From the NCBI RefSeq assembly GCF_014203025.1, contig NZ_JACHID010000010.1, positions 12,688 to 76,687 of the forward strand: 64,000 nt of DNA, written 5' to 3'. The notes under the pieces are model-generated. The model was given only the letters and a program-made list of their open reading frames with translations. It was not told the origin of the DNA and made no database searches. Of this stretch, positions 1 to 64,000 are shown piece after piece. The DNA is from Desulfurispira natronophila. Lineage in GTDB: Bacteria > Chrysiogenota > Chrysiogenetes > Chrysiogenales > Chrysiogenaceae. The first letter of the stretch is position 1. The number at the start of each line of letters is the position of its first letter. The translations under genes and the position numbers were made by a program.

Positions 1-86
1 AATACATTTGAATTTCAAATAAACCATTGAAATAAAACACGCAAAGAACCATAAATCTTCTCAAGAATCTTCTCAATGAGGTCAAA

Positions 87-1469
87 ATGCCCACCCGTAA
101 TCAGCAGGCAAGGGAGCGACTGAATCACGTATTGTCCAGGCAGGCGGGTATCAGCGCCGCTGAACTTGCCAGCACGCTGAACATCAGCCTGGCCACTTTC
201 CATCGCCTCCTCAAGGATCGGCAGTCATCCATCCTGGTGACCGGCAAAGCCAGGCGCACGCGCTACGCCCTGCGGCGTCCCCTGCGGGGAGCCCTGAGCG
301 ATATCCCCGTATATCAGATTGACGAACAGGGCCGGATAAGCCCGCTTTCCACCCTGACGCCCGTCTATCCCGGTGGCTGCTGGATGTCCCTGGAAGGCAG
401 TCACTGGCCCGTGGATGACGAACAGCGGCAAGGCTGGTGGGACGGCCTCCCCTACCCGCTCTATCACCTCCAGCCCCAGGGATTTATGGGGCGCAGCTTT
501 GCCCGCGCCGTTCACCAGGCTCTGGAAGTGCCGGATAACCCACTCCTGTGGACCGATGATCAGCTCTTGCATGTGCTGATGCAAAAGGGCAGTGACCTCA
601 GCGGCAATATCATTGTGGGTGATCCCGCCTGCGAACGCTGGCAGCAGGGCAAGCTGAATCCGGTTTCGCCCATCAAGCCAGCAGAGCTGGAAGAACAGTA
701 CATCAACCTGGCTGAACAAGCCCTCAGTTCTGGCGATGCGGGCTCCAGCGCCGCCGGTGAATTCCCAAAATTCACCGCTATGCGCGAGCTGACAGGCAGC
801 GCCACTCCCCATGTTATTGTGAAGTTTTCCGGCGCCGACAAATCGGCAGCCGTTACGCGCTGGCGCGATCTGCTGGTATGCGAACATCTGGCCTTGCAGC
901 ATATTCAGGAATTGCCCGATCAGAGCGCCGCCCCAAGTCGCATCCTGCGCCATAACAACCGGACGTTTCTTGAAGTGGAGCGCTTCGACCGCCATGGACC
1001 GTTTGGCCGCAGCCCACTGATCAGCCTGGAAATTTTCAATGCTGCCCTGCTTGGCAAAGCTCCCGTCGACTGGACACAGCAGGCCGACGAGCTGTTCCGG
1101 GCAGGGCTGATAAGCAACGCACAGAGGGATTCCATCCACCTCCAGTGGTGGTATGGCAAGCTGATTGCCAACAGCGACATGCACCTGGGCAACCTGAGCT
1201 TCCGCCCACAACAGGGAACGCTGCAGCTGACCCCAAGCTACGACATGCTCCCCATGCTCTACGCACCCCTGGCAGGCGGCGAAGTGCCTCCGCGCCAGTT
1301 TGAACCCCCACTGCCCCTGCCACGCCAGCAGCAAACCTGGCTGACCGCCTGCCATGCCGCCATAGGGTTCTGGCTGGAGGCAGCGGAGGACTCGCGCATA
1401 ACCGACGACTTTCGCCAAACAGCCAGGGCGAACGGCCACCGGTTGATGGAACTGAGAGAGAAAATTTAA
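87..1469 (+). CDS. HipA-family Ser/Thr kinase with fused N-terminal helix-turn-helix (YjjJ/HipH-like toxin-type kinase)
   Basis: N-terminal HTH (AELASTLNISLATFHRLLKD) resembling E. coli YjjJ N-terminus; C-terminal HipA catalytic loop motif ANSDMHLGNLSF (HipA D-x-H-x-x-N signature); 460 aa. Confidence 0.7.
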   Translation: MPTRNQQARERLNHVLSRQAGISAAELASTLNISLATFHRLLKDRQSSILVTGKARRTRYALRRPLRGALSDIPVYQIDEQGRISPLSTLTPVYPGGCWMSLEGSHWPVDDEQRQGWWDGLPYPLYHLQPQGFMGRSFARAVHQALEVPDNPLLWTDDQLLHVLMQKGSDLSGNIIVGDPACERWQQGKLNPVSPIKPAELEEQYINLAEQALSSGDAGSSAAGEFPKFTAMRELTGSATPHVIVKFSGADKSAAVTRWRDLLVCEHLALQHIQELPDQSAAPSRILRHNNRTFLEVERFDRHGPFGRSPLISLEIFNAALLGKAPVDWTQQADELFRAGLISNAQRDSIHLQWWYGKLIANSDMHLGNLSFRPQQGTLQLTPSYDMLPMLYAPLAGGEVPPRQFEPPLPLPRQQQTWLTACHAAIGFWLEAAEDSRITDDFRQTARANGHRLMELREKI

Positions 1470-1480
1470 CGGGAAATCTG

Positions 1481-2086
1481 CTATAGTTCCTCGGTCCTGA
1501 ATTCACTATAACCCTCATAAAAATAGCTCACATCAATGCCCTTCATAAACAGGGTGCGGTCATTAATCTGATCGGTCAGGGCTTGTTGCAGCAAAACCAT
1601 GATTTCCACATCTTTCACCGGGCTGCGCTGCATGGCACAGAGGTATTCGTCCTTATCAACCCGGTTCCAGTCCACGACTTGCCTGATGGCGTTTTTCAGC
1701 ATCAGGTCTAGCCAGATGCGAGTGGCGCGGCCATTGCCCTCGCGGAAAGGGTGGGCGATGTTCATCTCCACGTATTTTTCGATAATCTGGTCAAAGGTGT
1801 CCTGTGGCATGGCGTCTATGTTTTTCAGCGCGGCCTCCAGGTACATCAGCGGCACAAAACGGAAATCGCCTTTTGCGATATTCACATCACGGACTTTCCC
1901 GGCAAAGTGATAAATATCGCCAAATAAATAGACATGAATAGAGGCCAGCCCGGCAAAGGTGCCGACTTCCACCTTGTTGATGTCGCCTGAATCGAACAGT
2001 TGTTTGGCCTTTTGCTTGCTGATTTTCTCTTCTGCCTTGGCCAGCTCGATTTGATCGGTGATGCTTAATATGTTTTCCAGGGTCAT
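1481..2086 (-). CDS. Fic family protein (FicT-like AMP-transferase toxin-type, class III with C-terminal inhibitory SxxxEG motif)
   Basis: Fic motif HPFREGNGRATR; C-terminal SYFYEG matches (S/T)xxxE(G/N) inhibitory helix motif; 201 aa; lower-GC coding. Confidence 0.85.
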   Translation of the reverse strand: MTLENILSITDQIELAKAEEKISKQKAKQLFDSGDINKVEVGTFAGLASIHVYLFGDIYHFAGKVRDVNIAKGDFRFVPLMYLEAALKNIDAMPQDTFDQIIEKYVEMNIAHPFREGNGRATRIWLDLMLKNAIRQVVDWNRVDKDEYLCAMQRSPVKDVEIMVLLQQALTDQINDRTLFMKGIDVSYFYEGYSEFRTEEL

Positions 2087-2342
2087 GCCTTATCCCCCCC
2101 AGCTTTTATAACCCTTCGAATTCGAGGGGTTTGGAGTACGGATTGAATTCTGAAACCACGAATGGGCACGAATACACACGAAAATTTCATAACACTATCT
2201 GCTGCTACTCGAGTTTGTGGGGTGAAGTTGAGGATCAGGCCGACATCCAGACCACTAACTGTGAGATAACTTTTATCTTGGCTTTTTCGACGTCTTTGCA
2301 TACCAATTCGTGTTTATTAGTGTTCATTCGTGGTTTGATCAT
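2083..2342 (-). pseudogene. GxxExxY-family (PD-(D/E)XK-like) gene remnant, internally deleted
   Basis: Minus-strand reading gives N-terminus MIKPRMNTNKHELVCKD (matches copy at 3645-4041) then a break; track ORF 2083-2301 retains family-typical C-terminal segment SYLTVSGLDVGLILNF. DNA about 85 percent identical to 3640-3730 and 3990-4045. Confidence 0.45.
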
Positions 2343-2385
2343 CTTCGCCCCAAAGAGCAATCAAGCTCACTCAGCTATTGGCGAG

Positions 2386-3486
2386 TCAAAAGTTGCAAAG
2401 ATAGCTCGTACTCCGCCCTCCACTGTCGCTTTTCCGCAGTAGCCCCTTGTCGATCAAGTCCCGAATGTCTCGGTGTGCCGTATCCTGGGAGCATTTTGTC
2501 ATTTTTGCCCACTTGCTGGTGGTGAGTTTGCCTTTAAAATCGGGCTCAAGTAGCCGCTGCAACATGGCTTGCTGGCGTTGGTTGAGGGGGATGTGGGCAT
2601 TATTGGCCCAGAATTTCTGCCGTTGCAGGATGTGCTGCAGGGTGTGCTCTGCGGTGGCGATGGCGGCCTCCAGGCAGTCCAGAAACCAGCGAATCCAGGA
2701 GGTAATGTCCATGGAGCCTTTCTGGGTAGCCTCCAGGATGTCATAGTACTCCTTGCGTTGAATAAGTATCTGGCTGGAAAGACTGTAAAATCGCTGGTGT
2801 GTGTTTTCGCTGTGGGCGAGGGACATATCGCCAATGGCGCGGGCAATGCGACCATTGCCATCGGCGTAAGGGTGGATGGTCACAAACCAAAGATGGGCGA
2901 TGGCCGCCCGTATGAGAGGTTCCTGATCGCCATGGGAGTTGTGCCACGTCAGAAATCGCTCCATCTCACTGGGAACAACCGAAGCCGGTGGTGCTTCGTA
3001 ATGGACTTTCTCTCGCCCATAGTATCCCGAAACCACCTGCATGGGGCCGTTTTCGTCGGTGCGCCAGGCACCTGTCGGAATGGTGGCAAGCCCGCTGCGG
3101 CCAGTGGGGAAAAGAGCCCCATGCCACGAGTGAAGTCGTTCGCTTGTGAGAGGCAGATGGTAATTTTGGGTGGCATCCAGCATCATTTCCACTACGCCAT
3201 CCACGTGATGGCTGGAGGGGACGAGTCCTCCATGGTTGATTCCCAGTCGCCTGGCGACGGAGGAACGAACCTGCTGGGGATTGAGGATTTCTCCTTCAAT
3301 TTCGCTGGTATGGACTACGTCTTGGGTAAGCGTTTCCATCCAGGCACTTTCCCGCAGGTCAAACCCGATATGCGCCATTTTCCCCAGCAGAATTCCCTGC
3401 TGGTAACGCACCCGCGAAAGGGTTTCTGTCAGCGTATCCAGATGATAGTGCCACGTGGGCCAGTCTTTCTTTTGCCAGATATACAT
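2386..3486 (-). CDS. Fic family protein with Fic_N (DUF4172-like) N-domain and C-terminal wHTH; class II (N-terminal TSEIEG inhibitory motif)
   Basis: Fic motif HPYADGNGRIARA; TSEIEG upstream of core; 366 aa. Confidence 0.85.
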   Translation of the reverse strand: MYIWQKKDWPTWHYHLDTLTETLSRVRYQQGILLGKMAHIGFDLRESAWMETLTQDVVHTSEIEGEILNPQQVRSSVARRLGINHGGLVPSSHHVDGVVEMMLDATQNYHLPLTSERLHSWHGALFPTGRSGLATIPTGAWRTDENGPMQVVSGYYGREKVHYEAPPASVVPSEMERFLTWHNSHGDQEPLIRAAIAHLWFVTIHPYADGNGRIARAIGDMSLAHSENTHQRFYSLSSQILIQRKEYYDILEATQKGSMDITSWIRWFLDCLEAAIATAEHTLQHILQRQKFWANNAHIPLNQRQQAMLQRLLEPDFKGKLTTSKWAKMTKCSQDTAHRDIRDLIDKGLLRKSDSGGRSTSYLCNF

Positions 3487-3644
3487 GGTTCACCGTAGTA
3501 GAGATGAGCGGCAGGTTGCGGAAAAGTCATCTGTGACGCTATCTCCACTGCCTGATTCGCGGTTTTTTTAGCAGGCCACCAGGCGCATTCTCCGCAAAAA
3601 ACACGGAGAATGCAAGCCTATTCTCCGCACAGCACACGAACTCT

Positions 3645-4041
3645 TCATAGCACTATCCGTTGCCACTCAAGTTTGGGGTGCTTGAAGTTAAGGATCAGAC
3701 CGACATTCAGGCCACTAATCTTGAGATAATTGATTATCTGGGCTATTTCGATATTGCCGATTTCCTCAATGTTTTGTGTCAACAATGATTTTGTCGAAGA
3801 CGATTAGGTCGGGAATATACTCTCCCACATTCAGTGATTTGTAGATAACAGGGAATCGGGGTTGTTGTGCATAGGGAATATCCTGTCGCCGAAATTCGAC
3901 GACGAGGGCGTTTTCATAGGGCTTTTCCAATAAACCATGACCAAGCGTGTTCAGCACTTTCAGCGCACAGCCAACAATTTGATATACCTCGTCTTTGCAT
4001 ACCAATTTGTGTTTATTCGTGTCCATTTGTGGTTTTATCAT
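3645..4041 (-). pseudogene. GxxExxY-family protein gene, apparently frameshifted (ORF 3766-4041 = 91 aa N-terminal part; conserved C-terminus in another frame)
   Basis: ORF contains GHGLLEKPYENAL (GxxExxY motif). Downstream, in a different frame on the same strand, 3645-3760 encodes ...EEIGNIEIAQIINYLKISGLNVGLILNFKHPKLEWQRIVL, the typical family C-terminus. Either a frameshift mutation or a sequencing error. Confidence 0.5.
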
Positions 4042-4052
4042 CCAGCCGCTCG

Positions 4053-7000
4053 TCAGCTTTCCGACTCAAGGGGCTGCAGCAGGTTCATCAGGTCATCGGC
4101 ATTGAACTGCAGGTCGGCTTCGCCGGAGCGGTTGCCGTACATACTGTCGGCGAGTGACTGTTTGCGCTGCTGCAGGTTGAGGATTTTTTCCTCCACTGTC
4201 TGCTCCGTCAGCAGTTTGTAGACAAAGACCGGTTTGTCCTGTCCGATGCGGTGGGCCCGGTCGGTGGCCTGATTCTCTGCAGCGGGGTTCCACCACGGGT
4301 CGTAGTGGATGACGGTGTCAGCAGCGGTGAGGTTCAGCCCGGTACCGCCGGCTTTGAGGGCGATGAGAAAGACCCTGGCGTCGCCATTCTGGAAGCGATC
4401 AATAGCTTCGTCCCGCTTGCGGGTCTGGCCGGTCAGCTTGGTGTAGGGAATCTGACACTCAATCAGTTCATTTTCGATGATACCCAGCATGGTAGTGAAT
4501 TGAGAAAATATCAGGATTTTGCGCTCCTCTGCCACCATGGGCTGCAACAAGCTCATCAGCAGATCCATCTTGGCAGATTGCTTGACACTGCGGGCCTGCT
4601 CCAGTTTTACCAGGCGGGGATCACAGCAGGTCTGGCGCAGCTTCAGCAGCGCATCCAGTATGGTGATCTGGCTGCGGTTAAATCCCTGCTGGTTGATGGC
4701 TTTGCGTACCTGCTGGTCCATGGCCAGACGAACGGACTCATAGAGGTCCCGCTGTTTCCCCTGCAGGGCGACGGTGCGGACAATTTCGGTTTTAGCCGGC
4801 AGCTCCTGGGCTACCTCCTGCTTGGTGCGGCGCAGCATGAAAGGGGTGACGCGCTGGCGCAGCTGTTGTTGACGCTCAGTGTCGTGCTGCTTTTCAATCG
4901 GGTTGCGGAATATGCGGGTAAACTCCTGCTGGGTTCCGAGGAAGCCGGGCATGAGGAAGTTGAACATGGACCACAACTCACCCAGGTGGTTCTCCATGGG
5001 AGTGCCGGTCAGGCACAGGCGGTGGTTGGCCTCCAGGCGCCCTATCAACCGGGTCGTTTTGGTATTGGCGTTCTTGATATACTGGGCTTCGTCCAGAATG
5101 ACGTAGTGAAAGGGCTGTTTGGCCAGCCGCTTGCTGTCACGGTTGATGAGGGGGTAGGTAGTGACCACCAGGTCGTAGTCTGCCAGATTGTCCAGCTGCT
5201 GGTGGCGCTCACTGCCATGGGAGATACATACGCGCAGATCCGGCGCAAAGCGCAGCGCTTCGTTGCGCCAGTTGCTCATCAGGCTGGTGGGAGCAATTAC
5301 CAGGCTGGGCAGCTGGCCCCGTCCGCTGTTCTTTTCCACCTGCAGGCAGGCCAGTACCTGCAGGGTTTTCCCCAGGCCCATGTCATCGGCCAGAATGCCG
5401 CTGAAGCCATACTCACGCAGGAACTGCAGCCAGTCCAGGCCCTTGTGCTGGTAATCCCGCAGGGTGGCCTGCAGGTTTTGTGGAACCTCCACTGGTTTGA
5501 TGCCCGAGAAACGGCTGAGCCTGTGGGCAATTTCCTGCAGCTGGCGGGCTCCCTGCCACTGGGTCTTTTCATCCTCCAGCAGCTCACCCAGGCTGGCAGC
5601 ACGAGGGCGGGAGAGCGTCAAGCTGCCGTCCTTGTTCAGGCTGCTCTTGTTATACAGCTCGGAAAGGCAGTGCAGGATGTGCTGTATGCGACTGGACTCA
5701 ATGCGGATCCAGCGGTTTTCGTCCAGCTTGGCATACACGTGCTCCATATCTTCCAGCGACTGCAGAAAGTGATCGCCTCCTCCCTGATTATGCAGGACGT
5801 CTATCAAAGTCGGCAGCAGGTTAATGTGCAGGTCGCCAACCTCAAAGCCCAGGCTCAGGTCAAACCAGCCGGAGCTGTGCTCCTGGATCTCCCCCTGAAA
5901 GTGACCCGCGTCATCAATCTGCAGAGAGAATCCCGAAGCGTGCTCAACCTGCCAACCCTCCTGCTTGAGCTGCTCCACGCCCTTTTCCAGAAACTCTGCC
6001 CAGACACACAGTTGACTTTCGTTCGCCGATACCCTGGCTACCATATCAAGGGGCCCCAGGTGCTCGTCTGAGCCGTCAGTGCTGGTGAAGCCCAACTCCT
6101 GCAGAGTGCTCAGAGCCATGATTTCAAAGTCCAGATCGCGATAGATGCGCTTGCGCTGGCCATCGGCGTGGATAATTACCGTGGGCTCGCTACCCAGGGA
6201 GTCCAGCTCATGGTCACCATAGACAAAGCGCAAAGAGGCCACATACAGGCTGGGAGTTTGGGCGTGGCAGTGCAGCCGCAGACGGGCCACCGGACTGTGA
6301 TAAACATCGACAATAGTGGCAGCCGCCACAGTGGCCGGAGTGGGTATTTCCGTATTTGGAAAGAGCTTGAGAAGCTCCTTGCTGACCTTTTTGGCCATGG
6401 CAGCCGGAATAGTGGGAGCCATCAGCATTCGGGATGTGTCGGCACCAGACAGACCATTGTAGTGGAGAGTACCGCAGCAGTTGCCCGGACCATCGAAGTA
6501 GTAGAGGGTGTCGCCGATGAGAAAGTGATCGGTGATGATTCTATTTTCTGAGCTGTAGCGCAGCTGGTAGCTGTTGCTCTTGGTATCGTGTTTCCAGCTT
6601 AGCGAAAGTGTGCGATCTTCAGCCGCAATAACCGGAAAAAACCTGTTGTCCCACTCCTGTGGATGGCACCAGTAGGCCTTGTCTATGGAGAAAAGATTGT
6701 GCAGGACATCGGTGTCCTCCTCTTCAGTCAGCAGCGCTGCTCCATTGTGTATCCTGGCTCCCCGTAATTGACGCAGAATGGTTTTATCTGACCTGGAATA
6801 ATCCGTAAAACTATCAACATAATCCTGAACTATGGCCATATCACGCAGGGGTAGGTATTGAAGGCGCTTTCCCAGGAGCCCGGATTTGAGTATATTTACC
6901 TCGCACACAAAAACACTGATATAGCGATAGGCAGGACTGTCCTGCACAGGATCAAGCAGATAGATCAGGGTTTTGTTCACGGCAGTGGAGGGATCCTTGG

Positions 7001-7436
7001 AGGTGGGTGCAGTTTTTTTCTCAGTGAGCGACAGAAGCCACTGAGCCACCTGCCTGTCCTGCTGAACCTTGGGGCGCTCGTGCCGGTGGTTTTGGACGTA
7101 TCCGAACTCAAGTAGTGTTGCCACAGAGTGCTTGCACCAGGAACCAACCGGACAACTGCAAGAGGCATTGAAAACCGTTCTGCTGCCGGCAGCAATAACC
7201 ACTACGGTGCTGTACTGCCAGGTTCCTGTTACTTTTGCGCGTAAAATGAGAACGTTTGAGTCCTTTTGGTGAGGTCCCAGAACCTTTTCCCACTGCTCCT
7301 TTTCCAGGAGAACCTTCCCGTTTTTCCAGTACTGGTAACCCCGCTGGATGCTCTGATTGGTAAATACCTTTTTTAAGTTGCTGTAGCCTATTCCGGCCCA
7401 CCCTGCCAGTGAGGATATCTCTTCTGATTGTTCCAT
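4053..7436 (-). CDS. SNF2-family (Swi2/Snf2) DNA-dependent ATPase/helicase with N-terminal SWIM zinc finger
   Basis: SWIM CxCx(n)CxH: SCSCPVGSWCKHSVATLLEF; SNF2_N motifs ILADDMGLGKTLQVLA (Walker A), DEAQYIKN (DExx), LTGTPMENHLGELWSMFNFL; helicase C-terminal domain; 1127 aa. Confidence 0.85.
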   Translation of the reverse strand: MEQSEEISSLAGWAGIGYSNLKKVFTNQSIQRGYQYWKNGKVLLEKEQWEKVLGPHQKDSNVLILRAKVTGTWQYSTVVVIAAGSRTVFNASCSCPVGSWCKHSVATLLEFGYVQNHRHERPKVQQDRQVAQWLLSLTEKKTAPTSKDPSTAVNKTLIYLLDPVQDSPAYRYISVFVCEVNILKSGLLGKRLQYLPLRDMAIVQDYVDSFTDYSRSDKTILRQLRGARIHNGAALLTEEEDTDVLHNLFSIDKAYWCHPQEWDNRFFPVIAAEDRTLSLSWKHDTKSNSYQLRYSSENRIITDHFLIGDTLYYFDGPGNCCGTLHYNGLSGADTSRMLMAPTIPAAMAKKVSKELLKLFPNTEIPTPATVAAATIVDVYHSPVARLRLHCHAQTPSLYVASLRFVYGDHELDSLGSEPTVIIHADGQRKRIYRDLDFEIMALSTLQELGFTSTDGSDEHLGPLDMVARVSANESQLCVWAEFLEKGVEQLKQEGWQVEHASGFSLQIDDAGHFQGEIQEHSSGWFDLSLGFEVGDLHINLLPTLIDVLHNQGGGDHFLQSLEDMEHVYAKLDENRWIRIESSRIQHILHCLSELYNKSSLNKDGSLTLSRPRAASLGELLEDEKTQWQGARQLQEIAHRLSRFSGIKPVEVPQNLQATLRDYQHKGLDWLQFLREYGFSGILADDMGLGKTLQVLACLQVEKNSGRGQLPSLVIAPTSLMSNWRNEALRFAPDLRVCISHGSERHQQLDNLADYDLVVTTYPLINRDSKRLAKQPFHYVILDEAQYIKNANTKTTRLIGRLEANHRLCLTGTPMENHLGELWSMFNFLMPGFLGTQQEFTRIFRNPIEKQHDTERQQQLRQRVTPFMLRRTKQEVAQELPAKTEIVRTVALQGKQRDLYESVRLAMDQQVRKAINQQGFNRSQITILDALLKLRQTCCDPRLVKLEQARSVKQSAKMDLLMSLLQPMVAEERKILIFSQFTTMLGIIENELIECQIPYTKLTGQTRKRDEAIDRFQNGDARVFLIALKAGGTGLNLTAADTVIHYDPWWNPAAENQATDRAHRIGQDKPVFVYKLLTEQTVEEKILNLQQRKQSLADSMYGNRSGEADLQFNADDLMNLLQPLESES

Positions 7437-7596
7437 AAGTGTACTCTTTTAGCGTAGTTTGTGAGGACAGTATGATACTGGGCAGCATAGCAGAATGCCG
7501 GAAAAAAAGCAGCTAGAACCAGTGATATACCTGGGGAGGGCAAGAAACATACTCATGCAATTCAGGATATGGTACAAAGTGCTGCAGGAGTGATGT

Positions 7597-8004
7597 ATGC
7601 AGCCCATTGACGTTACCTGCGCCATTATCGAACGTGATGACCAGATACTCATAGCCCAGCGCAGTGAGTCCATGTCTCTGCCGCTGAAATGGGAGTTTCC
7701 CGGAGGTAAAATCCGTGCCGGTGAAAGTCCTTCCGATTGCCTGGTGCGTGAAATTGATGAGGAGCTGGGGGTGAAAGTCACGGTTGTGGCTGCCCTCCCT
7801 TTGGTGACCCATCACTATCCGGAAATCGCTGTTACTCTGCATCCTTTCGTTTGTACTCAGATCAGCGGCGATCTCGTGCTGGCAGAACACGTTGACTGCT
7901 GCTGGGTAAACCTTGAAAGTTTAAGCAGTTATGATCTGGCGGCAGCGGATATTCCCGTTGTGCAAAGCTATGCCCGCTATCGCCGGAATGAGAGGGCAGA
8001 GTGA
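7597..8004 (+). CDS. NUDIX hydrolase (MutT-like nucleoside triphosphate pyrophosphohydrolase)
   Basis: Nudix box GGKIRAGESPSDCLVREIDEELGV (GX5EX7REUXEEXGU); 135 aa; stop overlaps next gene start (ATGA at 8001-8004). Confidence 0.85.
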   Translation: MQPIDVTCAIIERDDQILIAQRSESMSLPLKWEFPGGKIRAGESPSDCLVREIDEELGVKVTVVAALPLVTHHYPEIAVTLHPFVCTQISGDLVLAEHVDCCWVNLESLSSYDLAAADIPVVQSYARYRRNERAE

Positions 8005-11000
8005 AGAACCAGCAGGGGTTTTACGAGCAGGTTATCTATGAATTACTGCAGAGTGAAATCAGTCGCTTGCCGGCAGATTCGTGGCAAGTGGAAAAGGCTG
8101 CAATAGATAAGGCTGATTCACACGAAATACTGGCGGACTACCTGGCAGGGCTTATCAAAAAAGCTTTCCAGTCACTGCCACAGCAGGGTCGACTGGAAAG
8201 GCAAATCCAGTTGGCAAACGATATCATTGATCGCCTTCAGCGCAGTGAAAACATGCAAGAATTTGAGTCCTTCAAGGTTTCCAAAGAAGCCAAGGTACTG
8301 CACAGCATTCTACATATCTCACAGCTTCAGCCTAAAACCCGGCCGGTAAGCGGCCTCAGTCAGTGCTCTCTCTTTACTGGCGCAGCCATGGAACCAAGTC
8401 TTGCCAGTGAGCTGCAGAAGGAAATTGCCACATCTCACCGCATAGATATTCTCATGTCCTTTATCCGCTGGAGTGGTCTGCGAATAATCGCCGATGAACT
8501 TATTGACTTCACCCAAAATAGGGGTGGGCACTTGCGCATTATCACCACCACCTATATGGGGGCGACAGAAATCGCCGCTCTGAACTTCTTGAGTAAACTC
8601 CCCAACACCGAGATACGCGTTTCTACCGACAACAAGCGCACACGTTTGCACGCTAAGGCCTACTACTTCTACCGTAACACGGGGTTTTCCACCGCCTATG
8701 TGGGCTCATCCAATATTTCGAATCCCGCTTTGACCACCGGGCTCGAGTGGAACATGAAGATATCCCAAGTCCATGAACCCCATATCTTAAAGAAATTTGA
8801 GGGCACCTTTGAGAGCTACTGGAATAGCCCTGACTTCCTCGCATACTCTGCAGAATCTCATAAAGAAATAGCTGAATCCCTTGAGTCATACTCAGGCAAG
8901 CAAAGTGAATCAGCGGCCTTTCAGTTTGATATCAGACCATACCCTTTCCAAAAAGAAATTTTAGAAAAACTCCAAGCAGAGCGTGAGGTCCACGACAAGT
9001 GGAAAAACTTAGTGGTCGCAGCAACGGGTACCGGCAAGACCGTCATCGCTGCTTTTGACTTCAAGCGCTTTCGTGAAAAATACCCCCAAGCTCGCTTTCT
9101 CTTTATTGCACACCGTCAAGAAATTCTTACCCAGAGCCTCTACTGTTTTCGAGGCATATTGCGAGATCAGAATTTTGGGGAACTCTTTGTGGGCAACCAT
9201 ACTCCCAACCAGTTTAACCATCTCTTTGTTTCGGTGCAGATGCTCCACTCCCAGCAGCTCTGGCGCAAACTTCCCAAGGATCACTACGACTACATTGTGG
9301 TTGATGAATTCCACCACGCTGAAGCCAACACCTATCGCCAATCCCTCACCTTCTTCACCCCCAAGATACTGCTTGGGCTGACCGCCACACCTGAGCGAAT
9401 GGATGGTGGCGACATTCTGGGCTACTTTGACAATCGCATAGCGGCAGAAATTCGCCTGCCGGAAGCGATTGAGCGGGGCCTATTGGCACCATTTCAGTAT
9501 TTTGGCGTAAGTGACTCAACCAACTACAAGAATTTAACATGGAGCCGAGGGGGATATAAGAACTCAGAGCTGGAAAGGCTACTCACTGGCAATGACCTGC
9601 GACTTCAAATTGTTCTCAACGCACTGGAAAAGTATATTCCTTCGCAGGAAAACGTGGTGGGACTTGGCTTTTGTGTCAGCGTTGCCCACGCCGAATACAT
9701 GGCAGAGGCCTTTTGCCAGCGAAGTATCCCTGCCGCTGCCTTGACCTCACATTCAGATGCCGCAACCCGTGAGCAAGCAAGAAATCAACTGGAACGAAGA
9801 GAGATCAGGTTTATTTTCACCGTTGACCTGTTCAATGAGGGCGTCGATATTCCTGCCGTCAATACCGTGCTCTTCTTGCGTCCAACGGAAAGCCTGACCA
9901 TATTTTTGCAGCAACTTGGCCGCGGGCTTCGACTCTATGAAGGCAAAGAGTGCCTGACGGTTCTCGATTTTATCGGGCAAGCTCATCAGAGTTTTCGCTA
10001 TGATCAGCGCTTTCGCGCCCTTGTGGGACGTACAAACGCCGCCGTTCAGCGGGAAGTGGAAGAAAGCTTCCCGCACTTACCCAGTGGATGCGTCATTAAA
10101 CTGGAGCGTACCGCCAAAGAGCACGTCCTAAATAACATTCGCTCCGCCATCAGCAACAACCGACGCGCACTGGTACGGCAAATAGCCAATTTCGAAGTGG
10201 AGTACCGTCAGCCACTCTCTTTGCAACATTTCGTGGAAGCGTATCAGCTTGATTTGAGCGCACTATATCGTAGAGGAAACTGGTCTGAACTCTGCGCTGA
10301 TGCCGGGGTCATCCAAGAGTACAACGATCCCCATCGAAAGTATTTTGCCAGTGCCATGAAGCGTATCTTGCACTTCGATTCGCGACGCATGATCCAAGCG
10401 CTACAAGCGATTCTGGATGGGAAAACCCCAGCAGCCGGGCAAACCAATACCCTCTTGCAGCATATGCTTTACATCAGTATCTGGCAAAAGCCACTTGACT
10501 CCCACGGCTTTTCAACGCTTCAAGAAGCTTGGCAGTGCTTGCGGGATAATCGGCAAGTAGTTTCAGAAATGCGCCAACTCCTGAAACTGCTCCACCACTC
10601 AATTCATTTTGTCGATACCCCACCAAATTTGCCATTTGAGTGCCCACTGGACTTACACTGTCACTACACCAGAGATGAAATACTTGCCGCCTTGGGTGAG
10701 GCCTCGCCAACAGCTATTCCGGCCTTCCGTGAAGGCGTTAGGTACGTGAAGCACAGCAATACGGACGTTCTCTTGGTTACACTCAACAAATCCGAAGAAC
10801 ACTATTCGCCAACAACCATGTACGATGACTATGCCATCAGTGAAGAGCTTTTCCACTGGCAATCGCAAAGCACGACTTCGGTAGAGTCACCCACTGGACA
10901 GCGCTATCTCAGGGGAACCAGTAATGTTTTGCTGTTTGTGCGCGAGAACAAGAAAGTTGATGGAATTACCATGCCCTATTGCTTTTTAGGACCAGTACAA

Positions 11001-11105
11001 TATGCTCGACATGATGGCAGCAAGCCAATTAGCATTGTGTGGAAGCTCAAGCACTCGCTCCCAGCTCAACTATGGCGAGAGACCGGCAGACTGGCGGCAG
11101 TGTAA
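8001..11105 (+). CDS. Fusion protein: N-terminal phospholipase-D-family (HKD) nuclease domain + SF2 DEAD/DEAH (ResIII-like) helicase + C-terminal DUF3427-like region
   Basis: HKD motif RLHAKAYYFY...GSSNISN; Walker A ATGTGKT; motif II DEFHHAE; helicase C region (VDLFNEGVDIP, QQLGRGLR); long C-terminal extension typical of DUF3427 helicases; 1034 aa. Confidence 0.8.
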   Translation: MKNQQGFYEQVIYELLQSEISRLPADSWQVEKAAIDKADSHEILADYLAGLIKKAFQSLPQQGRLERQIQLANDIIDRLQRSENMQEFESFKVSKEAKVLHSILHISQLQPKTRPVSGLSQCSLFTGAAMEPSLASELQKEIATSHRIDILMSFIRWSGLRIIADELIDFTQNRGGHLRIITTTYMGATEIAALNFLSKLPNTEIRVSTDNKRTRLHAKAYYFYRNTGFSTAYVGSSNISNPALTTGLEWNMKISQVHEPHILKKFEGTFESYWNSPDFLAYSAESHKEIAESLESYSGKQSESAAFQFDIRPYPFQKEILEKLQAEREVHDKWKNLVVAATGTGKTVIAAFDFKRFREKYPQARFLFIAHRQEILTQSLYCFRGILRDQNFGELFVGNHTPNQFNHLFVSVQMLHSQQLWRKLPKDHYDYIVVDEFHHAEANTYRQSLTFFTPKILLGLTATPERMDGGDILGYFDNRIAAEIRLPEAIERGLLAPFQYFGVSDSTNYKNLTWSRGGYKNSELERLLTGNDLRLQIVLNALEKYIPSQENVVGLGFCVSVAHAEYMAEAFCQRSIPAAALTSHSDAATREQARNQLERREIRFIFTVDLFNEGVDIPAVNTVLFLRPTESLTIFLQQLGRGLRLYEGKECLTVLDFIGQAHQSFRYDQRFRALVGRTNAAVQREVEESFPHLPSGCVIKLERTAKEHVLNNIRSAISNNRRALVRQIANFEVEYRQPLSLQHFVEAYQLDLSALYRRGNWSELCADAGVIQEYNDPHRKYFASAMKRILHFDSRRMIQALQAILDGKTPAAGQTNTLLQHMLYISIWQKPLDSHGFSTLQEAWQCLRDNRQVVSEMRQLLKLLHHSIHFVDTPPNLPFECPLDLHCHYTRDEILAALGEASPTAIPAFREGVRYVKHSNTDVLLVTLNKSEEHYSPTTMYDDYAISEELFHWQSQSTTSVESPTGQRYLRGTSNVLLFVRENKKVDGITMPYCFLGPVQYARHDGSKPISIVWKLKHSLPAQLWRETGRLAAV

Positions 11106-11130
11106 TGACGAACCGGGAGGCAGAAAACTT

Positions 11131-11472
11131 ATGAACATTTGGTTTGAGTACCTTTACCGGGATGCTGGTAATAATAAAATATGGGGCGAAGTGGTTTTTT
11201 GCAACACAAAGACATTTTCCACCGAAGAACTTGAAACGCTGATAAGAAGTAGCCTTATTGATGGCGAGTTCTTTGACCCGGATGGCCTTGGATTGCCTGA
11301 GTTACAGTTTGACTCGTGGGACAGTGAGTTGGATCACGGCTGGTATGAGTATAATTGTGTAGCAACAACGGACAATGCTCCCACTGACGAGAAAGGGCGT
11401 GATATCGGCGACTTTATCACTGATCTTCAGGCATCCACTAAAATCGTTAATCAGATTATAAAGAGAGAGTAA
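11131..11472 (+). CDS. hypothetical small protein (113 aa), co-oriented 25 bp downstream of PLD-helicase gene
   Basis: ORF with GGAGG-like RBS (cgggaggcagaaaacttATG); acidic C-terminal half; no recognisable domain. Confidence 0.4.
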   Translation: MNIWFEYLYRDAGNNKIWGEVVFCNTKTFSTEELETLIRSSLIDGEFFDPDGLGLPELQFDSWDSELDHGWYEYNCVATTDNAPTDEKGRDIGDFITDLQASTKIVNQIIKRE

Positions 11473-11483
11473 CCGAGAACACC

Positions 11484-11870
11484 ATGATACAGTGGACAGA
11501 ACCGCATGAATCCTGGATGAATGACTGGAAGATGGGGCTTTCACCTTCCGAGGAGGAAGAGATATCAAGAGCATTGCTGGAAATTTTCCGGCAATTCTGG
11601 CACTGGGCCGAGCTGGACAAGAAGGCGAAAGTGACACAGCGCAGGTACGGTGCTTCTCTGCATGCCCTTGGTGGCTGGGCTGTGGAAAAGATGCTTGAAG
11701 ACGAGGAACTGCAGGAGCCGGGGTATGTTCGACCGAGCCTTTATCAGCTGCTGGTGGATGCTACATTCCTGCAAGGGCCTTTGATCCACTATGATAATAA
11801 AAAGTGGCAGAGTGAGGTCGATACCGTATGCCGGAAGCTGCACAAGTTTCTGGTATCGCGGGGTGAGTAA
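11484..11870 (+). CDS. hypothetical protein (128 aa), 11 bp downstream of previous ORF
   Basis: Compact spacing suggests same operon; no recognisable domain. Confidence 0.4.
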   Translation: MIQWTEPHESWMNDWKMGLSPSEEEEISRALLEIFRQFWHWAELDKKAKVTQRRYGASLHALGGWAVEKMLEDEELQEPGYVRPSLYQLLVDATFLQGPLIHYDNKKWQSEVDTVCRKLHKFLVSRGE

Positions 11871-11903
11871 GGCAGGTGTCTTGCGCAAAGTTTGCTGATT
11901 AGC

Positions 11904-12053
11904 AGCTTGCTGAAATACTTTACATCGGCAGGCAAATGAAAAATCCTCCAGGTGCAAGGCGCTCGCAGAGCGAGGAATGAGGCGTACCTGGAGTACGCTG
12001 CAGTGACGAGCGACCGCGAGCAACACCGCAGAAGGAGGTTTTTCAGCAGCCTG
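11904..12053. repeat. MITE-like dispersed repeat, copy A (about 150 bp; terminal inverted repeats cagcttgctgaaa / tttcagcagcctg)
   Basis: About 93 percent identical (reverse complement) to 15754-15904; shares ends with copies at 17041, 31323, 40053, 43553, 52454. Confidence 0.75.
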
Positions 12054-12090
12054 TTAACGAGTGATCCACTGCCTCCTGGGGGTATCGACC

Positions 12091-12483
12091 ATGAAGCGAG
12101 ATGCCATTGTCAATCTGCTGCAGACAAAAGTTCCCAACCTGCTGGCGATCTACACTTTTGGCAGTCGCGTCCAGCAGGCGGCAACCAGTGAAAGTGATCT
12201 TGACCTGGCGGTGCTGGTAGAGGGGTACGTTGATCCCCTGTTGCTGTGGGAGCTTTCCGGTGAGCTGGCGACACTTGTTGACTGCGATGTTGATTTGCTG
12301 GATATGCGGGCGGCTTCCACGGTTATGCAGTATCAGGTTATTGTCACTGCTGAGCGCTGGTGGACACGGGATGTACAGGCCGGTATTTTCGAAGCCATGG
12401 TGCTGAGCGAAAAGACCGAGCTGGACTGTGCCCGTGCGGATTTGCTGGAAGATATTCGCCGGGAGGGGAAGATTTATGGCTGA
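12091..12483 (+). CDS. Nucleotidyltransferase-domain protein (MNT-type antitoxin of HepT/MNT toxin-antitoxin pairs)
   Basis: Pol-beta NTase motif GSRVQQAATSESDLDLAV; about 130 aa from the Met at MKRDAIVNLL. Confidence 0.75.
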   Translation: MKRDAIVNLLQTKVPNLLAIYTFGSRVQQAATSESDLDLAVLVEGYVDPLLLWELSGELATLVDCDVDLLDMRAASTVMQYQVIVTAERWWTRDVQAGIFEAMVLSEKTELDCARADLLEDIRREGKIYG

Positions 12484-12553
12484 TGATGTGCTGATTAACA
12501 AGACGGCTGACAAATCTCAGGGTGGCCGTGAGTGGTTACTCAGCAAGCTGTAA
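12476..12553 (+). pseudogene. HepT (DUF86) toxin gene remnant, truncated after about 10 conserved codons
   Basis: ATG overlaps MNT stop (ATGGCTGA); encodes MADDVLINKTADKSQGGREWLLSKL*; the first 9 residues match the canonical HepT N-terminus (M.D.[IL][IL]NK), then it diverges and stops. Confidence 0.4.
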
Positions 12554-12645
12554 AGCGTAAAGCGGATGAAACTCACTTCGGAATTTACTCTTGCGCCTGC
12601 AGGTGGTAATCTGCAGCAGTCCATCTTGCCAGAGGAAGGGGTTTC

Positions 12646-13659
12646 ATGAAAATATCCGCATCACTGTACAGCAGCAAAGACACGCCGCTCCCCCAGCTCA
12701 TGCAGGAGCTGGACAACCTGCATATTGACTATATTCACATTGACTGCAACGACGATCTTTCTGTCTTTGACGACATTGAGGAGATCCGGACGATCAGTCG
12801 CACGCCTATTGATATTCACATTATTTCCGACGATCCGGCCAAGTTTTATCCCGCCCTGCAGAAGCACCGCCCGGAACTGGTGACGTTCCAGCACGAAAAT
12901 CTGCGCGGGCCCTTGCCTCCGCTGCCGGTGGGTGTCAAGAGTCGTATCGGGGTGGCTTTTGTCAGCGATACGCCCATCGAGGCCTTTGAGCACTATCGTC
13001 CCTTGTGCTCTTTTGTGCTCTTTATGACCACGGTGCCGGGCCAGAGTGGCGGTCAGTTTGATCAGGATACTTTCCAGAAGATTCGCCAATTTCAGGAGCG
13101 TTACCCCGGTACTCGCATCCATGTGGATGGCGGGGTCAACGACGAGGTCTCCTTTATCCTGCGCAACATGGGTGTCTACTGCAGTGTTTCCGGCTCCTAC
13201 CTGATGCAGGCCAAGGACAAGCCCGGTGCCCTGCTGCGTCTGCGCAGCCCCTACATCGAGGGGCAGTACCGGGTGCGGGACTTTATGATTCTGCGTCATG
13301 AGCTGCCGGTGATTGCTGAAAGTGACGCCAATGATCTGCGTCAGCTGCTGGTATGTGTTCACGAATCGCGCCAGGGTTTTGCGTTGGTGGCGGATGCGGA
13401 CGGCAAGCTGGCGGGGATTGTCACGGACCGGGATATTCGCGCTGCTCTGATCAAGCACCTGGATGACCTGGAGGCGATCTGTTCCAGCGATCTCATTAAC
13501 CCCCGGCCGGTAACCGTCGATGGTGACAGTACTATTGGCCAGATGCTGGAGCTGATTCGCGACTGCCCCTTCCCCATTCGCTTTCTTCCGGTGGTGGACT
13601 CCGACAACACCTTGATTGGAGCCATTGCCTTTAACAATCTCATCAAAGGTGAATTATGA
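12646..13659 (+). CDS. Two-domain protein: N-terminal ribulose-phosphate 3-epimerase-fold (RPE-like TIM barrel) + C-terminal CBS-domain pair
   Basis: RPE-like motifs IHIDCNDD (cf. IHVDVMDG), IDIHII (cf. LDVHLM), VLFMTTVPGQSGGQF (cf. VLLMSVNPGFGGQ.F), IHVDGGVN (cf. IEVDGGV); C-terminal CBS-like repeats (VTDRDIRAALIKHLDDL, IGAIAFNNLIKGEL); good RBS gaggaagggg. Confidence 0.7.
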   Translation: MKISASLYSSKDTPLPQLMQELDNLHIDYIHIDCNDDLSVFDDIEEIRTISRTPIDIHIISDDPAKFYPALQKHRPELVTFQHENLRGPLPPLPVGVKSRIGVAFVSDTPIEAFEHYRPLCSFVLFMTTVPGQSGGQFDQDTFQKIRQFQERYPGTRIHVDGGVNDEVSFILRNMGVYCSVSGSYLMQAKDKPGALLRLRSPYIEGQYRVRDFMILRHELPVIAESDANDLRQLLVCVHESRQGFALVADADGKLAGIVTDRDIRAALIKHLDDLEAICSSDLINPRPVTVDGDSTIGQMLELIRDCPFPIRFLPVVDSDNTLIGAIAFNNLIKGEL

Positions 13660-14657
13660 TTGTCCACATAGCCTCGGATGCTCCCAAAGAGCTGATTCAG
13701 CAGTGTGTTGAGCACTATCAGGCGTTTGTTATTGACGATGCTGGCCAGCAAGCGCTGGTCACCTCGTCCCAGGTTAAAAAGCTGGATGAGCGTTTTACTT
13801 CACTGGCCGAGCGCACCTTCGCTTTTGACAGTGATATCCAGCTGGCCAGTCGCCTGTATCAGGGCGGCACCCGCACCATTGAACTCCCCGGCGGCATCAC
13901 GGTTGGTGGTGACACTGGCCATACCGCTTTTATCAGCGGTCCCTGCTCAGTGGAGTCGGAAGGACAGATCGAAACCGTAGCTCAGGCATTGCAGCAAAGT
14001 GGCATCAAAATACTGCGGGCGGGTTGTTACAAACCCCGCACCTCGCCATACTCCTTCCAGGGAATGGCGGAAGAGGGACTGCAGATACTGGACCGGGTCC
14101 GCAAAAAGTATGGCCTGGGTATTATCACGGAAGTGCGCGATGCGACCCACGTAGATCAGGTGATTGAGTACAGCGATATTATCCAGATTGGCGCCAAGGC
14201 CATGTATGATCAGGGCATTTTGCGCCGCTGCGCCACTATTCGCAAGCCGGTGCTGCTGAAGCGGGGCTTTGGCACCAACCTGCAGGAGTTTGTGCAGGCG
14301 GCGGAATTTATCCTCAGTGGTGGTAACCCCAATGTCATGCTGTGCGAGCGCGGCATTCGCACCTTCGAGACCAAGACCCGCTTTACCCTGGATCTGTGCG
14401 GTGTGGCCTATTTGAAAGAGCACACCAATTTGCCCATTTTTGTCGATCCCTCCCATGCCATGGGCTACGCCTATGGTGTGGCCGACCTTACCCGGGCTAG
14501 CACCGCCATGGGTGTAGATGGCTTGCTCATCGAGTCCCATCCAAACCCCAGGGAGGCCCTTTCTGACGCCTCCCAGCAGCTGACGCTGGAGCAGATGGCC
14601 CAGCTGCGACAGAGTATTGTCCCCGTGGCCCAGGCCGTGGGTCGCACGGTGGTTTGA
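13656..14657 (+). CDS. 3-deoxy-7-phosphoheptulonate (DAHP) synthase, class I-beta, Thermotoga type with N-terminal ferredoxin-like regulatory domain
   Basis: LRAGCYKPRTSPYSFQG, LCERGIRTFETKTRFTLDL, VDPSHAMG, LLIESHPNPREALSDASQQL match DAHPS I-beta signatures (not KDO8P synthase); N-terminal MIVHIAS... region about 95 aa; start overlaps upstream stop. Confidence 0.85.
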   Translation: MIVHIASDAPKELIQQCVEHYQAFVIDDAGQQALVTSSQVKKLDERFTSLAERTFAFDSDIQLASRLYQGGTRTIELPGGITVGGDTGHTAFISGPCSVESEGQIETVAQALQQSGIKILRAGCYKPRTSPYSFQGMAEEGLQILDRVRKKYGLGIITEVRDATHVDQVIEYSDIIQIGAKAMYDQGILRRCATIRKPVLLKRGFGTNLQEFVQAAEFILSGGNPNVMLCERGIRTFETKTRFTLDLCGVAYLKEHTNLPIFVDPSHAMGYAYGVADLTRASTAMGVDGLLIESHPNPREALSDASQQLTLEQMAQLRQSIVPVAQAVGRTVV

Positions 14658-15745
14658 GCATGGCACAACCTGTCGCCCTTGTTCCGGTGCTGGATGAGGC
14701 GTGTGTTCAGTGGCAGTACGGTGGCAAGCCTCTGTGTCTCAGTGTGGCCGATACGCTGGCGGCACTGCTGGGCGCGGAGCAGGTGGTATTCCTCACCCCC
14801 CGGGCCTCAGTTGCCGCCGCTCTGGATGGCAGTGGCTATTCGCTGATTGCTGTCCATGCCCGTGACAGCATCAGCCGGATACAGCAGCATCCGGCCCTGC
14901 GGGAATCTGCCGGGCAACCGCTGCTGGTGGTACCCCCCCAGTGGCCCCTTTGTCGTGGGGGTACCCTGAAGGCACTGCTGGACAGTGCTGCCGGAGGCGC
15001 TTCGGGCCTGGCCCTGCCGCCACTTTTAATGCGCAACCAGGCTGTTCATGCCGCCCTGATGGCTCAGATAGAGCAGTGGGAAACGCTTCCTCTGGACCAG
15101 TTTACGGTGCCTGCGGCCCTGTCAGCTGGCAGTGGCAGGCCGGTAGCCCTGCAGATGGATGGCAGTGAGTCTTTGGCTGTTTTTTGCGAGGATGACCTGA
15201 TGCGCTTGCCGGTTTCGTACGTCTCTCCCGGTCATCAGCCGGATATTCGCATGCTGGTACTGGATGTGGATGGGGTTATGACCGATGGCGGCATGTACTA
15301 TCTGGAAACGGGCCAGGAGCTCAAAAAGTTCTCTACCCGCGATGGCATTGCCATCAAACGTCTGCTGCGCATGGGAATCGAGGTGGCTTTCCTCAGCTCC
15401 GGCCTGAATACCAGTCTGCTGGAGTCCCGCGCTCGTACGCTGGGCGTGCAGCGCCTCTATGTGGGAACGGACGAAAAGACGGTTATTTTGCAGCAGTGGC
15501 TGGATGAGATGGGACTGCTGCCGGAGCAGATTGCCTATATCGGGGACGATATCAACGATCTGGGTGTGATGGCCATGGTGGGCCTCAGCGCCTGCCCTGC
15601 CGATGCGGTGGACATGATCCGCCAGCGGGTACAGGTGGTGTTGCAGAGCCGTGGTGGAGAAGGCTGTGTGCGGGAGTTTGTGGGACGTTACATCTGCTCC
15701 GACGAGGAGGCGGTGGCCCGCAGGAATCAGAGTCACCCACAGTGA
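14654..15745 (+). CDS. Fusion: N-terminal about 190-aa domain of uncertain identity (weak KdsB/cytidylyltransferase-like GGKPL segment) + C-terminal KdsC-type HAD phosphatase (3-deoxy-ulosonate-phosphate phosphatase, YrbI family)
   Basis: C-terminal IRMLVLDVDGVMTDGGMYY...STRDG...YIGDDINDLGVM closely matches KdsC; N-domain lacks the canonical PARxxSxR P-loop; start overlaps upstream stop. Confidence 0.7.
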   Translation: MSMAQPVALVPVLDEACVQWQYGGKPLCLSVADTLAALLGAEQVVFLTPRASVAAALDGSGYSLIAVHARDSISRIQQHPALRESAGQPLLVVPPQWPLCRGGTLKALLDSAAGGASGLALPPLLMRNQAVHAALMAQIEQWETLPLDQFTVPAALSAGSGRPVALQMDGSESLAVFCEDDLMRLPVSYVSPGHQPDIRMLVLDVDGVMTDGGMYYLETGQELKKFSTRDGIAIKRLLRMGIEVAFLSSGLNTSLLESRARTLGVQRLYVGTDEKTVILQQWLDEMGLLPEQIAYIGDDINDLGVMAMVGLSACPADAVDMIRQRVQVVLQSRGGEGCVREFVGRYICSDEEAVARRNQSHPQ

Positions 15746-15753
15746 AGCATTAG

Positions 15754-15904
15754 CAGGCTGCTGAAAAACCTCCATCTGCGGTGTTGCTCGCTGTCGCTCG
15801 TCACTGCGACGTACTTCAAGTACGCCTCATTCCTTGCTCTGCGAGCGCCTTGCACCTGAAGGATTTTTCATTTGCCTGTCGATTAAGAGTATTTCAGCAA
15901 GCTG
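15754..15904. repeat. MITE-like dispersed repeat, copy B (full length, 151 bp)
   Basis: caggctgctgaaaaacctccatctgcggtgttgctcgc...catttgcctgtcgattaagagtatttcagcaagctg; inverted orientation relative to copy A. Confidence 0.75.
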
Positions 15905-15932
15905 TTAGCCAACCAAGAGTTATTCAGAATAA

Positions 15933-17039
<1,107 letters not shown>

Positions 17040-17040
17040 C

Positions 17041-17137
17041 CGGCTGCTGAAAACCCTCCATCTGCCCTGGCTCTGCGAGCGCCTTGCACCTGAAGGGTTT
17101 TTCATTTACCTGTCGATAGAGAGTATTTTAGCAAACT
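17041..17137. repeat. MITE-like repeat, copy C (about 55-bp internal deletion)
   Basis: cggctgctgaaaaccctccatctgc...ctctgcgagcgccttgcacctgaagggtttttcatttacctgtcgat...ttttagcaaactg. Confidence 0.7.
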
Positions 17138-17148
17138 GTTAATTAGCC

Positions 17149-17190
17149 AAAAAAGCGGCCCGGTGGACACATATAAGTCCACCGGGCCGC
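17149..17190 (-). terminator. Rho-independent terminator downstream of katG (minus strand)
   Basis: Perfect 14-bp stem gcggcccggtggac / gtccaccgggccgc with 8-nt loop; on the minus strand followed by a TTTTTT run. Confidence 0.8.
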
Positions 17191-17220
17191 TGTGGTTGTA
17201 ACCTGACACAGGGTTGATAA

Positions 17221-19485
<2,265 letters not shown>

Positions 19486-19950
19486 TTACTTGCTGGGGAG
19501 AGAGTTTACTTTGTTGCACTGGTGACATACCCCCTGAATCTCTACCTGGGTTTTCTCCACCGAACCCATGGTGTGAACCTCCGGTGGAATGGTTATCTGG
19601 TCGCACTCCACACTGTAAAAGTCCCGGGCTATACCGCAGCGTTTACAGATGAAGTGGTGATGGGGGCGGGTGTTGGCGTCAAAACGGGTGCGTTCTCGCG
19701 GAGATCCCAGGGTGGCAATCAGTCCCAGGTCCAGCAGCATCCACAAGGTGCGGTATACGGTATCCAAAGATACTGTGGGAATGCGTTGGCGCACGCCTTG
19801 GTGAATAGTTTCTACGTCGGGGTGCCCACTGTGGGTGACAATTTCGCGAAAGATTTCCAGGCGCTGGTGAGTAACTTTGACCCCAGCATCGCGGACTACG
19901 GTGGAAAAATACTCAACCTTTTGCTGCACTTCGTCTGTTGAATTCTGCAC
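19486..19950 (-). CDS. perR: Fur-family transcriptional regulator, likely peroxide-responsive repressor (PerR-like)
   Basis: Fur-family fold with HHHFICKRCG...CHQC metal site; directly upstream of and co-oriented with katG. Confidence 0.8.
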   Translation of the reverse strand: MQNSTDEVQQKVEYFSTVVRDAGVKVTHQRLEIFREIVTHSGHPDVETIHQGVRQRIPTVSLDTVYRTLWMLLDLGLIATLGSPRERTRFDANTRPHHHFICKRCGIARDFYSVECDQITIPPEVHTMGSVEKTQVEIQGVCHQCNKVNSLPSK

Positions 19951-20194
19951 AAAAAAGACCTCTTCTTATTTAAGAAAAAATCTTATCACGAGGAAATGGG
20001 AAACGCAACAGGGAATGGCTGCAAGGGAGCTTGAGGTTGTTTTCTGATAGTTCAGGGTGTGATAAGCTGCGGGAGTAAAGTGGTTCCGGGTACAATGACA
20101 GCCACTTGCTCTGGTCATTCAGGGTCTCCAGTCGGCGTAACGCTATGGCCAGCGCCAGTGAGTAATTGCATTGCCGTGATTTCAGGAGCTGACT

Positions 20195-20644
20195 ATGCGC
20201 ATTGGTTTGCCTTTGGTGCTTATAGTGTTAGCGATAACCCTGTTGGGAGGTTGCCGGCTGGAGGTGCAGGGCAGTAATTTCAGCCTGGTGATTACCCACT
20301 TTCATGTTTCGGGCGATCCTCATCACTCTTATGGACCTGGCAGCCATTTTTCCTTGGAGGCAGGTTATCATCTTGAGGGCAGCAGCAGTGGTACGGCGCA
20401 GGTAACTACGGTGTTAAAATCGTCTTCTGCTGTGAGCGCTTCAGGTGCTGGTGGGGAGTATGTTATCAGTGCCTATGAGTGTCATGGTATTTCGAATGGA
20501 AGCTCACTTGCGTGCTCCAGTGGTGCTGCGGTAGTCTGCAGCCTTGATCCAGCGACTGATTCGGACAGTCTGCTGGTCAGATGTAATGGGCCTGATTTTT
20601 CGACAACGCCTCGCCAGACGGTGGTCCCTTCTGTACGGAGATGA
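20195..20644 (+). CDS. hypothetical lipoprotein
   Basis: Signal peptide ending LLGGC (lipobox-like); 149 aa; Gly/Ser-rich. Confidence 0.5.
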   Translation: MRIGLPLVLIVLAITLLGGCRLEVQGSNFSLVITHFHVSGDPHHSYGPGSHFSLEAGYHLEGSSSGTAQVTTVLKSSSAVSASGAGGEYVISAYECHGISNGSSLACSSGAAVVCSLDPATDSDSLLVRCNGPDFSTTPRQTVVPSVRR

Positions 20645-20716
20645 CCCATGGAACCAAATGTGAATATAAGTCTGTTTCCTTGCAATTTGTTCGTTAAACT
20701 CTGGAGGCTGCCTGCC

Positions 20717-21598
20717 ATGCGTACTATGCTTTTTTTTATCGTTCTTTTCGGCATCGCCCTGGGAAATAGTTCACCGGCGTGGAGTGAAGCGCCAGGCAGT
20801 CAGCCCACTGCTCTTGACGTCATGGAGATGTTTATGGCCAATCAGGGGCAGCTGGACAGCGCTGATATCGATGCTTTGTTGGGAACGGCTATCAGCTCTA
20901 ATATGCGCATTCCGGCGGAGCACATTGGAGTTGCATTTTACGATACTCGCACCAACGAGCCCCTTGATCCGGCTAAAGTGCGGGAAGAGATGGGTCCGGT
21001 GCGTCAGGACGGGGCTTATCAGCTCTTGCAGATGGCATTGCAGCTTGGCGGCGGACGACTTCCCCTGAATGAGGCGCAGCTAGAGGCTCTGATGGATGCC
21101 GCTTTCATCAGCAGTATGCGCAATCCGCCGGAATATATCAGTATTGAGTTTTATGATCGTCGAACCGGGCCTTCTGGCCAGGGAGGTGGTGTTTCCGGTC
21201 GTGTGCCGGATAGTATACAGACAGAGCCGGAAGTGGGGCCTGAACCTTCTCGGGCAGGAGATGTCGATGTCCCGCCCCAGGCATTTTACGACGCTGGAGA
21301 GATAATGGATAAGGCTCTTGAGCTGGGGCTTGATACTACGGCCCGCAAGGGCAGTGTATTGGTGCCTGTGCTTTACTGGGGGCGTGAAGAAGATGAGCTC
21401 GCCCGGACATTTGCTGAGTATTACGATGAACTGCGATCCATTGGTTTGTACTTTTCCCGCGCAAACGATCCATTTTCCGATATGAGGCGGTTGTCCCGGG
21501 ATGATGATTTGCAAGTCTATTTCGGTCTGGCCTGGGTCAGTGGTGATGAAGCAGCCATGCAGAGATTGAGACGCGTGTTTGATGATATCAACCCCTGA
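20717..21598 (+). CDS. hypothetical secreted protein with internal tandem duplication
   Basis: Signal peptide MRTMLFFIVLFGIALG; two repeats of about 35 aa (...SSNMRIPAEHIGVAFYDTRTNEPLD / ...SSMRNPPEYISIEFYDRRTGPSGQ). Confidence 0.5.
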   Translation: MRTMLFFIVLFGIALGNSSPAWSEAPGSQPTALDVMEMFMANQGQLDSADIDALLGTAISSNMRIPAEHIGVAFYDTRTNEPLDPAKVREEMGPVRQDGAYQLLQMALQLGGGRLPLNEAQLEALMDAAFISSMRNPPEYISIEFYDRRTGPSGQGGGVSGRVPDSIQTEPEVGPEPSRAGDVDVPPQAFYDAGEIMDKALELGLDTTARKGSVLVPVLYWGREEDELARTFAEYYDELRSIGLYFSRANDPFSDMRRLSRDDDLQVYFGLAWVSGDEAAMQRLRRVFDDINP

Positions 21599-21868
21599 TT
21601 TTCACAGGTAGCAGGGGTGATTTTTACGGCGGTTTCTGCTAGCATTATTCGTTTGGCGCGCAACGCAAGCGTCTTTTGGTAAGTCACAATATTCGCGGTA
21701 GTTCTGGTGGGAGTGCGATTACTGGAAACACTTTGCAAGACGATTTTGTTTTGCAGATTTCTCTGCACTCTCAGTAGCCTGGGGGAGAGGAAATGGCCTT
21801 TTCTGGTTTTAGCTTCCCTGTGAAATCCTGAAAAATTTCCATGAAATAAAGAGCAAGGAGCCTGTCTC

Positions 21869-23365
21869 ATGACAGAACACGATTCCAACGAGCAGATAGA
21901 ACAGCGCAAGGCCAAGCTGGCCCAACTGGTGGAAATGGGAGAGCAGGTTTATAAGGGTAGCAGTCTGCGGGACACAGATATTGTGCAGATCCACAATGAT
22001 TACCAGGATACAGGACGACAAGAGCTTGAGGAGCAGAAGGATGACCTTCCTCGCTTTTGTGTGGCTGGCCGCATCATGGCACTGCGCAGTTTTGGAAAAG
22101 CAGCATTTATAAAGTTGCAGGATCGCACCGGTACGGTGCAGTGCTACGTGGCCCGGGACGATATCGGTACTGACTGCTACCAGAAGTTTAAAAAGTTTGA
22201 AGTGGGAGATCTGGTGGAACTTTCTGGTCACCCCTTTCGCACCAAAACCGACGAACTTTCCCTGTACGCATCTCGTTGTATCCTGCTGGCCAAGGCGACT
22301 CGCCCTCTGCCGGAAAAGTGGCACGGGCTGAAGGACCGGGAAACCTGCTATCGTCAGCGTTACGTGGACCTGATGGTCAATGCCGAGTCCCGTCAGCGTT
22401 TTCACATGCGCAGCCGCATTGTGCAGTATATCCGTGACTACTTTCTGCAGCGGGACTTTCTGGAAGTGGAGACGCCCATGATGCACCCCATTGTAGGAGG
22501 TGCTACGGCCAAACCTTTTATTACCCACCACAATACCCTGGACATGGATCTCTACCTGCGAATAGCGCCTGAGCTGTACCTCAAGCGCCTGGTGGTAGGG
22601 GGCTTTGAACGGGTATTTGAAATAAACCGTAATTTTCGCAATGAAGGTATTTCCCCCAAACACAATCCGGAATTTACCATGATCGAGTGGTACGAAGCCT
22701 ATGCCAATTACCAGGATCATATGGCGCTGACGGAAGACCTTCTGTGCGGCATGGTGGAAAAGTTGGTGGGGGGAGATACTCTGACCTATGGTGAACACGA
22801 AATATCCCTGCAGCGCCCCTTTCCGCGCCTGACTATTCGTCAGGCTTTGCAGCAGTATACCCATCTGGGTGCTTCTGAACTGGAAGATCCGGAAAGTCTG
22901 CGCCGCCTCCTCAAGGAGCTTGGCCATGATGGGGAGTACGGATCTCACGAGCGCTTGCTCTTTGCGGTTTTTGAGGAAATGGTGGAAAGCCAGTTGATAC
23001 AGCCAACGTTTATTATCGATTTCCCCAAGGAGATTAGTCCCCTGGCAAAGTCTCATGACGACAATCCGGACATCACGGAGCGCTTTGAGCTTTTTGTCGC
23101 GGGTTGGGAACTGGCCAATGGCTTTACCGAGTTAAACGATCCCGTAGATCAGTATGAGCGCTTTCTCAAGCAGGTTGAAGCCAAAAACGCCGGTGATGAG
23201 GAGGCTTCAGATATGGATCTGGACTATATTCGCGCCCTGGAGTATGGGCTGCCTCCCACGGCTGGAGAGGGAATGGGTATCGACCGGTTGGTGATGCTTC
23301 TGACCAATGCGCCTTCCATTCGCGATGTTATTCTTTTCCCTCATATGCGGCCTGAGCAGTTGTAG
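21869..23365 (+). CDS. lysS: Lysine--tRNA ligase (class II)
   Basis: 498 aa; class II aaRS motifs, anticodon-binding OB N-domain, ...[12 protein letters not shown]... Confidence 0.95.
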
Positions 23366-23496
23366 CAAAGGCTTGGGTGTCAGGCATTTGAGTAGATTGA
23401 CGAGACAATACTCACTAATCAGGTAAGAGAAAAACCCTTGATTTTTCATCTGACAGCTTGATAATGGTAATCAAGTTTAAATTTGTGGAGGAACTT

Positions 23497-23871
23497 ATGC
23501 CAAATCGTTTTGATGTTTATAAGTGTGATGTATGTGGCAATATTACCCAGGTTTTCCATGCCTCCAACGGCCCCCTGGCTTGCTGTGGTCAGCCCATGAA
23601 GCATATGACGGAGAACACAGTGGATGCTGCCACGGAAAAACACGTTCCCGTAGTGGAAAAGGTGGATGGCGGCATCAAGGTTACCGTGGGTAGCGTGGAG
23701 CATCCTATGGAGGACAAGCACTATATTGAGTGGATTGAGGTTATTGCCGGAGACAAGTTCTACGTTCAGTTTCTTAATCCAGGCGAAAAGCCGGTGGCTA
23801 CATTCCCCGTTACTGACGATAATGTTGTCGTGCGGGAGTACTGTAATCTTCACGGCCTGTGGAAAGCCTGA
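23497..23871 (+). CDS. dfx: Desulfoferrodoxin (superoxide reductase, 2Fe-SOR)
   Basis: N-terminal desulforedoxin-like CDVCGN...ACCG centre plus neelaredoxin domain ([11 protein letters not shown]..., [14 protein letters not shown]); RBS gtggagga. Confidence 0.9.
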
Positions 23872-23903
23872 TCCACTCAAGCACCAACAAGAAATTTCAG
23901 CGG

Positions 23904-23934
23904 CAGACCCCTTGATGTTACGTCAAGGGGTCTG
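23904..23934 (+). terminator. Stem-loop downstream of dfx (possible terminator; weak U-tract)
   Basis: cagaccccttga / tcaaggggtctg, 12-bp stem with 7-nt loop. Confidence 0.4.
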
Positions 23935-23952
23935 TGCGTACTGCGGCAGGAG

Positions 23953-24483
23953 TTGAACATGCTTTTTCAAAAGGGATATATGCAAATCTATACCGGCAAT
24001 GGCAAGGGCAAGACTACCGCTTCCCTGGGGCTGGCGCTTCGGTGCGTTGGGGCAGGTGGCCGGGTTTTTATCAGCCAGTTTCTCAAGGACGGAGACTATT
24101 CGGAGAGCGCAGGACTAGGCTACTTTGGTGACTGTGTCACCCATGAAACATCAGGCTGCGGTCACTTTGTGCGGGGAAAACCTTCAGAAGAAGACAAGGC
24201 CAAGGCTGTTGAGGGGCTGGAACGAGCCCGCCTGGCCATGCTCAGCGGTGAGTACAACATGGTTATTTTAGATGAAGCCAATGTGGCGGCTGCCATCGGT
24301 TTGATTCCTCTGGAGTCCTTACAGCAGTTGGTTGCCCAGCGACCGGAATCGGTGGAGTTGGTTCTTACAGGCCGGGATGCACATCCGGAGCTGATGGATA
24401 TGGCGGATCTGGTTACCCGTATGGAAGAGGTGAAGCACTACTACCGTGCTGGTGTGGCAGCGCGAGTGGGAATAGAGAAGTAG
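23953..24483 (+). CDS. cobO: Cob(I)yrinic acid a,c-diamide adenosyltransferase (CobO/BtuR family)
   Basis: IYTGNGKGKTTASLGLALR P-loop typical of CobA/CobO; 176 aa. Confidence 0.85.
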   Translation: MNMLFQKGYMQIYTGNGKGKTTASLGLALRCVGAGGRVFISQFLKDGDYSESAGLGYFGDCVTHETSGCGHFVRGKPSEEDKAKAVEGLERARLAMLSGEYNMVILDEANVAAAIGLIPLESLQQLVAQRPESVELVLTGRDAHPELMDMADLVTRMEEVKHYYRAGVAARVGIEK

Positions 24484-24536
24484 CAACAGGCAGCTGAGAC
24501 ACTCGTTATCGACAGATACATTGCGCTCGCAAAGTC

Positions 24537-25526
24537 CTATCCCTCCGGGATAAACCCGCGGGGGTGGCGATAGATTTCGTCGGGAGGAAACTGACAGAAG
24601 TTTGCTTCTCCCTGCAATATCTGGGCGTGCACCAGCAGGGCCGGGTGATCCTGAACCTGGCCCCGCGCATGGGGAGGGCGCACAGCCACTTCCAGTTCAA
24701 AGGCAGTGCGAAAGTACTCCTTGATCTGTTGCCGGGAGGTGACCCCAACCGCCAGTACAAAAGGGGCAAAGCTGTCACTGTATGCAGAGTAGTAACAGCG
24801 GTGGCGCTGATGGAGCCACAGGTAGACCCGGGCGCGACGATAGTCAAAGGCTGTTCTTGGCAGGCGGGTGACTGCCGCAGGCTCAGTGGTGCCGCTATGC
24901 CGGGCGTAGCAGCAGTGGGTCTTGACTGGACAGATGTGGCAATGGGGTGTGCGCTGACACAGAGTGGCAGCAAAATCCATGACTGCTCCGTTAAAGCGTG
25001 CCATGTCGACCTCTTCTCTGCTGATAATGTTTTCCACGGAAACCTTGTCGACCTTGGCCTTGCGGTTTCCATGAAGATAACGGCCAAAAACCTTTTGCAT
25101 ATTGGTGTCAAAGGCGAGATGAGGCAGGCCGTAGCCAAAGCTGAGAATGGCGCTGGCAGTATACTCACCTATTCCTGGCAGAGCCATGAGTGCTTTTTTC
25201 TCCCGTGGGAATTCTCCCTCGTAAAACTTCACCACTTGAGAGGCACAAGCGAGCATATTTTCACCGCGGCGGTAGTAGCCCAGCCCCCGGTAGAGGGGAA
25301 GAAACTCTTCCCAGCTGGCACAGGAGAGGCAGAAAATGTCGGGGAATCGCTCCATAAATGCCAGGTAATAGGGTATTACTCGCTGTACCTGGGTTTGCTG
25401 CAGCATGACTTCGCTGACCCAGACACCGTAGGGGGTGGTGTGGGTTTGTCGCCATGGCAGTTCGTGGCGACCCTGCTGGCGGGCGAAGGAGTCCATGGCC
25501 CGGATAAAGGGTGAAAGTTCGTGCAT
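24537..25526 (-). CDS. mutY: A/G-specific adenine DNA glycosylase
   Basis: HhH-GPD domain (LPGIGEYTASAILSFGYG), 4Fe-4S cluster loop CQRTPHCHICPVKTHC, WVSEVMLQQTQV. Confidence 0.85.
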   Translation of the reverse strand: MHELSPFIRAMDSFARQQGRHELPWRQTHTTPYGVWVSEVMLQQTQVQRVIPYYLAFMERFPDIFCLSCASWEEFLPLYRGLGYYRRGENMLACASQVVKFYEGEFPREKKALMALPGIGEYTASAILSFGYGLPHLAFDTNMQKVFGRYLHGNRKAKVDKVSVENIISREEVDMARFNGAVMDFAATLCQRTPHCHICPVKTHCCYARHSGTTEPAAVTRLPRTAFDYRRARVYLWLHQRHRCYYSAYSDSFAPFVLAVGVTSRQQIKEYFRTAFELEVAVRPPHARGQVQDHPALLVHAQILQGEANFCQFPPDEIYRHPRGFIPEG

Positions 25527-26170
25527 CAGGGAACCTGGATCGTGTGTTCCTCCGATGGCCCGGAGATGGTGTGGGCATCTATGCGCAGGAAAGCCTTGTA
25601 GCGATAGGTGCGGCCCGCTGTGAGGCGGGAGTCGGTGTATTCGTTCTGGTCAGTAATGGCCAGGGACTCAAAGGGGCGGTCCAGGCTTGAGCGCACAATT
25701 TCAAAGCGCCCTTCCTCTTCAGATTTCAGGGTTATCTGTACGGCTCCGGCCCGATACTTGACTTCCATTTGTGGCGGCTCCGGTAACGGGCGATAGTTTA
25801 CGGTAATAGTGGGGGAGGATGAATGTCGCCCATCCTGATTGCCGGCACAGGTGTAGCGGTAGTGGGTGGTTCCATAGTCAAGATCGCTGTCCATATGCAC
25901 AATATTGGGGCGATCGTGGCGCATGATCACCTGTGGGGGAGCGAAAGTACCGCTTTCCAGGTCCTTCTCGGCCCGCAGAATACCCGTCTCGCCCCGAAAA
26001 AAGGGAGGGAACTTGCAGGTAACAAGAATACCCCGCTCGCCACTGTTGACGGCCTCGATAAGGATGTCTTTGTCTTCTTCTTCCGCCAGTATAATGTCGG
26101 TCTTGACGCCACAGCTTGCCAGCAGTAATGGCATCGCCAGCAGGCACAGCAGCCACCAGTGATGGCCCAT
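25526..26170 (-). CDS. hypothetical lipoprotein
   Basis: Signal peptide with lipobox LLASCG; 214 aa; no recognisable catalytic motif. Confidence 0.5.
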   Translation of the reverse strand: MGHHWWLLCLLAMPLLLASCGVKTDIILAEEEDKDILIEAVNSGERGILVTCKFPPFFRGETGILRAEKDLESGTFAPPQVIMRHDRPNIVHMDSDLDYGTTHYRYTCAGNQDGRHSSSPTITVNYRPLPEPPQMEVKYRAGAVQITLKSEEEGRFEIVRSSLDRPFESLAITDQNEYTDSRLTAGRTYRYKAFLRIDAHTISGPSEEHTIQVP

Positions 26171-27594
26171 TAGTCGCTTCTTCCCGGGGTGAATTCAGGT
26201 CGCTGGCGAATGGCACTGAGCTGTTGCTCCACTTGCTGGTGGGAGGTACCTCCGTAGCTGTTGCGAGCGGCGACACTTTTTTCTACGGTGATGTAATCAA
26301 AAATATCCTCTTTTATGACGTCGCTGAATCGCTGCATTTGCTCCAGGGTCAAGTCCGGCAGGTCGGTCTTTTCCCGTTCACAGTGGGCGACCATTTTACC
26401 CACGACTTCATGGGCCTGACGGAAGGGAAGCCCGCCCCGTACCAGGTAGTCGGCCAGATCGGTGGCGGTGGAGAAGCCAGCTCCGGCTGCCTGTGCCATG
26501 CGCTGATGGTTGAAGGTGGCGGTGCGAATCATTTCGGCGTAGATGCGCAGGGAGCCGACGACGGTATCGATGGTATCGAAGAGCGGCTCCTTGTCCTCCT
26601 GCATGTCTTTGTTGTAGGCAAGAGGCAAGCCCTTCATGACGGTCAGCAGGGCCATGAGGTTGCCGTAGACGCGGCCGGTCTTGCCGCGAACCAGCTCGCT
26701 CATGTCTGGATTGCGTTTCTGAGGCATGATACTGGAGCCTGTACAGTAGCCGTCGCTAAGGTGCACAAACTGGAACTCAGAAGAGCTCCAGAGGATAAAC
26801 TCCTCCGAGAGCCGGGAGAGGTGCATCATAACAAGGGAGGCGGCGGAGCAGATTTCAATAAAGGCGTCGCGGTCACTTACCGTATCAAGACTGTTGCGGC
26901 TGACTCCGTCAAAACCCAACTCCTGGGCAACCCAGTGGCGATCAATGTTAAAGGTGGTTCCCGCCAGGGCACCAGCGCCCAGGGGGAGGATATTGACTCG
27001 TGAGAGAATTTCGTCAAAGCGCTGGGCGTCGCGGTCAAACATCTCGAAGTAGGCCAGCAGGTGGTGGGCCAGTAGTACGGGCTGGGCTGTTTGCAGGTGG
27101 GTGTAGCCGGGCATGACGGTTTCCCGATGCTCCTCTGCTTGCTCCAGCAGCGCTGTCTGTAGTTGTTGGAGGCGCTGTAATATCTCTTTTACCGCATCGC
27201 GCAGAAAGAGGCGGCTGTCCAGGGCCACCTGGTCGTTACGGCTGCGTCCGGTGTGCAGCTTTCCTCCTACTGGACCGATAAGGTCGATGAGACGTTTTTC
27301 AATGTTCATATGAACATCTTCCAGGCTGACCTGAAATTCAAATTCGCCGGAGTTGATTTCCAACATGATGTTCTCCAGGCCGGAGACAATCATGTCGCAC
27401 TCTACGTCATGGATAATGCCCTGGCGGGCCAGCATGCGGCAGTGGGCGATAGAGCCGATAATATCGTAGCGGTAGAGGCGCTGGTCATAGCCGACACTGG
27501 CGCCGAACTCTTCGGTAAACTGGGCCATAGGCTGGGAGAACCGACCGCCCCATAGCTTTTTTTCTGAAGATGGTTGCTGGTGATCGTGTTTCAC
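26170..27594 (-). CDS. argH: Argininosuccinate lyase
   Basis: WGGRFS..., fumarate-lyase signature [12 protein letters not shown]; 474 aa. Confidence 0.95.
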
Positions 27595-28011
27595 GTTGTG
27601 CTTCCTTGGTTGGGAGATTTATGATGCTAAATTTGTGTACCGTTTCACGGCAATGTAGTTGTTGATGTTTTTCAACATGAGTGCCAGATTTTGAGTGCAG
27701 TAACGCTGAAAACTATAGCATATTTCTGTCTTTCACCAAATACTACAATTTCCCTCATCGTGTGCGGGAAAATTGCCTTCTGCAGGTGTCCCGACGCCAA
27801 AAGAGAAATATTGTATCTGTGTGACCATCAAATCGCACTGTCTGTTACCTGTCGCTTGATTTTGCAAATGAAAACTGCTACAGAGGCTTGCGTTCAGGTT
27901 TTAATGACGAAAGCGCAGTTATCCTTGGATTTCGCAAGGCTACCCTCTGATGTCTTGCTTGGCAGGCCGCGAATGATTGCTGAAAACAATTGCCATTGAA
28001 AAGAGTGTTTT

Positions 28012-29559
28012 ATGCCACGAACATCTTCCTGCCCCATTCATAGTATCCGTCTGGTTGCCTCCTTGGTAGCTGCGGCGCTTCTTTGTCTGGTGATGGGGCT
28101 GGTGATTGCCGGCACTGCGGGCGCAAACATTGACAGTCTGTTGCAGCCATCGTTCTTTGCGGGAGCTTTGGCCGGGTTGGGGTTGTTTGGCGTTGCTGGT
28201 TATATCGTTGTGCATCGCCAGGTGCAGGTGCCTTTGGGTAAAATGTCCAGGGACTTTACTGAGGCGGAGGACCGGGAAGGCGCAGAGCGGGACTACTATC
28301 TCACGATTTTCAATAATTTTGTCACTATAGTGTGGCGTGCTGACTCCCGGGGCAATGTGGACTACCTCAATGCTCGCTGGGGCGAATTTACCGGTTGTCC
28401 GCTAGAGGATGATCTTGGTCAAGGCTGGTTTGCGCGACTCCACCCAGAGGATCGAGCTCACGTGGAGGAGCTGTTTGATCACCATATGCAATCTCGCACT
28501 TCTTATCGTTCCGAGTATCGTTTGCAACATCACAGTGGTGAGTATCGATGGGTCGTGGATATGGGTGTGCCCTTTTCGGAGCCAGATGGCAGCCATGGGG
28601 GGTTCATTGGCGCCTGTTTTGATATATCGGAGCACCGGGATATGGAAGAGCGCTTGCGGGAAATGAATCAGACCCTGGAGCGGCGGGTAGAGGAAGAGAC
28701 GGCGGCTCGCCTGGAGCAACAGCAGCTGCTGGTGCAGCAATCGCGGATTGCCGCTATGGGGGAGATGCTCAGTGCAATTGCCCATCAGTGGCGCCAACCC
28801 CTTAACATTCTGGCTCTCTATATTCAGGATATCTGCGAGACTTATGAAAGTGGTGAGCTGACCGATGAGTATTTGCAGCGTACCGCTCACAAGGCTATTG
28901 CCCAGATAGAGGGTATGTCCCGGCTCATAGACAGCTTGAGTAGTTACTTTGAACCACGACAGAAAACCGAGGTATTCTCGCTGCTGCAGGTTATTGGGCA
29001 GACCTATGCCATGATGGCGGCTGAGCTGCAGCATCACGGTATTGATGTTCTGTGTCGCTGCGGGCTTCATGACTCCCTGCACGCGGTGGAGAACTGCCAG
29101 AGCCGTGAACACTACTTGGAATTTCGTGTCAAAGGGTGTCGGGCTGACTTCCAGCAAGTAATTCTCAATATCCTCAGTAATGCTCGTGATGCTATTCTTG
29201 AGCGCAAAAATCGGGGGCGCAGTGCTGGGGAATTTGTTCCCAAGGGCAGCATTCTCATTGCTATAGAACGGCAGGATGCCTATACTGTTGTCACCATAGA
29301 GGATAATGGCAGCGGCATTGATGCTGAGGTGGCATCCCGTATTTTTGATCCGTACTTTACCACCAAAGAGACAGGTAGGGGATCAGGGGTTATTACGGGC
29401 TCCGGGCTGGGCCTCTACATGTGCAAAATGATTATGGAGGAGCGTATGGGAGGTTCCATCGAGGTTCGTCGTCAGTCAGACGGGACCGCCTTTACTCTGC
29501 AATTGCCTGATGTCCTGCATGCAGAAGGCATCAGTGATGTTAGCGAGGAGCTTATATGA
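28012..29559 (+). CDS. Sensor histidine kinase with 2 N-terminal TM helices and a PAS domain
   Basis: HisKA (AIAHQWRQPLNIL), HATPase_c (IEDNGSGID, GSGLGLYMCKMIMEE); PAS-like region. Confidence 0.85.
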   Translation: MPRTSSCPIHSIRLVASLVAAALLCLVMGLVIAGTAGANIDSLLQPSFFAGALAGLGLFGVAGYIVVHRQVQVPLGKMSRDFTEAEDREGAERDYYLTIFNNFVTIVWRADSRGNVDYLNARWGEFTGCPLEDDLGQGWFARLHPEDRAHVEELFDHHMQSRTSYRSEYRLQHHSGEYRWVVDMGVPFSEPDGSHGGFIGACFDISEHRDMEERLREMNQTLERRVEEETAARLEQQQLLVQQSRIAAMGEMLSAIAHQWRQPLNILALYIQDICETYESGELTDEYLQRTAHKAIAQIEGMSRLIDSLSSYFEPRQKTEVFSLLQVIGQTYAMMAAELQHHGIDVLCRCGLHDSLHAVENCQSREHYLEFRVKGCRADFQQVILNILSNARDAILERKNRGRSAGEFVPKGSILIAIERQDAYTVVTIEDNGSGIDAEVASRIFDPYFTTKETGRGSGVITGSGLGLYMCKMIMEERMGGSIEVRRQSDGTAFTLQLPDVLHAEGISDVSEELI

Positions 29560-29954
29560 CTGTCACTGTGTCAGCCAGTCAATCAAATCTGAAACAGGCC
29601 AGCATTTTGTATGTTGAGGATGACCCCGTTACGCTGAAAACGGTGGGGCGCATGATGAGTCGCCGGGCCAGGGAAGTCTATTTGGCAAGTAATGGGCATG
29701 AGGGATTGCAGCTGGTGCAGAGCGGTGAAGCGTTGCCGGACATAGTGGTTACCGATGTGGAAATGCCTGTTATGAATGGGTTGGAAATGGTGCGTCGCCT
29801 GCGGGAAGAATGCCGCTATACCAATCCCGTTATTATTCTTACTGCATATCGTGATGATGAGCACCGCAGCAGCCTGGCCAATACTCATCTGTACAAGCCC
29901 GTGAATGCTGCCAAGCTTTTTGCTGCCATGGAGGAGTTGTACCAGAAGGGCTGA
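29556..29954 (+). CDS. Response regulator (stand-alone receiver domain)
   Basis: ILYVEDDPVTLK..., receiver-domain Asp site (VVTDVEMP); start overlaps kinase stop. Confidence 0.85.
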   Translation: MTVTVSASQSNLKQASILYVEDDPVTLKTVGRMMSRRAREVYLASNGHEGLQLVQSGEALPDIVVTDVEMPVMNGLEMVRRLREECRYTNPVIILTAYRDDEHRSSLANTHLYKPVNAAKLFAAMEELYQKG

Positions 29955-29963
29955 GCCTGCCCC

Positions 29964-31322
29964 TCACGAGTGCAGTCGCACCTGGCGTGAAATGAGAAAG
30001 GCCATCTCCAGGCTTTGAGAGTAGTTGAGGCGAGGGTCACAGGTGCTTACGTAGTTGCGCGCCAAGTCTTTGTCTTGCAGATTGGCGCTTCCGCCAGTGC
30101 ATTCCGTGACGTCTTCCCCGGTGAGTTCAAAGTGTACTCCTGCCAGAGTGGAGCTGTTTTCCTGATGGATGCGAAAGCACGACTCCAGCTCTCCTTCTAT
30201 GTGATCAAAAGTGCGGGTCTTGATGCCGCCTGACACGGTGCGGGTATTGCCGTGCATGGGGTCGCAGCTCCATGTTACTGACGTCTTGGACTGGTGAATA
30301 TGTCGCAGCAGCGGTGGCAGGGCTTTTTCCACTCGCTCCATTCCCATGCGGGTAATCAGGGTTACTTTCCCTTCTTCATTGGCGGGATTCAGCCGTCGCA
30401 ACAATTCTATCACCTCTTCCGGGTCAGCGTCGGGACCGATTTTTACTCCTACGGGGTTGGCAAGCCCGCGGCAGTATTCCACGTGAGCGCCATCCAGCTG
30501 CCGGGTTCGTTCACCGATCCACAGCATGTGAGCTCCCATATTGTAGTAGCGCCCGGAACTCGGATCACGGTGGGTCAGGGCACTTTCATACTCCAGCAGC
30601 AGACCTTCATGGGAAGTGAAGAAGTCCACACTGGCCAAAAGATAGGAGTCGACACCACAGGACTCCATAAAGTGAATGGCGTCAAGAATGGTTTCTACGA
30701 TATCCCGATACTCTTCCCACTTTTTGGCTTTCTCGATAGAGTGCAGCTTCCAGGCAAAGGCGTGGCGCAGGTCGGCAAACCCTCCATTGATCATGGCACG
30801 AATGTAGTTGAGGGTCAGGGCGGAGCGGGAGTAGGCCTGCATTAAGCGCTGGGGGTCGGGAACGCGCCTGGCGGCATCCAGTTCGTAGTCGTTGACCGCA
30901 TCCCCACGATAGCTGGGATAAGATACCCCGTTAACAGTTTCCTCGGCACTTGAGCGAGGCTTGGCATACTGCCCGGCAATGCGCCCCAGACGGACGACCG
31001 GCTTGCGAGTGCCGTAGGTGAGGATCAGACTCATTTGCAAGAGGATCTTCATTTTATTGGTGATGTTGGCCTGGGTGCACTCGCTAAAACGCTCGGCACA
31101 ATCGCCACCCTGCAAGATGAAGCGTTGCCCCGCTGCCGCTGCGCCCATCTGTTTTTTTAACTGCTCAATTTCGGTGGGGTAGACCAGGGGTGGCAAGGTG
31201 CGCAGCGAATCCAGTGTGCTTTGCAGAAGTTCTTTATCCGGGTAGGCGGGTTGTTGCCGGGCGGGAAGCTCGCGCCAGCCAGTGGGGCTCCAGGGTTGTT
31301 GGTCTTGATGGTGCTGTGTCAT
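29964..31322 (-). CDS. 3-deoxy-7-phosphoheptulonate (DAHP) synthase, class II
   Basis: RFILQGGDCAERF and overall length about 450 aa typical of class II DAHPS. Start placed at MTQHHQ (31322), because the longer track ORF start (31358) runs into a MITE fragment. Confidence 0.8.
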   Translation of the reverse strand: MTQHHQDQQPWSPTGWRELPARQQPAYPDKELLQSTLDSLRTLPPLVYPTEIEQLKKQMGAAAAGQRFILQGGDCAERFSECTQANITNKMKILLQMSLILTYGTRKPVVRLGRIAGQYAKPRSSAEETVNGVSYPSYRGDAVNDYELDAARRVPDPQRLMQAYSRSALTLNYIRAMINGGFADLRHAFAWKLHSIEKAKKWEEYRDIVETILDAIHFMESCGVDSYLLASVDFFTSHEGLLLEYESALTHRDPSSGRYYNMGAHMLWIGERTRQLDGAHVEYCRGLANPVGVKIGPDADPEEVIELLRRLNPANEEGKVTLITRMGMERVEKALPPLLRHIHQSKTSVTWSCDPMHGNTRTVSGGIKTRTFDHIEGELESCFRIHQENSSTLAGVHFELTGEDVTECTGGSANLQDKDLARNYVSTCDPRLNYSQSLEMAFLISRQVRLHS

Positions 31323-31370
31323 GGGATTTATCCTCATTTGCCTGTCGATTGAGAGCATTTCAGCAAGCTG
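31323..31370. repeat. MITE-like repeat fragment, copy D (right-end 48 bp) in the 5-prime leader of the class II DAHPS gene
   Basis: gggatttatcctcatttgcctgtcgattgagagcatttcagcaagctg versus copy B aggatttttcatttgcctgtcgattaagagtatttcagcaagctg. Confidence 0.65.
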
Positions 31371-31604
31371 CTAACGATTCACGGCAGCAGTATGTTGATA
31401 TTTTCTGCTTTTTTCAAGGAAATTGCCTTGGTAATTTGTTCCGGTACTGCAGTATTGGGTTGAGGATGAATTCTGTGGTAGTATCCTGGGTTGAGTGAAG
31501 AGTGCCACTTTGCCTCCCAGAGGCCCTGTCTGCAGGTTATCGCAGTTGTTGAGGGGGTGTCTGGGCTTTTATGGTTACACACAACGTTTTCAGGAGTGTT
31601 TGTC

Positions 31605-32396
31605 ATGATGTTTGAGTACTTGCTCTATCTCATCGTTATCTTTGTGGTTCTTTTCCTGGCCAGCGCCATTCGCATTTTGCGGGAGTATGAGCGTGGGGTT
31701 GTCTTTATGCTGGGACGCTTCTGGAAGGTCAAGGGCCCCGGTCTGATCATCCTCATTCCTGCCATCCAGCAGATGGTGCGGGTTGATTTGCGCATTATTA
31801 CCATGGACGTACCCAGCCAGGACGTTATTTCCCAGGATAACGTTTCGGTGCGGGTCAATGCTGTTCTCTACTTTCGGGTCATAGATCCCCAAAAAGCCGT
31901 TATCCAGGTGGAAAACTATTTTGATGCCACCAGTCAGCTGGCCCAGACTACTTTGCGCTCGGTACTGGGGAAGCACGAGCTGGATGAGATGCTTTCTGAG
32001 CGGGACAAACTCAATGATGATATTCAGGATATCATCGATAACCAGACCGATTCCTGGGGTATCAAGGTTACCAATGTGGAAATCAAGCATGTGGATATCA
32101 ACGAGAGTATGGTGCGTGCTATCGCTCAGCAGGCTGAGGCGGAGCGGACACGACGAGCGAAAATTATCCACGCCAGCGGTGAAATGGAAGCCTCGCAGAA
32201 GCTTTATGAGGCTGCCGAGGTGCTTTCGCAGAATCCCCAGGCTATTAATTTGCGCTACATGCAGACTCTGGCGGATATTGCCGGTGAGAAGAACACTTCA
32301 ACCATTGTCTTTCCCCTGCCTGTCGACCTGATGAGTGCCTTTACCAAGGTGGCCAACGCTATGGGGGGGAAGGGTAAAGATTCATCCCAGAGTTAA
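31605..32396 (+). CDS. SPFH/band-7 (stomatin-like) membrane protein
   Basis: N-terminal TM helix then SPFH domain (GVVFMLGRF...[13 protein letters not shown]...); RBS caggag. Confidence 0.85.
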
Positions 32397-32455
32397 TTGG
32401 CTTCGCTCAGGCTGCAATATCAAGGCAAGGGTGTCAGCTGTTTGTCAGTACAAAT

Positions 32456-32490
32456 AAAAAAGCCGCTCCGTAAAATCGGAGCGGCTTTTG
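32456..32490. terminator. Bidirectional rho-independent terminator between convergent SPFH and ferredoxin genes
   Basis: aaaaaGCCGCTCCGtaaaatCGGAGCGGCttttg: 9-bp GC-rich stem with T/A runs on both sides. Confidence 0.75.
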
Positions 32491-32515
32491 CACTTCGTGT
32501 TGGTGTGCAGAAGAA

Positions 32516-32722
<207 letters not shown>

Positions 32723-32803
32723 TCAATATACAACGTTAAATGGCAACTTATAGTTGGCATGATCGCTTGTCAAGTCTTTTTGCACTCTTTACGCGGCTCC
32801 GCT

Positions 32804-33880
32804 TTACTGGGAGTTATTCGCAGCAATTTTTCGAGATGCACTCTCTGTCACAGCTGCGGCAACTACCTGGGGCAGGCTTTGGTCTGATGGAGTGCTAAGC
32901 AGTTGACGCAACTCGCGGGAGCGCTCCAGGAAGCGGGTGGGGTCAGTGTCGCTCATGGCCTGCAGCAGATTTTCGGGAGTTACTTCTTTTTGGATATACT
33001 CCAGGTGGACAGGTTCACGGCCCGCATAACTCAGGATTACGTTGGAAAGACCCACATAGGGCAGTTTGACAAACCTTCTGGCTATCCAGTAGTCAATTGG
33101 TTTGGCCTGATATGCCAGAGCAAAAGGAGTTCCGATCAGGGCGGCCTCAAGGGTGGCGGTGCCGGAGCAGATCCAGGCGAAGCGCGATTGGTGCAGGGCT
33201 TCGTGGGTAGAGCGGCTGATTTCAAATCCACTGATGTCTCCGTAGAGGCGCTGGATGTCGGCTTTATCGAAATGTGGCGGGATTACCAGTAGTTTACGGT
33301 CGCTCAGCTTTGCTGCTACTTCGCGGTAAACGGGCATCAGGCGGGATATCTCTCCCCGCCGACTGCCGGGCAGGAAGGCCACGGTTCTCTCGGTGGTAGC
33401 CGCTTCCTTGAAGGTGCTGATCTCCTCCATCAGTGGGTGGCCCACATAGATAGCACTGCTCCAGACTGACTTTTCAAATGGCAGGATGCAGGCCTGTATG
33501 TCGGTAGTGGACTCCACCAGGGGGATTCGGGATGGTCGCCAGGCCCAGACTTGGGGAAGAATATAGTAGATAATTTTCGCGTGAGGGTGTTGGCGTTTGA
33601 TGGCCTTGGCCAGGGTGATGTGAAAGCCGGAGGAGTCGATCATGAGCACCGCGTCACAGTGGGGTGCCCGCTCCACCATGTCTCGCACAGCCAGCCGGGC
33701 CAGGGGCAGTTTGGCAATGGCATCAGCAAAGCCCATGATTGAGAAGTCTTTGCTGTCGTAAAGGGGTGTTCCCAGGCTGCCACTGAAGATACCTTCAATC
33801 TCCACCGATCCAAGCTGACCCAGCAGGCGTTCAAGGTGGACATTGGCGGAAGGTTCCAGGGCGCTGACAAGTAATTTCAT
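32804..33880 (-). CDS. lpxB: Lipid-A-disaccharide synthase
   Basis: 358 aa GT19-family; MKLLVSALEPSANVHLERL..., typical LpxB length and N-terminus. Confidence 0.88.
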   Translation of the reverse strand: MKLLVSALEPSANVHLERLLGQLGSVEIEGIFSGSLGTPLYDSKDFSIMGFADAIAKLPLARLAVRDMVERAPHCDAVLMIDSSGFHITLAKAIKRQHPHAKIIYYILPQVWAWRPSRIPLVESTTDIQACILPFEKSVWSSAIYVGHPLMEEISTFKEAATTERTVAFLPGSRRGEISRLMPVYREVAAKLSDRKLLVIPPHFDKADIQRLYGDISGFEISRSTHEALHQSRFAWICSGTATLEAALIGTPFALAYQAKPIDYWIARRFVKLPYVGLSNVILSYAGREPVHLEYIQKEVTPENLLQAMSDTDPTRFLERSRELRQLLSTPSDQSLPQVVAAAVTESASRKIAANNSQ

Positions 33881-34318
33881 CTCATTTCCTTTGCGATAAA
33901 GGTCGCGTTCAAAAAGACCTATCGTGCTCTTGCTGTGTCAACACAGAAGCGTCATTAACTTCATCACCTGCTTATTTCCAGAGCAAACTAAGGCCAGAAC
34001 CTAACAGGGATGAACAGGATGCAGGGGATGGGAGAGGGATGAGCTGGTAGCGTGTAAAGGATAGTTGGTAGTCGCAGCGAGCTGTCAGATAAAACCTGCT
34101 GTGGGGTGGATAAGTGTTAGTGCATCCACCAGGCAGTATAATCTTGCTCTATCGATTTCATCCCTTTCAACCCCCTCCATCCCTGTTAAGTTTCTTATCT
34201 TGTCTGCCTTTTTGTCGGCTGTTTCGTACAGTGAAGCGGGTGGCCCAAAAGCTTTCTTGCCACAAACAAAGAGTGACAATAACCGGCAGGTGAACGGTGA
34301 GACGGCATGAGTGCTGGG

Positions 34319-36508
34319 CTACTTGACCTCCAGCACAAAGGGCAGACTGCGCACGCGGGTGCGCAGGTGACTGAGCTGGTCCTTGTGGTTGACTTCCACG
34401 GTAAACTCCAGCAGCACTTCGGAGCGGCTGGTGTCTTTTTTCACCATGCGAATATTGGTAATATTGGCCTTGTTGTCTCCCAGCACGCTGCTGATGCCCG
34501 CCAGCACTCCGGGTTGATCCTTGCAAAGGGTGGTGAAGTTGGCGGTATAGATATTTTTGACGGCAGCCTCACTCCAATTGGCCTCAATAAGGCGCTCCTG
34601 GAAGGCGTCGCTCATTTGGGGGCACTCTTGTTTGTGGATGCTGATACCGCGGCCATGGGTGACGTAGCCCACTATGGGGTCGCCAGGCAGTGGGGCGCAG
34701 CAGTTGGCTACCCGAATAAGGACGTCGGAAACGCCTTTGATTTCAATGGTAGAGCCCTGTGAAACGGCTTGCTGGCGTTCCCGTGCTCCTTCCAGTACAA
34801 CTTCGTCACGCTGTTTGCCGATTTCCTTTTGTTGCTGCCGCTTGGCGTCATGGTCCTCAAACAGTTTTTCCAGCAGGGTTTTGGTGTCGATCTTGTAAAG
34901 GCCGATGGCTTTGAGCAGCTCGTCAAGATTGGCCATATGCGACAGTTCTACCAGGCGTTCCCGCTGTTTTGATCCGATGCTTTCCAGGGACTTGCGATAT
35001 CGGCGCAGACCCTTTTCCAGTATTTCCCGTCCGCTTTCAATGGCCTTTTGCCGCTCCATCTTGTTCAGATAGGCATTGATGCGGATGCGAGCCCGGTTGG
35101 TGCGCACAAACTTGAGCCAGTCCTTGCGGGGGTGTTGCTTGTCGCTGGTGAGGACGTCTACGGTGTCGCCATTTTGCAGTTGATGGCGTATCCCCACCAT
35201 TTTGCCGTTGACGTAGGCGCCGGTGCAGTGCTGGCCGATTTCGCTGTGTATGGAGAAGGCAAAGTCCAGCACTGTGGATTCATCGGGAAGTTCAATCGTA
35301 TCTCCCTTGGGGGTGAAGACGTAGACTTCTTTGACATAGAGCTCCTGCCGCAGGGCCTTGAGGAATTCGCTTGAATCCTCGAACTCTTCCACCCCACCTT
35401 CCAGGATGCTTTTGAGCCAGGCAAAGCGCTGGGTTTCGTCGTTTTCGGGGTTGACTCCCTCTTTATAGGCCCAGTGGGCAGCGATGCCTTCCTCGGCTAT
35501 TTTATGCATTTCCTTGGTGCGGATCTGAAATTCTACCTTGTGGCCATCCGGGCCAATAACCGTGGTGTGCAGCGACTGATAGAGATTGGACTTGGGGTTG
35601 GTGATGTAGTCCTTGAGGCGGTTGGGTACGGCTCGCCACAGCCGGTGGATCTCTCCAAGCACCAGGTAGCACTCGGAGACACTTTCCGTAACTATACGCA
35701 GTGCCAGCAGATCAAAGAGCTCTCGCGGCGTTACGTTCTGGCGTTTTATTTTCTTGTAGATGCTGTAGTAGTACTTTGGTCGACCCTGCACCTCGTAGTT
35801 GATTCCCAGGGCGTTCAACTGGGCGCTTATCTTGGTGATGAGCTCATCTACGTAGGTTCGTCGGTCCCCTTCCCTGGGCTCTACCTCACGCCGGATCATT
35901 TCGTAGGCTTCCGGGTCGCAGTGCTGCAGGGAGAGGTCTTCCAGCTCCGTTTTCATCCAGTTAATCCCCAGGCGGTGAGCCAGGGGTGCGTAAATGTCCA
36001 GAGTTTCCTGGCCGATGACTTTTCGTTTTTCGGCAGGCATGTGCTCCAGGGTGCGGATGTTGTGCAGGCGATCTGCCAACTTAATCAGCAACACCCGGAT
36101 GTCCTTGGCCATAGCAATGAGCATTTTGCGCAGAGTTTCTGCCTTGACGTCAGAAGACTTGTTGCTGCGGCCTACCATGGTCTCGATTTTGGTGACGCCA
36201 TCTACGAGAAAGGCAACATCGTGACCGAAGAGTTGCTGCAGCTCTTCGAATGTGGTTTCAGTGTCTTCTATAGTATCGTGCAGCAGTCCGGCGGAGATGG
36301 TGTAGGGGTCCAGGTTCATGGTGGCCAGCAGATAAGAGACGGCCAGGGGATGGCTGATGTAAGGCTCCCCTGATTTGCGCCTGATTCCCCGGTGAGCCTG
36401 GGCTGCGTAAATATAAGCCTTGTTTATGGGTGTCAGGTCAGCGTCTTTGTGGCGACGCTGAACTTCCTGAAGTATATCGTTGATTCGGATCATCTGGGTC
36501 ATGTTCAC
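34319..36508 (-). CDS. Bifunctional (p)ppGpp synthetase/hydrolase (RelA/SpoT family)
   Basis: HD domain (HPLAVSYLL...HDTIEDT), RelA_SpoT synthetase domain, TGS and ACT C-terminal domains; 729 aa. Confidence 0.93.
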   Translation of the reverse strand: MNMTQMIRINDILQEVQRRHKDADLTPINKAYIYAAQAHRGIRRKSGEPYISHPLAVSYLLATMNLDPYTISAGLLHDTIEDTETTFEELQQLFGHDVAFLVDGVTKIETMVGRSNKSSDVKAETLRKMLIAMAKDIRVLLIKLADRLHNIRTLEHMPAEKRKVIGQETLDIYAPLAHRLGINWMKTELEDLSLQHCDPEAYEMIRREVEPREGDRRTYVDELITKISAQLNALGINYEVQGRPKYYYSIYKKIKRQNVTPRELFDLLALRIVTESVSECYLVLGEIHRLWRAVPNRLKDYITNPKSNLYQSLHTTVIGPDGHKVEFQIRTKEMHKIAEEGIAAHWAYKEGVNPENDETQRFAWLKSILEGGVEEFEDSSEFLKALRQELYVKEVYVFTPKGDTIELPDESTVLDFAFSIHSEIGQHCTGAYVNGKMVGIRHQLQNGDTVDVLTSDKQHPRKDWLKFVRTNRARIRINAYLNKMERQKAIESGREILEKGLRRYRKSLESIGSKQRERLVELSHMANLDELLKAIGLYKIDTKTLLEKLFEDHDAKRQQQKEIGKQRDEVVLEGARERQQAVSQGSTIEIKGVSDVLIRVANCCAPLPGDPIVGYVTHGRGISIHKQECPQMSDAFQERLIEANWSEAAVKNIYTANFTTLCKDQPGVLAGISSVLGDNKANITNIRMVKKDTSRSEVLLEFTVEVNHKDQLSHLRTRVRSLPFVLEVK

Positions 36509-36716
36509 CTCTTGTCAGCAAACATGTTTTGTATCCTTTCGCTCTGTCTTTGGCAAGATTTATTGCCAAAGTCTGCAGGGGGCCTGTCAGTTTGACATTA
36601 AATTTTATGGGTCTCCCGGGCTTGGTGCCTGAGGTGATCTCGGCGCTGCGGGATTTTTCCAGGCATTGAGACCTGAGCAGCAGACTGAGTACTGGCAGGG
36701 GACGTAAAGTCTTCAG

Positions 36717-36745
36717 TTGCAATTGCAGCTGAAGATGTGTATAAG
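36717..36745 (+). promoter_or_regulatory. Putative sigma70-type promoter for rpsB-tsf (TTGCAA-N17-TATAAG), embedded in a 24-bp near-palindrome
   Basis: -35 TTGCAA (36717-22), 17-nt spacer, -10 TATAAG (36740-45); about 90 nt upstream of rpsB ATG; overlaps palindrome cttcagttgcaattgcagctgaag (36711-36734). Confidence 0.45.
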
Positions 36746-36837
36746 ATCGGGGTTTGCCAACAACACACGCACCTCTTCTCCACCGTCCTGCACAGCGGGT
36801 CAAGTATGGGGTGCGGAGGAAAGAACGGAGGATTTTT

Positions 36838-37614
36838 ATGCCGACTATTACTATGAAAGAACTTTTGGAGGCTGGTGTACATTTCGGCCACCAGACTCGC
36901 CGCTGGAACCCAAAGATGAAGAAGTACATCTTCAGCTCACGCAATGGGATCCATATTATCGACCTGCAAAAGACGCTGAAGCTTTTCAAGCGTGCCTATG
37001 AAGAGGCCCGCCTTGATGCTCGCGACGGAGCCAAGTTTCTCTTTGTTGGCACCAAAAAGCAGGCCCAGGACTCTATTCGCGAGGAAGCTGCTCGTTGTGG
37101 CATGTACTTTGTCAACCACCGTTGGTTGGGGGGGCTGCTTACCAACTTTGGAACTATCCGCAAGCGCGTAGAGCGCCTGAAGTACCTGGATGGACTGGCT
37201 GAAGAGGGTTATCCCGGCTACTCCAAGCTGGAAGCCAGCCGCATGGACAAGGAGCGAGAAAAGCTGGAGCGTAACCTGGGTGGTATTCGGAACATGGAAA
37301 AGGTTCCTGATGTTATGATTATCATCGATCCACGTAACGAGCACAACGCTGTGTTGGAAGCTCGTTGTCTCGGTATAAAGACCGTTGCCATTGTAGACTC
37401 CAACTGCGATCCAGATTTGATTGATATTCCCATTCCCGGTAACGACGACGCTATTCGCGCCATTCGCCTGATTTGCTCCAAGCTGGCTGATGCTATTTTG
37501 GAGGGCAATGCCCAGCTCGACCAGCAGGATGTTTCAGAGCAAGTTGCCGAGGGTGAGGAAGCTGCCGCCGCGCCGGAGGCTGCGGAAGAAACAACTCAGA
37601 CTGCTGCCCAATAA
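36838..37614 (+). CDS. rpsB: 30S ribosomal protein S2
   Basis: [27 protein letters not shown]...; start chosen at internal Met with RBS ggagga. Confidence 0.95.
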
Positions 37615-37650
37615 ACCGAACCATCAATTTTACGAGGAGACAATACTATA

Positions 37651-38526
37651 ATGAGCACAATCACAGCCAGCATGGTTAAGGAGCTTCGGGAAAAAACCGG
37701 AGCGGGAATGATGGACTGTAAAAAAGCCCTGGGCGAAACCAGTGGCGATATGGAAGCCGCTGTAGACTATCTGCGCACCAAAGGCCTGGCTGCTGCTGCC
37801 AAAAAAGCGGGACGCGTGGCGGCTGAAGGTATGGTCGTTGACTACTGCGATGGCAAGGTTGGGGTTATTACCGAGATCAACTCTGAGACAGACTTTGTGG
37901 CCAAAAACGAAGAGTTTCAGCAGTTTGCCGCTGATGTGGCCAAAACAGTGGCTACGGAAAATCCAGCTGATATCGATGCGCTGCAGCAGTGCAAGCTTGC
38001 TGAAGGCACGGTCAATGAAGTGCTGAACCAGAAAATAGCCAAAATTGGCGAAAACATGTCTCTGCGTCGTTTTGCCCGTATGGAGGGCAGCAACGTAGCT
38101 ACCTATATCCACATGGGTGGCAAGATCGGGGTACTGGTAAATCTGGAAGGCGGCGACAATGAGCTCGCCAAGGACATCTGCCTTCACATTGCAGCCATGA
38201 ACCCACAGTTCCTGGATCAGTCCCAGGTAGATCCGGATTTTGTGGCCCGTGAAGAAGTTATCTTCACCACCAAGGCCCAGGAAGAGGGAAAACCGGAGAA
38301 AATTATTCCCAATATTGTCAAGGGTCAGGTTGCCAAGCGCCTCAAAGAGGTTTGCCTCCTCAATCAGCCCTTTGTGAAAAACCCGGACCAGACTATCGAG
38401 CAGCTGCTCAAGGAAAAGGGTGCCACACTCATCGCCTTTACCCGCTTTGGGTTGGGTGAGGGAATTGAGAAGAAAGAGTGCAACTTTGCTGAAGAGGTTC
38501 AGCAACAGGTACAGGCATCACGCTAG
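37651..38526 (+). CDS. tsf: Elongation factor Ts
   Basis: ITASMVKELREKTGAGMMDCKKAL... UBA-like N-terminus plus EF-Ts dimerisation domains. Confidence 0.95.
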   Translation: MSTITASMVKELREKTGAGMMDCKKALGETSGDMEAAVDYLRTKGLAAAAKKAGRVAAEGMVVDYCDGKVGVITEINSETDFVAKNEEFQQFAADVAKTVATENPADIDALQQCKLAEGTVNEVLNQKIAKIGENMSLRRFARMEGSNVATYIHMGGKIGVLVNLEGGDNELAKDICLHIAAMNPQFLDQSQVDPDFVAREEVIFTTKAQEEGKPEKIIPNIVKGQVAKRLKEVCLLNQPFVKNPDQTIEQLLKEKGATLIAFTRFGLGEGIEKKECNFAEEVQQQVQASR

Positions 38527-38535
38527 ATAAAACAA

Positions 38536-38568
38536 AGCTCAGGGCTTCGGCTCTGGGCTTTTTTTTTG
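38536..38568 (+). terminator. Rho-independent terminator after tsf
   Basis: cagggc ttcg gctctg stem (one G-U pair) followed by a TTTTTTTTT run. Confidence 0.55.
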
Positions 38569-38608
38569 CCAACTCTATTTTCACTATACTACTATACGCA
38601 GCGGGAGA

Positions 38609-39328
38609 ATGAAGAGCATGGGAAAGTACCAGCGGATTCTGTTGAAAATAAGTGGTGAGGCTCTTATGGGAGACCTGGGGTACGGCATTGACCCCAATGT
38701 CACCACGGAAATTGCCAAGGAAATTCGTGAAGCGGTGAAGAGTGGGGTCGAGGTGGCCATTGTAGTCGGTGGTGGCAATATCTTTCGCGGAGTGGCAGCC
38801 AGCACCAAGGGAATGGATCGCTCCACCGCTGATCACATGGGTATGCTGGCCACTATGATCAACTCCCTGGCCATGCAGGATGCTCTGGAAAAAATTGGTG
38901 TCTTTACCCGCGTCCTTTCGGCCATAGAAATGAAAGAGATATCCGAGCCTTATATTCGGCGTCGTGCAGTGCGTCACCTGGAAAAAGGGCGCGTGGTAAT
39001 ATTTGGTGCTGGAACCGGAAATCCGTACTTTTCCACAGATACTGCTGCCGCGCTTCGGGCCAATGAGATTAACGCCGAAGTTATCTTCAAGGCGACCTCC
39101 GTCGATGGCGTCTACGACTGCGATCCTCGCACCAACCCGTGTGCCGTGCGTTTTGAGAGCCTTTCCCACATGGAAATGCTCACCAGAGAACTTAAGGTTA
39201 TGGACAGCACTGCCGCCAGCTTATGTATGGACAACAAGATTCCCCTTGTGGTATTCAGTCTGAAGACTCCGGGTAATATTTACAGGGCCATTACTGGCGA
39301 AAAAATTGGAACATATATAGAGGGCTAA
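38609..39328 (+). CDS. pyrH: UMP kinase
   Basis: [13 protein letters not shown]..., [10 protein letters not shown] motifs. Confidence 0.95.
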
Positions 39329-39330
39329 TC

Positions 39331-39888
39331 ATGGTCAGCGAAGTTTATGATGAAATGAAAGAGAAGATGCAAAAAGCACTGGAAGCCACCCGCAAAGATT
39401 TTTCCACTCTGCGAACCGGCCGGGCCACAACCTCACTGTTGGATGGCATCAAGGTTGACTATTACGGAACCCCAACCCCCCTGCAGCAGGTGGGGACTAT
39501 TGCCACTCCCGATGCTACCACCATGACTATCCAACCATGGGAGGCCACTATGATCGGGGCTATTGAAAAGGCTATTCATGGTTCCAACCTGGGGGTTACT
39601 CCCAGCAATGATGGGCAAATGGTGCGTATTAACATACCGCCTTTGACGGAAGAGCGCCGCAAAGCGCTGGCCAAGCAGGTGAAAAAGTTTGCCGAAGAAG
39701 GCCGGGTTGCAGTGCGAAATGTTCGCCGCCAGGGTAACGAGATGATCAAGAGTTTTGAAAAGAGCAAGGATATCACTGAGGACGAAAGCAAGCGCGCTCA
39801 GGATGAGGTCCAAAAAATTACTGACAGCTTTGTCAAAAAAATTGATGAGTTGGCTGAGGCCAAGGAAAATGAACTCATGACCGTCTGA
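39331..39888 (+). CDS. frr: Ribosome recycling factor
   Basis: 185 aa; ...LRTGRATTSLLDGIKVDYYG... typical RRF. Confidence 0.95.
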   Translation: MVSEVYDEMKEKMQKALEATRKDFSTLRTGRATTSLLDGIKVDYYGTPTPLQQVGTIATPDATTMTIQPWEATMIGAIEKAIHGSNLGVTPSNDGQMVRINIPPLTEERRKALAKQVKKFAEEGRVAVRNVRRQGNEMIKSFEKSKDITEDESKRAQDEVQKITDSFVKKIDELAEAKENELMTV

Positions 39889-39920
39889 GTTGTGTTTTAT
39901 CATCACACACTCTTTGTGCG

Positions 39921-39966
39921 CAGAGCGCCTGGCTGCAACGTGGCCAGTGTCGCTCTGCTTTTGTAA
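39921..39966 (+). terminator. Probable rho-independent terminator after frr
   Basis: gcagagcgcctggc...gccagtgtcgctctgc imperfect hairpin followed by TTTTG. Confidence 0.5.
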
Positions 39967-40052
39967 TCTTGAAGCTTGAAGTGTGTCGTTCGCTTACGAG
40001 AACTTTTGGCAGCGCACTTCTGCTGGGTAGCGTTGTCAGCGCTACGGTGAAC

Positions 40053-40195
40053 GGGCTGCTTAAAAATATCCATCTGCGGTGTTGGATCGCTCGTCACTGC
40101 GACGCACTCAGGTTACCTTTTGTTTCTCGCTCTGCAAGTGCCTGGCACCTGGGTATTTTTACTTGCCTGTCTACTTGCAGTGGCTCAAAAAGCTG
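40053..40195. repeat. MITE-like repeat, diverged copy E, occupying the frr-cdsA spacer
   Basis: gggctgcttaaaaatatccatctgcggtgttgg.tcgctcgtcactgcgacg...ctctgcaagtgcctggcacctgggtatttttacttgcctgtc...caaaaagctg; about 75 percent identical to copy B. Confidence 0.6.
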
Positions 40196-40238
40196 TTAAA
40201 TATTGAATTATTCACATTCATGCAAGGATAGCTCATCC

Positions 40239-41021
40239 ATGAAACAACGCATAATCACCGCACTTATCGCCATACCTGCCGTACTGTGGCTGGTCGTGTG
40301 GTCGCCATACTACGTTTTTGGCTTTGTCTGCGCGGTGGCTGCCGCCCTTACTGCCAGTGAGTACTTCGCTTTTCGTGGTCACCGGGGTATGTTTAGCCTG
40401 TTGGGTATTTTCCTCTTTGTTTTTATCCTCAGCTTCAGTGTTCACCTGGCTTTTGCCGTCTTCGTATTGCTGGCGTTTAGCGCAATTGGGCTTCGCCTGC
40501 TGCGGGGAGACGACCTGGAGAACTATCTGTCGACTTCGGCCCAGTATGGCTTTGCCTTTCTCTACTTTGGTCTTGGTTACGGAGCCATGATACTTATCCG
40601 TGCGGAAGGCTACGAGCTACTGCTGGCCATGATGCTGGCGGTCTGGGCAGCGGATACCTTTGCCTATTTCGGAGGCAAGTTGCTGGGCAAGCACCCTATG
40701 TCCCCCGCTATCAGCCCCAACAAGACCTGGGAGGGCTTTGCTTTTGGTGTAGCGGGAGCTACTATCGTTTATGCCGTTACCCTGGCTTTTTATCCGGTTT
40801 CTTTTGCTGTTCATCCCGCTTTTATTGGTCTGGCAGTAGGGCTTGTTTCCATTGTGGGTGACCTGGTTGAGTCTGCCCTCAAGCGCTCTGCCGGCGTCAA
40901 GGACTCCGGCACTATTATAGCCGGGCATGGTGGCATCTTTGACCGTATGGACAGCATGGTTTATGTCGCGCCACTTTACCTGGTGGTTCTCTATACTCTG
41001 TTGCACCTGGGTGCCGTGTAG
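40239..41021 (+). CDS. cdsA: Phosphatidate cytidylyltransferase
   Basis: Polytopic membrane protein; C-terminal CTP-transferase signature region (...GDLVESALKRSAGVKDSG...GHGGIFDRMDS). Confidence 0.9.
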   Translation: MKQRIITALIAIPAVLWLVVWSPYYVFGFVCAVAAALTASEYFAFRGHRGMFSLLGIFLFVFILSFSVHLAFAVFVLLAFSAIGLRLLRGDDLENYLSTSAQYGFAFLYFGLGYGAMILIRAEGYELLLAMMLAVWAADTFAYFGGKLLGKHPMSPAISPNKTWEGFAFGVAGATIVYAVTLAFYPVSFAVHPAFIGLAVGLVSIVGDLVESALKRSAGVKDSGTIIAGHGGIFDRMDSMVYVAPLYLVVLYTLLHLGAV

Positions 41022-41024
41022 GAG

Positions 41025-42185
41025 ATGAGTGCGGTGCCTGTTGTTAAATCTGTAGCTATTCTTGGTTCGACAGGTTCTATTGGGTGTAGTGCCCTGGAGA
41101 TTGTGCGCCTGCACCGGGACAAGGTTCGAGTGGTGAGTCTGGCGGCTGGGCGCAACCGGGAGCTTCTGTTGAGGCAAATCTGTGAATTTGAACCGCAGCT
41201 GGTGAGTGTGACCAGTCGCGAGGACGCCCGGTGGCTGCAGCAGCACACAAGTATTCCTGTCTACTGGGGGCCCCAGGGGCTCAGTGAAGTGGTGGCCCAC
41301 CCTTCTGTTGAGCTGGTGCTGGCAGCTATGGTGGGCAGCGCTGGTTTGGCTCCGGTTATGCAAGCTATAGAGCTGGGGCGAGATATTGCCCTTGCCAACA
41401 AGGAAATACTGGTAGCGGGTGGCGAGCTGGTCATGGCAAAGGCTCGTCAGCAGGGAGTGCAGCTTTTACCGGTAGACAGCGAGCATAGCGCCATCATGCA
41501 GTCGCTGAAGGGGCACAGTGCCCGGGAGGTAGCTCGCATCATACTCACCGCCAGTGGCGGCTCTTTTCGCGACTGGTCGGCGCAAGAGTTGGCAGAAGCT
41601 ACGATAGATGATGCTCTGAACCACCCCAACTGGAGCATGGGACAGAAGATCACCATTGATTCTGCCACCATGATGAACAAAGGGTTGGAACTTATAGAGG
41701 CACGTTGGCTCTTCGACGTGGATCCGAATATGCTGGAAGTGATTATCCATCCCGAAAGCATTGTGCACTCCATGGTAGAGTATGTTGACGGTTCGGTTAT
41801 TGCCCAAATGGGAGTGCCGGACATGAAGGCGCCTATCGCTTATGCCTTGTTTCATCCCCGACGTTATCCGGTGGATGTTCCGGCCTTGCGCTGGGCGGAA
41901 GTGGCGACCCTCAACTTTTCGCAGCCTGACCTGGCCAAGTATCCCTGCCTGGCGCTGGCTCAGGATGTGATGTGCCAAAAGGGCAGTGCAGCCGTTATCA
42001 TGAATGGTGCCAATGAAATAGCCGTCAGTTGTTTTCTGCGGGGCGAGATTCCGTTCTCACGCATTTGCGCTATGGTGGAGCAGACCCTGCAGCACCATCA
42101 GCCCCACCATCTGGAGTCGGTGGAGCATATACTGGAGCTGGACCAGTGGAGCCGACAGCGGGCATTGGAGCTGGCGAAGGAGTGA
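41025..42185 (+). CDS. dxr: 1-deoxy-D-xylulose 5-phosphate reductoisomerase
   Basis: VAILGSTGSIGCSALEIV NADPH-binding N-terminus; 386 aa. Confidence 0.95.
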   Translation: MSAVPVVKSVAILGSTGSIGCSALEIVRLHRDKVRVVSLAAGRNRELLLRQICEFEPQLVSVTSREDARWLQQHTSIPVYWGPQGLSEVVAHPSVELVLAAMVGSAGLAPVMQAIELGRDIALANKEILVAGGELVMAKARQQGVQLLPVDSEHSAIMQSLKGHSAREVARIILTASGGSFRDWSAQELAEATIDDALNHPNWSMGQKITIDSATMMNKGLELIEARWLFDVDPNMLEVIIHPESIVHSMVEYVDGSVIAQMGVPDMKAPIAYALFHPRRYPVDVPALRWAEVATLNFSQPDLAKYPCLALAQDVMCQKGSAAVIMNGANEIAVSCFLRGEIPFSRICAMVEQTLQHHQPHHLESVEHILELDQWSRQRALELAKE

Positions 42186-42373
42186 ATGCCGTGGGACGGT
42201 CATTGTTCCGGTAAGATTATTGCGGATGGGCAATGATCTTTCTTGCTGCTATGAGCCTACAGCATGCACGGTCCGGCCTGCTCAGTCCGGCTCTAATCGC
42301 ACGTTAATAAACAAAAGCCGCCAGTGTGCTGTGCATATAAATCTGCAATTACTTGATCAGAAAGGTACCAAAC

Positions 42374-43441
42374 ATGAGTATAGTCGTTGCCCTTCTTATT
42401 CTGGGTTTTCTTATTTTCTTCCACGAATTGGGTCATTTCCTGGTTGCCAAAGCCTGCGGTGTGGGGGTAGAGGTGTTCTCCATTGGTTTTGGTCGCAAGA
42501 TACTTGGTTGGCAACATGGAGAGACCGAGTATCGTCTCTCCATGATACCCCTGGGTGGCTATGTCAAGATGATGGGAGAAAGTCTGGAGGGCAGCGATGA
42601 GGAGGCTGCTGTACCCCAGAGCAAGTCTTTTGCCCACAAGAGCGTAGGGCAACGCATGGCTATTGTGGCTGCTGGCCCTATTTTTAACTTTCTGTTAGCC
42701 ATTGGCTTATTGGCTTTGATTCACATGAACGGTGTCCCTCGCCTGGAACCGGTGGTCGGTACCGTGCAGGCGGATTCGCCAGCCTATGAGGCAGGGGTTC
42801 AGGCCGAGGATCGCATTATTGCTATAAATGGTACCACCATAAACTGGTGGGACGATATTGCCAGTGAAATTCATATTCGACCGGGAGAGCAGATCAATCT
42901 TGAGGTGGAGCGGCGTAATCAGGTTCTCAGTTTTGCCGTTATCCCAGCTGAGCGCGAAGTTGAAAATATTTTTGGCGAGCCACAGCGTATGGGATTTATC
43001 GGCATAACGGCTTCCGAGCACGTTACGACGGTACGCTACGGCCCCGTTGAGTCACTGGCGCTTGGAGTTCAGCGTACCTGGGAGCTTACCAGCCTGACAT
43101 TTCAGGCCATTGTCAAGCTTATCCAGCGTATCATTCCTGCTGATAACATCGGTGGGCCTATTATGATTGTTCAGGTAGCTTCGGATCAGGTAGAGCAGGG
43201 ACTCAACTCTTTACTGTTCTTTACCGCCCTGATTTCTGTCAATCTGGCTATACTCAACCTGCTGCCCATTCCTATTCTTGATGGTGGGCATCTGATGTTT
43301 TATCTCTATGAACTTATTCGGGGCAAGGCCCCTAGCCTCAAGGCACGAGAGTACGCCAGCCGCATCGGCATGGCCATGCTGCTGTGTCTGATGTTCCTTG
43401 CTTTCTACAACGATATACGGCGAATTGTGACTGGCGAGTAG
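42374..43441 (+). CDS. rseP: RIP zinc metalloprotease (site-2 protease, RseP family)
   Basis: HELGHFLVAKACGV (HExxH in TM1), PDZ domain, LDGGH motif near the C-terminus. Confidence 0.9.
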   Translation: MSIVVALLILGFLIFFHELGHFLVAKACGVGVEVFSIGFGRKILGWQHGETEYRLSMIPLGGYVKMMGESLEGSDEEAAVPQSKSFAHKSVGQRMAIVAAGPIFNFLLAIGLLALIHMNGVPRLEPVVGTVQADSPAYEAGVQAEDRIIAINGTTINWWDDIASEIHIRPGEQINLEVERRNQVLSFAVIPAEREVENIFGEPQRMGFIGITASEHVTTVRYGPVESLALGVQRTWELTSLTFQAIVKLIQRIIPADNIGGPIMIVQVASDQVEQGLNSLLFFTALISVNLAILNLLPIPILDGGHLMFYLYELIRGKAPSLKAREYASRIGMAMLLCLMFLAFYNDIRRIVTGE

Positions 43442-43552
43442 CGTAGCGTCAACACAGAAGTGTTGTCTGCTCTTCGTTGTAGCGCTGCATAGTGTTTTTG
43501 GAACAGGGATCGAAGAGATAAAAAATCGACAGAGCAAGACTATACTGCCTGC

Positions 43553-43650
43553 AGGCTGCTGAAACATATCCATCTGCGGGTTGCACGCTGGTCTTGTCAC
43601 GGCAGCGCACTCCATGTACGCCTTACTTCTTGCTCTGCGAGTGTCTTACA
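43553..43650. repeat. MITE-like repeat, truncated copy F (left about 100 bp)
   Basis: caggctgctgaaacatatccatctgcgggttgcacgc...cttgctctgcgagtgtcttacacccagggg. Confidence 0.6.
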
Positions 43651-43658
43651 CCCAGGGG

Positions 43659-45242
43659 CTACGCCCGCTTCATGTGCTGGGCAAGCTGCTTCCACTGCTG
43701 GAAAAATTGCTGCCGGTATTCGTCCTGTTGCTGATGAAGACTGGCCTGAATATAGCCAATCGCCTGAAAGGTGCCCAGCAGGCTTGGGTCATTGCTGCGC
43801 GCCAGGCGTCGGGTCATTTCTTCAAGGGCCTGAGCTTGTACAGAAGCATCGTTGAAGCGGCCCAGGCTGTTCTGAATTTTTTTGAAGCGCTTCAAGTTGG
43901 CAAACTCCCTGGGGAAAAGGTTTCGTAGATGCTCCACCAGGTAGCGGTACTTTTTAACAGCGATGCGCAGGGCGTGGATATCCCGGTCTGCGCTACGGGA
44001 GCTCAGCCTTCGTCCTTTTTTCCGGAGACGCTGCCAAGCAGTGTCGATAGTGTCTGTGGCAGCTTGGCCAATTGAAACCGGTTCGGCATCACCTTCTCGC
44101 TGCTCGGGCAGCCGGCAGTCGGTAAGGATTGCGGTCAGGTTCCGGTAGCGGTGGGAACTGAAAAGTCGACGCAGCATGGCGTATCCCCGGTCGCGACGTT
44201 GCCAAAGGTGAACCTTTACGGGCATCAGCTTCTCCTGCAGTTCCTTGGGCAGAGTAGCTTGCAGAATATCCAGTTTTTCCAGAAAAACGTCCATGTCCCG
44301 CACCAGTCCCGTTCTTCTCCCCAGCCACTGTAGTTCCCCTTCCAGCTTTTGCCCGCCAGATCCAAACCACGGGGCAAAATTTTTCATTAGGGCGCGGATG
44401 CGTCGCAGGGCAATGCGATAGTCGTGGAGAAACTCTACATCCAGCATTTCTTCGATTCCTTGCTGGTTGCGCTGCATTACGCTCAGGCAGTGGTCTATCA
44501 TGTCTTTGATGGCTTTGGTAGCCGGCACCTGGGGGTCCAGCCCCGATGGTTGCCAGGGCTGGTAGTCGCCAGGGACCAGTCCTGTAGCTGCAGCGCCGGT
44601 GGCAAAAAGCCCATCAACTGGCAGGCTTTTTGTACTTTGCAGTCCGTTAACGATGGTGAAAAAGTTTTGGGAGAAATCATTGCTGCGTTTTTTCAGAGGC
44701 AGGAGCTGCAGCAGCGTGTTCAGGGAGGTGTGCTGCTCAGTACGGGCAGACTCAGCGGTTAACTGCAGAACCTGTAACTCCAGCGCTGGCTGGCCACTCT
44801 CATCCACAATCTCCCAGCGACGAACGGTGCCCTCCAGGGTCAGCATGGGCAGCAGTGCCCGATTTTTAGTGTGCTTCTGAACCTTTTCAGCCAGGCTGAC
44901 AGCAGGAAGTCTGTTGGCAAAAGACGGAAAAATACCGGAAACAGAAGCCTGCTCCACTTTTTTCCCTTTCTCTATGAGGGTTGCCACGTATCCCTGGTGA
45001 TGAGGCCTGCTGGTGAGTTGTTGTTTTGCGGCAAAGAGGCGCCAGTCGAAAGTGTCGTGCCAGGTGCACTCGAAGTTTTCATCTGCCAGGCTTCGCAGGG
45101 AGACAAAGTGGCTCAGTGCCTGCAGTATGGCGTCTTGCTCATGTTTGTCGGTCAGGGAAAAGAGCTTGGCCTGTTGGTGCATGATGTTCTCCCCCGGAAA
45201 GGGTAAAGGAGCAAAAAGGAGCTGTTCACGATAAGGTTTCAC
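43659..45242 (-). CDS. CYTH (triphosphate tunnel metalloenzyme) + CHAD domain protein
   Basis: C-terminal CHAD-type helical repeats (IHALRIAVKKYRYLVEHLRNLFP, ALRRIRALMKNFAPWF); N-terminal CYTH-like region; start may be the internal Met at 45183. Confidence 0.7.
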   Translation of the reverse strand: MKPYREQLLFAPLPFPGENIMHQQAKLFSLTDKHEQDAILQALSHFVSLRSLADENFECTWHDTFDWRLFAAKQQLTSRPHHQGYVATLIEKGKKVEQASVSGIFPSFANRLPAVSLAEKVQKHTKNRALLPMLTLEGTVRRWEIVDESGQPALELQVLQLTAESARTEQHTSLNTLLQLLPLKKRSNDFSQNFFTIVNGLQSTKSLPVDGLFATGAAATGLVPGDYQPWQPSGLDPQVPATKAIKDMIDHCLSVMQRNQQGIEEMLDVEFLHDYRIALRRIRALMKNFAPWFGSGGQKLEGELQWLGRRTGLVRDMDVFLEKLDILQATLPKELQEKLMPVKVHLWQRRDRGYAMLRRLFSSHRYRNLTAILTDCRLPEQREGDAEPVSIGQAATDTIDTAWQRLRKKGRRLSSRSADRDIHALRIAVKKYRYLVEHLRNLFPREFANLKRFKKIQNSLGRFNDASVQAQALEEMTRRLARSNDPSLLGTFQAIGYIQASLHQQQDEYRQQFFQQWKQLAQHMKRA

Positions 45243-45406
45243 TGCGATGGTTAAGCGCCATTGGTTGCACAGGGTTGGGTTTTGTGTACCGGCGGTAACT
45301 ATATCAGGCTCACGAGGCGGGAGATGTAAAATTTTTGCAAATAAATTTTGTGGCAGCCTCTGGCCAGATCACTGCTGACCAAAGCTTTTTACGTTACGGT
45401 TCGTAG

Positions 45407-45850
45407 CTACATTTGGTTTTTCAAAAAAGCAAAAGGCTCTTGCCGAAAGTCCACGGTATCACTGTGGCGCAGGGTGCGCAGCTGCTCCCTCTGTGGAGTT
45501 ACAACTCGCTGCTCCATGTCGAGAGGGCTTTCCCGCTCTGCGTAGTAGACCAGGTCGTCGATAAGGAAACTGAACTCTCCACCGGACAGGGTGAACTCCA
45601 TATCTTTTGGGGGGGCAAGGGAGCCCAGGGTCAGTGAAAGGCTGGAGATGGCTTCCCGAAAGTCGTCCATATCAGAAATTTCATCAGTATCAATCTCGTC
45701 AAAATGCAGGTTGACTCCCAGTTGTGGGATTGGGTTGCTATACTCAATATCGAAGGCGGAAGAGTCAAGGTTCTCTTCCCTCTCTGCAGGATTGGCATAA
45801 GCTCCCATGGGTACGAGCAGCAGGGCTATATAGTGGATGAGTTTAGTCAT
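45407..45850 (-). CDS. hypothetical secreted acidic protein
   Basis: Signal peptide MTKLIHYIALLLVPMGAYA; 147 aa; no recognisable domain. Confidence 0.45.
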   Translation of the reverse strand: MTKLIHYIALLLVPMGAYANPAEREENLDSSAFDIEYSNPIPQLGVNLHFDEIDTDEISDMDDFREAISSLSLTLGSLAPPKDMEFTLSGGEFSFLIDDLVYYAERESPLDMEQRVVTPQREQLRTLRHSDTVDFRQEPFAFLKNQM

Positions 45851-46007
45851 GACGGCTCTCCTGTTTGAAAAAAATCCTTAAAACCCCTAAACTCTCTCGT
45901 GCTTGCCTGGATATTGAGTGCTCAATGCTTGTTTGGGCTGTGAAATAATCCTGCAGGGCTTATCTCGATAATACTTCAAGAAACTTTTTAAATAAAGGAT
46001 TACCACA

Positions 46008-46274
46008 ATGAGAACCTATAGAATACGGTTTTTTGGCAAGGTTCAGGGGGTGGGGTTTCGCAACTATGTGCGCATGGTTGCACAGTCTTTGGGGGTCTGC
46101 GGTGTGGCTCGCAATATGGCCGATGGCTCTGTGCATGTCGTTGTCAATCTTGACGATGATACTCGCCTGGCATTTTTGGAAAAGGTTGCTTCTGGTCCGC
46201 CGCTGTCCAGAATCGACCATATGGATGACGCAGAAGTCGATGATCGTTCATTTGATGGATTTTCCATATGTTGA
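46008..46274 (+). CDS. acyP: Acylphosphatase
   Basis: VQGVGFRNYV signature; 88 aa. Confidence 0.9.
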   Translation: MRTYRIRFFGKVQGVGFRNYVRMVAQSLGVCGVARNMADGSVHVVVNLDDDTRLAFLEKVASGPPLSRIDHMDDAEVDDRSFDGFSIC

Positions 46275-46849
46275 CACTCAGTACAGAGCTTCTTGGCAGC
46301 TTTGTTGCTATGGGGCGAGTGACCTATGAGAAGGATCTTAACAGCTCACATTCGGGTAATATGTCCTGTCGCGATAAAGCGGGAAATTTGCATATAACGC
46401 GTAGCGGGGCCATGTTAGGCTCACTGGAAGCCGCCGATGTGGTGAGCTTTGCTCCCGGCAGCCCCCCTCATCCCCGGGCTTCCCGGGAGTTGCCAGTGCA
46501 CCAGGCTGTTTATGAAAGCAATGCGGATGTCGGTGCCATTGTGCACACCCACGCTCCCCATGCCATTACCTTGGCCTGGAGCCATGATAAGATTGTTCCT
46601 GCCGATGCCGAAGGCCACCACTATTTGCCGCGCATACCAGTGGTAGAGTGTGTGGATCCCATCGGCTCCCAGGGGTTGGCCAGGGCTGTGGCCGGTGCCT
46701 TGTGCTTTAGCTCTTCTGTTATTGTGCGTTCTCACGGAGTGTTCAGCGCCGGTAGCGATCTGGAAGAGGCTACTCTTTATGCCTGTTGTACAGAAAGTAT
46801 CTGCCGCCTTCTCTATATGCGCTCGCTGTATCAGGCAGGAATCAAATGA
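46268..46849 (+). CDS. Class II aldolase/adducin-family protein
   Basis: GNMSCRD...ITRSG..., HTHAPHAI metal-site motif typical of class II aldolase family; 193 aa. Confidence 0.8.
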   Translation: MLTLSTELLGSFVAMGRVTYEKDLNSSHSGNMSCRDKAGNLHITRSGAMLGSLEAADVVSFAPGSPPHPRASRELPVHQAVYESNADVGAIVHTHAPHAITLAWSHDKIVPADAEGHHYLPRIPVVECVDPIGSQGLARAVAGALCFSSSVIVRSHGVFSAGSDLEEATLYACCTESICRLLYMRSLYQAGIK

Positions 46850-47550
46850 GCATGGAGCGAGTTGCACTTATTCTTGCCGGAGGGACGGGACAGCGCATGG
46901 GGAGTGCTGTGCCCAAGCAGTACCTGGAGCTGAGTGGCAGGCCGGTTTTGCAGCATACCCTACAGCGCTTTGTGGATTTTTGCTTCTTTCAGCGCTTTGT
47001 GCTCGTGCATCGTTGTGAGGATCAGGCGTGGATAGAGGGAATTCTCAGGCAGGTAGAGACCAAGTATCCCGTGCACCTGGCCCTGGCGGGTAGTCATCGG
47101 GCTGAGTCGGTTCTGAATGGCCTTGAAGCAGTGCCTTCATCCGTATCTGGCCAGGTCTACATCCATGATGGCGTGCGCCCTTTTGTGCAGCGCTTTCACC
47201 TGGAAGCTCTGAGTGAGTGTTTACAGCAGTATGCCGGCGCCATTCTGGCCTGCCCAGCCCATGATACGGTCAAGGAAGTGGCGCGTTTTCCCTCCATAGC
47301 CCGCACACTGGATCGACGTTCGCTCTATCTGGCCCAGACACCGCAGGCCTTTGAGCTGGAGACGATTCGCCATGCCCTGCGCCGCGGCACCGAGGGGCTT
47401 ACCGATGATGCCTCAGCGCTGGAGCGCGATGGCGTGGACGTTGCCGTTGTGGAAGGAAGTCGCAGCAATATCAAGATTACCACTCCCGAGGATATGCTGC
47501 TGGCCGAGGCAATTCTTGGCCAGCAGGAAAAAAACAAAAGAAGCCTATAG
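46846..47550 (+). CDS. ispD: 2-C-methyl-D-erythritol 4-phosphate cytidylyltransferase
   Basis: VALILAGGTGQRMGSAVPKQYLEL, ...YIHDGVRPFV; ATG overlaps upstream stop (ATGA). Confidence 0.9.
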   Translation: MSMERVALILAGGTGQRMGSAVPKQYLELSGRPVLQHTLQRFVDFCFFQRFVLVHRCEDQAWIEGILRQVETKYPVHLALAGSHRAESVLNGLEAVPSSVSGQVYIHDGVRPFVQRFHLEALSECLQQYAGAILACPAHDTVKEVARFPSIARTLDRRSLYLAQTPQAFELETIRHALRRGTEGLTDDASALERDGVDVAVVEGSRSNIKITTPEDMLLAEAILGQQEKNKRSL

Positions 47551-47747
47551 GGACGGTTTGGCGAAGACAGGTCACTACCATAGCATTTACGACAGTATTA
47601 CCACTGGGTTGAGTCATCTGCATGACTTCTTCAGTAGTAATGCCTCCTTCCCCTGAGGCACTCGCTGGTGTTACCGTAAAATTTCTTGATTTTTTCTTCT
47701 CTGACCCTCAGAATTATTGTAATAATAATATGAGACTGGGGTGCGGG

Positions 47748-49838
47748 ATGCGGTTGTTTTTGTTGGCACTGTTATGGTTATTGCTTTTGATGTCCTGTGG
47801 AAGCAGGCAAATGAGTGATTTTCCAGATGGTCAGGATTTTCTTGATAGTGCCATTGTGGCTGATGATTTCGTGACCAGACCAAATCCCTTCTATGAGCCC
47901 CAACGTCTTCCCAGTATCGCGGGCCTCCCGGAGGTTTCGGGCGTTATTCGCGACGCTTCGCACGAGAACCTCTTTCGCCTGCTGCTGGATGAAAGTCGCA
48001 TCAGCTACGCCTTCGAAGGCGATCTTCCCGGCCATACCTCCTTTTTTCTGCGTGACAACGTCAATGTAGCCGAGGCCCTGCATGTGTTGGCTGACTCCGC
48101 CGGACTGCACCTGGGAGTGCGGGATGGAATGCTGATTATCAGCGATCAGGCCCAGCGCACATTCTATCTGGACTATCTGGCGCGCGGGGCAGTCTCTCCC
48201 GCCTCTGCACGGCAGGACTGGGGATACGGAACCGACCGCCCTTCGCCCCTGCATGGCCGGGAAGACAGCTACGCCCGGCCTGAGCGCAATCGCCTGTGGG
48301 ATATGATCCGCGAAAACCTCAACCAGTTGCGCGGTGAAGATGGTCGGGTGGTGATCAACGATGTGGCGGGAACGGTTTTTGTTGCCGATCACCCCCGCGC
48401 CATAGCCCGCATGGAGCGCTACCTGCAGTCGGTGCGCAGTATTTACGAGCAGCAGGTAGAGGTGGAGGTGAAGATTTTGCAGGTTTCTCTGTCTGACGCG
48501 CTCACACTGGGCATGGACTACTCGGCCCTCTTTCAGGCCCGGGGAGGGCGCACCCCGGTGGCTTTCAATCTGCATGGAACTGCGGGTGAAAGCGGGGCCA
48601 GCCTGGGGACCGGGACGGGAGATCAGCCCGGTGAGGGCACAGTCCTGGATCACACGGTCGGGGTTATAAATCCTGGTAAATTTGCCGGTTTCATCAACTT
48701 TCTGCAGACCCAGGGCCATGTTCAGGCACTGTCCAATCCCACCGTTACTACCCTGAACAATGTTACCGGCACGGTCTACTCCACCCGTACATACCCCTAC
48801 GAAATCACCACCACCGAGGATACCGGCAACGTCCGCGAGGCGCGAACCACCTACGAGGACGTGCGCGTTGGGGTGTCGCTGACCGTAACGCCCTACATTG
48901 TTGCCAACGGCGATATCATGCTGGAAATTGTGCCGGTAGTGGGGGAGCTGTATGAGGAGTACGGCGGCGATGGCAGTGGCGGTCGTTACAAGCCCCAGAC
49001 CGTGGAGCAGTCAATCCAGACGATATTGCGGGTGCGCAACAATCAGTCGTATTTCATCGGCGGTCTGGTTTACGAAAAGTCCAGCCGCACGGAGCGGGGA
49101 ATTCCCTGGCTCCGGGACTTGCCTGTCATGGGCTGGCTCTTTGGGTCCCGGGGCAATGCTTTGTCTCGCCAGGAGCTGGTGCTGGTTCTGACCCCCCGCA
49201 TCGTCAGCGGTGAGCACGTAACCCGGCAGCGCACCCATGTGGATTTTCGTGAGGAGACCATTCACTACGGCCTGCTGGAGGAGCCGCTGGCTGCGACGGT
49301 GGAGTCACTGCCAGATGCAGGTGAAGCTGGCGTCCTGCGCATCGAAGACATGGGAACCTTCTATCTGCACCGTGGGCTCAACCACCTGCAGGAAGGTCAC
49401 TATCACGAAGCGGTCCATGCCCTGAACCTGGCGCTGGAATTTGCTCCCCTCTGCCCTCTGGGGCGTCCCTATCTGGCTCTGGCCCACCGTGAACTCAACC
49501 AGAACACCCAGGCCATACGCCTGCTTTCGGCGCACATCAACCTCCACCCCGAGGATAACTGGTCCCGCTATAATCTGGCCCACTGGCACTATGAACAGGG
49601 AAATCTGGAGCAGGCTCTGCGCCACTATCGCAGCCTGGACCTGCGTGACCATCCGGCGGTGCAGAACAATATCGCCGTCATTCTGGCCCGCCAGGAGCGG
49701 CACAGCTCAGCGCTGCAACTGTGGGACGAATTGCTGGATACTTCAGCGCGCTGTGCCGCTCTGCTCAATCTCCAGCAAATACCGCCCGATGACCGGGAGC
49801 GCGACGAGGTGTATGAGCGTAAGCGCCATGAATGTTAA
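47748..49838 (+). CDS. Secretin (GspD/PilQ/MshL superfamily) lipoprotein with fused C-terminal TPR-repeat domain
   Basis: Lipoprotein signal LLLLMSCG; secretin C-domain IGGLVYEKSSRTERGIPWLRDLPVMGWLFGS...LVLVLTPRIV; C-terminal about 200 aa TPR-like repeats (GLNHLQEGHYHEAVHALNLALEF..., YNLAHWHYEQGNLEQALRHYRSL). Confidence 0.75.
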   Translation: MRLFLLALLWLLLLMSCGSRQMSDFPDGQDFLDSAIVADDFVTRPNPFYEPQRLPSIAGLPEVSGVIRDASHENLFRLLLDESRISYAFEGDLPGHTSFFLRDNVNVAEALHVLADSAGLHLGVRDGMLIISDQAQRTFYLDYLARGAVSPASARQDWGYGTDRPSPLHGREDSYARPERNRLWDMIRENLNQLRGEDGRVVINDVAGTVFVADHPRAIARMERYLQSVRSIYEQQVEVEVKILQVSLSDALTLGMDYSALFQARGGRTPVAFNLHGTAGESGASLGTGTGDQPGEGTVLDHTVGVINPGKFAGFINFLQTQGHVQALSNPTVTTLNNVTGTVYSTRTYPYEITTTEDTGNVREARTTYEDVRVGVSLTVTPYIVANGDIMLEIVPVVGELYEEYGGDGSGGRYKPQTVEQSIQTILRVRNNQSYFIGGLVYEKSSRTERGIPWLRDLPVMGWLFGSRGNALSRQELVLVLTPRIVSGEHVTRQRTHVDFREETIHYGLLEEPLAATVESLPDAGEAGVLRIEDMGTFYLHRGLNHLQEGHYHEAVHALNLALEFAPLCPLGRPYLALAHRELNQNTQAIRLLSAHINLHPEDNWSRYNLAHWHYEQGNLEQALRHYRSLDLRDHPAVQNNIAVILARQERHSSALQLWDELLDTSARCAALLNLQQIPPDDRERDEVYERKRHEC

Positions 49839-49900
49839 CAGGCTGCTGTAGTACTGTCCTTTTTTCCCCATTCACAGTGCTTTGGCACTCGCGCCTGCTT

Positions 49901-51685
49901 CTATTCGGCTGTCACATCGTGCAGGTAGAGGGAGGCGTAGGCTCCGTCGCGGGAGATAAGCTCGCTGTGACTGCCCTGCTGAGCAATGCGACCATCCTCA
50001 AAAACGACGATGTGGCGGGCCTGGCGCACAGCGCTGAGGCGGTGGGCCACGATGATGGTGGTGCGCTCCTGCAGGAAGGGCTGCAAGGCCCGGTGCAGCG
50101 ATCTTTCGGTCTCCACATCCAGGGCCGAGGTGGCTTCGTCCAGAATCACCACCCGCGGATTTTGCAGAATCATACGGGCAATGGCCAGTCGCTGGCGCTG
50201 TCCCCCGGAAAGCTTCACCCCTTGCCGCCCCACCATGGTTTCAAGCTGAGCGGGCATTTTGCTGACGATCTCTTCCAGCTGCGCCATGCGCAGGGCCTGC
50301 CACAGCTCCTCATCGCTGCGTTCACGTCCCAGGGTCAGGTTCATGCGGATGCTGTCGTGAAACATGGGAGGATGCTGCAGAACGGTGGCCACATGAGTGC
50401 GAATGGTTTCGTAGCCAATTTCCTCCATGGAGGCATCCCCGTAGCAGATACGTCCCGAGTCGGGCTGGTAAAACCCTAGCAGCAGTTGTATCAGGGTGCT
50501 CTTTCCCCCTCCGCTGGCCCCAACGAACGAGACAGAGCTGCCCCCTGCAATGTGCAGGGAGATATCCTGCAGCACGGGAGCCTGGGGAGAATAGCCGAAG
50601 CTTACATTTTCCAGGCTGATGGAAACCGGCTGCTGGTTGTCAAAGGGATTTTTGCGAGGTGGGTGGCGCGGTTCCTCCTCCAGGGCCAGGGCATGGTTGA
50701 TGCGCCCCAGAGCGCCGCTGGCGGCGTTGTAGCTGTACTGTATGTTGAGCACTTCTTGCACCGGCCCCATGATAAACCACAGGTAGTTGAAAACAGCAAA
50801 CATCTGGCCAATGCTGAGGTCGGAAAAGAGCACGGTCAGAATAGCCATGGCGCGGAAAATATCGAAACCGAACATAAAGATAAGGAAGGAGAGGCGGCTG
50901 GCGGCCTCGCTCTTCCAGGCGTAGGCGTCGGCGTTGCGGCGGATATTGGCCGCATAGAAGCGCAGGCGATCAAAGAAGGCCTGCTCTCTTCCCGAGGCCC
51001 GCACCTGCGCCAGCGCATCCAGAGTCTCGGCCAATGCCTGCTGAAAGACCTCCACCGCCTCGTTTTCCTGGCGTTTGAGGTGCTTGACCCTTCGACCCAC
51101 GGCAATGGTGAAGTAGACCACAATGGGGTTGAAGAAGATGAGAAAGAGGGCCAGTTGCCAGTGGATGAGCAGCAGGATCGCCCCTGCACCCAGTATGCTG
51201 AGAATCGAGATCAGGGCCTTGGCGATGGTGGTTCCCAAGAACTGGTCAATGGTGTCCACATCATTGACCATGTGAGCGTTCATGGAGCCGGAGCCGATAG
51301 TCTCGTACTGTGCCATGGAAACCCGCTGCAACCGGGCCAGCATGTGGCAACGGATGCCGTAGGTGATCTCCTTGGCGATGGCGGTGAACTGACGCATTTG
51401 CCAGACACCCAGTGTTGCCGCCACCGAGCGCAGCATAAGCGTGAGCACGAGTATGACGGTAACGGTAGCTACCGCTCCGTGCCAGTTGGTGGGAAGCAGC
51501 CATTGACTGAAGCTTACCAGGAAGCTCGGCTGATCCAGCAGAACCTCGTCAACCAGCAGGGGAATAAGCAGTGGCACAGGCACACTGGCCAGCATGGCGA
51601 CCACGGCAATGGCATTGGCAAGCAGCAGCGATTTCTTATGGCCAAGAACCAGTTCGGTAATATGTTTCCAGCTGTAGTGAGACAT
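49901..51685 (-). CDS. ABC transporter permease/ATP-binding protein (MsbA-like exporter)
   Basis: Six-TM N-domain; Walker A GASGGGKST, signature LSGGQRQRLAIAR, Walker B ILDEATSALD; start set at MSHYSWKHITEL. Confidence 0.85.
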   Translation of the reverse strand: MSHYSWKHITELVLGHKKSLLLANAIAVVAMLASVPVPLLIPLLVDEVLLDQPSFLVSFSQWLLPTNWHGAVATVTVILVLTLMLRSVAATLGVWQMRQFTAIAKEITYGIRCHMLARLQRVSMAQYETIGSGSMNAHMVNDVDTIDQFLGTTIAKALISILSILGAGAILLLIHWQLALFLIFFNPIVVYFTIAVGRRVKHLKRQENEAVEVFQQALAETLDALAQVRASGREQAFFDRLRFYAANIRRNADAYAWKSEAASRLSFLIFMFGFDIFRAMAILTVLFSDLSIGQMFAVFNYLWFIMGPVQEVLNIQYSYNAASGALGRINHALALEEEPRHPPRKNPFDNQQPVSISLENVSFGYSPQAPVLQDISLHIAGGSSVSFVGASGGGKSTLIQLLLGFYQPDSGRICYGDASMEEIGYETIRTHVATVLQHPPMFHDSIRMNLTLGRERSDEELWQALRMAQLEEIVSKMPAQLETMVGRQGVKLSGGQRQRLAIARMILQNPRVVILDEATSALDVETERSLHRALQPFLQERTTIIVAHRLSAVRQARHIVVFEDGRIAQQGSHSELISRDGAYASLYLHDVTAE

Positions 51686-52036
51686 GGAGCCCTTTCGCAA
51701 AAAATTGTCACCATGTTGATTATTCGGGCTGTCCATAATAGGGCAATTGCCTGCCAAAGTCATCAGCGCAAAGGATGTTTTTTCGGCAGTTCCCGAGCGG
51801 CTATGGGGACGTTTGAATTGGCTATTTTGCCGTTGTTTTGAACCAGACTCAAGTTGTTGTTCCCGGGAGACCAACGATGTGATCGAGGGTTAACTCCCTT
51901 GGGGTCAATGGCTGCGGTGTTAAAGGAAATTTCAGGACAGGAGACTTATAGCTAGAGAGAGGAGTGACGGTTTTTACTGAAGTGCCTGCAAATCTGTGGC
52001 ACAATACCACCTCAATAACATTGACGGAGCAAAACC

Positions 52037-52453
52037 ATGAACCGAATTTTCTGCATGGCACTGGCAATAGTAATACTCGCCTCTACCCACTCTCTTGGGC
52101 GCACCATCAGTGGCTGTCAGGTTGGGCCCGAAAGCTACTGTCCCGGGGTAAACTTTATGGGAGCCAATTTGCGCAGTGTGGATTTCAGCTTTAGTAATCT
52201 TGAGGGCTCACGTATGGAGTCCGCCAATTTGATGATGACCAATTTTACCGGGGCCAATCTGCAAGGGGTGAATTTTCAGTCTGCGGAGTTGCGTCGGGCC
52301 AATTTTACTGATGCCGACCTTCGCAACGCCAATTTTCGCTGGGCTCATAACATAGATACCGCCACTTTTGATGGTGCCGATCTCTCCATGGCCACCTGGA
52401 GCAATGGGCGTCAATGTCAGGATGGCTCGACTGGCACCTGCATATTTCAGTAG
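52037..52453 (+). CDS. Pentapeptide-repeat protein, secreted
   Basis: Signal peptide; tandem A(D/N)LxxANLxxANF pentapeptide repeats. Confidence 0.8.
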   Translation: MNRIFCMALAIVILASTHSLGRTISGCQVGPESYCPGVNFMGANLRSVDFSFSNLEGSRMESANLMMTNFTGANLQGVNFQSAELRRANFTDADLRNANFRWAHNIDTATFDGADLSMATWSNGRQCQDGSTGTCIFQ

Positions 52454-52483
52454 CCTGTCGATAAACGGCATTTCAGCAAGCTG
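52454..52483. repeat. MITE-like repeat fragment, copy G (right-end 30 bp)
   Basis: cctgtcgataaacggcatttcagcaagctg. Confidence 0.55.
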
Positions 52484-52557
52484 CTCGGAGGCCACGGAGG
52501 TACGCTATCGATCTGTCACTGATTCTGCGCACTGTTGGCTCCGGTCTGGGGCTGATA

Positions 52558-53370
52558 GTGCTTGGCTACTTGATGCTGGTGGCGCTGCTCTACTTTCTGC
52601 AGCATCGCTTGGTCTATATTCCCTGGTCAGCCATCAATGCCACGCCCGCCGATGTGGGGCTTCAATACGAGGACGTTTTCCTTGACGCTGCCGATGGGGT
52701 GAAGATTCACGGCTGGATGGTGCCTGCCGCTGATGAGGCGGCGCCGACAGTGCTCTTTTTCCACGGCAATGCGGGCAATATCTCCCACCGCCTTGAGACA
52801 CTGCAGCTTATTCACGAGCTGGGGCTGAGTGTGCTGATCATCGACTATCGCGGATATGGTCGCAGCGAGGGGCGCCCCAGTGAGTCGGGAACCTACCGCG
52901 ATGCTCAGGCGGCCTGGGATTACCTGCAGCAGCAGTCTATACCTCCATCGTCCATTATCCTATGGGGCCGCTCTCTGGGTGGTGCCATAGCCGCTGATCT
53001 GGCTACTCGAACCTCTCCTGGCGCCCTAATTCTGGAGTCTACCTTTACCAGCATCCCTGATCTTGGAGCCACCCTCTATCCCTACCTTCCTGTTCGCTTG
53101 CTCAGTCGTTTTCACTACGATACAAAGGCAAAAATTCCGCATATTTCATCGGCAGTGCTGGTAATTCACAGTCCTGATGATGAGGTGGTTCCCTACGCCC
53201 ATGGCCGGAAGATTTATGATGCACTGCCAGCGGATCAGAGAGCTTTTCTGGAAATTCGGGGCTCTCACAACCGTGGCTTTATGGAGTCACAGGTAGAGTA
53301 CCGGTCCGGTGTGGCACAGTTTATTCTTCAGAATGCGAAAGAGTTCCGTAGTGGTGATGATGGTAACTAG
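52558..53370 (+). CDS. Alpha/beta-fold hydrolase (ABHD13/Bem46-like)
   Basis: N-terminal TM helix; HGNAGN...RGYGRSEG; nucleophile elbow GRSLGG; catalytic D and H near the C-terminus. Confidence 0.8.
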   Translation: MLGYLMLVALLYFLQHRLVYIPWSAINATPADVGLQYEDVFLDAADGVKIHGWMVPAADEAAPTVLFFHGNAGNISHRLETLQLIHELGLSVLIIDYRGYGRSEGRPSESGTYRDAQAAWDYLQQQSIPPSSIILWGRSLGGAIAADLATRTSPGALILESTFTSIPDLGATLYPYLPVRLLSRFHYDTKAKIPHISSAVLVIHSPDDEVVPYAHGRKIYDALPADQRAFLEIRGSHNRGFMESQVEYRSGVAQFILQNAKEFRSGDDGN

Positions 53371-54806
53371 AACGTAGAGAGGCCGCTGGCCTCGGTAAAT
53401 CGGTAAAGCCAGTAGCGGCGCAGGGAGGTATCCTCGTTGGCCTCGTAAGGGAGGCTGAACTGTCCTCCCTGGTTGTGCCACTGGCGCTGGAAAAATGCAG
53501 TTGCCTCTTTTATGACCGTCTGGTGGGACGGTGCCATCAAGCGTACACTGGTCTCCAGGTTAAAGTTATCAAGATTGCTGCGGGTAAAGTTGGCCGATCC
53601 CAGGACCATCTCTGCAGTGCCGTCAGGGTTGCGGCTTAGCAAAAACTTGCTGTGGCATTGCTCCCCACTGGTGGCACACCACCTTATCGGAATGCCCGCT
53701 CGGTGCAGGTCGATGGCAATTTGACGGTTGGGGATGCCGTTTTTGGAGAACCCAAAGGCTTCGTTGTTGGCGTCCAGGAGTACGCGGATGCTGGCCCCCC
53801 GCTGATGCGCCGCAATGGTAGCCTCCAGCAGGGGGCGATGAGCGAAGTAAAAGACGGCTATGTCGATCATCGATCCTTTCTGCGCCTGCTGCATTATCTC
53901 CATTAGGGCCTCACGGATAGCTCCTTCGGTCAGTATCTGCAGGTGAGGGCCCTCGGGCAAAGGTGCTTCGTCAGTTATGGGTGCGGGGGGTTTCCATGCC
54001 TCCTTGCCGCTGAGCTCTGTTACTGCTCGTTCAGTTTCCAGAAGGTCCAGCGCCGCCTGTCCGGTGAAGCGCAGGGCTACGTTACTGTGCCTGCTACTGG
54101 CGTCGTGGGCATTGGCCGAGGTGACCAGTCCCACCCAGTCCTCGCCTGAGTCGGCCACCAGGGTTTTGCGGTGGTTAGCCTTGAAGTTGAGCATGCGCAG
54201 GTAGCTGCGCAAGGTGAGAGGATCGGAGCCGACGGGGTTGGGAAGCCATCCTCCGCGCTGGGAGTTTCCTAGCCACCGACAACAAAGGTTCCACAGGCCT
54301 GTCCACGCCGGGTTTGGAGAGCGAAGGACGCTGAGGTCAGTGATGATCAGCGATACCCCTGTATCCTTCATGGCACGAAAGTGCTTTGGCATCATGCCGC
54401 CATACAAGGTGTTGAGGGGGTCGGTGATAACAATAATATCGATGTCCGGGACCTGCTGGTGTTGACGGATCAAAGCCTGACTCAGTTCTCGGGAGAGGCT
54501 TCGATGGTCCTTGCCGACAGTGCCGGCAAAGTCATTGAAAAGGAACATGTCGATGACGACAAGCTGCTGTGCTTCGCTTATAATGCGCAGCATCTCATCA
54601 AAAATGACATGCTTGCTTTGGAGATTGCCTTGATCATCGCGCCAGGTCATATCTGCCAGGAAGTCTACCTGTTGCACTGCGCGCATCGGGGTTTCTTGCT
54701 TGACACCTGCTGGTAATGGTTTATTGACCTGGTAGACGGCACTGGCAATATAGAGCGTCAATATCACGGCTCCGCTCAGAAGCCACCACCGGCGCTGGCG
54801 TAACAT
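53367..54806 (-). CDS. Phospholipase D-family protein with two HKD motifs (cardiolipin-synthase-like), N-terminal TM helix
   Basis: HRKTLVADSG...VTSANA and HSKFLLSRNPDGTAEMVLGSANFT; start set at MLRQRRWWLL. Confidence 0.8.
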   Translation of the reverse strand: MLRQRRWWLLSGAVILTLYIASAVYQVNKPLPAGVKQETPMRAVQQVDFLADMTWRDDQGNLQSKHVIFDEMLRIISEAQQLVVIDMFLFNDFAGTVGKDHRSLSRELSQALIRQHQQVPDIDIIVITDPLNTLYGGMMPKHFRAMKDTGVSLIITDLSVLRSPNPAWTGLWNLCCRWLGNSQRGGWLPNPVGSDPLTLRSYLRMLNFKANHRKTLVADSGEDWVGLVTSANAHDASSRHSNVALRFTGQAALDLLETERAVTELSGKEAWKPPAPITDEAPLPEGPHLQILTEGAIREALMEIMQQAQKGSMIDIAVFYFAHRPLLEATIAAHQRGASIRVLLDANNEAFGFSKNGIPNRQIAIDLHRAGIPIRWCATSGEQCHSKFLLSRNPDGTAEMVLGSANFTRSNLDNFNLETSVRLMAPSHQTVIKEATAFFQRQWHNQGGQFSLPYEANEDTSLRRYWLYRFTEASGLSTF

Positions 54807-55111
54807 TTGAACGCGACGGATCACACATCCTCCCTTTACTGTTTGAGCCGTCAAGAATACTTTACCGGCCAGCCTACCACAAAAGATGAGTTGGTGCTTG
54901 TGCTGGAGGATGACAGGGGAGGGAAGCAACTCGTGCTAACATATGGGACACTAAAGATGGCTTTATGGACGGAAGATATTGGTGGGGCGTTGTTTGCCAA
55001 GAGCTTTCGCAAAACAATGCCTTGTTTTCCCTCTTCATGAATCGCAAGCAGTTGAAGCTGCTTACGTGGGAAGAGGGCGTTTGTGCGTTATCTACGAGGT
55101 AATTGCAAGGT

Positions 55112-56371
55112 CTATTTAGTGCCGATGTAGTGCTCGACCGTTATACCCCACTTAGCAGGATCCTCTGAGGCTGCTACCGAATCAAATACTTCGTCCCGAT
55201 TGGACAAGTCGATAAGCTCGGGCTTGATATAGCGCTTTTTCTGGGTGCAGAAAATCGTGCGAACAACAGGCTGCAGCAGGTCGCGCTGGCCACCGTCGCG
55301 CTCTGTGGATGACTCCATGACTATCGCCAGCTTGCCACTTTTCAGGCGTACCAAGGTGCCTGGCGGGTAAATGCCAACGCACTGGATAAATTGCTGCACC
55401 AGCTTGGGGCTGAAGTGCTGCTTGCTCCACTCCATCAGGCGACGTAGTACCATGGTGGGTGGTTGACCTTTGTGGTAGCAGCGATCAGAGGTGATGGCAT
55501 CGTATACATCAGCGATGGCAGCCATTTGGGCGTAGGGACTAATCTGGTTGCCCTTGAGCCCCTTGGGGTAGCCTGAGCCATCCCAGCGCTCGTGGTGCTG
55601 GGACGCCACATCTATACAGATGGGGGAAATATCCTGGGTATCGGCGAGGATTTCCCCGCTGTAGCGAGCGTGGTTTTTCATAATAGAAAACTCATCATCG
55701 GTGAGTTTTCCTGGTTTATTGAGTATTTCGTTTGGGATTTTGACTTTGCCAATGTCGTGCAACAAGGCGCCCTGGCCAATGTGGTGAATGGTCTCCATAT
55801 CCAGACCCTGGTTGCGGGCAAAGACCATCATGAGGACGCTGACACTGACGGAGTGCTGGAAGGTGTATTGATCCTGGTTGCGGATTCGCCCCAGGCTGAG
55901 CAGTGCGTTCTGATTGCGAAAAATGGAGTCGGTAAGGCGCTCCACCACCGGTGCGGTCTTTTGGGGATCAACGTTTTTGCCCAACCGCACATCTCGCATG
56001 ATGTTGGTGATGGTTTGGGAAGCTTCGTGGTGAGTGCGGCGGGCCATGCGGATCTCTTCGCGCAGAGGGATGGCGGATGGTGCCTTGCGAATGACAACCT
56101 CCCCGCCGAAGGTCCCGTTGCTGATGGAGACTTTATCCTCCCCGTCGGGAGAGCCTTGTGCCGGCTGGCTGGCAGGCCTCGGGATATCGCGGCCTCGGTT
56201 GGTGTCAATCCAGACTTCTTTTATACCCAAGGTGCGAATTTTAGCCACTGTCATAGAGTTACGCACCATAAATCGGTTGGAAGCAAAGGGGTGATCTTTG
56301 AAGCCGCAATTGAGGTCCGCAATAAACATACCGGGCATAAGCTCGTTTATGGCTATTTTCTTTTTCATCAT
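55112..56371 (-). CDS. HD-GYP domain protein (c-di-GMP phosphodiesterase family)
   Basis: HDIGKVKIP..., HHERWDGSGYPKGL; start at MMKKK with RBS aggaggga. Confidence 0.85.
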   Translation of the reverse strand: MMKKKIAINELMPGMFIADLNCGFKDHPFASNRFMVRNSMTVAKIRTLGIKEVWIDTNRGRDIPRPASQPAQGSPDGEDKVSISNGTFGGEVVIRKAPSAIPLREEIRMARRTHHEASQTITNIMRDVRLGKNVDPQKTAPVVERLTDSIFRNQNALLSLGRIRNQDQYTFQHSVSVSVLMMVFARNQGLDMETIHHIGQGALLHDIGKVKIPNEILNKPGKLTDDEFSIMKNHARYSGEILADTQDISPICIDVASQHHERWDGSGYPKGLKGNQISPYAQMAAIADVYDAITSDRCYHKGQPPTMVLRRLMEWSKQHFSPKLVQQFIQCVGIYPPGTLVRLKSGKLAIVMESSTERDGGQRDLLQPVVRTIFCTQKKRYIKPELIDLSNRDEVFDSVAASEDPAKWGITVEHYIGTK

Positions 56372-56397
56372 GGCTCCCTCCTGGGGCAAGTGAATAG

Positions 56398-57255
56398 CTA
56401 AATGCTTATAGTGAGCAGCAAGGAGTTCAGTGGTGCGTCCAGCGTTCGACTCAGGCTGTGTTTTACCCCTTGGCTGGTGTACTCGTGGTGGCCTTCGCTC
56501 CATTGGCGCAACTGTCGAAGGGCCTCAAAGTACTGTTGGGCACCTTCACCCTGTACTCGGTCGCCAGCTGTCAATGAGCTGCAGCGGTAGGCCGCCTGGG
56601 TTTCCAGAAAAATACCTTTGGGTGCGAAGTCGAGAAAGGCTGTGATCATGGCCAGCAAAGAGCGCCTGAGCTGGTTGCTGCTCAGCTTTAGCTCCTCAGT
56701 TAGCTCAGAGAGGTTGTCAAAAAGCCTGGCCCGCAGTTCCCGACTTTCCAAGTGGCAATAAAGCACCCCCAGGGCGGATTCGCTGAGGTGGTAACGCAGT
56801 TGGAGCAAGTGCTCGCCGTAGGTCTCAAGGTCGCGGCAAAATTGCTCAACTTCGACACTGGGCAGTTGCATGCGCAGAATGTCTCCATGGACTGCCAGGG
56901 CCGGGATGGTATCTTCCAGGTATTTGCTGTGGAGTATGGAGGCTCCGGTCATGGCGACCAGAATCAGATCGCGAATATGCGAGGGGCGACTGCGGAAAGT
57001 TTTAGTCGCTTCATACTGTTGTGCCAACTCCCAGGCTTGCTTGGGAGGGATATAGACTGGAGAGAGCTTTTGTAGAACCTTGCCCGAAGAAAAATCCCGT
57101 GCTGTCCCGGTGACAATACGGACCTGGTGATTGCGAACACGGCGACGCAGGGTCGGTGACAGGGAGCGAATATCCCACATAGGGACCATTTCCCGGCTAA
57201 TAAATGGGGCCTTCTGGTTGTGATTGGTTATGGAGACGTGACTCACGTTTTTCAT
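56398..57255 (-). CDS. hypothetical protein (285 aa), immediately upstream of HD-GYP gene
   Basis: ORF only; helical, Leu-rich; no recognisable motif. Confidence 0.4.
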   Translation of the reverse strand: MKNVSHVSITNHNQKAPFISREMVPMWDIRSLSPTLRRRVRNHQVRIVTGTARDFSSGKVLQKLSPVYIPPKQAWELAQQYEATKTFRSRPSHIRDLILVAMTGASILHSKYLEDTIPALAVHGDILRMQLPSVEVEQFCRDLETYGEHLLQLRYHLSESALGVLYCHLESRELRARLFDNLSELTEELKLSSNQLRRSLLAMITAFLDFAPKGIFLETQAAYRCSSLTAGDRVQGEGAQQYFEALRQLRQWSEGHHEYTSQGVKHSLSRTLDAPLNSLLLTISI

Positions 57256-57656
57256 GTCCAGCCCTTGGAGGTGTTGTGCTGTTATACTGCATAGACGTAA
57301 CTGTTCTCAAGAAACCTTTTGTGGCAGCAACCTGTCTTTGTTGGGGTGCCGCACAGGGAGTGACAACAACATAATGCAGTGTAGCACAAAAAGATCTCAG
57401 TAGAGTCTCACAAAATAAAAATTTTTCTTTTTTTTAAAAAGTGTGCTTTGTGGTGGCTCGATATATTTTTTGAGTGCGGACTAAGCTTGTAGGTTGTGGG
57501 AGGCTCATGTTCCGAGGGCTTGCAGATGCTATTTCCCTTTGCAGGGATGGCGCACAGTGCAGTTGAGTGCTTTGGGAAGTGTTCCTCCCGAAATTCCTTG
57601 ACACTACTCTCAATTGCCCCTAACTAAACAGTAAGTTTAACCAAAGAGGTGTTGTC

Positions 57657-58292
57657 ATGCCAAAGCCTGTGCGCGCCCGCAGCGCAGAAACGATGAACAA
57701 AATACTTGAAGCCGCCGCGGATTTGTTTGCTCGTGACGGCTACGATGGAGCTCGTGTCGATGATATTGCCAAGACCTGTGGCGTCAACAAGGCTAGCATT
57801 TATTACCATTTCCAGGATAAACGTAAGCTTTATGAAACGGTTTTGGTCAATATGCTGAACCGTAATGCAACAGCCATAGAGCAGCAGGTTCGGCAGTGTC
57901 CTGACCCAGAAGGAAAGCTACGAGCTTTTATCCAGGAGTATGCCCGGGTGGTGATTGCCGATCGGCGAGTGGCGATCCTGATGATGTGGGAGGTGGCCAG
58001 TGGTGGGAAAAACCTTCCCATCAGCGTCCTGGAGCAGCTCTCCCGCTTTATAAATCTGGTAGCTGAGGTACTGGGAGCCGGGGAGAAGGAAGGGGCTTTT
58101 CTGCAGTCAAATCCGTATATGACCTACTTGATGATAGTCGGAAGTATTAACTATTATATTGTCGGTGAACCACTGCGAAATGTAGCGGTGCACAATGGTG
58201 TTATAGACAATGACACGGTGCTTTACAATTTGCCGACGGAGGGTATTGCCGACCTCATGAGCGAGACGCTTTTGCGTTGCCTTAAGGTTTAA
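57657..58292 (+). CDS. TetR/AcrR-family transcriptional regulator
   Basis: N-terminal HTH RVDDIAKTCGVNKASIYYHFQDKRKLY. Confidence 0.85.
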   Translation: MPKPVRARSAETMNKILEAAADLFARDGYDGARVDDIAKTCGVNKASIYYHFQDKRKLYETVLVNMLNRNATAIEQQVRQCPDPEGKLRAFIQEYARVVIADRRVAILMMWEVASGGKNLPISVLEQLSRFINLVAEVLGAGEKEGAFLQSNPYMTYLMIVGSINYYIVGEPLRNVAVHNGVIDNDTVLYNLPTEGIADLMSETLLRCLKV

Positions 58293-58444
58293 AATACTAG
58301 ACGTTGCACACTTTTCTTTGTTAAGGTCATGCTTTAAGTGAATGGTTACGGCATTGAAAAGATGCCTCCACTGGCAAAGGAAATTTCTTCACAACTCGGG
58401 TTTGTGCATACTGTAAATAGCCATCAAAAGGCGGTTCTCGTTTT

Positions 58445-58460
58445 TGGCATGCCAAGTGCA
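58445..58460 (+). promoter_or_regulatory. Putative sigma54 (RpoN) promoter upstream of flgB
   Basis: TGGCAT-gccaa-GTGCA versus consensus TGGCAC-N5-TTGCA; about 45 bp upstream of flgB ATG. Confidence 0.45.
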
Positions 58461-58504
58461 TAGTGAAAGGCAGAATCAATCAGAACCTCTGGCAAGGTGA
58501 GAGC

Positions 58505-58930
58505 ATGTTTATCGCAGAGATTTTCGACCGCACCCCCATAAACCTTCTTGGAACCTCTATGACCGTGCGCTCCAAGAATCAGGATATTATCGCCAGCAAT
58601 ATTGCCAATGCCGAGACACCCAACTACAAGGCCAAGGAGTTGGTTTTTGAGGATCAGCTGCGGCAGGCGGTTCTGGGTAAGCGGGAAGACAAGGAAGTCA
58701 TGCCAATGCAGCGCACTCACCAGGCGCACCTGCCCACTGACGAGAGGTCGCCTTTTATGCCGTACATGCAACTGCAGAACAACCAGACTGTGCGCAATGA
58801 TGGCAACGATGTGGAGCTGGAAAAAGAAGTGGGGCGCATGATGGAAAACTCCACCATGTACCAGGTTTCCAGTACCATTGCTTCCAAAAAGATTGAGGGA
58901 CTAAAGAATGCCATCAGGGAGGGTCGCTAA
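58505..58930 (+). CDS. flgB: Flagellar basal-body rod protein FlgB
   Basis: MFIAEIFDRT...SNIANAETPNYKA rod-protein N-terminal motif; RBS aaggtgag. Confidence 0.9.
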   Translation: MFIAEIFDRTPINLLGTSMTVRSKNQDIIASNIANAETPNYKAKELVFEDQLRQAVLGKREDKEVMPMQRTHQAHLPTDERSPFMPYMQLQNNQTVRNDGNDVELEKEVGRMMENSTMYQVSSTIASKKIEGLKNAIREGR

Positions 58931-59386
58931 ATGAGCTTTTTTAACGGACTGGAAATAGCCTCTACTGCCCTGTTTGCGCAACGCCAGCGCATGAACGTGA
59001 TCTCCAGCAATCTGGCCAATGCCCAGACCACGCGCACGGAAGATGGTACCTACTACAAGCGCAAGGACCTTGTGTTTCGGCCCCAGACTATTCACGAAGA
59101 GGCTCGCGGGAAAATTTTTCCCTCTTCTTTTGACGAGGCTTGGAAAAAAAAGATTGAAGGGGTTCAGGTAGAGGCTATAATAGAAGATGATAAGCCTCCC
59201 ATACTCAAATACGATCCCGGTCACCCCGATGCTGACGAGGAAGGTTATGTGGCCTACCCCAACATAAGCATTGTGGAGGAGATGACGGATATGATTACTG
59301 CCAGCCGTGCTTATGAAGCCAATACCGCCATTATCGAGACGATCAAAAAGATGGCCAACGAGGCTGTGGGCCTCGGGAGGGTCTAA
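58931..59386 (+). CDS. flgC: Flagellar basal-body rod protein FlgC
   Basis: SSNLANAQTTRT..., C-terminal ASRAYEANTAIIET; 151 aa. Confidence 0.9.
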   Translation: MSFFNGLEIASTALFAQRQRMNVISSNLANAQTTRTEDGTYYKRKDLVFRPQTIHEEARGKIFPSSFDEAWKKKIEGVQVEAIIEDDKPPILKYDPGHPDADEEGYVAYPNISIVEEMTDMITASRAYEANTAIIETIKKMANEAVGLGRV

Positions 59387-59388
59387 TT

Positions 59389-59712
59389 ATGGCAGACTTC
59401 AATATTAACAATAGCATGCCGCTAATGCTCGACATGACCAAGCCCACTGGCAAGGCGGAGCACACAGAGGGTCCCCAGCCGGGCAAGGACTATCCACAGT
59501 TTTCCGATTTCCTCAAGGACTCTATCCAAGAGGTAAACTCGGCTCAAAAAAATGCGGACCGTGCTATAGAAGAGCTGATAGCAGGCGAGAGTAAGGACAT
59601 TCATACCACCATGATCAAAATGCAGCAGGCCGATGTGTCGTTGCAGATGATGATGCAAGTGCGTAATAAGATCATGGATGCCTACCAGGAGGTCATGCGC
59701 ACTCAGGTGTAG
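59389..59712 (+). CDS. fliE: Flagellar hook-basal body complex protein FliE
   Basis: 107 aa; ...ELIAGESKDIHTTMIKMQQADVSLQMMMQVRNKI... typical FliE C-terminus. Confidence 0.85.
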   Translation: MADFNINNSMPLMLDMTKPTGKAEHTEGPQPGKDYPQFSDFLKDSIQEVNSAQKNADRAIEELIAGESKDIHTTMIKMQQADVSLQMMMQVRNKIMDAYQEVMRTQV

Positions 59713-59754
59713 GCCTCATGATCTGCCAGGGTGATGGGTGAAAATGCTACGCTA

Positions 59755-59788
59755 AGCAACCTCAAAACAATTTGAGGTTGCTTTTTTT
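59755..59788 (+). terminator. Rho-independent terminator after fliE
   Basis: gcaacctcaaa acaa tttgaggttgc (11-bp stem) followed by TTTTTTT. Confidence 0.8.
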
Positions 59789-59976
59789 GTTCAATTCGTT
59801 ATGTAACTCTGTTGAAAACTTTATCCTGTGGTGGTAATTTACGATAACTAGCGGACCCATGAACAGAGCCAGCGCGGCCAGTTTCTAGTCAGTTGTCGAG
59901 CCTGGGAGTTTATCAGGAACGGCACTGATGGGTTTATTCAGCAGTCTGCGAACGCAAAGATTGGAAGCCATCACTC

Positions 59977-61653
59977 ATGAAGTTCTCCATCAAAGAGCTT
60001 ATCGCTCAGGTCAGCCGTCTCCTGCAAAAACTCTCTCGCCCACAACAGATAACACTGGGTCTGGTGCTGGGAGCATCGGTAATTACCATTGTTACGCTTG
60101 TTATTTGGGCCATAGTAGCCAGTCGTCCCGGACATCAGGTGCTTTTTTCCAACCTGGCTATGGAAGATGCCGGTGAGGTAGCAGCCAAGCTTTCGGAAAT
60201 GCAGGTTCCCTACGAACTACAGAATGATGGCCGCACCATTGCCGTTCCCGCCAACGTGGTCCACCAGACCCGTCTCAACCTGGCCCAGGAGGGCTTGCCT
60301 CGAGGAAGCGGCGTGGGCTTTGAGATTTTTGATACGGCTGGCATCGGCATGACCGAGTTTATCCAGAAAGTTAACTTCCGCCGCGCCTTGCAAGGGGAGC
60401 TTGGGCGAACCATAGCAGCAATTGACGGTATTGAAAGCGCCCGTGTTCACATCGCTCTGCCAGAGCGCTCTCTCTTTATTTCCCAGGACCAGATGGCAGA
60501 AGCCAGTGTGGCATTGCGCCTTAGCCCCCACTCCCGCTTGAGTGGTGATCAAGTCAATGGGATTATCCACCTGGTTTCGTCCAGTGTGGAAAATCTTTCC
60601 GCTGATGCTGTGACCGTGGTGGATGAGCAGGGTCGCATTCTCAACGATCTGATTCAGGATACCCCCGACGAGGATACCCTGAATGTCACCCAGCTCGCTT
60701 ATCAGAGCAATCTGGAGCGGAGTCTGCGGCGACAGCTGGACAACCTGCTGGTAAGCGTGTTGGGTCAGGGTAATGCTTACTCAAATATTAGCCTTGAGCT
60801 GGATTTTGATCGGGTAGAAGAGCAGCGTGAGTGGTATGACCCTGACAGCGTTATTCGCAGTGAGCAGCGCATAGAAGAGCTGGAACAAGGGCGTGACGCC
60901 ATGGGAGGCATTCCTGGTGTACGGGCCAATATAGCCGACCAGGAAGATCCGGATGCTGGACTCTCTACGACACGTTCGCGCGAAGTGGAAACCACCAACT
61001 ATGAAATTGGCCGCACTCTTACCAACATCCAACGCAGCCGTGGCCAGATAAAGCGCTTGACGGTGGCGGTGGCGGTCAATGGCAGCTATGTTCAGGAAGA
61101 GGAGGACGGGGTGACACGCACGGTTTATCAGCCCCGTTCTCAGGAAGAGTTGGACAAGATTACAGCACTGGTGCAGAGCGCTATTGGTTATAACGAAAAT
61201 CGGGGTGACCGCGTTGTGGTAACAAACTTGCAGTTTGGAGATCCACCTAAATCTCGTTTCCAGGAGCTGCTAGAAATGCAGGATCTGTGGCAGGAGCTTC
61301 TTAAATACGCCGGTATTGCCCTGTTTTTCCTCTTTGCTTTTATCTTCATCATTCGCCCCATTGTGCGTTGGGTAGTGGATATGACCCGTGATGAGGAAGA
61401 GCTGAAGAAAACCTTTGGTACTGGTCAGAAGAAACCCAAACAGCTGGTACCAACGCAGCTGCCTAAAACTATGGCCGAGCTGGAGTCTGAAATGGAGTCT
61501 CAGATAGATTCCGAAGCCAGTGTCTCTGCCAGTGCTGTGCGCGGCAAAGTTATTCGCAAAAAACTGGAAGAAATAGTCAAAGAAAACCCCAGTGGCGCCG
61601 CTCAGCTTATACGTATCTGGATCAATGACGAAGCCAGCAAAGGGGAGTCCTGA
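59977..61653 (+). CDS. fliF: Flagellar M-ring protein FliF
   Basis: 558 aa; N-terminal TM, MS-ring domains, second TM (YAGIALFFLFAFIFIIRPIV) and acidic C-terminus. Confidence 0.9.
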   Translation: MKFSIKELIAQVSRLLQKLSRPQQITLGLVLGASVITIVTLVIWAIVASRPGHQVLFSNLAMEDAGEVAAKLSEMQVPYELQNDGRTIAVPANVVHQTRLNLAQEGLPRGSGVGFEIFDTAGIGMTEFIQKVNFRRALQGELGRTIAAIDGIESARVHIALPERSLFISQDQMAEASVALRLSPHSRLSGDQVNGIIHLVSSSVENLSADAVTVVDEQGRILNDLIQDTPDEDTLNVTQLAYQSNLERSLRRQLDNLLVSVLGQGNAYSNISLELDFDRVEEQREWYDPDSVIRSEQRIEELEQGRDAMGGIPGVRANIADQEDPDAGLSTTRSREVETTNYEIGRTLTNIQRSRGQIKRLTVAVAVNGSYVQEEEDGVTRTVYQPRSQEELDKITALVQSAIGYNENRGDRVVVTNLQFGDPPKSRFQELLEMQDLWQELLKYAGIALFFLFAFIFIIRPIVRWVVDMTRDEEELKKTFGTGQKKPKQLVPTQLPKTMAELESEMESQIDSEASVSASAVRGKVIRKKLEEIVKENPSGAAQLIRIWINDEASKGES

Positions 61654-62663
61654 TGGCTGCCATTCCCTACGATATGCTCACAGGCTATCAGAAGAGTGCT
61701 GTGCTGCTTATAGCTCTGGGCGAAGATCTGAGCTCTAACGTGCTGGAGCACCTTGACGACGACGAGGTAGGTGAGATCTCCAAGGAAATCGTGCTGATGC
61801 GCGATATCGAACGGGATACAGTGGATCAGGTCCTCGACGAGTTTCACCATATGGCTTTGGCCAAGGGCTACCTTACCAAAGGTGGCCTGGAGTATGCCAA
61901 GTCCATCCTCAACAAATCCCTGGGGCCGGAAAAGGCCCGCAAGATTATCGACCGCCTGACCCGTGCCCTGGAGCAGTCCAGCGGCTTTTCCTTTTTGCAG
62001 AAAGTTCACGCGCCCCAGTTGGCCAAGTTTATTCAGAACGAGCACCCCCAGACCATATCCCTGATTATGGCGCATTTGGATCCCTCCCAGGCAGCGGAGT
62101 GCCTGGCAGCCCTTCCGGAAGATTTGCAGCCGGAAGTGGCTATCCGCATGGCCAACCTGGATGAGATATCACCGGAAGTGGTGAAGAAGATTTCCGCTGT
62201 GTTGGAGGAGAAACTGGATGCCTTTACCTCTTACCAGGTGGAAATCGGCGGGGTGCGCTCTGTGGCGGAGCTCTTTAACCGTATGGACCGAACTGCCGGC
62301 AAGGCTACCCTGGAAAAACTGGAAAAACTGGCACCAGAGTTGGCTGCTCAGATTCGCGATATGATGTTCGTTTTCGACGATATTCGCATGCTGGGAGATA
62401 CTGCCATTACCGAAATCCTCAAGCGGGTAGACAAGAAAGTTCTTACTATTGCCCTCAAGGGCACTGATGAGGATATTCAGGGCAAGTTTTTCAGCAACAT
62501 GTCCCGCCGTGCCTCCGATACCTTGCGGGAGGAGATGGAGTTTCTCGGTCCTCTCAAAGTACGGGATGTGGAAAAGGCCCAGCAGGAAGTCATCGAAATT
62601 GTCCGGGCCCTGGAGGAAGAAGGTATTATTACCATCGGTGAGCAGGAAGAGTTGATACAGTAG
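61653..62663 (+). CDS. fliG: Flagellar motor switch protein FliG
   Basis: 336 aa; ...MMFVFDDIRML..., C-terminal torque-helix region EEMEFLGPLKVRDVEKAQQEVI. Confidence 0.9.
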   Translation: MAAIPYDMLTGYQKSAVLLIALGEDLSSNVLEHLDDDEVGEISKEIVLMRDIERDTVDQVLDEFHHMALAKGYLTKGGLEYAKSILNKSLGPEKARKIIDRLTRALEQSSGFSFLQKVHAPQLAKFIQNEHPQTISLIMAHLDPSQAAECLAALPEDLQPEVAIRMANLDEISPEVVKKISAVLEEKLDAFTSYQVEIGGVRSVAELFNRMDRTAGKATLEKLEKLAPELAAQIRDMMFVFDDIRMLGDTAITEILKRVDKKVLTIALKGTDEDIQGKFFSNMSRRASDTLREEMEFLGPLKVRDVEKAQQEVIEIVRALEEEGIITIGEQEELIQ

Positions 62664-62697
62664 TGAGTATGCGAGGGCATCCCGGTGGAGCACCAAC

Positions 62698-63828
62698 ATG
62701 AGAAATGTAATCAAAAAAGACGATCCGGAAGCACAAAAGAGTACAATATACGACTTCAGTTTTGACCAGAATTTTGGTGGTGAAAGAAAAAAAGACGACT
62801 ACGATTTCCCCCACTTTCACTGGCAAAAGGAATACTCCCGTCCCAGCACTTCCAAGGCTGAACGCAAGATCTTCAAGAAAATCGATTTTACCCCTTTGCT
62901 GGACGAAAGCACCTACGGCAGACCTCCTGCCGAAGACCCACCCGAGTCTGCCTATTCCTTTCCCTTTGCGGACGAAGAAGCTTTGCAGGAAATTCGACAG
63001 CTGCTTGATCACGAGCAAACCCTCCACGTGGTCTCGGCTGCTGGCAACGAGATCAAAATTGTGGTTGAGAAATCAGGTGATGCGTCACCGGATTCGCATT
63101 CAACTGATGGCGCTCCTGAGTCCAATGAAGTACCGGCAGAAGCAGTAGACCACGGAAAACTGCAAGAGTTGCAGCAGGAAGAGATCCGCCTGGGTCAGCA
63201 GGTAGAGCAGCGCAAAGAGGAGCTGGAGAAGCTGCAGCAGGAGTTGGAGCAGACCAAAGAGCAGTTGGCACAGGTAAAGGAAGACGAAAAGGCAGCAATG
63301 GAAAAGGCTCGCAGCGAAGCTGATGCCATTCGGGAAGAGGCACGGAAAAGCGGCGAGGAAAAGGGGCGTCAGGAGTTACTGGCTTTAGAGTCGGAAAAAC
63401 TGGACAAGGTCAAAGCCTCGTACCAGCAGACCATTGCCCGCCTGGGCGAAGCGGCCCAAAAATACGAAAAAGCTTATATGGAAGCGGAGCAGAATCTCAT
63501 TGATCTGGCCATCCACGTGGCCAGCAATGTGGTCAATACGGAGCTTAAGACCAACCACCTGGTCATTGTGGGGCAGGTAAAAAAAGCCATCGTGGAGCTG
63601 ATCAATCGTGAGCAGGTTATGGTCAAAGTTTCCCCAGGCGATTACGATGCCCTGATGCAAGCCAGGCAGGACGTTATCCAGTCCATACCCAGCCTCAAGG
63701 TGCTTAATATAGAAAAGGACGAGTCCCTGGACTCCGGCAGTTGTGTGGTGGAGAATGAGTACGGCTCTGTCCACGCCAGTACTCAAAGCAGCATGCGGGA
63801 AATAGAACAAAGCCTGAAGGATACGTGA
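62698..63828 (+). CDS. fliH: Flagellar assembly protein FliH (long charged coiled-coil linker)
   Basis: Position between fliG and fliI; coiled-coil E/K/Q-rich middle; C-terminal FliH domain. Confidence 0.7.
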   Translation: MRNVIKKDDPEAQKSTIYDFSFDQNFGGERKKDDYDFPHFHWQKEYSRPSTSKAERKIFKKIDFTPLLDESTYGRPPAEDPPESAYSFPFADEEALQEIRQLLDHEQTLHVVSAAGNEIKIVVEKSGDASPDSHSTDGAPESNEVPAEAVDHGKLQELQQEEIRLGQQVEQRKEELEKLQQELEQTKEQLAQVKEDEKAAMEKARSEADAIREEARKSGEEKGRQELLALESEKLDKVKASYQQTIARLGEAAQKYEKAYMEAEQNLIDLAIHVASNVVNTELKTNHLVIVGQVKKAIVELINREQVMVKVSPGDYDALMQARQDVIQSIPSLKVLNIEKDESLDSGSCVVENEYGSVHASTQSSMREIEQSLKDT

Positions 63829-63829
63829 T

Positions 63830-64000
63830 ATGCGGATGGATATGGATAAACTGAAGCACCGTGTGGATCACACCCGCACGGTTAAGCTTATTGGCAAAGT
63901 TACCAAGATTATTGGATTGCTGATTGAGTCCCGTGGACCAGCTTCGTCCATTGGTGACCTGTGCCTGATCCATCCCATCAATCCTCGTGAGCCCCTGGTG
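63830..64000 (+). CDS. fliI: Flagellum-specific ATP synthase FliI (5-prime partial; runs off window)
   Basis: MRMDMDKLKHRVDHTRTVKLIGKVTKIIGLLIESRGPASSIGDLC... N-terminal FliI/T3SS ATPase domain. Confidence 0.8.
   Translation, partial: MRMDMDKLKHRVDHTRTVKLIGKVTKIIGLLIESRGPASSIGDLCLIHPINPREPLV

Follow-up and report, generated by a model that had tools for sequence, protein, structure and literature searches.

Why should a small NUDIX hydrolase be encoded in overlap with a large nuclease-helicase? This question is raised by a gene pair on the plus strand of a 64,000-nucleotide stretch of DNA from Desulfurispira natronophila, a bacterium of the Chrysiogenota (GCF_014203025.1 NZ_JACHID010000010.1:12688-76687; hereafter, the window). 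Both open reading frames lie exactly where a previous sequence-only reading had placed them: the gene for a 135-aa NUDIX protein with an ATG start at 7597..8004, with a Shine-Dalgarno-like AGGAG 6 nt 5' of the ATG (7586..7590), and the gene for a 1034-aa PLD-helicase-DUF3427 protein at 8001..11105. The domain assignments of that reading are also correct, with NUDIX_4 (2.7e-20) and NUDIX (5.4e-19) identified in the small protein, and PLDc_2, ResIII, Helicase_C and DUF3427 in the large one. The 4-nt overlap at 8001..8004 is real as well, but the bases read GTGA rather than ATGA: the large gene starts with GTG, the NUDIX gene ends with TGA (8002-8004), and a Shine-Dalgarno-like GAGAGGG is located within the 3' end of the NUDIX gene (7990..7996), 4 nt ahead of the GTG. 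The GTG at 8001 is the sole possible start because no start codon lies between it and the preceding in-frame stop, none other follows before codon 6, and the homologs are conserved from residue 6 on (G6, Y8, E9 and I12 are invariant in 16 sequences). The arrangement is that of a tight, operon-like pair; as for the co-translation that had been claimed, it is what the geometry of the overlap suggests.

The large protein, the identity of which had been missed, is by homology a SauUSI-type enzyme, that is, a type IV (modification-dependent) restriction enzyme predicted to cut DNA containing 5-methylcytosine (5mC) or 5-hydroxymethylcytosine (5hmC): it matches the PADLOC mREase_IV profile with an E-value of 1.6e-245 and SauUSI itself (PDB 7CLG) with 5.7e-87. 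The ATP-dependent mechanism and the 5mC/5hmC specificity of Staphylococcus aureus SauUSI have been described (PMC3141236, PMC7913695), and the window protein has the same domain architecture. The PLD-family nuclease domain (8433..8822, plus strand; PLDc_2, 1.6e-11) carries H217, K219, N238 and E249 in positions aligned with the catalytic residues H119, K121, N139 and E150 of SauUSI (PMC3141236), each conserved in 44 of the 44 family members with a residue in the respective position. It is followed by a SF2 helicase-like ATPase/translocase (8931..10016, plus strand; ResIII, 4.3e-35; Helicase_C, 4.7e-12) in which the motifs ATGTGKT (Walker A), DEFHH, TATP and QQLGRGLR are all invariant, and by a DUF3427 region (10335..11081, plus strand; 6.1e-25) that corresponds to the coupler and the SRA-like, 5mC-reading domain. 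Among the residues of the SauUSI 5mC pocket (Y831, F841, I842, D858 and W868; PMC7913695), D858 and W868 are retained as D943 and W953, each conserved in 42 of the 42 members with a residue there, and F841 and I842 are replaced by L925 and V926. Two residues compete for the position of Y831, V913 according to the alignment and the invariant Y915 two residues off; C-terminal identity to SauUSI is only about 25%. The window enzyme differs from the 953-aa S. aureus protein in being a long form, with a conserved N-terminal extension of about 140 aa (8001..8420, plus strand) that includes the four invariant residues mentioned above; the alignment with 7CLG begins only at residue 148, and short-form SauUSI-like proteins start at HMM position ~138. 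The two enzymes differ also in the host phylum, in the GTG start within the GTGA overlap, and in the helicase sequence, which is only about 25-40% identical.

With the large gene recognized, the linkage itself is not new, and the window pair is a further instance of a known one. The statement of the sequence-only reading that a functional pair of this kind has not been established leaves three sources out of account: Xu et al. 2011 (PMC3141236) described linkage of a conserved NUDIX gene to SauUSI and put the number of such pairs at 'at least 60'; Monk et al. 2012 (PMC3312211) showed, by deletion of the NUDIX gene in S. aureus, that SauUSI restriction does not require it; and PADLOC lists this NUDIX family as a phage defence candidate, PDC-S07. 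In S. aureus (SAUSA300_2431/2432), the NUDIX gene likewise directly precedes the restriction gene and shares its strand, but the two are 1 nt apart where the window genes overlap by 4 nt. The S. aureus protein belongs to the same clade as the window NUDIX, which is 42% identical to PDB 5X1X, a structure 99% identical to the S. aureus NUDIX.

A pair can recur simply because synteny is inherited or because genes hitch-hike in defence islands. A count of NUDIX genes next to DUF3427-family helicases, which had been proposed as a check, bears out the wider co-occurrence: a NUDIX gene of this clade directly adjoins 16 of 80 SauUSI-like genes (one per species), 10 times upstream and 6 times downstream, whereas only 1-2 NUDIX matches are found elsewhere in the ±4 kb flanks of the same 80 genes. 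In the reverse direction, a SauUSI-like gene adjoins the NUDIX in 19 of 53 informative NUDIX-seeded metagenome loci. Apart from S. aureus, adjacent genes for a clade NUDIX and a PLD-helicase-DUF3427 protein were detected in at least 35 other loci. The pairing is seen in Bacillota, Bacteroidota, Pseudomonadota and Chrysiogenota as well as on plasmids (L170, L173). About 80% of the SauUSI-like genes have no adjacent NUDIX, which would favor hitch-hiking, but NUDIX is by far the most common neighbor: no other family was seen more than 3 times among the 111 neighbors of the NUDIX-less SauUSI-like genes.

Partners are also exchanged. Two loci share NUDIX proteins that are 87% identical next to helicases that are 43% identical (L156/L142), and the opposite is observed in two further comparisons, with helicases 83% and NUDIX proteins 33% identical (L014/L013), or 79% and 37%, respectively, with the NUDIX of L027 on the opposite strand (L027/L024). 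Overall, the distances between the NUDIX proteins and those between the helicases are uncorrelated (Mantel rho 0.06). This value, too, could be read as the absence of a functional tie; it rather indicates repeated re-association, a sign of selection and not of inheritance. Among the overlaps in bacterial operons, that of 4 nt between stop and start is the most common and is unremarkable on its own; its recurrence with a SauUSI-like partner exceeds chance. The ATGA/GTGA overlap is found in eight other NUDIX-SauUSI-like pairs (L028, L047, L067, L068, L097, L111, L114 and L119), and a 4-nt overlap is also present in L167 and L168, with the start as placed by the gene caller; in L167, the cassette resides in a different genomic context. 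Other pairs overlap by 7-20 nt or are separated by 1-12 nt. The cassette moves as a unit, and the pairing is selected and has been re-made repeatedly rather than being accidental. With the enrichment reciprocal, the order variable, the partners swapped and the stop/start overlaps conserved, mere hitch-hiking appears very improbable.

The next question is what the NUDIX protein, assigned to the NudG/MutT-like nucleoside triphosphate pyrophosphohydrolases, does. Its sequence, 100% identical to a protein of D. natronophila, contains an intact catalytic motif: residues 37-59 (GKIRAGESPSDCLVREIDEELGV; 7705..7773, plus strand) match the Nudix box GX5EX7REUXEEXGU, the Pfam NUDIX score of 69 bits exceeds the cut-off of 21.1, and G37, E43, R51, E52, E55 and E56 are invariant among 20 homologs, with G58 nearly so. 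The match to the PADLOC PDC-S07 profile is full-length, residues 1-127 aligning with positions 3-130 of the 135-position model (5e-48, 160 bits). The best-scoring NCBIfam family is NudG (PRK10546), aligned over residues 1-133 of 135 but, at 107.6, below the equivalog cut-off of 156.

The protein could also be a general antimutator of the MutT type, acting on 8-oxo-dGTP or 2-OH-dATP and limiting mutagenesis while breaks made by the restriction enzyme are repaired, or a housekeeping gene that landed in the operon by chance. Many relatives are annotated as 8-oxo-dGTP diphosphatase MutT, MutT models match with an E-value of 3.6e-24, the top PDB matches are named 'mutator mutT protein', and many members of the clade are located in housekeeping contexts (SurE, Era, YceG). 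Moreover, 2-OH-dATP is listed as a likely physiological substrate of NudG on the basis of knockout and overexpression genetics (PMC5158307, Table 3). The window protein shares with Escherichia coli MutT the NUDIX fold, the Nudix box, a similar length and an alignment over 128 residues, but it is only 28% identical to it and scores below both MutT equivalog cut-offs (TIGR00586, 85.2 against 97.9; PRK10776, 78.7 against 148). Asn119 of MutT reads the 8-oxoguanine base. In the alignment with the E. coli protein (sequence verified against 1MUT), this residue is replaced by Asp118, which the window NUDIX has in common with NudG, Q5LBB1 of PDB 3GWY and the S. aureus enzyme. Both the sub-cut-off scores and this replacement rule against an ordinary MutT, the 8-oxo-dGTP diphosphatase, and the spread over four phyla and plasmids contradicts the suggestion that the gene might be the organism's ordinary mutT found at this position only in close relatives. 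Furthermore, a housekeeping gene would not be repeatedly re-paired with one kind of partner in both orders and carried by plasmids, and the GC content of the window pair, about 0.49-0.51 against about 0.58 in the flanks, suggests joint horizontal arrival. On balance, we consider an antimutator or housekeeping role improbable.

The characterized relatives point to a different class of substrates. Q5LBB1, which matches the window NUDIX with an E-value of 5.5e-21, hydrolyzes 5-Me-CTP, 5-Me-dCTP and 5-hydroxymethyl-dCTP with kcat/Km of 4-7 x 10^6 M-1 s-1, canonical NTPs being much poorer substrates, and NudG (Orf135) prefers 5-methyl-dCTP (1.3 x 10^6) over CTP (4.7 x 10^4) (PMC5158307); the preference for 5-substituted dCTP was measured for these two proteins, neither of which is linked to SauUSI. 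Both are single-domain proteins of the same length as the window NUDIX that align with it end to end and share the WEF/YEF-PGGK segment and the ADxP motif with Asp118; Q5LBB1 additionally shares the motif H-x-YP-(D/E)-hydrophobic-x-hydrophobic-T-hydrophobic-H. Of the residues important in NudG, E33 and D118 are conserved in the HMMER alignment, and R72 and R77 are not. The modified bases in these substrates are those that the partner enzyme is predicted to read. Unlike the window gene, the genes for Q5LBB1 and NudG stand alone, with no adjoining restriction enzyme (the nudG neighborhood shows ynjH). Because identity between the window NUDIX and Q5LBB1, NudG or the S. aureus enzyme amounts to only 34-42% (34-39% for the first two), and a Bartonella 'MutT' is about equally similar (37%), transfer of the substrate at the family level is weak. 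Nevertheless, since Q5LBB1 and NudG prefer 5-methyl- and 5-hydroxymethyl-(d)CTP, removal of modified dCTP is the best-supported mechanism, and dCTP carrying a methyl or hydroxymethyl group is the probable substrate of the window NUDIX. Of the two functions contemplated in the sequence-only reading, removal of modified nucleotides thus gains ground through these relatives, and processing of a nucleotide signal finds no support.

Substrates other than dNTPs, namely RNA 5' ends (as for RppH), NAD/ADP-ribose caps, dinucleoside polyphosphates or a signal nucleotide, through which the NUDIX would regulate the enzyme or its mRNA, appear still less probable than an antimutator role. Bdellovibrio RppH (PDB 3EES) is matched with an E-value of 1.1e-17, with weak matches to RppH and NAD diphosphatase models, and breakdown or removal of pyrophosphate has been a matter of speculation (Xu et al. 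2011, PMC3141236). However, NudG and MutT-type NTPases give far stronger matches, the operon includes no cyclase or signal synthase, and restriction in S. aureus proceeds without the NUDIX, as mentioned above. Pyrophosphate breakdown is hard to reconcile with the fact that helicases hydrolyze ATP to ADP and phosphate, not to pyrophosphate; nor are NUDIX enzymes known as inorganic pyrophosphatases.

A more serious contender is a stand-alone anti-phage effector that depletes 5hm-dCTP, 5m-dCTP or another phage metabolite and synergizes with the restriction enzyme but does not serve to shield the host from it. In favor of such a role are the PDC-S07 assignment itself, the presence of SoFic and PDC-S04 Fic genes in the island that harbors the window pair, the equally good hydrolysis of 5-hydroxymethyl-dCTP and 5-methyl-dCTP by Q5LBB1, and the dGTPase-like (L139, L143), GajB-like, PDC-S41 and HNH genes that adjoin members of the clade. 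The PDC candidates came to light through their embedding in BREX, DISARM or type I R-M systems (bioRxiv 10.1101/2024.01.29.577857), but by definition they are candidates only; PDC-S07 is catalogued as a single-gene candidate from 'guilt by embedding', and neither 'PDC-S07' nor 'NUDIX' occurs in the main text or in 11 supplementary files of that work. No phage-challenge data for this NUDIX were found in the literature searched. Genes for independent defences form loose clusters; in the present pairing, by contrast, the stop and start codons overlap in different phyla. Furthermore, removal of the modification precursor would remove the target of the partner enzyme too, so that synergy is not obvious. 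We therefore consider an independent effector rather unlikely, albeit less so than the antimutator role. The other genes around the window pair add context only: a divergent SNF2 + SWIM helicase gene (4053..7436, minus strand) lies outside the conserved cassette and has no homolog adjoining the pair in any other locus, and two small ORFs directly downstream (11131-11472 and 11484-11870, plus strand), of doubtful membership, show no Pfam or PADLOC match and are not conserved in other loci.

The explanation that we favor, and to which we give about even credence, is that a SauUSI-type enzyme is co-expressed with a NUDIX that clears modified dCTP, for self-protection or for phage starvation. Both genes would be transcribed together, with translation probably coupled via the GTGA overlap. 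As demonstrated for S. aureus SauUSI, and as the conserved catalytic and pocket residues suggest for the window enzyme, the SRA-like C-terminal domain would read a flipped-out 5-methyl- or 5-hydroxymethylcytosine, the ATPase would drive translocation, and the PLD nuclease would cut. The NUDIX, in turn, would hydrolyze 5-methyl- and 5-hydroxymethyl-dCTP as Q5LBB1 and NudG do. Clearing these precursors would keep the polymerase from writing 5mC or 5hmC into host DNA, where such bases would expose the chromosome to cutting by the partner enzyme. This danger would peak during degradation and salvage of restricted methylated DNA, provided that salvaged 5-methyl-dCMP is converted to 5-methyl-dCTP at meaningful rates. 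Alternatively, the same activity could starve phages whose genomes are made from 5hm-dCTP or 5m-dCTP; of the two, self-protection seems somewhat more likely. That the S. aureus NUDIX gene can be deleted without abolishing restriction fits a safety or accessory role, and the mutant was obtained with no defect reported (PMC3312211), so that a protective role would be conditional at most.

By analogy, destruction of a nucleotide triphosphate to control polymerase input would place the proposed NUDIX beside known dNTP-pool defences and sanitizers. Of these, the bacterial dCTP deaminase and dGTPase systems drain canonical dNTPs and bring the cell to a halt; the proposed NUDIX would act selectively on modified dCTP and leave the host unharmed. 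Human DCTPP1, which limits 5-methyl-dCTP and affects genomic methylation in human cells (PMC4491611), belongs, like those defences, to other protein families (MazG-like, HD, deaminase).

Members of the clade are also found next to other nucleases: one adjoins an HNH_2 protein with a weak SRA-domain match (L140), and another is paired, with a 4-nt overlap, with an HNH endonuclease on a Priestia plasmid. HIT + nuclease pairs are a further side observation.

More broadly, and only as a tentative proposal that we do not consider likely, modification-dependent restriction enzymes might recurrently recruit a hydrolase dedicated to the matching modified nucleotide, 5-methyl- or 5-hydroxymethyl-dCTP, yielding a two-layer system that combines prevention of autoimmunity with phage starvation. 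If so, phages with hypermodified genomes would be starved, including glucosylated ones that escape the nuclease; the NUDIX + HNH, NUDIX + SRA-like HNH_2 and HIT + nuclease pairs would be further instances; and the NUDIX-SauUSI cassette would represent host-harmless immunity by nucleotide depletion, aimed at a phage-specific metabolite.

The NUDIX hydrolase gene (7597-8004, plus strand, 135 codons, ATG start) and the SauUSI-type restriction enzyme gene (8001-11105, plus strand, 1034 codons) share four nucleotides: bases 8001-8004 read GTGA, made up of the GTG start of the second gene and, overlapping with it, the TGA stop codon of the first. The overlap reported in the sequence-only reading is thus real, with its start codon, given there as the ATG of an ATGA, one base off. 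The GTG at 8001 is the first start codon of the frame, with no further start codon ahead of codon 6, and 16 homologues (1035-1071 aa) align from their first residues, with G6, Y8, E9 and I12 invariant, so this start is secure. Shine-Dalgarno-like sequences precede both genes on the plus strand, AGGAG (7586-7590) before the NUDIX start and GAGAGGG (7990-7996) before that of the restriction enzyme. Consensus scans yielded no promoter or terminator between the two genes, which is weak evidence for Chrysiogenota; ahead of the NUDIX gene, they gave no convincing promoter, a result that is uninformative for this group. The geometry suggests that the two proteins are co-translated. At ~0.48-0.51, the GC content of the pair is below that of the flanks (~0.58), falling from ~0.58 to ~0.49 over window positions 6.5-11.5 kb.

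Both gene products are 100% identical to Desulfurispira natronophila proteins, and a nucleotide search of Escherichia coli genomes gave no match. The large protein contains the PLDc_2, ResIII, Helicase_C and DUF3427 domains and matches the PADLOC model of type IV methyl-directed restriction enzymes (1.6e-245) and the crystal-structure sequence of Staphylococcus aureus SauUSI (7CLG; 5.7e-87). SauUSI is an ATP-dependent enzyme that cleaves 5mC- or 5hmC-containing DNA (PMC3141236); its SRA-fold C-terminal domain flips out 5mC, the ATPase translocates on DNA and the PLD domain cleaves (PMC7913695). In a 45-sequence alignment, the SauUSI catalytic residues H119, K121, N139 and E150 correspond to H217, K219, N238 and E249 of the window enzyme; in the pocket, D858 aligns with D943 and W868 with W953. 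These six positions are kept in every member with a residue there (42-44 sequences), and the counterpart of SauUSI Y831 in the window enzyme is ambiguous. Judging from its sequence, the window enzyme is probably specific for 5mC. Unlike S. aureus SauUSI, it belongs to the long form, whose N-terminal extension of ~140 aa (8001-8420, plus strand) is conserved among the long-form homologues and has no Pfam match. Long-form homologues (~1035-1050 aa) are spread over many phyla, and NUDIX genes pair with long and short forms alike.

The small protein, a NUDIX hydrolase consisting of a single domain, has its Nudix box intact. Its best NCBIfam match, aligned end to end, is NudG, a pyrimidine (d)NTP diphosphatase, although it scores under the curated cut-offs of both NudG and the two MutT models; it also matches the PADLOC candidate PDC-S07 over the full length (5e-48). 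The top PDB match is 5X1X ('mutator mutT protein'), which is 99% identical to the SauUSI-adjacent NUDIX protein of S. aureus and for which a literature search returned nothing relevant. An ADxP motif with Asp118 is common to the window protein, NudG, the Bacteroides fragilis protein Q5LBB1 (3GWY; E-value of 5.5e-21 against the window protein) and the S. aureus NUDIX, whereas Escherichia coli MutT has Asn119 at this position; an HxYP(D/E) segment is common to the window protein and Q5LBB1. Identity to any characterised or solved relative is only 34-42%, and identity to a Bartonella 'MutT' is 37%. A search of a phage collection returned only distant relatives and short unannotated records labelled Staphylococcus phage.

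The linkage of the two genes has been in the literature since 2011, when Xu et al. described the conserved MutT/NUDIX gene SAUSA300_2432 linked to SauUSI (PMC3141236). The proposal of the sequence-only reading of a system that senses or removes modified nucleotides points in a reasonable direction, but its remark that no such functional pair is established does not hold as a claim of novelty. The removal of pyrophosphate by the NUDIX protein, suggested in 2011, was rejected on biochemical grounds. Deletion of the NUDIX gene in S. aureus Newman gave no transformable phenotype (Monk et al. 2012; PMC3312211), so that the NUDIX is dispensable for restriction in S. aureus. The PADLOC PDC entries are candidates found embedded in other defence systems (bioRxiv 10.1101/2024.01.29.577857); the supplements of that preprint mention neither PDC-S07 nor NUDIX. 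In the searchable literature, we found no function assigned to the SauUSI-linked NUDIX or to the pair since the first mention in 2011, and no published mechanism tying either type IV restriction or 5hm-dCTP to NUDIX.

To estimate how often the two genes adjoin, 80 SauUSI-like loci from genome assemblies, one per species, were translated into six-frame ORFs and searched with an HMM based on 120 homologues of the window NUDIX. The order seen in the window, a NUDIX gene directly preceding a DUF3427-type helicase gene, recurs: 10 of the 80 loci have a NUDIX of this clade immediately upstream in the same orientation (74 evaluable upstream) and six more have one immediately downstream (68 evaluable downstream), in one case on the opposite strand, and the rest of the +/-4 kb flanks contains just one clear and one weak match. 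Bacillota, Bacteroidota and one proteobacterial MAG account for the linked loci; the archaeal and actinobacterial SauUSI-like genes of this set have no such neighbour. About 80% of the SauUSI-like genes have no NUDIX partner; among the 111 immediate neighbours of 64 such genes, no Pfam family occurs more than three times, so NUDIX is by far the dominant partner. The enrichment is reciprocal: among 80 metagenome loci seeded on NUDIX only, 19 are SauUSI-linked, 34 are informative and unlinked, and 28 are too short, that is, 36% of the informative loci are linked. P0002 and P0004, the closest two NUDIX homologues, lie on contigs that stop just past the NUDIX gene and are uninformative on linkage. 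Many members of the NUDIX clade reside in housekeeping contexts.

The 4-nt ATGA/GTGA overlap is present in at least nine NUDIX-SauUSI loci, in contrast to the 1-nt gap in S. aureus. The closest relatives of the window helicase (55% identity) have the same NUDIX pair in other surroundings, with a histidine kinase gene upstream and Mfd downstream, and pairs are also found on two plasmids, one of Chondrinema and a mobilizable one of Hymenobacter. In the NUDIX tree, linked proteins cluster, with 61 of the 78 nearest neighbours having the same linkage status, compared to 38 +/- 5.6 under permutation. A test for co-evolution of the two partners gave it no support: the distances between NUDIX proteins and those between helicases are not significantly correlated overall (Mantel rho 0.06), and several individual pairs of loci are discordant in both directions, with helicases 43% but NUDIX proteins 87% identical in L156/L142, and NUDIX proteins 33% and 37% but helicases 83% and 79% identical in L014/L013 and L027/L024, respectively, which we read as partner swapping. 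The association thus has been rebuilt repeatedly, and such rebuilding, documented here with numbers, is a signature of selection for the pairing.

Several loci depart from the standard arrangement. In two (L090 and L113), an intact NUDIX gene is followed by a SauUSI-like gene of which just a short C-terminal fragment is present, and in a third (L088), the helicase is broken into two parts; the restriction genes of these loci appear decayed, with the NUDIX retained, so linked genes may be the ancestors of some 'unlinked' NUDIX genes. In a Thalassotalea MAG (L055, 4001-8523), the helicase match is 4.5 kb long, against the usual ~3.1 kb, which suggests an insertion, an intein or a mobile element, within the gene.

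The window pair is located at the edge of a defence/toxin-like island (87-7436) that encodes a HipA_C kinase (87-1469), a Fic protein (1481-2086, minus strand; PADLOC PDC-S04, 3.5e-103), a DUF4172-Fic protein (2386-3486, minus strand; SoFic, 1.3e-49) and a helicase with SNF2 and SWIM domains (4053-7436, minus strand). The latter scores 801 bits against one PADLOC DpdE model but only 56 on the NCBIfam DpdE model (cut-off 500), so NCBIfam does not back the strong PADLOC score; this divergently oriented gene was rejected as a member of the cassette, having no homologue beside any other pair. Downstream of the restriction enzyme gene are two small plus-strand ORFs (11131-11472 and 11484-11870), the first with a GGGAGG ribosome-binding site and a start 25 nt past the enzyme stop; neither has a Pfam or PADLOC match or a homologue in any fetched locus.

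A substrate for the NUDIX is suggested by two relatives. Q5LBB1 hydrolyses 5-Me-CTP, 5-Me-dCTP and 5-hydroxymethyl-dCTP at 4-7 x 10^6 M-1 s-1, and canonical NTPs at much lower rates, and E. coli NudG prefers 5-methyl-dCTP to CTP ~28-fold (PMC5158307). The preferred triphosphates carry the very bases recognised in DNA by SauUSI-type enzymes, and given this match and the common motifs, we propose that the window NUDIX removes 5-substituted dCTP, the putative substrate on sequence grounds. Hydrolysis of modified dCTP would keep the host polymerase from making targets for the co-expressed nuclease, and might, as a second effect, starve phages that use modified cytosine. This proposal fits the S. 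aureus genetics, where the NUDIX is dispensable for restriction, and the facultative distribution of the NUDIX, given that a NudG-like gene standing alone may serve in other genomes, as seems to be the case in Bacteroides. The Q5LBB1 gene is not SauUSI-linked, its neighbours being a DprA-like gene and HTH genes, and accordingly, this activity evidence stems from an unlinked relative.

A second partner that recurs beside the NUDIX clade is an HSDR_N_2 (PD-(D/E)XK-like) protein of 150-185 aa, encoded upstream of the NUDIX in seven loci (L133, L134, L137, L141, L147, L149 and L157); the two genes are ~190-200 nt apart in L133 and L141, but in the other five loci they overlap by up to 4 nt or are up to 9 nt apart, and five of the seven loci have a convergent alpha/beta-hydrolase gene downstream. 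This family is absent from the top PADLOC families. On a Priestia megaterium plasmid (NZ_CP137803; L172, 4992-6199), a 'mutT'-annotated NUDIX gene has a 4-nt overlap with the gene for a 274-aa HNH endonuclease with an uncharacterised N-terminal part of ~200 aa, and in L106 and L140, the neighbour in convergent orientation to the NUDIX encodes an HNH_2 protein of ~300 aa, that of L140 with a sub-threshold SAD_SRA match (3e-4); these three loci may represent additional pairings with modification-dependent nucleases. Other tight same-strand neighbours are a 641-aa SWIM zinc-finger protein (L087, 5453-7375; 4-nt overlap), a Bpu10I-like restriction endonuclease (L098, 5396-6235), a 1083-aa UvrD/GajB-like helicase (L110, 5378-8626) and dGTPase-like HD proteins (L139 and L143). 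The nuclease partners, namely HNH_2 of L140, the Priestia HNH, the Bpu10I-like enzyme and HSDR_N_2, weakly back the dCTP proposal. An HNH and HIT gene pair lies 1.5 kb away from the NUDIX-SauUSI pair of the Hymenobacter plasmid (L173, 2126-3511), and HIT proteins are encoded immediately beside the SauUSI-like gene in two of the 64 NUDIX-less loci; HIT plus nuclease may be an analogous arrangement of a nuclease with a nucleotide hydrolase.

Taken alone, the window is a modest result: a pair first noted in 2011 gains a long-form example from a distant group, Chrysiogenota. The present analysis contributes counts, evidence that the association was re-formed repeatedly, and a substrate hypothesis that is specific and testable. 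In S. aureus, the chief obstacle to genetic manipulation, as to horizontal gene transfer, is SauUSI, which has relatives throughout the bacteria and in some archaea. In practical terms, enzymes of this kind would be reagents to remove or measure modified dCTP, and the role of the accessory protein, once known, would guide strain engineering. If the NUDIX is a sanitiser of 5m/5hm-dCTP, this would explain how hosts of modification-dependent nucleases avoid self-marking via nucleotide salvage, and could expose a selective defence that starves the modified phage.

Follow-up and report, generated by a model that had tools for sequence, protein, structure and literature searches.

Seven repeat loci in a 64-kb stretch of Desulfurispira natronophila (Chrysiogenota) DNA, all of which was analysed and is termed the window here, are very probably copies, some of them decayed to remnants, of a non-autonomous IS5-family MITE (type II). 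They had been described in an initial annotation as MITE-like with terminal inverted repeats, a description that is supported, with every testable defining feature of a MITE found. The family is widespread and apparently undescribed, and no account of it was found in the literature searched, which included the D. indicum genome paper.

Copies in the window and element structure

The seven related copies initially reported are all present and homologous by blastn, nhmmer and a covariance model, with refined coordinates, and they occur in both orientations as stated (A on the minus strand, the other six on the plus strand):

Copy A, 11903-12053, minus strand, full-length MITE of 151 nt, the one copy in inverted orientation
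Copy B, 15754-15904, plus strand, full-length 151-nt MITE
Copy C, 17040-17138, plus strand, both ends present, internal deletion of ~52 nt
Copy D, 31334-31370, plus strand, 3' remnant with part of R1, the spacer and R2
Copy E, 40052-40195, plus strand, full-length, diverged
Copy F, 43552 to ~43652, plus strand, 5' two-thirds, without R1 and R2
Copy G, 52431-52483, plus strand, 3' remnant with the R1 region, the spacer and R2

With copy B as the blastn query, the other loci matched at 89% identity over 167 nt (A; E-value, 7e-51), ~72-74% (E; 2e-22), 87% (C; 1e-21), 80% over 104 nt (F; 2e-19), 92.5% over 40 nt (D; 3e-9) and 78% over 59 nt (G; 7e-8). Across the seven copies, nhmmer E-values ranged from 1e-55 to 1e-7 (A, 1e-55; F, 7e-30; D, 1e-8; G, 1e-7). 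The covariance model, run over the 64-kb window with filters off, scored B at 123 bits (E-value, 1e-32), A at 121 bits (6e-32), E at 83.6 bits (2e-21) and C at 44.5 bits (2e-10), gave E-values of 0.0018, 0.015 and 0.16 for the weaker loci F, G and D, and detected no eighth significant copy in the 64 kb. A further ~16 kb of flanking sequence from the same strain held zero copies, for a density of seven copies per ~80 kb examined. The window copies are 72-92% identical and include one internal deletion and three fragments; the family looks old in D. natronophila, where the copies are probably no longer moving. An independent short-read contig of the strain ends within copy A, and a short-read contig begins within copy B.

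Flanked on each side by YTAR, an intact element runs from CAGGCTGCTGAAAAA through a core of ~95 nt, an inverted internal repeat of that end and a ~12-nt spacer to TTTTTCAGCAACCTG; the modal length is 151 nt among 53 full copies. Left end CAGGCTGCTGAAAAA and the reverse complement of right end TTTTTCAGCAACCTG are equal at 13 of 15 consensus positions, and the ends are invariant or nearly so across 32 aligned sequences. The terminal inverted repeats of a MITE are therefore there, and the ends originally given, CAGGCTGCTGAAA and TTTCAGCAAGCTG, are correct (reverse complements at 11/13 positions in window copies A and B). What that two-ended description had missed is a third, internal and inverted copy of the end motif (R1), by which a hairpin of 125 nt is closed, with R2, the outer right end, ~26 nt beyond R1. 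In copy B, the left terminal inverted repeat spans 15754-15768, the hairpin 15754-15878, R1 15864-15878 and R2 15890-15904. No complete start-to-stop open reading frame (ORF) of more than 15 aa was found within any window copy, which bears out the claim of an element of about 150 bp without coding capacity (151 nt; longest complete ORF, 15 aa) and places it in the size range of MITEs (50-500 bp, non-coding).

Target sites, gene ends and autonomous partners

The flank consensus of 47 full copies is Y-T-A-R on both sides. Exact 4-bp direct flanks were present in 15/47 of these copies, from many genomes, against an expectation of 5.1 ± 2.0 (5000 permutations, 0/5000 reaching 15), and none had matching 5-bp flanks. 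Asymmetric 4-mers recur in direct, not inverted, orientation (TTAG/TTAG, CTAA/CTAA, ATAG/ATAG, TTAT/TTAT). The sole perfect duplication in the window is TTAG at copy B (15750-15753 and 15905-15908). The flanks of copies A, C and E agree at 3/4 positions: TTAG at 11899-11902 (read along the element, CTAA) and TTAA at 12054-12057 for A, CTAA at 17036-17039 on the left and TTAA at 17139-17142 on the right for C, and TGAA on the left and TTAA at 40196-40199 on the right for E. Copy D is flanked by CTAA at 31371-31374 and copy G by a degenerate CTCG. IS5 makes 4-bp YTAR target duplications (PMC5009759). Both structures on which a MITE reading hinges, terminal inverted repeats and a flanking target-site duplication, are thus present, the latter in family-level statistics and exactly in copy B. 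A composite transposon consisting of B, leuB and C was also considered and is not supported: its outer flanks mismatch (TTAG versus TTAA), and B's own flanks match perfectly.

The settings of the copies were largely as first reported. Copy A lies between an ORF (11484-11870) and an MntA-like antitoxin gene (12061-12483). Copies sit on both sides of leuB: B starts 8 nt past the stop of a KdsC-like gene (TGA, 15743-15745) and ends 55 nt upstream of the leuB ATG (15960), and the leuB stop TAA (17037-17039) falls within the left flank CTAA of C, downstream of which is the katG terminator (17154-17191). The copy reported at the leader of the minus-strand gene for class II DAHP synthase is D, which lies in the divergent region upstream of that gene, abuts its likely RBS (GAGGAT, on the strand complementary to 31331-31336, with the probable ATG at ~31322) and overlaps the mechanically called start of its ORF. 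Copy E occupies the frr-cdsA spacer, as stated. Copy F has rseP (ending at 43441) on one side and, on the other, a convergent gene for a CHAD-domain protein (43659-45242, minus strand); at its left end, the copy adjoins a repeat of 29 nt (43523-43551) that is unrelated to it. Copy G supplies the final codons and the TAG stop (52451-52453) of a pentapeptide-repeat ORF (52037-52453). The copies had been called always intergenic, which does not hold strictly: G donates a stop codon, and D overlaps a called start. The label of an accessory island was unsupported: the region at 43.6-52.4 kb has genes for a CHAD protein, an aldolase II, IspD and a secretin, and neither a transposase nor an integrase is encoded there.

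The remark that copies often abut gene ends extends to the family, in which the flanking TAR ends an ORF of at least 100 codons in 31/60 full copies, against 7.2% of background YTAR sites. Orientation relative to the flanking gene was without clear bias (19 against 14). All-against-all blastp of the ORFs at 106 loci yielded no recurrent neighbour gene, and no transposase, integrase or reverse transcriptase linked to the copies emerged from these loci.

These settings bear on a reading of the repeats as integron attC-like recombination sites bounding gene cassettes, such as leuB between B and C. In its favour, the repeats are imperfectly palindromic and similar in size to attC, G|TTAR is read at about half of the right boundaries, and D. 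natronophila and D. indicum both have leuB between co-oriented copies. Nonetheless, this reading is almost certainly wrong. The boundaries are YTAR direct duplications and not RYYYAAC...GTTRRRY core sites, and beside the left end, 23 of 47 copies have G and 18 have A, so that the AAC core is broken. Core genes (leuB, frr, cdsA) lie between the copies, one copy is inverted, no integrase occurred among the neighbours examined and no neighbour recurred in the 106 loci, and an IS5-family partner with the same ends exists. Neither attC core sites nor, among the neighbours examined, an associated intI was found.

That partner was identified in metagenomes, where more than 120 loci carry YTAR and the 15-nt end with a non-MITE interior, 34 of them encoding a homologous transposase beside the end. 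Complete elements numbered 22 (1256-1519 bp), with CAGGCTGCTGAAAAA at both ends (at most 2 mismatches) and identical 4-bp flanks in 17/22. The 4-bp YTAR duplication typical of the IS5 family was seen in both the 47 MITE copies and the 22 partner insertion sequences. The partner transposase scored 279 bits against NF033581 (IS5 family; cutoff, 140) and also matched DUF772 and DDE_Tnp_1. An IS5-family element on a Bradyrhizobium ottawaense plasmid has identical 15-bp ends CAGGCTGCTGAAAAA and TTAG/TTAG flanks, so that related autonomous elements with the same ends as the MITE comprise the 22 insertion sequences and this plasmid copy. ISAzs10 of Azospirillum sp. B510 (a PGAP name) has a homologous transposase, TTAG/TTAG flanks and the ends CAGGCCGCGGAAAAA and CAGGACGCGGAAAAA, which differ from CAGGCTGCTGAAAAA at 2-3 of 15 positions. 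PGAP labels a homologue of the partner transposase with related ends "ISAzs10 family."

The partner insertion sequences are ~1.3 kb long and encode a 375-aa DDE transposase, whereas the MITE has 151 nt, encodes nothing and differs from them in its internal third copy of the end. The two have only their ends in common, and similarity confined to the ends defines a type II MITE (PMC10969869). Neither the window nor the ~120 kb of Chrysiogenota sequence examined yielded a transposase with these ends; in plasmids, blastn with the consensus gave no match, and the pattern was absent from viral contigs. "Solo" left ends, checked as possible insertion sequence ends, were truncated copies or variants with other interiors.

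These partners also weigh on the possibility that the repeats are REP/REPIN or IS200/IS605-derived palindromes, moved single-stranded by a Y1 (HUH) transposase. The repeats are palindromic, intergenic and multi-copy, and their mismatches are strand-asymmetric, all as such an origin would have it. It is highly improbable even so: REP/REPIN and IS200/IS605 types lack target duplications and terminal inverted repeats, and the 4-bp duplication here is significant; it is DDE-type elements of the IS5 family that have the identical ends; a REP unit is far smaller than 151 nt; and a Y1 transposase gene is not recurrent near the copies.

The mechanism we propose is that of an IS5-family MITE moved in trans by the DDE transposase of a ~1.3-kb insertion sequence with the same 15-bp ends; for the present lineage, we infer such trans-mobilisation from the shared ends and the footprint. 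Like its partners, the MITE would insert at YTAR and duplicate 4 bp. YTAR holds TAA or TAG on either strand, so copies landing exactly on a stop codon would leave the gene intact, the duplication restoring the stop, and would survive, which may account for the position of copies at gene ends. Nearby genes may be affected as a side effect. The hairpin, flanked by A5 and T5, could terminate transcription in either direction, and further putative effects are the stop codon donated by G and the remnant beside the DAHP synthase RBS (D). Roles of the copies as terminators, promoters or recombination breakpoints are speculative.

Spread across phyla and conservation of the hairpin

Genome and metagenome collections had no matches to a search pattern for the D. 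natronophila 3' end, which is lineage-specific; a pattern for the conserved 5' end gave matches. The 151-nt family is multi-copy in metagenome-assembled genomes (MAGs) of Desulfobacterota, Methylomirabilota, Rokubacteria, Acidobacteriota and Eremiobacterota, at ~67-80% identity over the whole length across at least five phyla, a taxonomy that is MAG-based and may include some mis-binned contigs. One MAG held at least 12 matches, one NC10 chromosome at least 5, and D. indicum six copies and one short fragment in 41 kb; the multiple dispersed copies of a MITE were therefore found. This range, far beyond the D. natronophila genome, had not been anticipated by the initial annotation. In both genera, leuB is flanked by co-oriented copies, with different surrounding genes. 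The frr-cdsA spacer is ~350 bp with copy E; in D. indicum and a third relative, it is short and lacks the element (91 and 71 bp), and these spacers are too diverged to align or to resolve an exact empty target.

Copy B folds at -46.8 kcal/mol on the plus strand (z, -2.3) and -53.7 kcal/mol on the minus strand (z, -3.7), and the minus strand of the consensus at -78.1 versus -66.8 kcal/mol. RNAalifold alone produced a poor consensus, so the structure was drawn by hand and then tested. An unusually conserved interior across phyla and compensatory changes are not what a neutral, decaying parasite alone would lead one to expect. The element may be, or may have turned into, a structured nucleic acid with a function, its hairpin of ~125 nt kept by selection and its mobility secondary, acting as a two-way RNA terminator, mRNA stabiliser, RNase target or single-stranded DNA structure; we consider this unlikely. 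It would be compatible with a MITE origin.

Pairing in the hairpin was found in 90.3% of cells (33-45% with slid partners), with 15 pairs changed on both sides (3-5 in slid controls and 7.2 in shuffles) and a covariation score of 0.130 (at most 0.066 in controls), although related sequences can beat shuffles without selection and the tested structure came from the consensus of that very alignment. Lineage-specific stems swap in place (GCCC..ATCC/GGAT..GGGC, GCCGCGC/GCGCGGC, GCTCGC/GCGAGC), and the stem changes of copy E are compensatory (AAAAATATCC with GGGTATTTTT). MITE positions 16-21 covary; at these positions, the autonomous insertion sequences have unlike left and right ends, so transposase binding does not explain the covariation. 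Mismatches are strand-asymmetric (56 C.A versus 26 G.T cells; ~65 pyrimidine-pyrimidine versus 3 purine-purine), and the stem is flanked by A5 and T5. Against a functional hairpin, copies have either orientation to their flanking genes, with no clear bias, and those in the window are decaying (deletion, fragments, 72% identity). No Rfam 15 family reached its gathering score in the window, and a permissive Rfam search around copy B returned narK only, at chance level (12 bits; E-value, 5.3). A simple terminator scan flagged no copy, and a separate canonical terminator follows copy C.

That purifying selection acts on the interior hairpin in at least five phyla, with a functional single-stranded RNA or DNA fold, is doubtful. 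This reading draws on the compensatory changes, on the conservation of an internal loop (2x2, TC/TC) and on mismatches which, on one strand only, are of the wobble or purine-purine type. If true, the element would be a domesticated terminator or transcript-stability module delivered to stop codons, or the fold a structural intermediate for MITE transposition.

Relation to known elements

As an IS5-family MITE, the element accounts for odd spacers near leuB, between frr and cdsA and in the DAHP synthase leader, for a remnant-donated stop codon and spurious ORF extensions through copies, and for breaks at the two full-length copies in a short-read assembly of this strain. Its identical 15-bp ends tie a widespread MITE to a defined clade of IS5-family elements, and a target that includes a stop, restored by duplication, would be a simple mechanistic reason for MITEs at gene ends. 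The family is also a test case for why 151 non-coding nucleotides are conserved over their whole length in Chrysiogenota, Desulfobacterota, Methylomirabilota, Acidobacteriota and Eremiobacterota.

The end sequences of Escherichia coli IS5 differ from the MITE ends, and its transposase falls under a different NCBIfam model. E. coli IS5 makes the same 4-bp YTAR duplication and has a bias to non-coding DNA (PMC5009759). Type II prokaryotic MITEs are small, non-coding and multi-copy, with terminal inverted repeats, a target-site duplication and a stable hairpin; their similarity to insertion sequences lies in the terminal inverted repeats only and they are presumed to be moved in trans (PMC10969869), as is likewise presumed here.

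Correia elements (Neisseria) and ERIC (Enterobacteriaceae) are also whole-length imperfect palindromes of 100-160 nt that lie next to, or are co-transcribed with, genes, and effects on transcripts via RNase III or RNase E are documented for them (PMC10969869). Their likeness to the present family is best read as functional analogy. Their hosts differ, sequence or end similarity is not apparent, and no parent insertion sequence with identical ends is given for them in the sources consulted. Chunjie, a Geobacter uraniireducens MITE from a deltaproteobacterial lineage that also carries the present family, belongs to a different family (178-235 bp, A+T-rich, 21-bp terminal inverted repeats, 9-bp direct repeats; PMC3184786). 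An IS5-type MITE is as such nothing out of the ordinary, though the present family is spread over several bacterial phyla. Most described bacterial MITEs have been reported from a single species or genus, and the present family differs from them in its whole-length identity across at least five phyla.

Repeat copies and their termini

Seven related loci, copies A to G, were established by direct reading of the sites, repeat detection, blastn, and nhmmer (window-copy E values, 1e-55 to 1e-7), and a covariance model run unfiltered on the window returned the same seven, confirming the repeat family proposed in the initial annotation.

Copies of the repeat in the window
11903-12053, plus-strand numbering, minus strand: copy A, full length, 151 nt
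15754-15904, plus strand: copy B, full length, 151 nt
17040-17138, plus strand: copy C, ~52 internal nt missing
31334-31370, plus strand: copy D, fragment
40052-40195, plus strand: copy E, ~72% identity to B
43552-~43652, plus strand: copy F, fragment
52431-52483, plus strand: copy G, fragment

Copies A and B were 89 to 92% identical. No further significant copy was found in the window (covariance model, filters off), and no extra copy in ~16 kb of additional flanking DNA of the same strain. The repeats had no Rfam match, and every window copy lacked coding capacity above 15 amino acids, in line with the noncoding character first ascribed to them. Independent same-strain Logan short-read contigs SRR12223112_24 and SRR12223112_22 (retrieved loci L236 and L001) ended inside A (~11958) and began inside B (15853); such breaks are the usual effect of repeated sequence on assemblies, but no copy number can be obtained from them. 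The 3.7-kb segment between the inverted full-length copies A and B was assembled separately. Density was 7 copies per ~80 kb in Desulfurispira natronophila and 6 to 7 per 41 kb in Desulfurispirillum indicum, which, if typical, would mean a genome total of about a few hundred copies (extrapolated, not measured).

The modal element was 151 nt long. Its consensus runs from a YTAR flank through CAGGCTGCTGAAAAACGCCCATCTGCGGCGTTGCCC to GCGGCGTAC and the loop, and from GTACGCC on through GGGCGCCTTGCATCTGGGCATTTTTGAGCAGCCTG (R1), ~12 nt, TTTTTCAGCAACCTG (R2), and YTAR. R1, an internal copy of the left end in inverted orientation, closes the 125-nt hairpin. The right terminus proper is R2, since the flanking YTAR comes after it rather than after R1. 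In a set of 47 full copies, the tetranucleotides on both flanks followed Y-T-A-R. The target-site duplication sought in the initial annotation was found as exact 4-bp direct flanks in 15 of the 47 (permuted, 5.1 ± 2.0; 0 of 5,000 permutations reached 15), with a 5-bp match in 0/47. Copy B was flanked by TTAG/TTAG. Asymmetric 4-mers were repeated in direct order, not inverted. A 4-bp YTAR duplication is documented for IS5 (PMC5009759).

Probable autonomous IS5-family partner

Metagenomes were searched for the 15-nt end adjoining a YTAR, while two MITE-invariant positions were disallowed; at least 120 loci matched. The end common to the partner insertion sequences (IS) and the MITE was CAGGCTGCTGAAAAA. 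Among the matches listed, mutually homologous transposases lay beside the end at 34 loci, and 22 elements were complete (1,256 to 1,519 bp, end motif inverted at the other side), 17 of them with identical 4-bp flanks, TTAG/TTAG included. Partner transposases matched NCBIfam NF033581 (IS5 family; 279 and 235 bits, cutoff 140) and Pfam DUF772 and DDE_Tnp_1. A plasmid tblastn search with a partner transposase gave 297 records. An Azospirillum sp. B510 plasmid record (PGAP name, IS5-like element ISAzs10 family) had ends CAGGCCGCGGAAAAA and flanks TTAG/TTAG, and a Bradyrhizobium ottawaense plasmid element had ends identical to those of the MITE, also between TTAG/TTAG.

Similarity between MITE and partner IS was confined to the ends, so the repeat falls under type II in the MITE definition of PMC10969869 (similarity to an IS in the ends only). 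The MITE reading held for every testable feature of such elements, with an IS5 footprint present. Many other short elements among the matches listed (96 to 340 bp) shared the ends and had exact 4-bp duplications and different interiors, so the ends mark out a broader set of MITE families. Neither the window nor the further Chrysiogenota sequence analyzed yielded a transposase, and the window copies were diverged or broken; together, these findings suggest that the family is old in the D. natronophila genome.

Hairpin structure

The consensus folded as a single long hairpin (-66.8 kcal/mol on the plus strand, -78.1 kcal/mol on the minus strand), and copies A and B folded below background (z scores, -2.3 to -3.7), as expected of the hairpin-forming repeat first described. 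Covariation was tested on a hand-drawn 41-pair structure in 32 sequences: 90.3% of cells were pairing (33 to 45% with slid partners), 15 pairs had both-sided changes (3 to 5 slid, 7.2 shuffled), and the covariation score was 0.130 (controls, ≤0.066). Positions 16 to 21 and the inner helices covaried in the MITE, whereas the two ends of the partner IS differ at those positions, so the covariation is not accounted for by transposase binding. A simple terminator scan flagged 0 of the window copies; the regulatory or recombinational roles first suggested are candidate functions.

Hairpin mismatches in the family-wide alignment were strand asymmetric, with C.A in 56 cells versus G.T in 26 and pyrimidine-pyrimidine in ~65 versus purine-purine in 3. 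A conserved 2×2 TC/TC internal loop in the same alignment (e.g., window 15754-15878) would be tandem GA/AG on the opposite strand, which folds ~11 kcal/mol better. The asymmetry could come from selection on the single-stranded fold or from the history of a foldback-derived element.

Some family members (L056, L096, L006, and L042) carried secondary insertions within the element, such as additional GGTACCTTAAGGTACC palindromes in its apical loop or a hairpin of ~36 nt following GTTGCCC. The element's own hairpin accommodates such nested additions. At L030 (5600-5650), a truncated copy was interrupted by what resembles the 3' portion of a tRNA gene (T-arm motif GGTTCGATTCC), which points to subsequent integration or deletion at this site.

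Relatives, gene context, and known elements

LeuB and Frr of the window were 100% identical to proteins of D. natronophila (phylum Chrysiogenota). The nearest genome, D. indicum, contained the same family, with five copies within 21 kb around leuB and one full copy between a radical-SAM gene and feoA. Scanning one genome per species for the conserved 5' pattern gave 106 stretches, often several within a single genome, from Syntrophaceae, Desulfuromonadales, Geobacteraceae, and other Thermodesulfobacteriota, NC10/Methylomirabilota, Rokubacteria, Acidobacteriota (Sulfotelmatobacter and Terriglobales), and Eremiobacterota (Baltobacteraceae). The nhmmer matches spanned almost the entire element. 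Copy B was 80% identical to a D. indicum copy and 67 to 72% identical to deltaproteobacterial, NC10, and acidobacterial copies; subfamilies were lineage specific.

In 31 of 60 full copies, a flanking TAR served as the stop codon of an open reading frame (ORF) no shorter than 100 codons, versus 7.2% across all YTAR sites of the same loci. Such flanks were on the left in 19 cases and on the right in 14, so orientation relative to genes is not strongly biased. Copies lay on both sides of leuB, as initially annotated: B 8 nt past the stop of a KdsC-like gene and 55 nt upstream of the leuB ATG, and C directly after the leuB TAA. Copy D adjoined the likely ribosome-binding site of the class II DAHP synthase gene. 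The description "always intergenic" failed at G, which supplies the last codons and stop of a pentapeptide-repeat ORF.

Copy E (40052-40195) occupied the frr-cdsA spacer, where it had been placed originally. This spacer measured ~350 bp in D. natronophila; in D. indicum and a third relative, it was 91 and 71 bp long, respectively, and contained just a terminator-like hairpin. On this comparison, copy E is probably a genus-level insertion polymorphism, its empty target too diverged for exact alignment. Co-oriented copies flanked leuB in both genera, with different neighboring genes (D. indicum L002, 9496-14411; window, 15754-17138). Copy F, flanked by rseP and a CHAD gene in convergent orientation, marked the point where post-rseP synteny with D. 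indicum ends. Both contexts would be compatible with MITE-associated rearrangement, but copy positions relative to leuB differ between genera. The two D. indicum strains (L110 and L111) differed by ~3.7 kb encoding a two-component system downstream of rseP (locus ~13.7 to 17.5 kb), with no MITE copy found at the junction.

Other repeats in the window
34130-34158 (plus) and 43523-43551 (minus): 29-nt inverted pair CAGGCAGTATARTCTTGCTCTRTCGATTT, two matches versus 0 expected by chance
2153-2182, 2291-2343, and 3990-4042: direct repeat of 53 nt (91% identity), accompanied by a related inverted arm

The 29-nt pair brackets the rpsB-tsf-pyrH-frr-cdsA-dxr-rseP block, its second copy adjoins the left end of copy F, and it begins CAGGC, as the MITE end does; it may represent either the terminus of a different element or a regulatory site common to both loci. 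The 53-nt repeat, unrelated to the MITE, surrounds Fic/DUF4172 genes at the window start. An MntA-like antitoxin gene (12061-12483) adjoins copy A; immediately upstream of the window come HipBA and Fic toxin-related genes together with nifHDK (L236). The first ~12 kb resembles a defense/toxin-antitoxin neighborhood.

Neither an attC nor a REPIN reading fits the boundary sequences, the 4-bp duplication, and the IS5 partner. Chunjie is unrelated, differing in its 9-bp repeats and 178- to 235-bp size (PMC3184786), and Correia and ERIC elements have only general behavior in common with the repeat. The searchable literature (ISfinder outside the search) gave no published description of the 151-nt family, which is best filed as a new family within the known class of MITEs.

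Follow-up and report, generated by a model that had tools for sequence, protein, structure and literature searches.

A conserved epimerase–aldolase–phosphatase gene module in Desulfurispira natronophila with a predicted role in 3-deoxy-2-ulosonic acid synthesis

Introduction

Does a gene for a DAHP-synthase-like aldolase in Desulfurispira natronophila serve aromatic biosynthesis, or does it belong with its two neighbours to a separate sugar-acid pathway? The gene lies in a 64,000-nucleotide stretch of DNA (hereafter the window), and a first-pass annotation had read the three genes as a module shaped like the Kdo pathway and built from non-canonical parts, not as a shikimate gene with chance neighbours. 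Conservation of the genes as a unit, a separate clade for the aldolase and orthologues in capsule loci all uphold that reading. We therefore suggest, from sequence comparisons and with a probability of roughly 0.7, that they encode a dedicated epimerase, PEP aldolase and phosphatase for a 3-deoxy-2-ulosonic acid, apart from entry into the shikimate pathway.

Results and discussion

Organization of the locus

The module comprises three co-oriented, tightly packed open reading frames (Table 1), each exactly where it had first been placed and all on the plus strand. Stop/start overlaps had been proposed at both junctions. Genes 1 and 2 do share a true ATGA at 13656-13659, but the overlap of genes 2 and 3 at 14654-14657 holds only if gene 3 starts at the TTG; the NCBI protein (P0271, 361 aa) starts at the ATG at 14660, 2 nt past the gene 2 stop. 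Packing is tight either way, and the three genes probably constitute one operon and a self-contained module.

Table 1. Positions of the module genes, the gene 3 domains and a second DAHP synthase in the window.
Feature	Position	Strand	Description
Gene 1	12646-13659	+	337 aa; RPE fold and CBS pair; putative sugar-phosphate epimerase
Gene 2	13656-14657	+	333 aa; type Ibeta DAHP-synthase-like PEP aldolase
Gene 3	14654-15745	+	363 aa; open reading frame as called from TTG 14654
Gene 3 N-domain	14654-15238	+	residues 1-195; apparent CTP_transf_3 cytidylyltransferase relic
Gene 3 C-domain	15239-15745	+	residues ~196-363; KdsC-type HAD-IIIA phosphatase
Class II DAHP synthase	29964-31358	-	outside the module; full-length TIGR01358 match

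Gene 1, an RPE fold with a CBS pair

Gene 1 had been described as a ribulose-phosphate 3-epimerase (RPE) fold joined to a CBS pair, and Pfam, the CBS stretches and the AlphaFold (AF2) model agree on this. Residues 2-186 match Ribul_P_3_epim (E 9e-23), two CBS stretches are present, and the layout is that of a (beta/alpha)8 barrel (~1-200) and a CBS pair (~205-337). The model has a pLDDT of 90.6, and its best Foldseek matches are RPE structures (TM 0.76-0.80), along with CBS pairs, among them the pairs of arabinose-5-P isomerases. The CBS pair is nearest in similarity to those of KpsF/KdsD, and TIGR00393 (KdsD/KpsF) aligns at positions 156-267 only, with 38 bits (cut-off 203.7); the protein thus falls outside the KdsD/KpsF family, and Pfam detects no SIS domain in it.

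With Rpe and allulose-6-phosphate 3-epimerase, gene 1 shares the fold, the His/Asp/His/Asp metal site, the two catalytic aspartates and the phosphate loops: the metal and acid-base residues H31, D33, H58 and D161 are invariant across 21 homologues, and the phosphate-binding G135-G136, G162-G163 and G183-S184 are likewise invariant. It differs from both enzymes in its CBS pair, in a shorter beta2-alpha2 loop (MDGxFVPN reduced to CNDD) and in the residues lining the substrate, where two of three cushioning Met are replaced by Cys or Ile and the beta4 His by Gln. Identity to RPEs is 19-27%, and scores fall far below the RPE equivalog/subfamily cut-offs (92.9 bits vs 165; 73.1 vs 212.6). No close relative was found in databases, the next best match being 56% identical.

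Gene 2, a divergent clade of Ibeta DAHP synthases

In gene 2 an N-terminal domain of ~77 aa precedes the catalytic barrel (residues 78-333, DAHP_synth_1). Its assignment to the Ibeta type of DAHP synthase (DAHPS) stands: the motif KPRTSPYSFQG is present, and the protein passes the NCBIfam DAHPS profiles PRK08673 (353.2 bits, cut-off 335) and TIGR01361 (311.7, cut-off 267.75), whereas it fails the KDO8PS models (119.8 bits, cut-off 242; 114.5, cut-off 314). The substrate motif is the E4P-type KPRTS and not the KdsA-type KANRS. A Thermotoga-like character for the N-terminal domain is less clear, as Pfam PF18152 gave no match and hhalign against ferredoxin-like domains returned a probability of 50% (E 1.6e-4); this domain is possibly a divergent ferredoxin-like one.

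The barrel closely resembles those of the shikimate Ibeta DAH7P synthases of Thermotoga maritima, Pyrococcus furiosus and Aeropyrum pernix (E 1e-69 to 1e-75). By the residue roles defined in DAH7P synthase (PMC6362186), gene 2 conserves the metal ligands C97/H267/E293/D304 and K126-P-R-T129, keeps the PEP ligands K202/R203 and R232, and retains the crystal-defined E4P ligands, namely the Arg and Thr of KPRT and the metal Asp. The PEP-binding Arg of the G-A/S-R motif is completely conserved in reference DAHPSs (PMC6362186), but gene 2 has Lys181 in its place. Position 181 is Lys in 100% of the clade formed by gene 2 and its triad-linked orthologues, whereas 97% of the remaining Ibeta sequences have Arg there.

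This clade separates from other Ibeta DAHPSs in a neighbour-joining tree and includes all triad-linked orthologues. Catalytic-domain identity is 64-73% inside it and 42-66% (median 47%) to representative Ibeta DAHPSs. Sixteen positions are clade-specific and fixed in the triad-linked orthologues, and the signature in gene 2 includes R181K, Q184Y, N185D, L188I, Y218F, H258N and Y273-G274. A change from DPSH..GRR to DPSHAMGYAYG was rejected as diagnostic; the stretch is variable among ordinary Ibeta DAHPSs, so only positions 273-274 were kept. Unlike the shikimate enzymes, the clade is always coupled to RPE-CBS and KdsC-like phosphatase genes and never to shikimate genes.

Gene 2 is annotated as a DAHP synthase and scores as one, and the amino-acid biosynthesis gene leuB is located downstream of the triad, all of which would suit an ordinary shikimate enzyme with chance neighbours. 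We regard this as very improbable, since the triad is kept as a unit across phyla, the gene 2 clade stands apart, orthologues occur in capsule loci, and a KdsC-type phosphatase partner would destroy the DAHP that the shikimate pathway needs. The window moreover encodes a class II DAHP synthase, which is real but runs on the minus strand to 31358 and not, as first reported, to 31322. It matches TIGR01358 over its full length at 613.2 bits, just under the cut-off of 614.7, and is the probable shikimate-pathway isozyme of D. natronophila.

A different proposal keeps erythrose 4-phosphate (E4P) as the direct substrate, so that gene 2 makes 3-deoxy-D-arabino-heptulosonate (DAH) and gene 1 is a regulated Ru5P 3-epimerase boosting E4P flux. 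It accommodates the complete set of RPE catalytic and phosphate-binding residues in gene 1, as well as the E4P ligands and DAHPS scores of gene 2. We nonetheless consider it quite unlikely, given how far gene 1 lies from RPEs in identity and score, its altered substrate-lining motifs (the CNDD loop, the two Met and the beta4 Gln) and the 16 fixed changes in gene 2, including the exchange of the PEP-binding Arg. In one comparison locus (L049) an ordinary rpe coexists with the RPE-CBS fusion, 3.5 kb away, and a feedback-sensing CBS pair would best suit a committed step.

Gene 3, a KdsC-type phosphatase with a relic N-domain

The C-terminal part of gene 3 is a KdsC-type phosphatase, as had been recognized. 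Residues 198-343 pass the KdsC subfamily model TIGR01670 (147.3 bits, cut-off 106.95) but not the KdsC equivalog NF007019 (147.1 bits, cut-off 208), and the KDN-9-P phosphatase model gives 137-143 bits, under its equivalog cut-off of 180. The domain matches PDB KdsC structures (E 7e-36), and its HAD motifs DxDGV.TDG, SSG, K275 and GDDxND are invariant (D204/D206, S248-S249, D298/D299/D302).

AF2 confidence is high for this domain (pLDDT 84-96) and low for the N-domain (27-79), whose sequence is unique to D. natronophila. Pfam gave no match to residues 1-195 even at E=10, and BLASTP of the N-domain against two cytidylyltransferases found no similarity. It does align positionally with the intact CTP_transf_3 domains of cytidylyltransferase-phosphatase (CTase-HAD) fusions, and in the same alignment the CTP-binding loop PAKGxSxRVPxKN is deleted and the DSDS motif lost, leaving it without the combination of CTP_transf_3 and CTP-binding loop that marks a CMP-ulosonic acid synthetase. 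The relatives P0338, P0285 and P0298 do carry PF02348 (CTP_transf_3). The first-pass annotation had seen a faint KdsB-like remnant here; that is essentially right, and the domain seems to have decayed from a CTP_transf_3 cytidylyltransferase. The Kdn pathway of Bacteroides thetaiotaomicron (Kdn-9-P synthase, Kdn-9-P phosphatase and CMP-Kdn synthetase) and NeuA-type fusions likewise pair a cytidylyltransferase with a HAD domain and use a KdsC-family phosphatase on a PEP-derived ulosonate phosphate, although the synthase of the Kdn pathway is NeuB-type and that of the module DAHPS-type.

Conservation of the triad and its extension in capsule loci

The order RPE-CBS, DAHPS-like, KdsC-like recurs in 54-59 of 67 loci of other genomes (about 18 kb of DNA each), mostly Bacteroidota, much more often than chance would allow. 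The triad is carried by at least 64 species-level genomes, again mostly Bacteroidota, and also lies in Campylobacter capsule loci; OZ245731.1 and Brumimicrobium oceani are among the carriers. In 64 Bacteroidota loci the usual, conserved form is the triad alone, with no cytidylyltransferase, and its neighbours there are housekeeping genes, which give no sign of a glycan fate. Several neighbours were enriched (AlaDh_PNT_N, an ATG22-like MFS transporter, a hydrolase, DCC1-like, Lgt, GcvT and Der), but we attribute these to lineage synteny and not to functional partnership. A plasmid search found nothing.

Elsewhere the triad comes with two further genes, a CTase-HAD fusion and an RraA-like gene. 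Such extended loci include the kps capsule locus of Campylobacter jejuni, a locus in C. lari and capsule-export clusters from metagenomes; L094, for example, has both added genes in a capsule context. One such context includes Poly_export, Wzz, ABC transporter and Capsule_synth genes, and in C. lari sulfate activation genes and a sulfotransferase lie alongside. The C. jejuni orthologues adjoin KpsS (675 bits, cut-off 600), much as kpsF and kpsU adjoin KpsS/KpsC-type genes in group 2 capsule loci. The window, C. jejuni, C. lari, L005, L094 and Bacteroidota agree fully or almost fully in the signature residues of genes 1 and 2, and the three leading genes of this capsule-linked cassette are likely orthologues of the window triad.

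The module parallels the Kdo pathway (KdsD/KpsF, KdsA, KdsC, KdsB/KpsU) in several respects: an enzyme with a C-terminal CBS pair supplies a dedicated sugar phosphate, a barrel of the DAHPS/KDO8PS superfamily condenses it with PEP, a KdsC-family phosphatase follows, and the extended relatives add a CTP_transf_3 step. It differs in that the first enzyme has an RPE and not a SIS fold, the aldolase is DAH7PS Ibeta and not KDO8PS, and the relatives' cytidylyltransferase, degenerate in the D. natronophila window, is fused to a phosphatase, accompanied by an RraA-like protein and hardly KdsB-like (30 bits; best match PseF, 47 bits).

The parallel raises the possibility of a non-orthologous route to ordinary Kdo, in which gene 1 makes arabinose 5-phosphate, for example by 2-epimerizing ribose 5-phosphate through the 1,2-enediolate of KdsD, gene 2 is a KDO8P synthase and gene 3 is KdsC. 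The KpsF/KdsD-like CBS pair, the KdsC subfamily score and the housekeeping-like context in Bacteroidota would all be in keeping with this. LpxB and an MsbA-like protein encoded in the window imply that the organism needs Kdo, and canonical kdsA, kdsB and kdsD were found neither within the 64-kb window nor in the triad-locus flanks (~18 kb per locus). Some archaeal Ibeta DAHPSs also accept 5-carbon sugars. Yet gene 2 has KPRT where KdsA has KANRS and reaches 115-120 bits against KDO8PS cut-offs of 242-314. Campylobacter has the canonical Kdo pathway, and in the C. jejuni capsule locus the cassette is an extra, beside a separate KdsB-type cytidylyltransferase and with its own enzyme far from KdsB. 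We thus judge the Kdo route rather improbable.

The 64-kb window contains no functional cytidylyltransferase, RraA-like gene, glycosyltransferase or exporter, and the pathway is truncated in this window relative to the extended cassette, with a degenerate cytidylyltransferase and no nearby glycan genes. A defence/toxin-antitoxin island, in which one toxin gene looks truncated, also adjoins the triad, so the locus could be an import in decay, the non-functional leftover of a capsule cassette gained by horizontal transfer, consistent also with the distance to its nearest database relatives. This is unlikely, as all three reading frames are intact, every signature or catalytic residue of genes 1 and 2 and the HAD domain is kept, and the bare triad is the normal state in Bacteroidota.

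Proposed pathway and product

In the dedicated pathway that we favour, the RPE-like barrel of gene 1 would epimerize a sugar phosphate by means of its metal site and two-aspartate proton transfer, while its CBS pair, which resembles that of KdsD, is a probable sensor of a nucleotide or an end product. Gene 2 would then condense this sugar phosphate with PEP, and the KdsC-like domain of gene 3 would strip the terminal phosphate to give the free 3-deoxy-2-ulosonic acid, an order of steps that we infer. The extended cassette may supply a CMP-activated Kdo-like sugar for capsules in Campylobacter as well as other bacteria; D. natronophila, whose cytidylyltransferase domain has decayed, would need to perform any activation elsewhere.

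The product is presumably neither Kdo nor shikimate DAHP, and the intact KPRT site of E4P type makes a 7-carbon acid seem most likely. A 7-carbon, Dha-like product from a tetrose epimer had been suggested in the first-pass annotation, an idea that has chemical appeal and would fit the KPRT site. One possible substrate is D-threose 4-phosphate, which gene 1 would form from E4P in an exact analogue, one carbon shorter, of the conversion of Ru5P to Xu5P. By this analogy the product might tentatively be 3-deoxy-D-lyxo-heptulosonate, a 7-carbon homologue of Kdo, the lyxo configuration being conjectural. More doubtful still is the full proposal that gene 1 is an aldose-phosphate 2-epimerase converting E4P to D-threose 4-phosphate and that 3-deoxy-D-lyxo-heptulosonate is CMP-activated for capsules, including that of C. 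jejuni. All known E4P ligands are unchanged in gene 2, which itself thus offers no positive sign of a substrate other than E4P, and the known substrates of RPE-family epimerases are ketose and not aldose phosphates. A full-text literature search, including the Raushel-lab papers on the C. jejuni capsule, returned no description of the cassette or of a bacterial 7-carbon ulosonic acid, and for plants the biosynthetic route to Dha continues to be listed as unknown.

Implications

If the module acts as proposed, a DAHP-synthase paralogue now labelled by annotation pipelines as belonging to the shikimate pathway would instead be part of a surface-sugar pathway, correcting a systematic mis-annotation of aromatic biosynthesis capacity. 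The RPE-CBS fusion would represent convergent pathway assembly, with another fold at the KdsD position and the KdsD-type CBS pair kept. Bacterial glycans would gain an ulosonic acid new to them, perhaps a 7-carbon homologue of Kdo, and with it a first enzymatic template for lyxo-heptulosonate/Dha-type sugars. Were gene 1 an aldose-phosphate 2-epimerase, it would be a new kind of enzyme, giving the first defined route to the Dha carbon skeleton and an unrecognized capsule sugar in a major pathogen. More generally, the cassette would count as an uncharacterized determinant of the C. jejuni and C. lari capsules, with a bearing on serotyping and conjugate-vaccine design.

Operon structure and enzyme families of the triad

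Gene 1 (an RPE-CBS fusion), gene 2 (a type Ibeta DAHP-synthase-like aldolase) and gene 3 (an N-domain plus a KdsC-type HAD phosphatase) form a tightly packed triad. A GAGGAAGG ribosome-binding site lies upstream of gene 1, a 215-bp spacer lies ahead of leuB, and no terminator-like sites were found between the three genes. The boundary between genes 1 and 2 is a true ATGA overlap; gene 2 stops at TGA (14655-14657), and for gene 3 there are two candidate starts, TTG 14654, which overlaps gene 2, and ATG 14660, the start of the 361-aa NCBI protein.

Gene 1 gave a full-length Pfam Ribul_P_3_epim match followed by two CBS stretches, but on curated models of RPE it reached 93 and 73 bits, far under the cut-offs of 165 and 212.6. 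Its AlphaFold model (pLDDT 90.6) matched RPE structures at TM 0.76-0.80 and 19-27% identity. The CBS region matched KpsF/GutQ/KdsD isomerase models best, and in the model this pair fits onto CBSX proteins as well as onto the CBS pairs found in arabinose-5-phosphate isomerases. The RPE metal and acid-base residues H31, D33, H58 and D161 are invariant in 21 gene 1 homologues, as are the phosphate-binding glycines and serine. Gene 1 departs from ordinary RPEs in the MDGxFVPN loop, which is cut down to CNDD, in two replaced Met residues, and in a Gln in place of the beta4 His. Databases hold thousands of relatives of the RPE-CBS fusion. The gene 1 protein has 100% identity to an NCBI entry from Desulfurispira natronophila, which identifies this species as the source of the window.

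Gene 2 scored above the NCBIfam cut-offs for DAHP synthase and below those for KDO8P synthase, and its barrel matched DAH7PS structures of P. furiosus, A. pernix and T. maritima (E 1e-69 to 1e-75). The Pfam model of the ferredoxin-like DAHPS domain did not recognise its 77-aa N-domain, which gave a weak full-length profile-profile match to ferredoxin-like domains (E 1.6e-4, probability 50%). Beyond the triad group, top matches among 1.84 billion representatives were at most 50% identical. Neighbour-joining analysis of 199 catalytic domains put every one of the 57 triad-linked sequences, together with one representative, into one clade (bootstrap 64); 16 positions are fixed inside it and rare outside, including R181K, Q184Y and N185D at the canonical GARNxQN motif, the Arg of which is described as a PEP ligand conserved across all reference DAH7PSs (PMC6362186). 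The crystal-defined E4P ligands are kept (R and T of KPRT, and the metal Asp). The nearest sequence outside the clade is a single-chain DAHPS-HAD fusion. A 521-aa protein (P0122) joins a triad-type DAHPS-like enzyme to a KdsC-like HAD domain in one chain, independent support for functional coupling of the synthase and phosphatase steps.

The C-domain of gene 3 scored above the KdsC subfamily cut-off, is confidently modelled and matches KdsC structures. The N-domain of gene 3, found in D. natronophila only, matched no Pfam family and, in BLASTP, neither of two cytidylyltransferases; it aligns by position with the intact cytidylyltransferase domains of CTP_transf_3-HAD fusions, with the PAKGxSxRVPxKN loop deleted and further motifs replaced. 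We read it as a probable degenerate relic of a cytidylyltransferase domain, which agrees with the faint KdsB-like character noted in the first-pass annotation. Many Bacteroidota KdsC-like phosphatases bear a ~70-aa N-terminal XRE-type helix-turn-helix (PF01381/PF12844); why a phosphatase of sugar acids should be fused to a DNA-binding domain is not obvious.

Features of the window and of compared loci
Locus	Feature	Position	Strand	Remark
Window	HipA-family toxin	87-1469		island
Window	Fic-like	2386-3486	-	island
Window	SNF2 helicase with ZorD/DrmD-like matches	4053-7436	-	island
Window	NUDIX	7597-8004		island
Window	PLD + ResIII helicase + DUF3427 protein	8001-11105		island
Window	MNT-type nucleotidyltransferase (Polbeta/NTP_transf_2), then 23-codon frame	12061-12555		
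Window	Gene 1	12646-13659	+	ORF call
Window	Gene 2	13656-14657	+	ORF call
Window	Gene 3	14654-15745	+	ORF call
Window	Class II DAHP synthase	29964-31358	-	
L005	RraA-like gene	8948-9607		cassette flanked by capsule-export genes (Poly_export, Wzz, ABC transporter)
L094	RraA-like gene	11164-11817		four-gene cassette as in L005
L092 (C. lari)	RraA-like gene	6474-7136		
L092 (C. lari)	CysD/CysN-type sulfate adenylyltransferase genes, CitMHS-family transporter, APS kinase, sulfotransferase	7148-12941		3' of cassette
L095 (C. jejuni, GCA_053314255.1)	RraA-like gene	11175-11837		cassette within kps capsule locus, adjoining KpsS and MeOPN-transferase-like genes
L095 (C. jejuni)	Second operon	3223-7811	-	divergent from cassette
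L089	RraA-like gene	5481-6131		more divergent sister version; cytidylyltransferase and RraA-like gene upstream
L086	P0122	72-1637		
L037	RPE-CBS gene followed directly by HAD gene	3-1384		
L061	RPE-CBS gene followed directly by HAD gene	1-1247		
L010, L015, L021-L066	XRE-helix-turn-helix-bearing gene 3 orthologues			~221-232 aa; P0276, P0290, P0347 etc.

Conservation of the triad and its extension in capsule loci

When one genome of each species was scanned for the RPE-CBS fusion, it turned up at 64 loci, nearly all in Bacteroidota (Crocinitomicaceae, Fluviicola, Cyclobacteriaceae, Roseivirgaceae, Saprospiraceae and others), plus one gammaproteobacterial MAG. With metagenomic loci added (67 in total), a DAHPS-like gene lay downstream of the fusion in 59 and a KdsC-like gene in 54, with stops and starts mostly abutting or overlapping. 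Loci without the full order were mostly at contig ends; in two loci (L037 and L061) no synthase separates the HAD gene from the RPE-CBS gene. Carriers of the triad with complete genomes include OZ245731.1 and Brumimicrobium oceani C305. Any other neighbour family occurred in at most 21 loci, and the recurrent ones were housekeeping or lineage-syntenic.

Outside these bare triads, we detected an extended cassette (class B). At L005 three more genes come after the triad: a CTP_transf_3-HAD fusion, one of RraA-like type and one of Capsule_synth type. None of the 64 Bacteroidota loci has the RraA-like gene or the cassette-type cytidylyltransferase; the two co-occur only in the cassette class, where every cytidylyltransferase-containing cassette has the RraA-like protein. 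Of the NCBIfam models, [quoted passage not shown] fits this protein best, through the C-terminal half of the model, so there are two unrelated settings in which RraA-like domains pair with ribulose-phosphate-binding barrels. Further along, the C. lari locus encodes an APS kinase and a sulfotransferase that carries a fused MeOPN-transferase-like segment, and its sulfation genes suggest a sulfated capsule sugar. The KpsS neighbour in C. jejuni scored 675 bits against a cut-off of 600. The second C. jejuni operon encodes a KdsB-type cytidylyltransferase (207 bits, cut-off 193), an AraD-type L-ribulose-5-P 4-epimerase (344, cut-off 257), an HMGL-like aldolase, a HAD phosphatase and a methyltransferase, and may be another unusual CMP-sugar pathway in the capsule locus. 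Across the window, C. jejuni, C. lari, L005, L094 and Bacteroidota, genes 1 and 2 carry the same or almost the same signature residues, which argues for one isofunctional group.

Genes 1 and 3 of the window are closest by similarity to the cassette class. Missing from the 64-kb window are an RraA-like gene, a cassette cytidylyltransferase, any KDO8PS-like gene and any capsule gene; it does encode LpxB, an MsbA-like transporter and a class II DAHP synthase. The synthase scores 613.2 bits where the equivalog cut-off is 614.7, just short of the automatic naming threshold. Upstream of the triad lies a defence/toxin-antitoxin island (window 1-11105). At the triad's upstream edge, the 23-codon frame after the MNT-type gene (DDVLINKTADKSQGGREWLLSKL*) had no Pfam match; to us it resembles the N-terminal end of a HepT/HEPN toxin that has been truncated.

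Predicted pathway

The most economical reading is that the triad is a dedicated 3-deoxy-2-ulosonic acid module, with the logic of the Kdo pathway built from different folds. An ordinary shikimate DAHP synthase is a disfavoured reading of gene 2, because the gene is coupled to a phosphatase, its clade is separate, its orthologues occur in capsule contexts and the window has another DAHP synthase. The idea that the module is a substitute pathway to Kdo is likewise disfavoured, since the gene 2 active site is of DAHPS type and the cassette is an extra in Campylobacter capsule loci, with a KdsB-type gene alongside. Because the KPRT site is intact, an acid of seven carbons is the favoured product. 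Because E4P is Ru5P minus the C1 hydroxymethyl group, it is attractive to speculate that gene 1 converts erythrose-4-P to threose-4-P; the two-base chemistry of RPE would transfer directly, and the product would be 3-deoxy-D-lyxo-heptulosonate, a homologue of Kdo with seven carbons. In plant reviews the biosynthesis of Dha is still given as unknown, and we found no description of the cassette in the literature searched. In a dedicated ulosonic acid module, epimerase, PEP aldolase and phosphatase would act in turn to make the free 3-deoxy-2-ulosonic acid, and class B organisms would carry on with CMP activation for capsule assembly.
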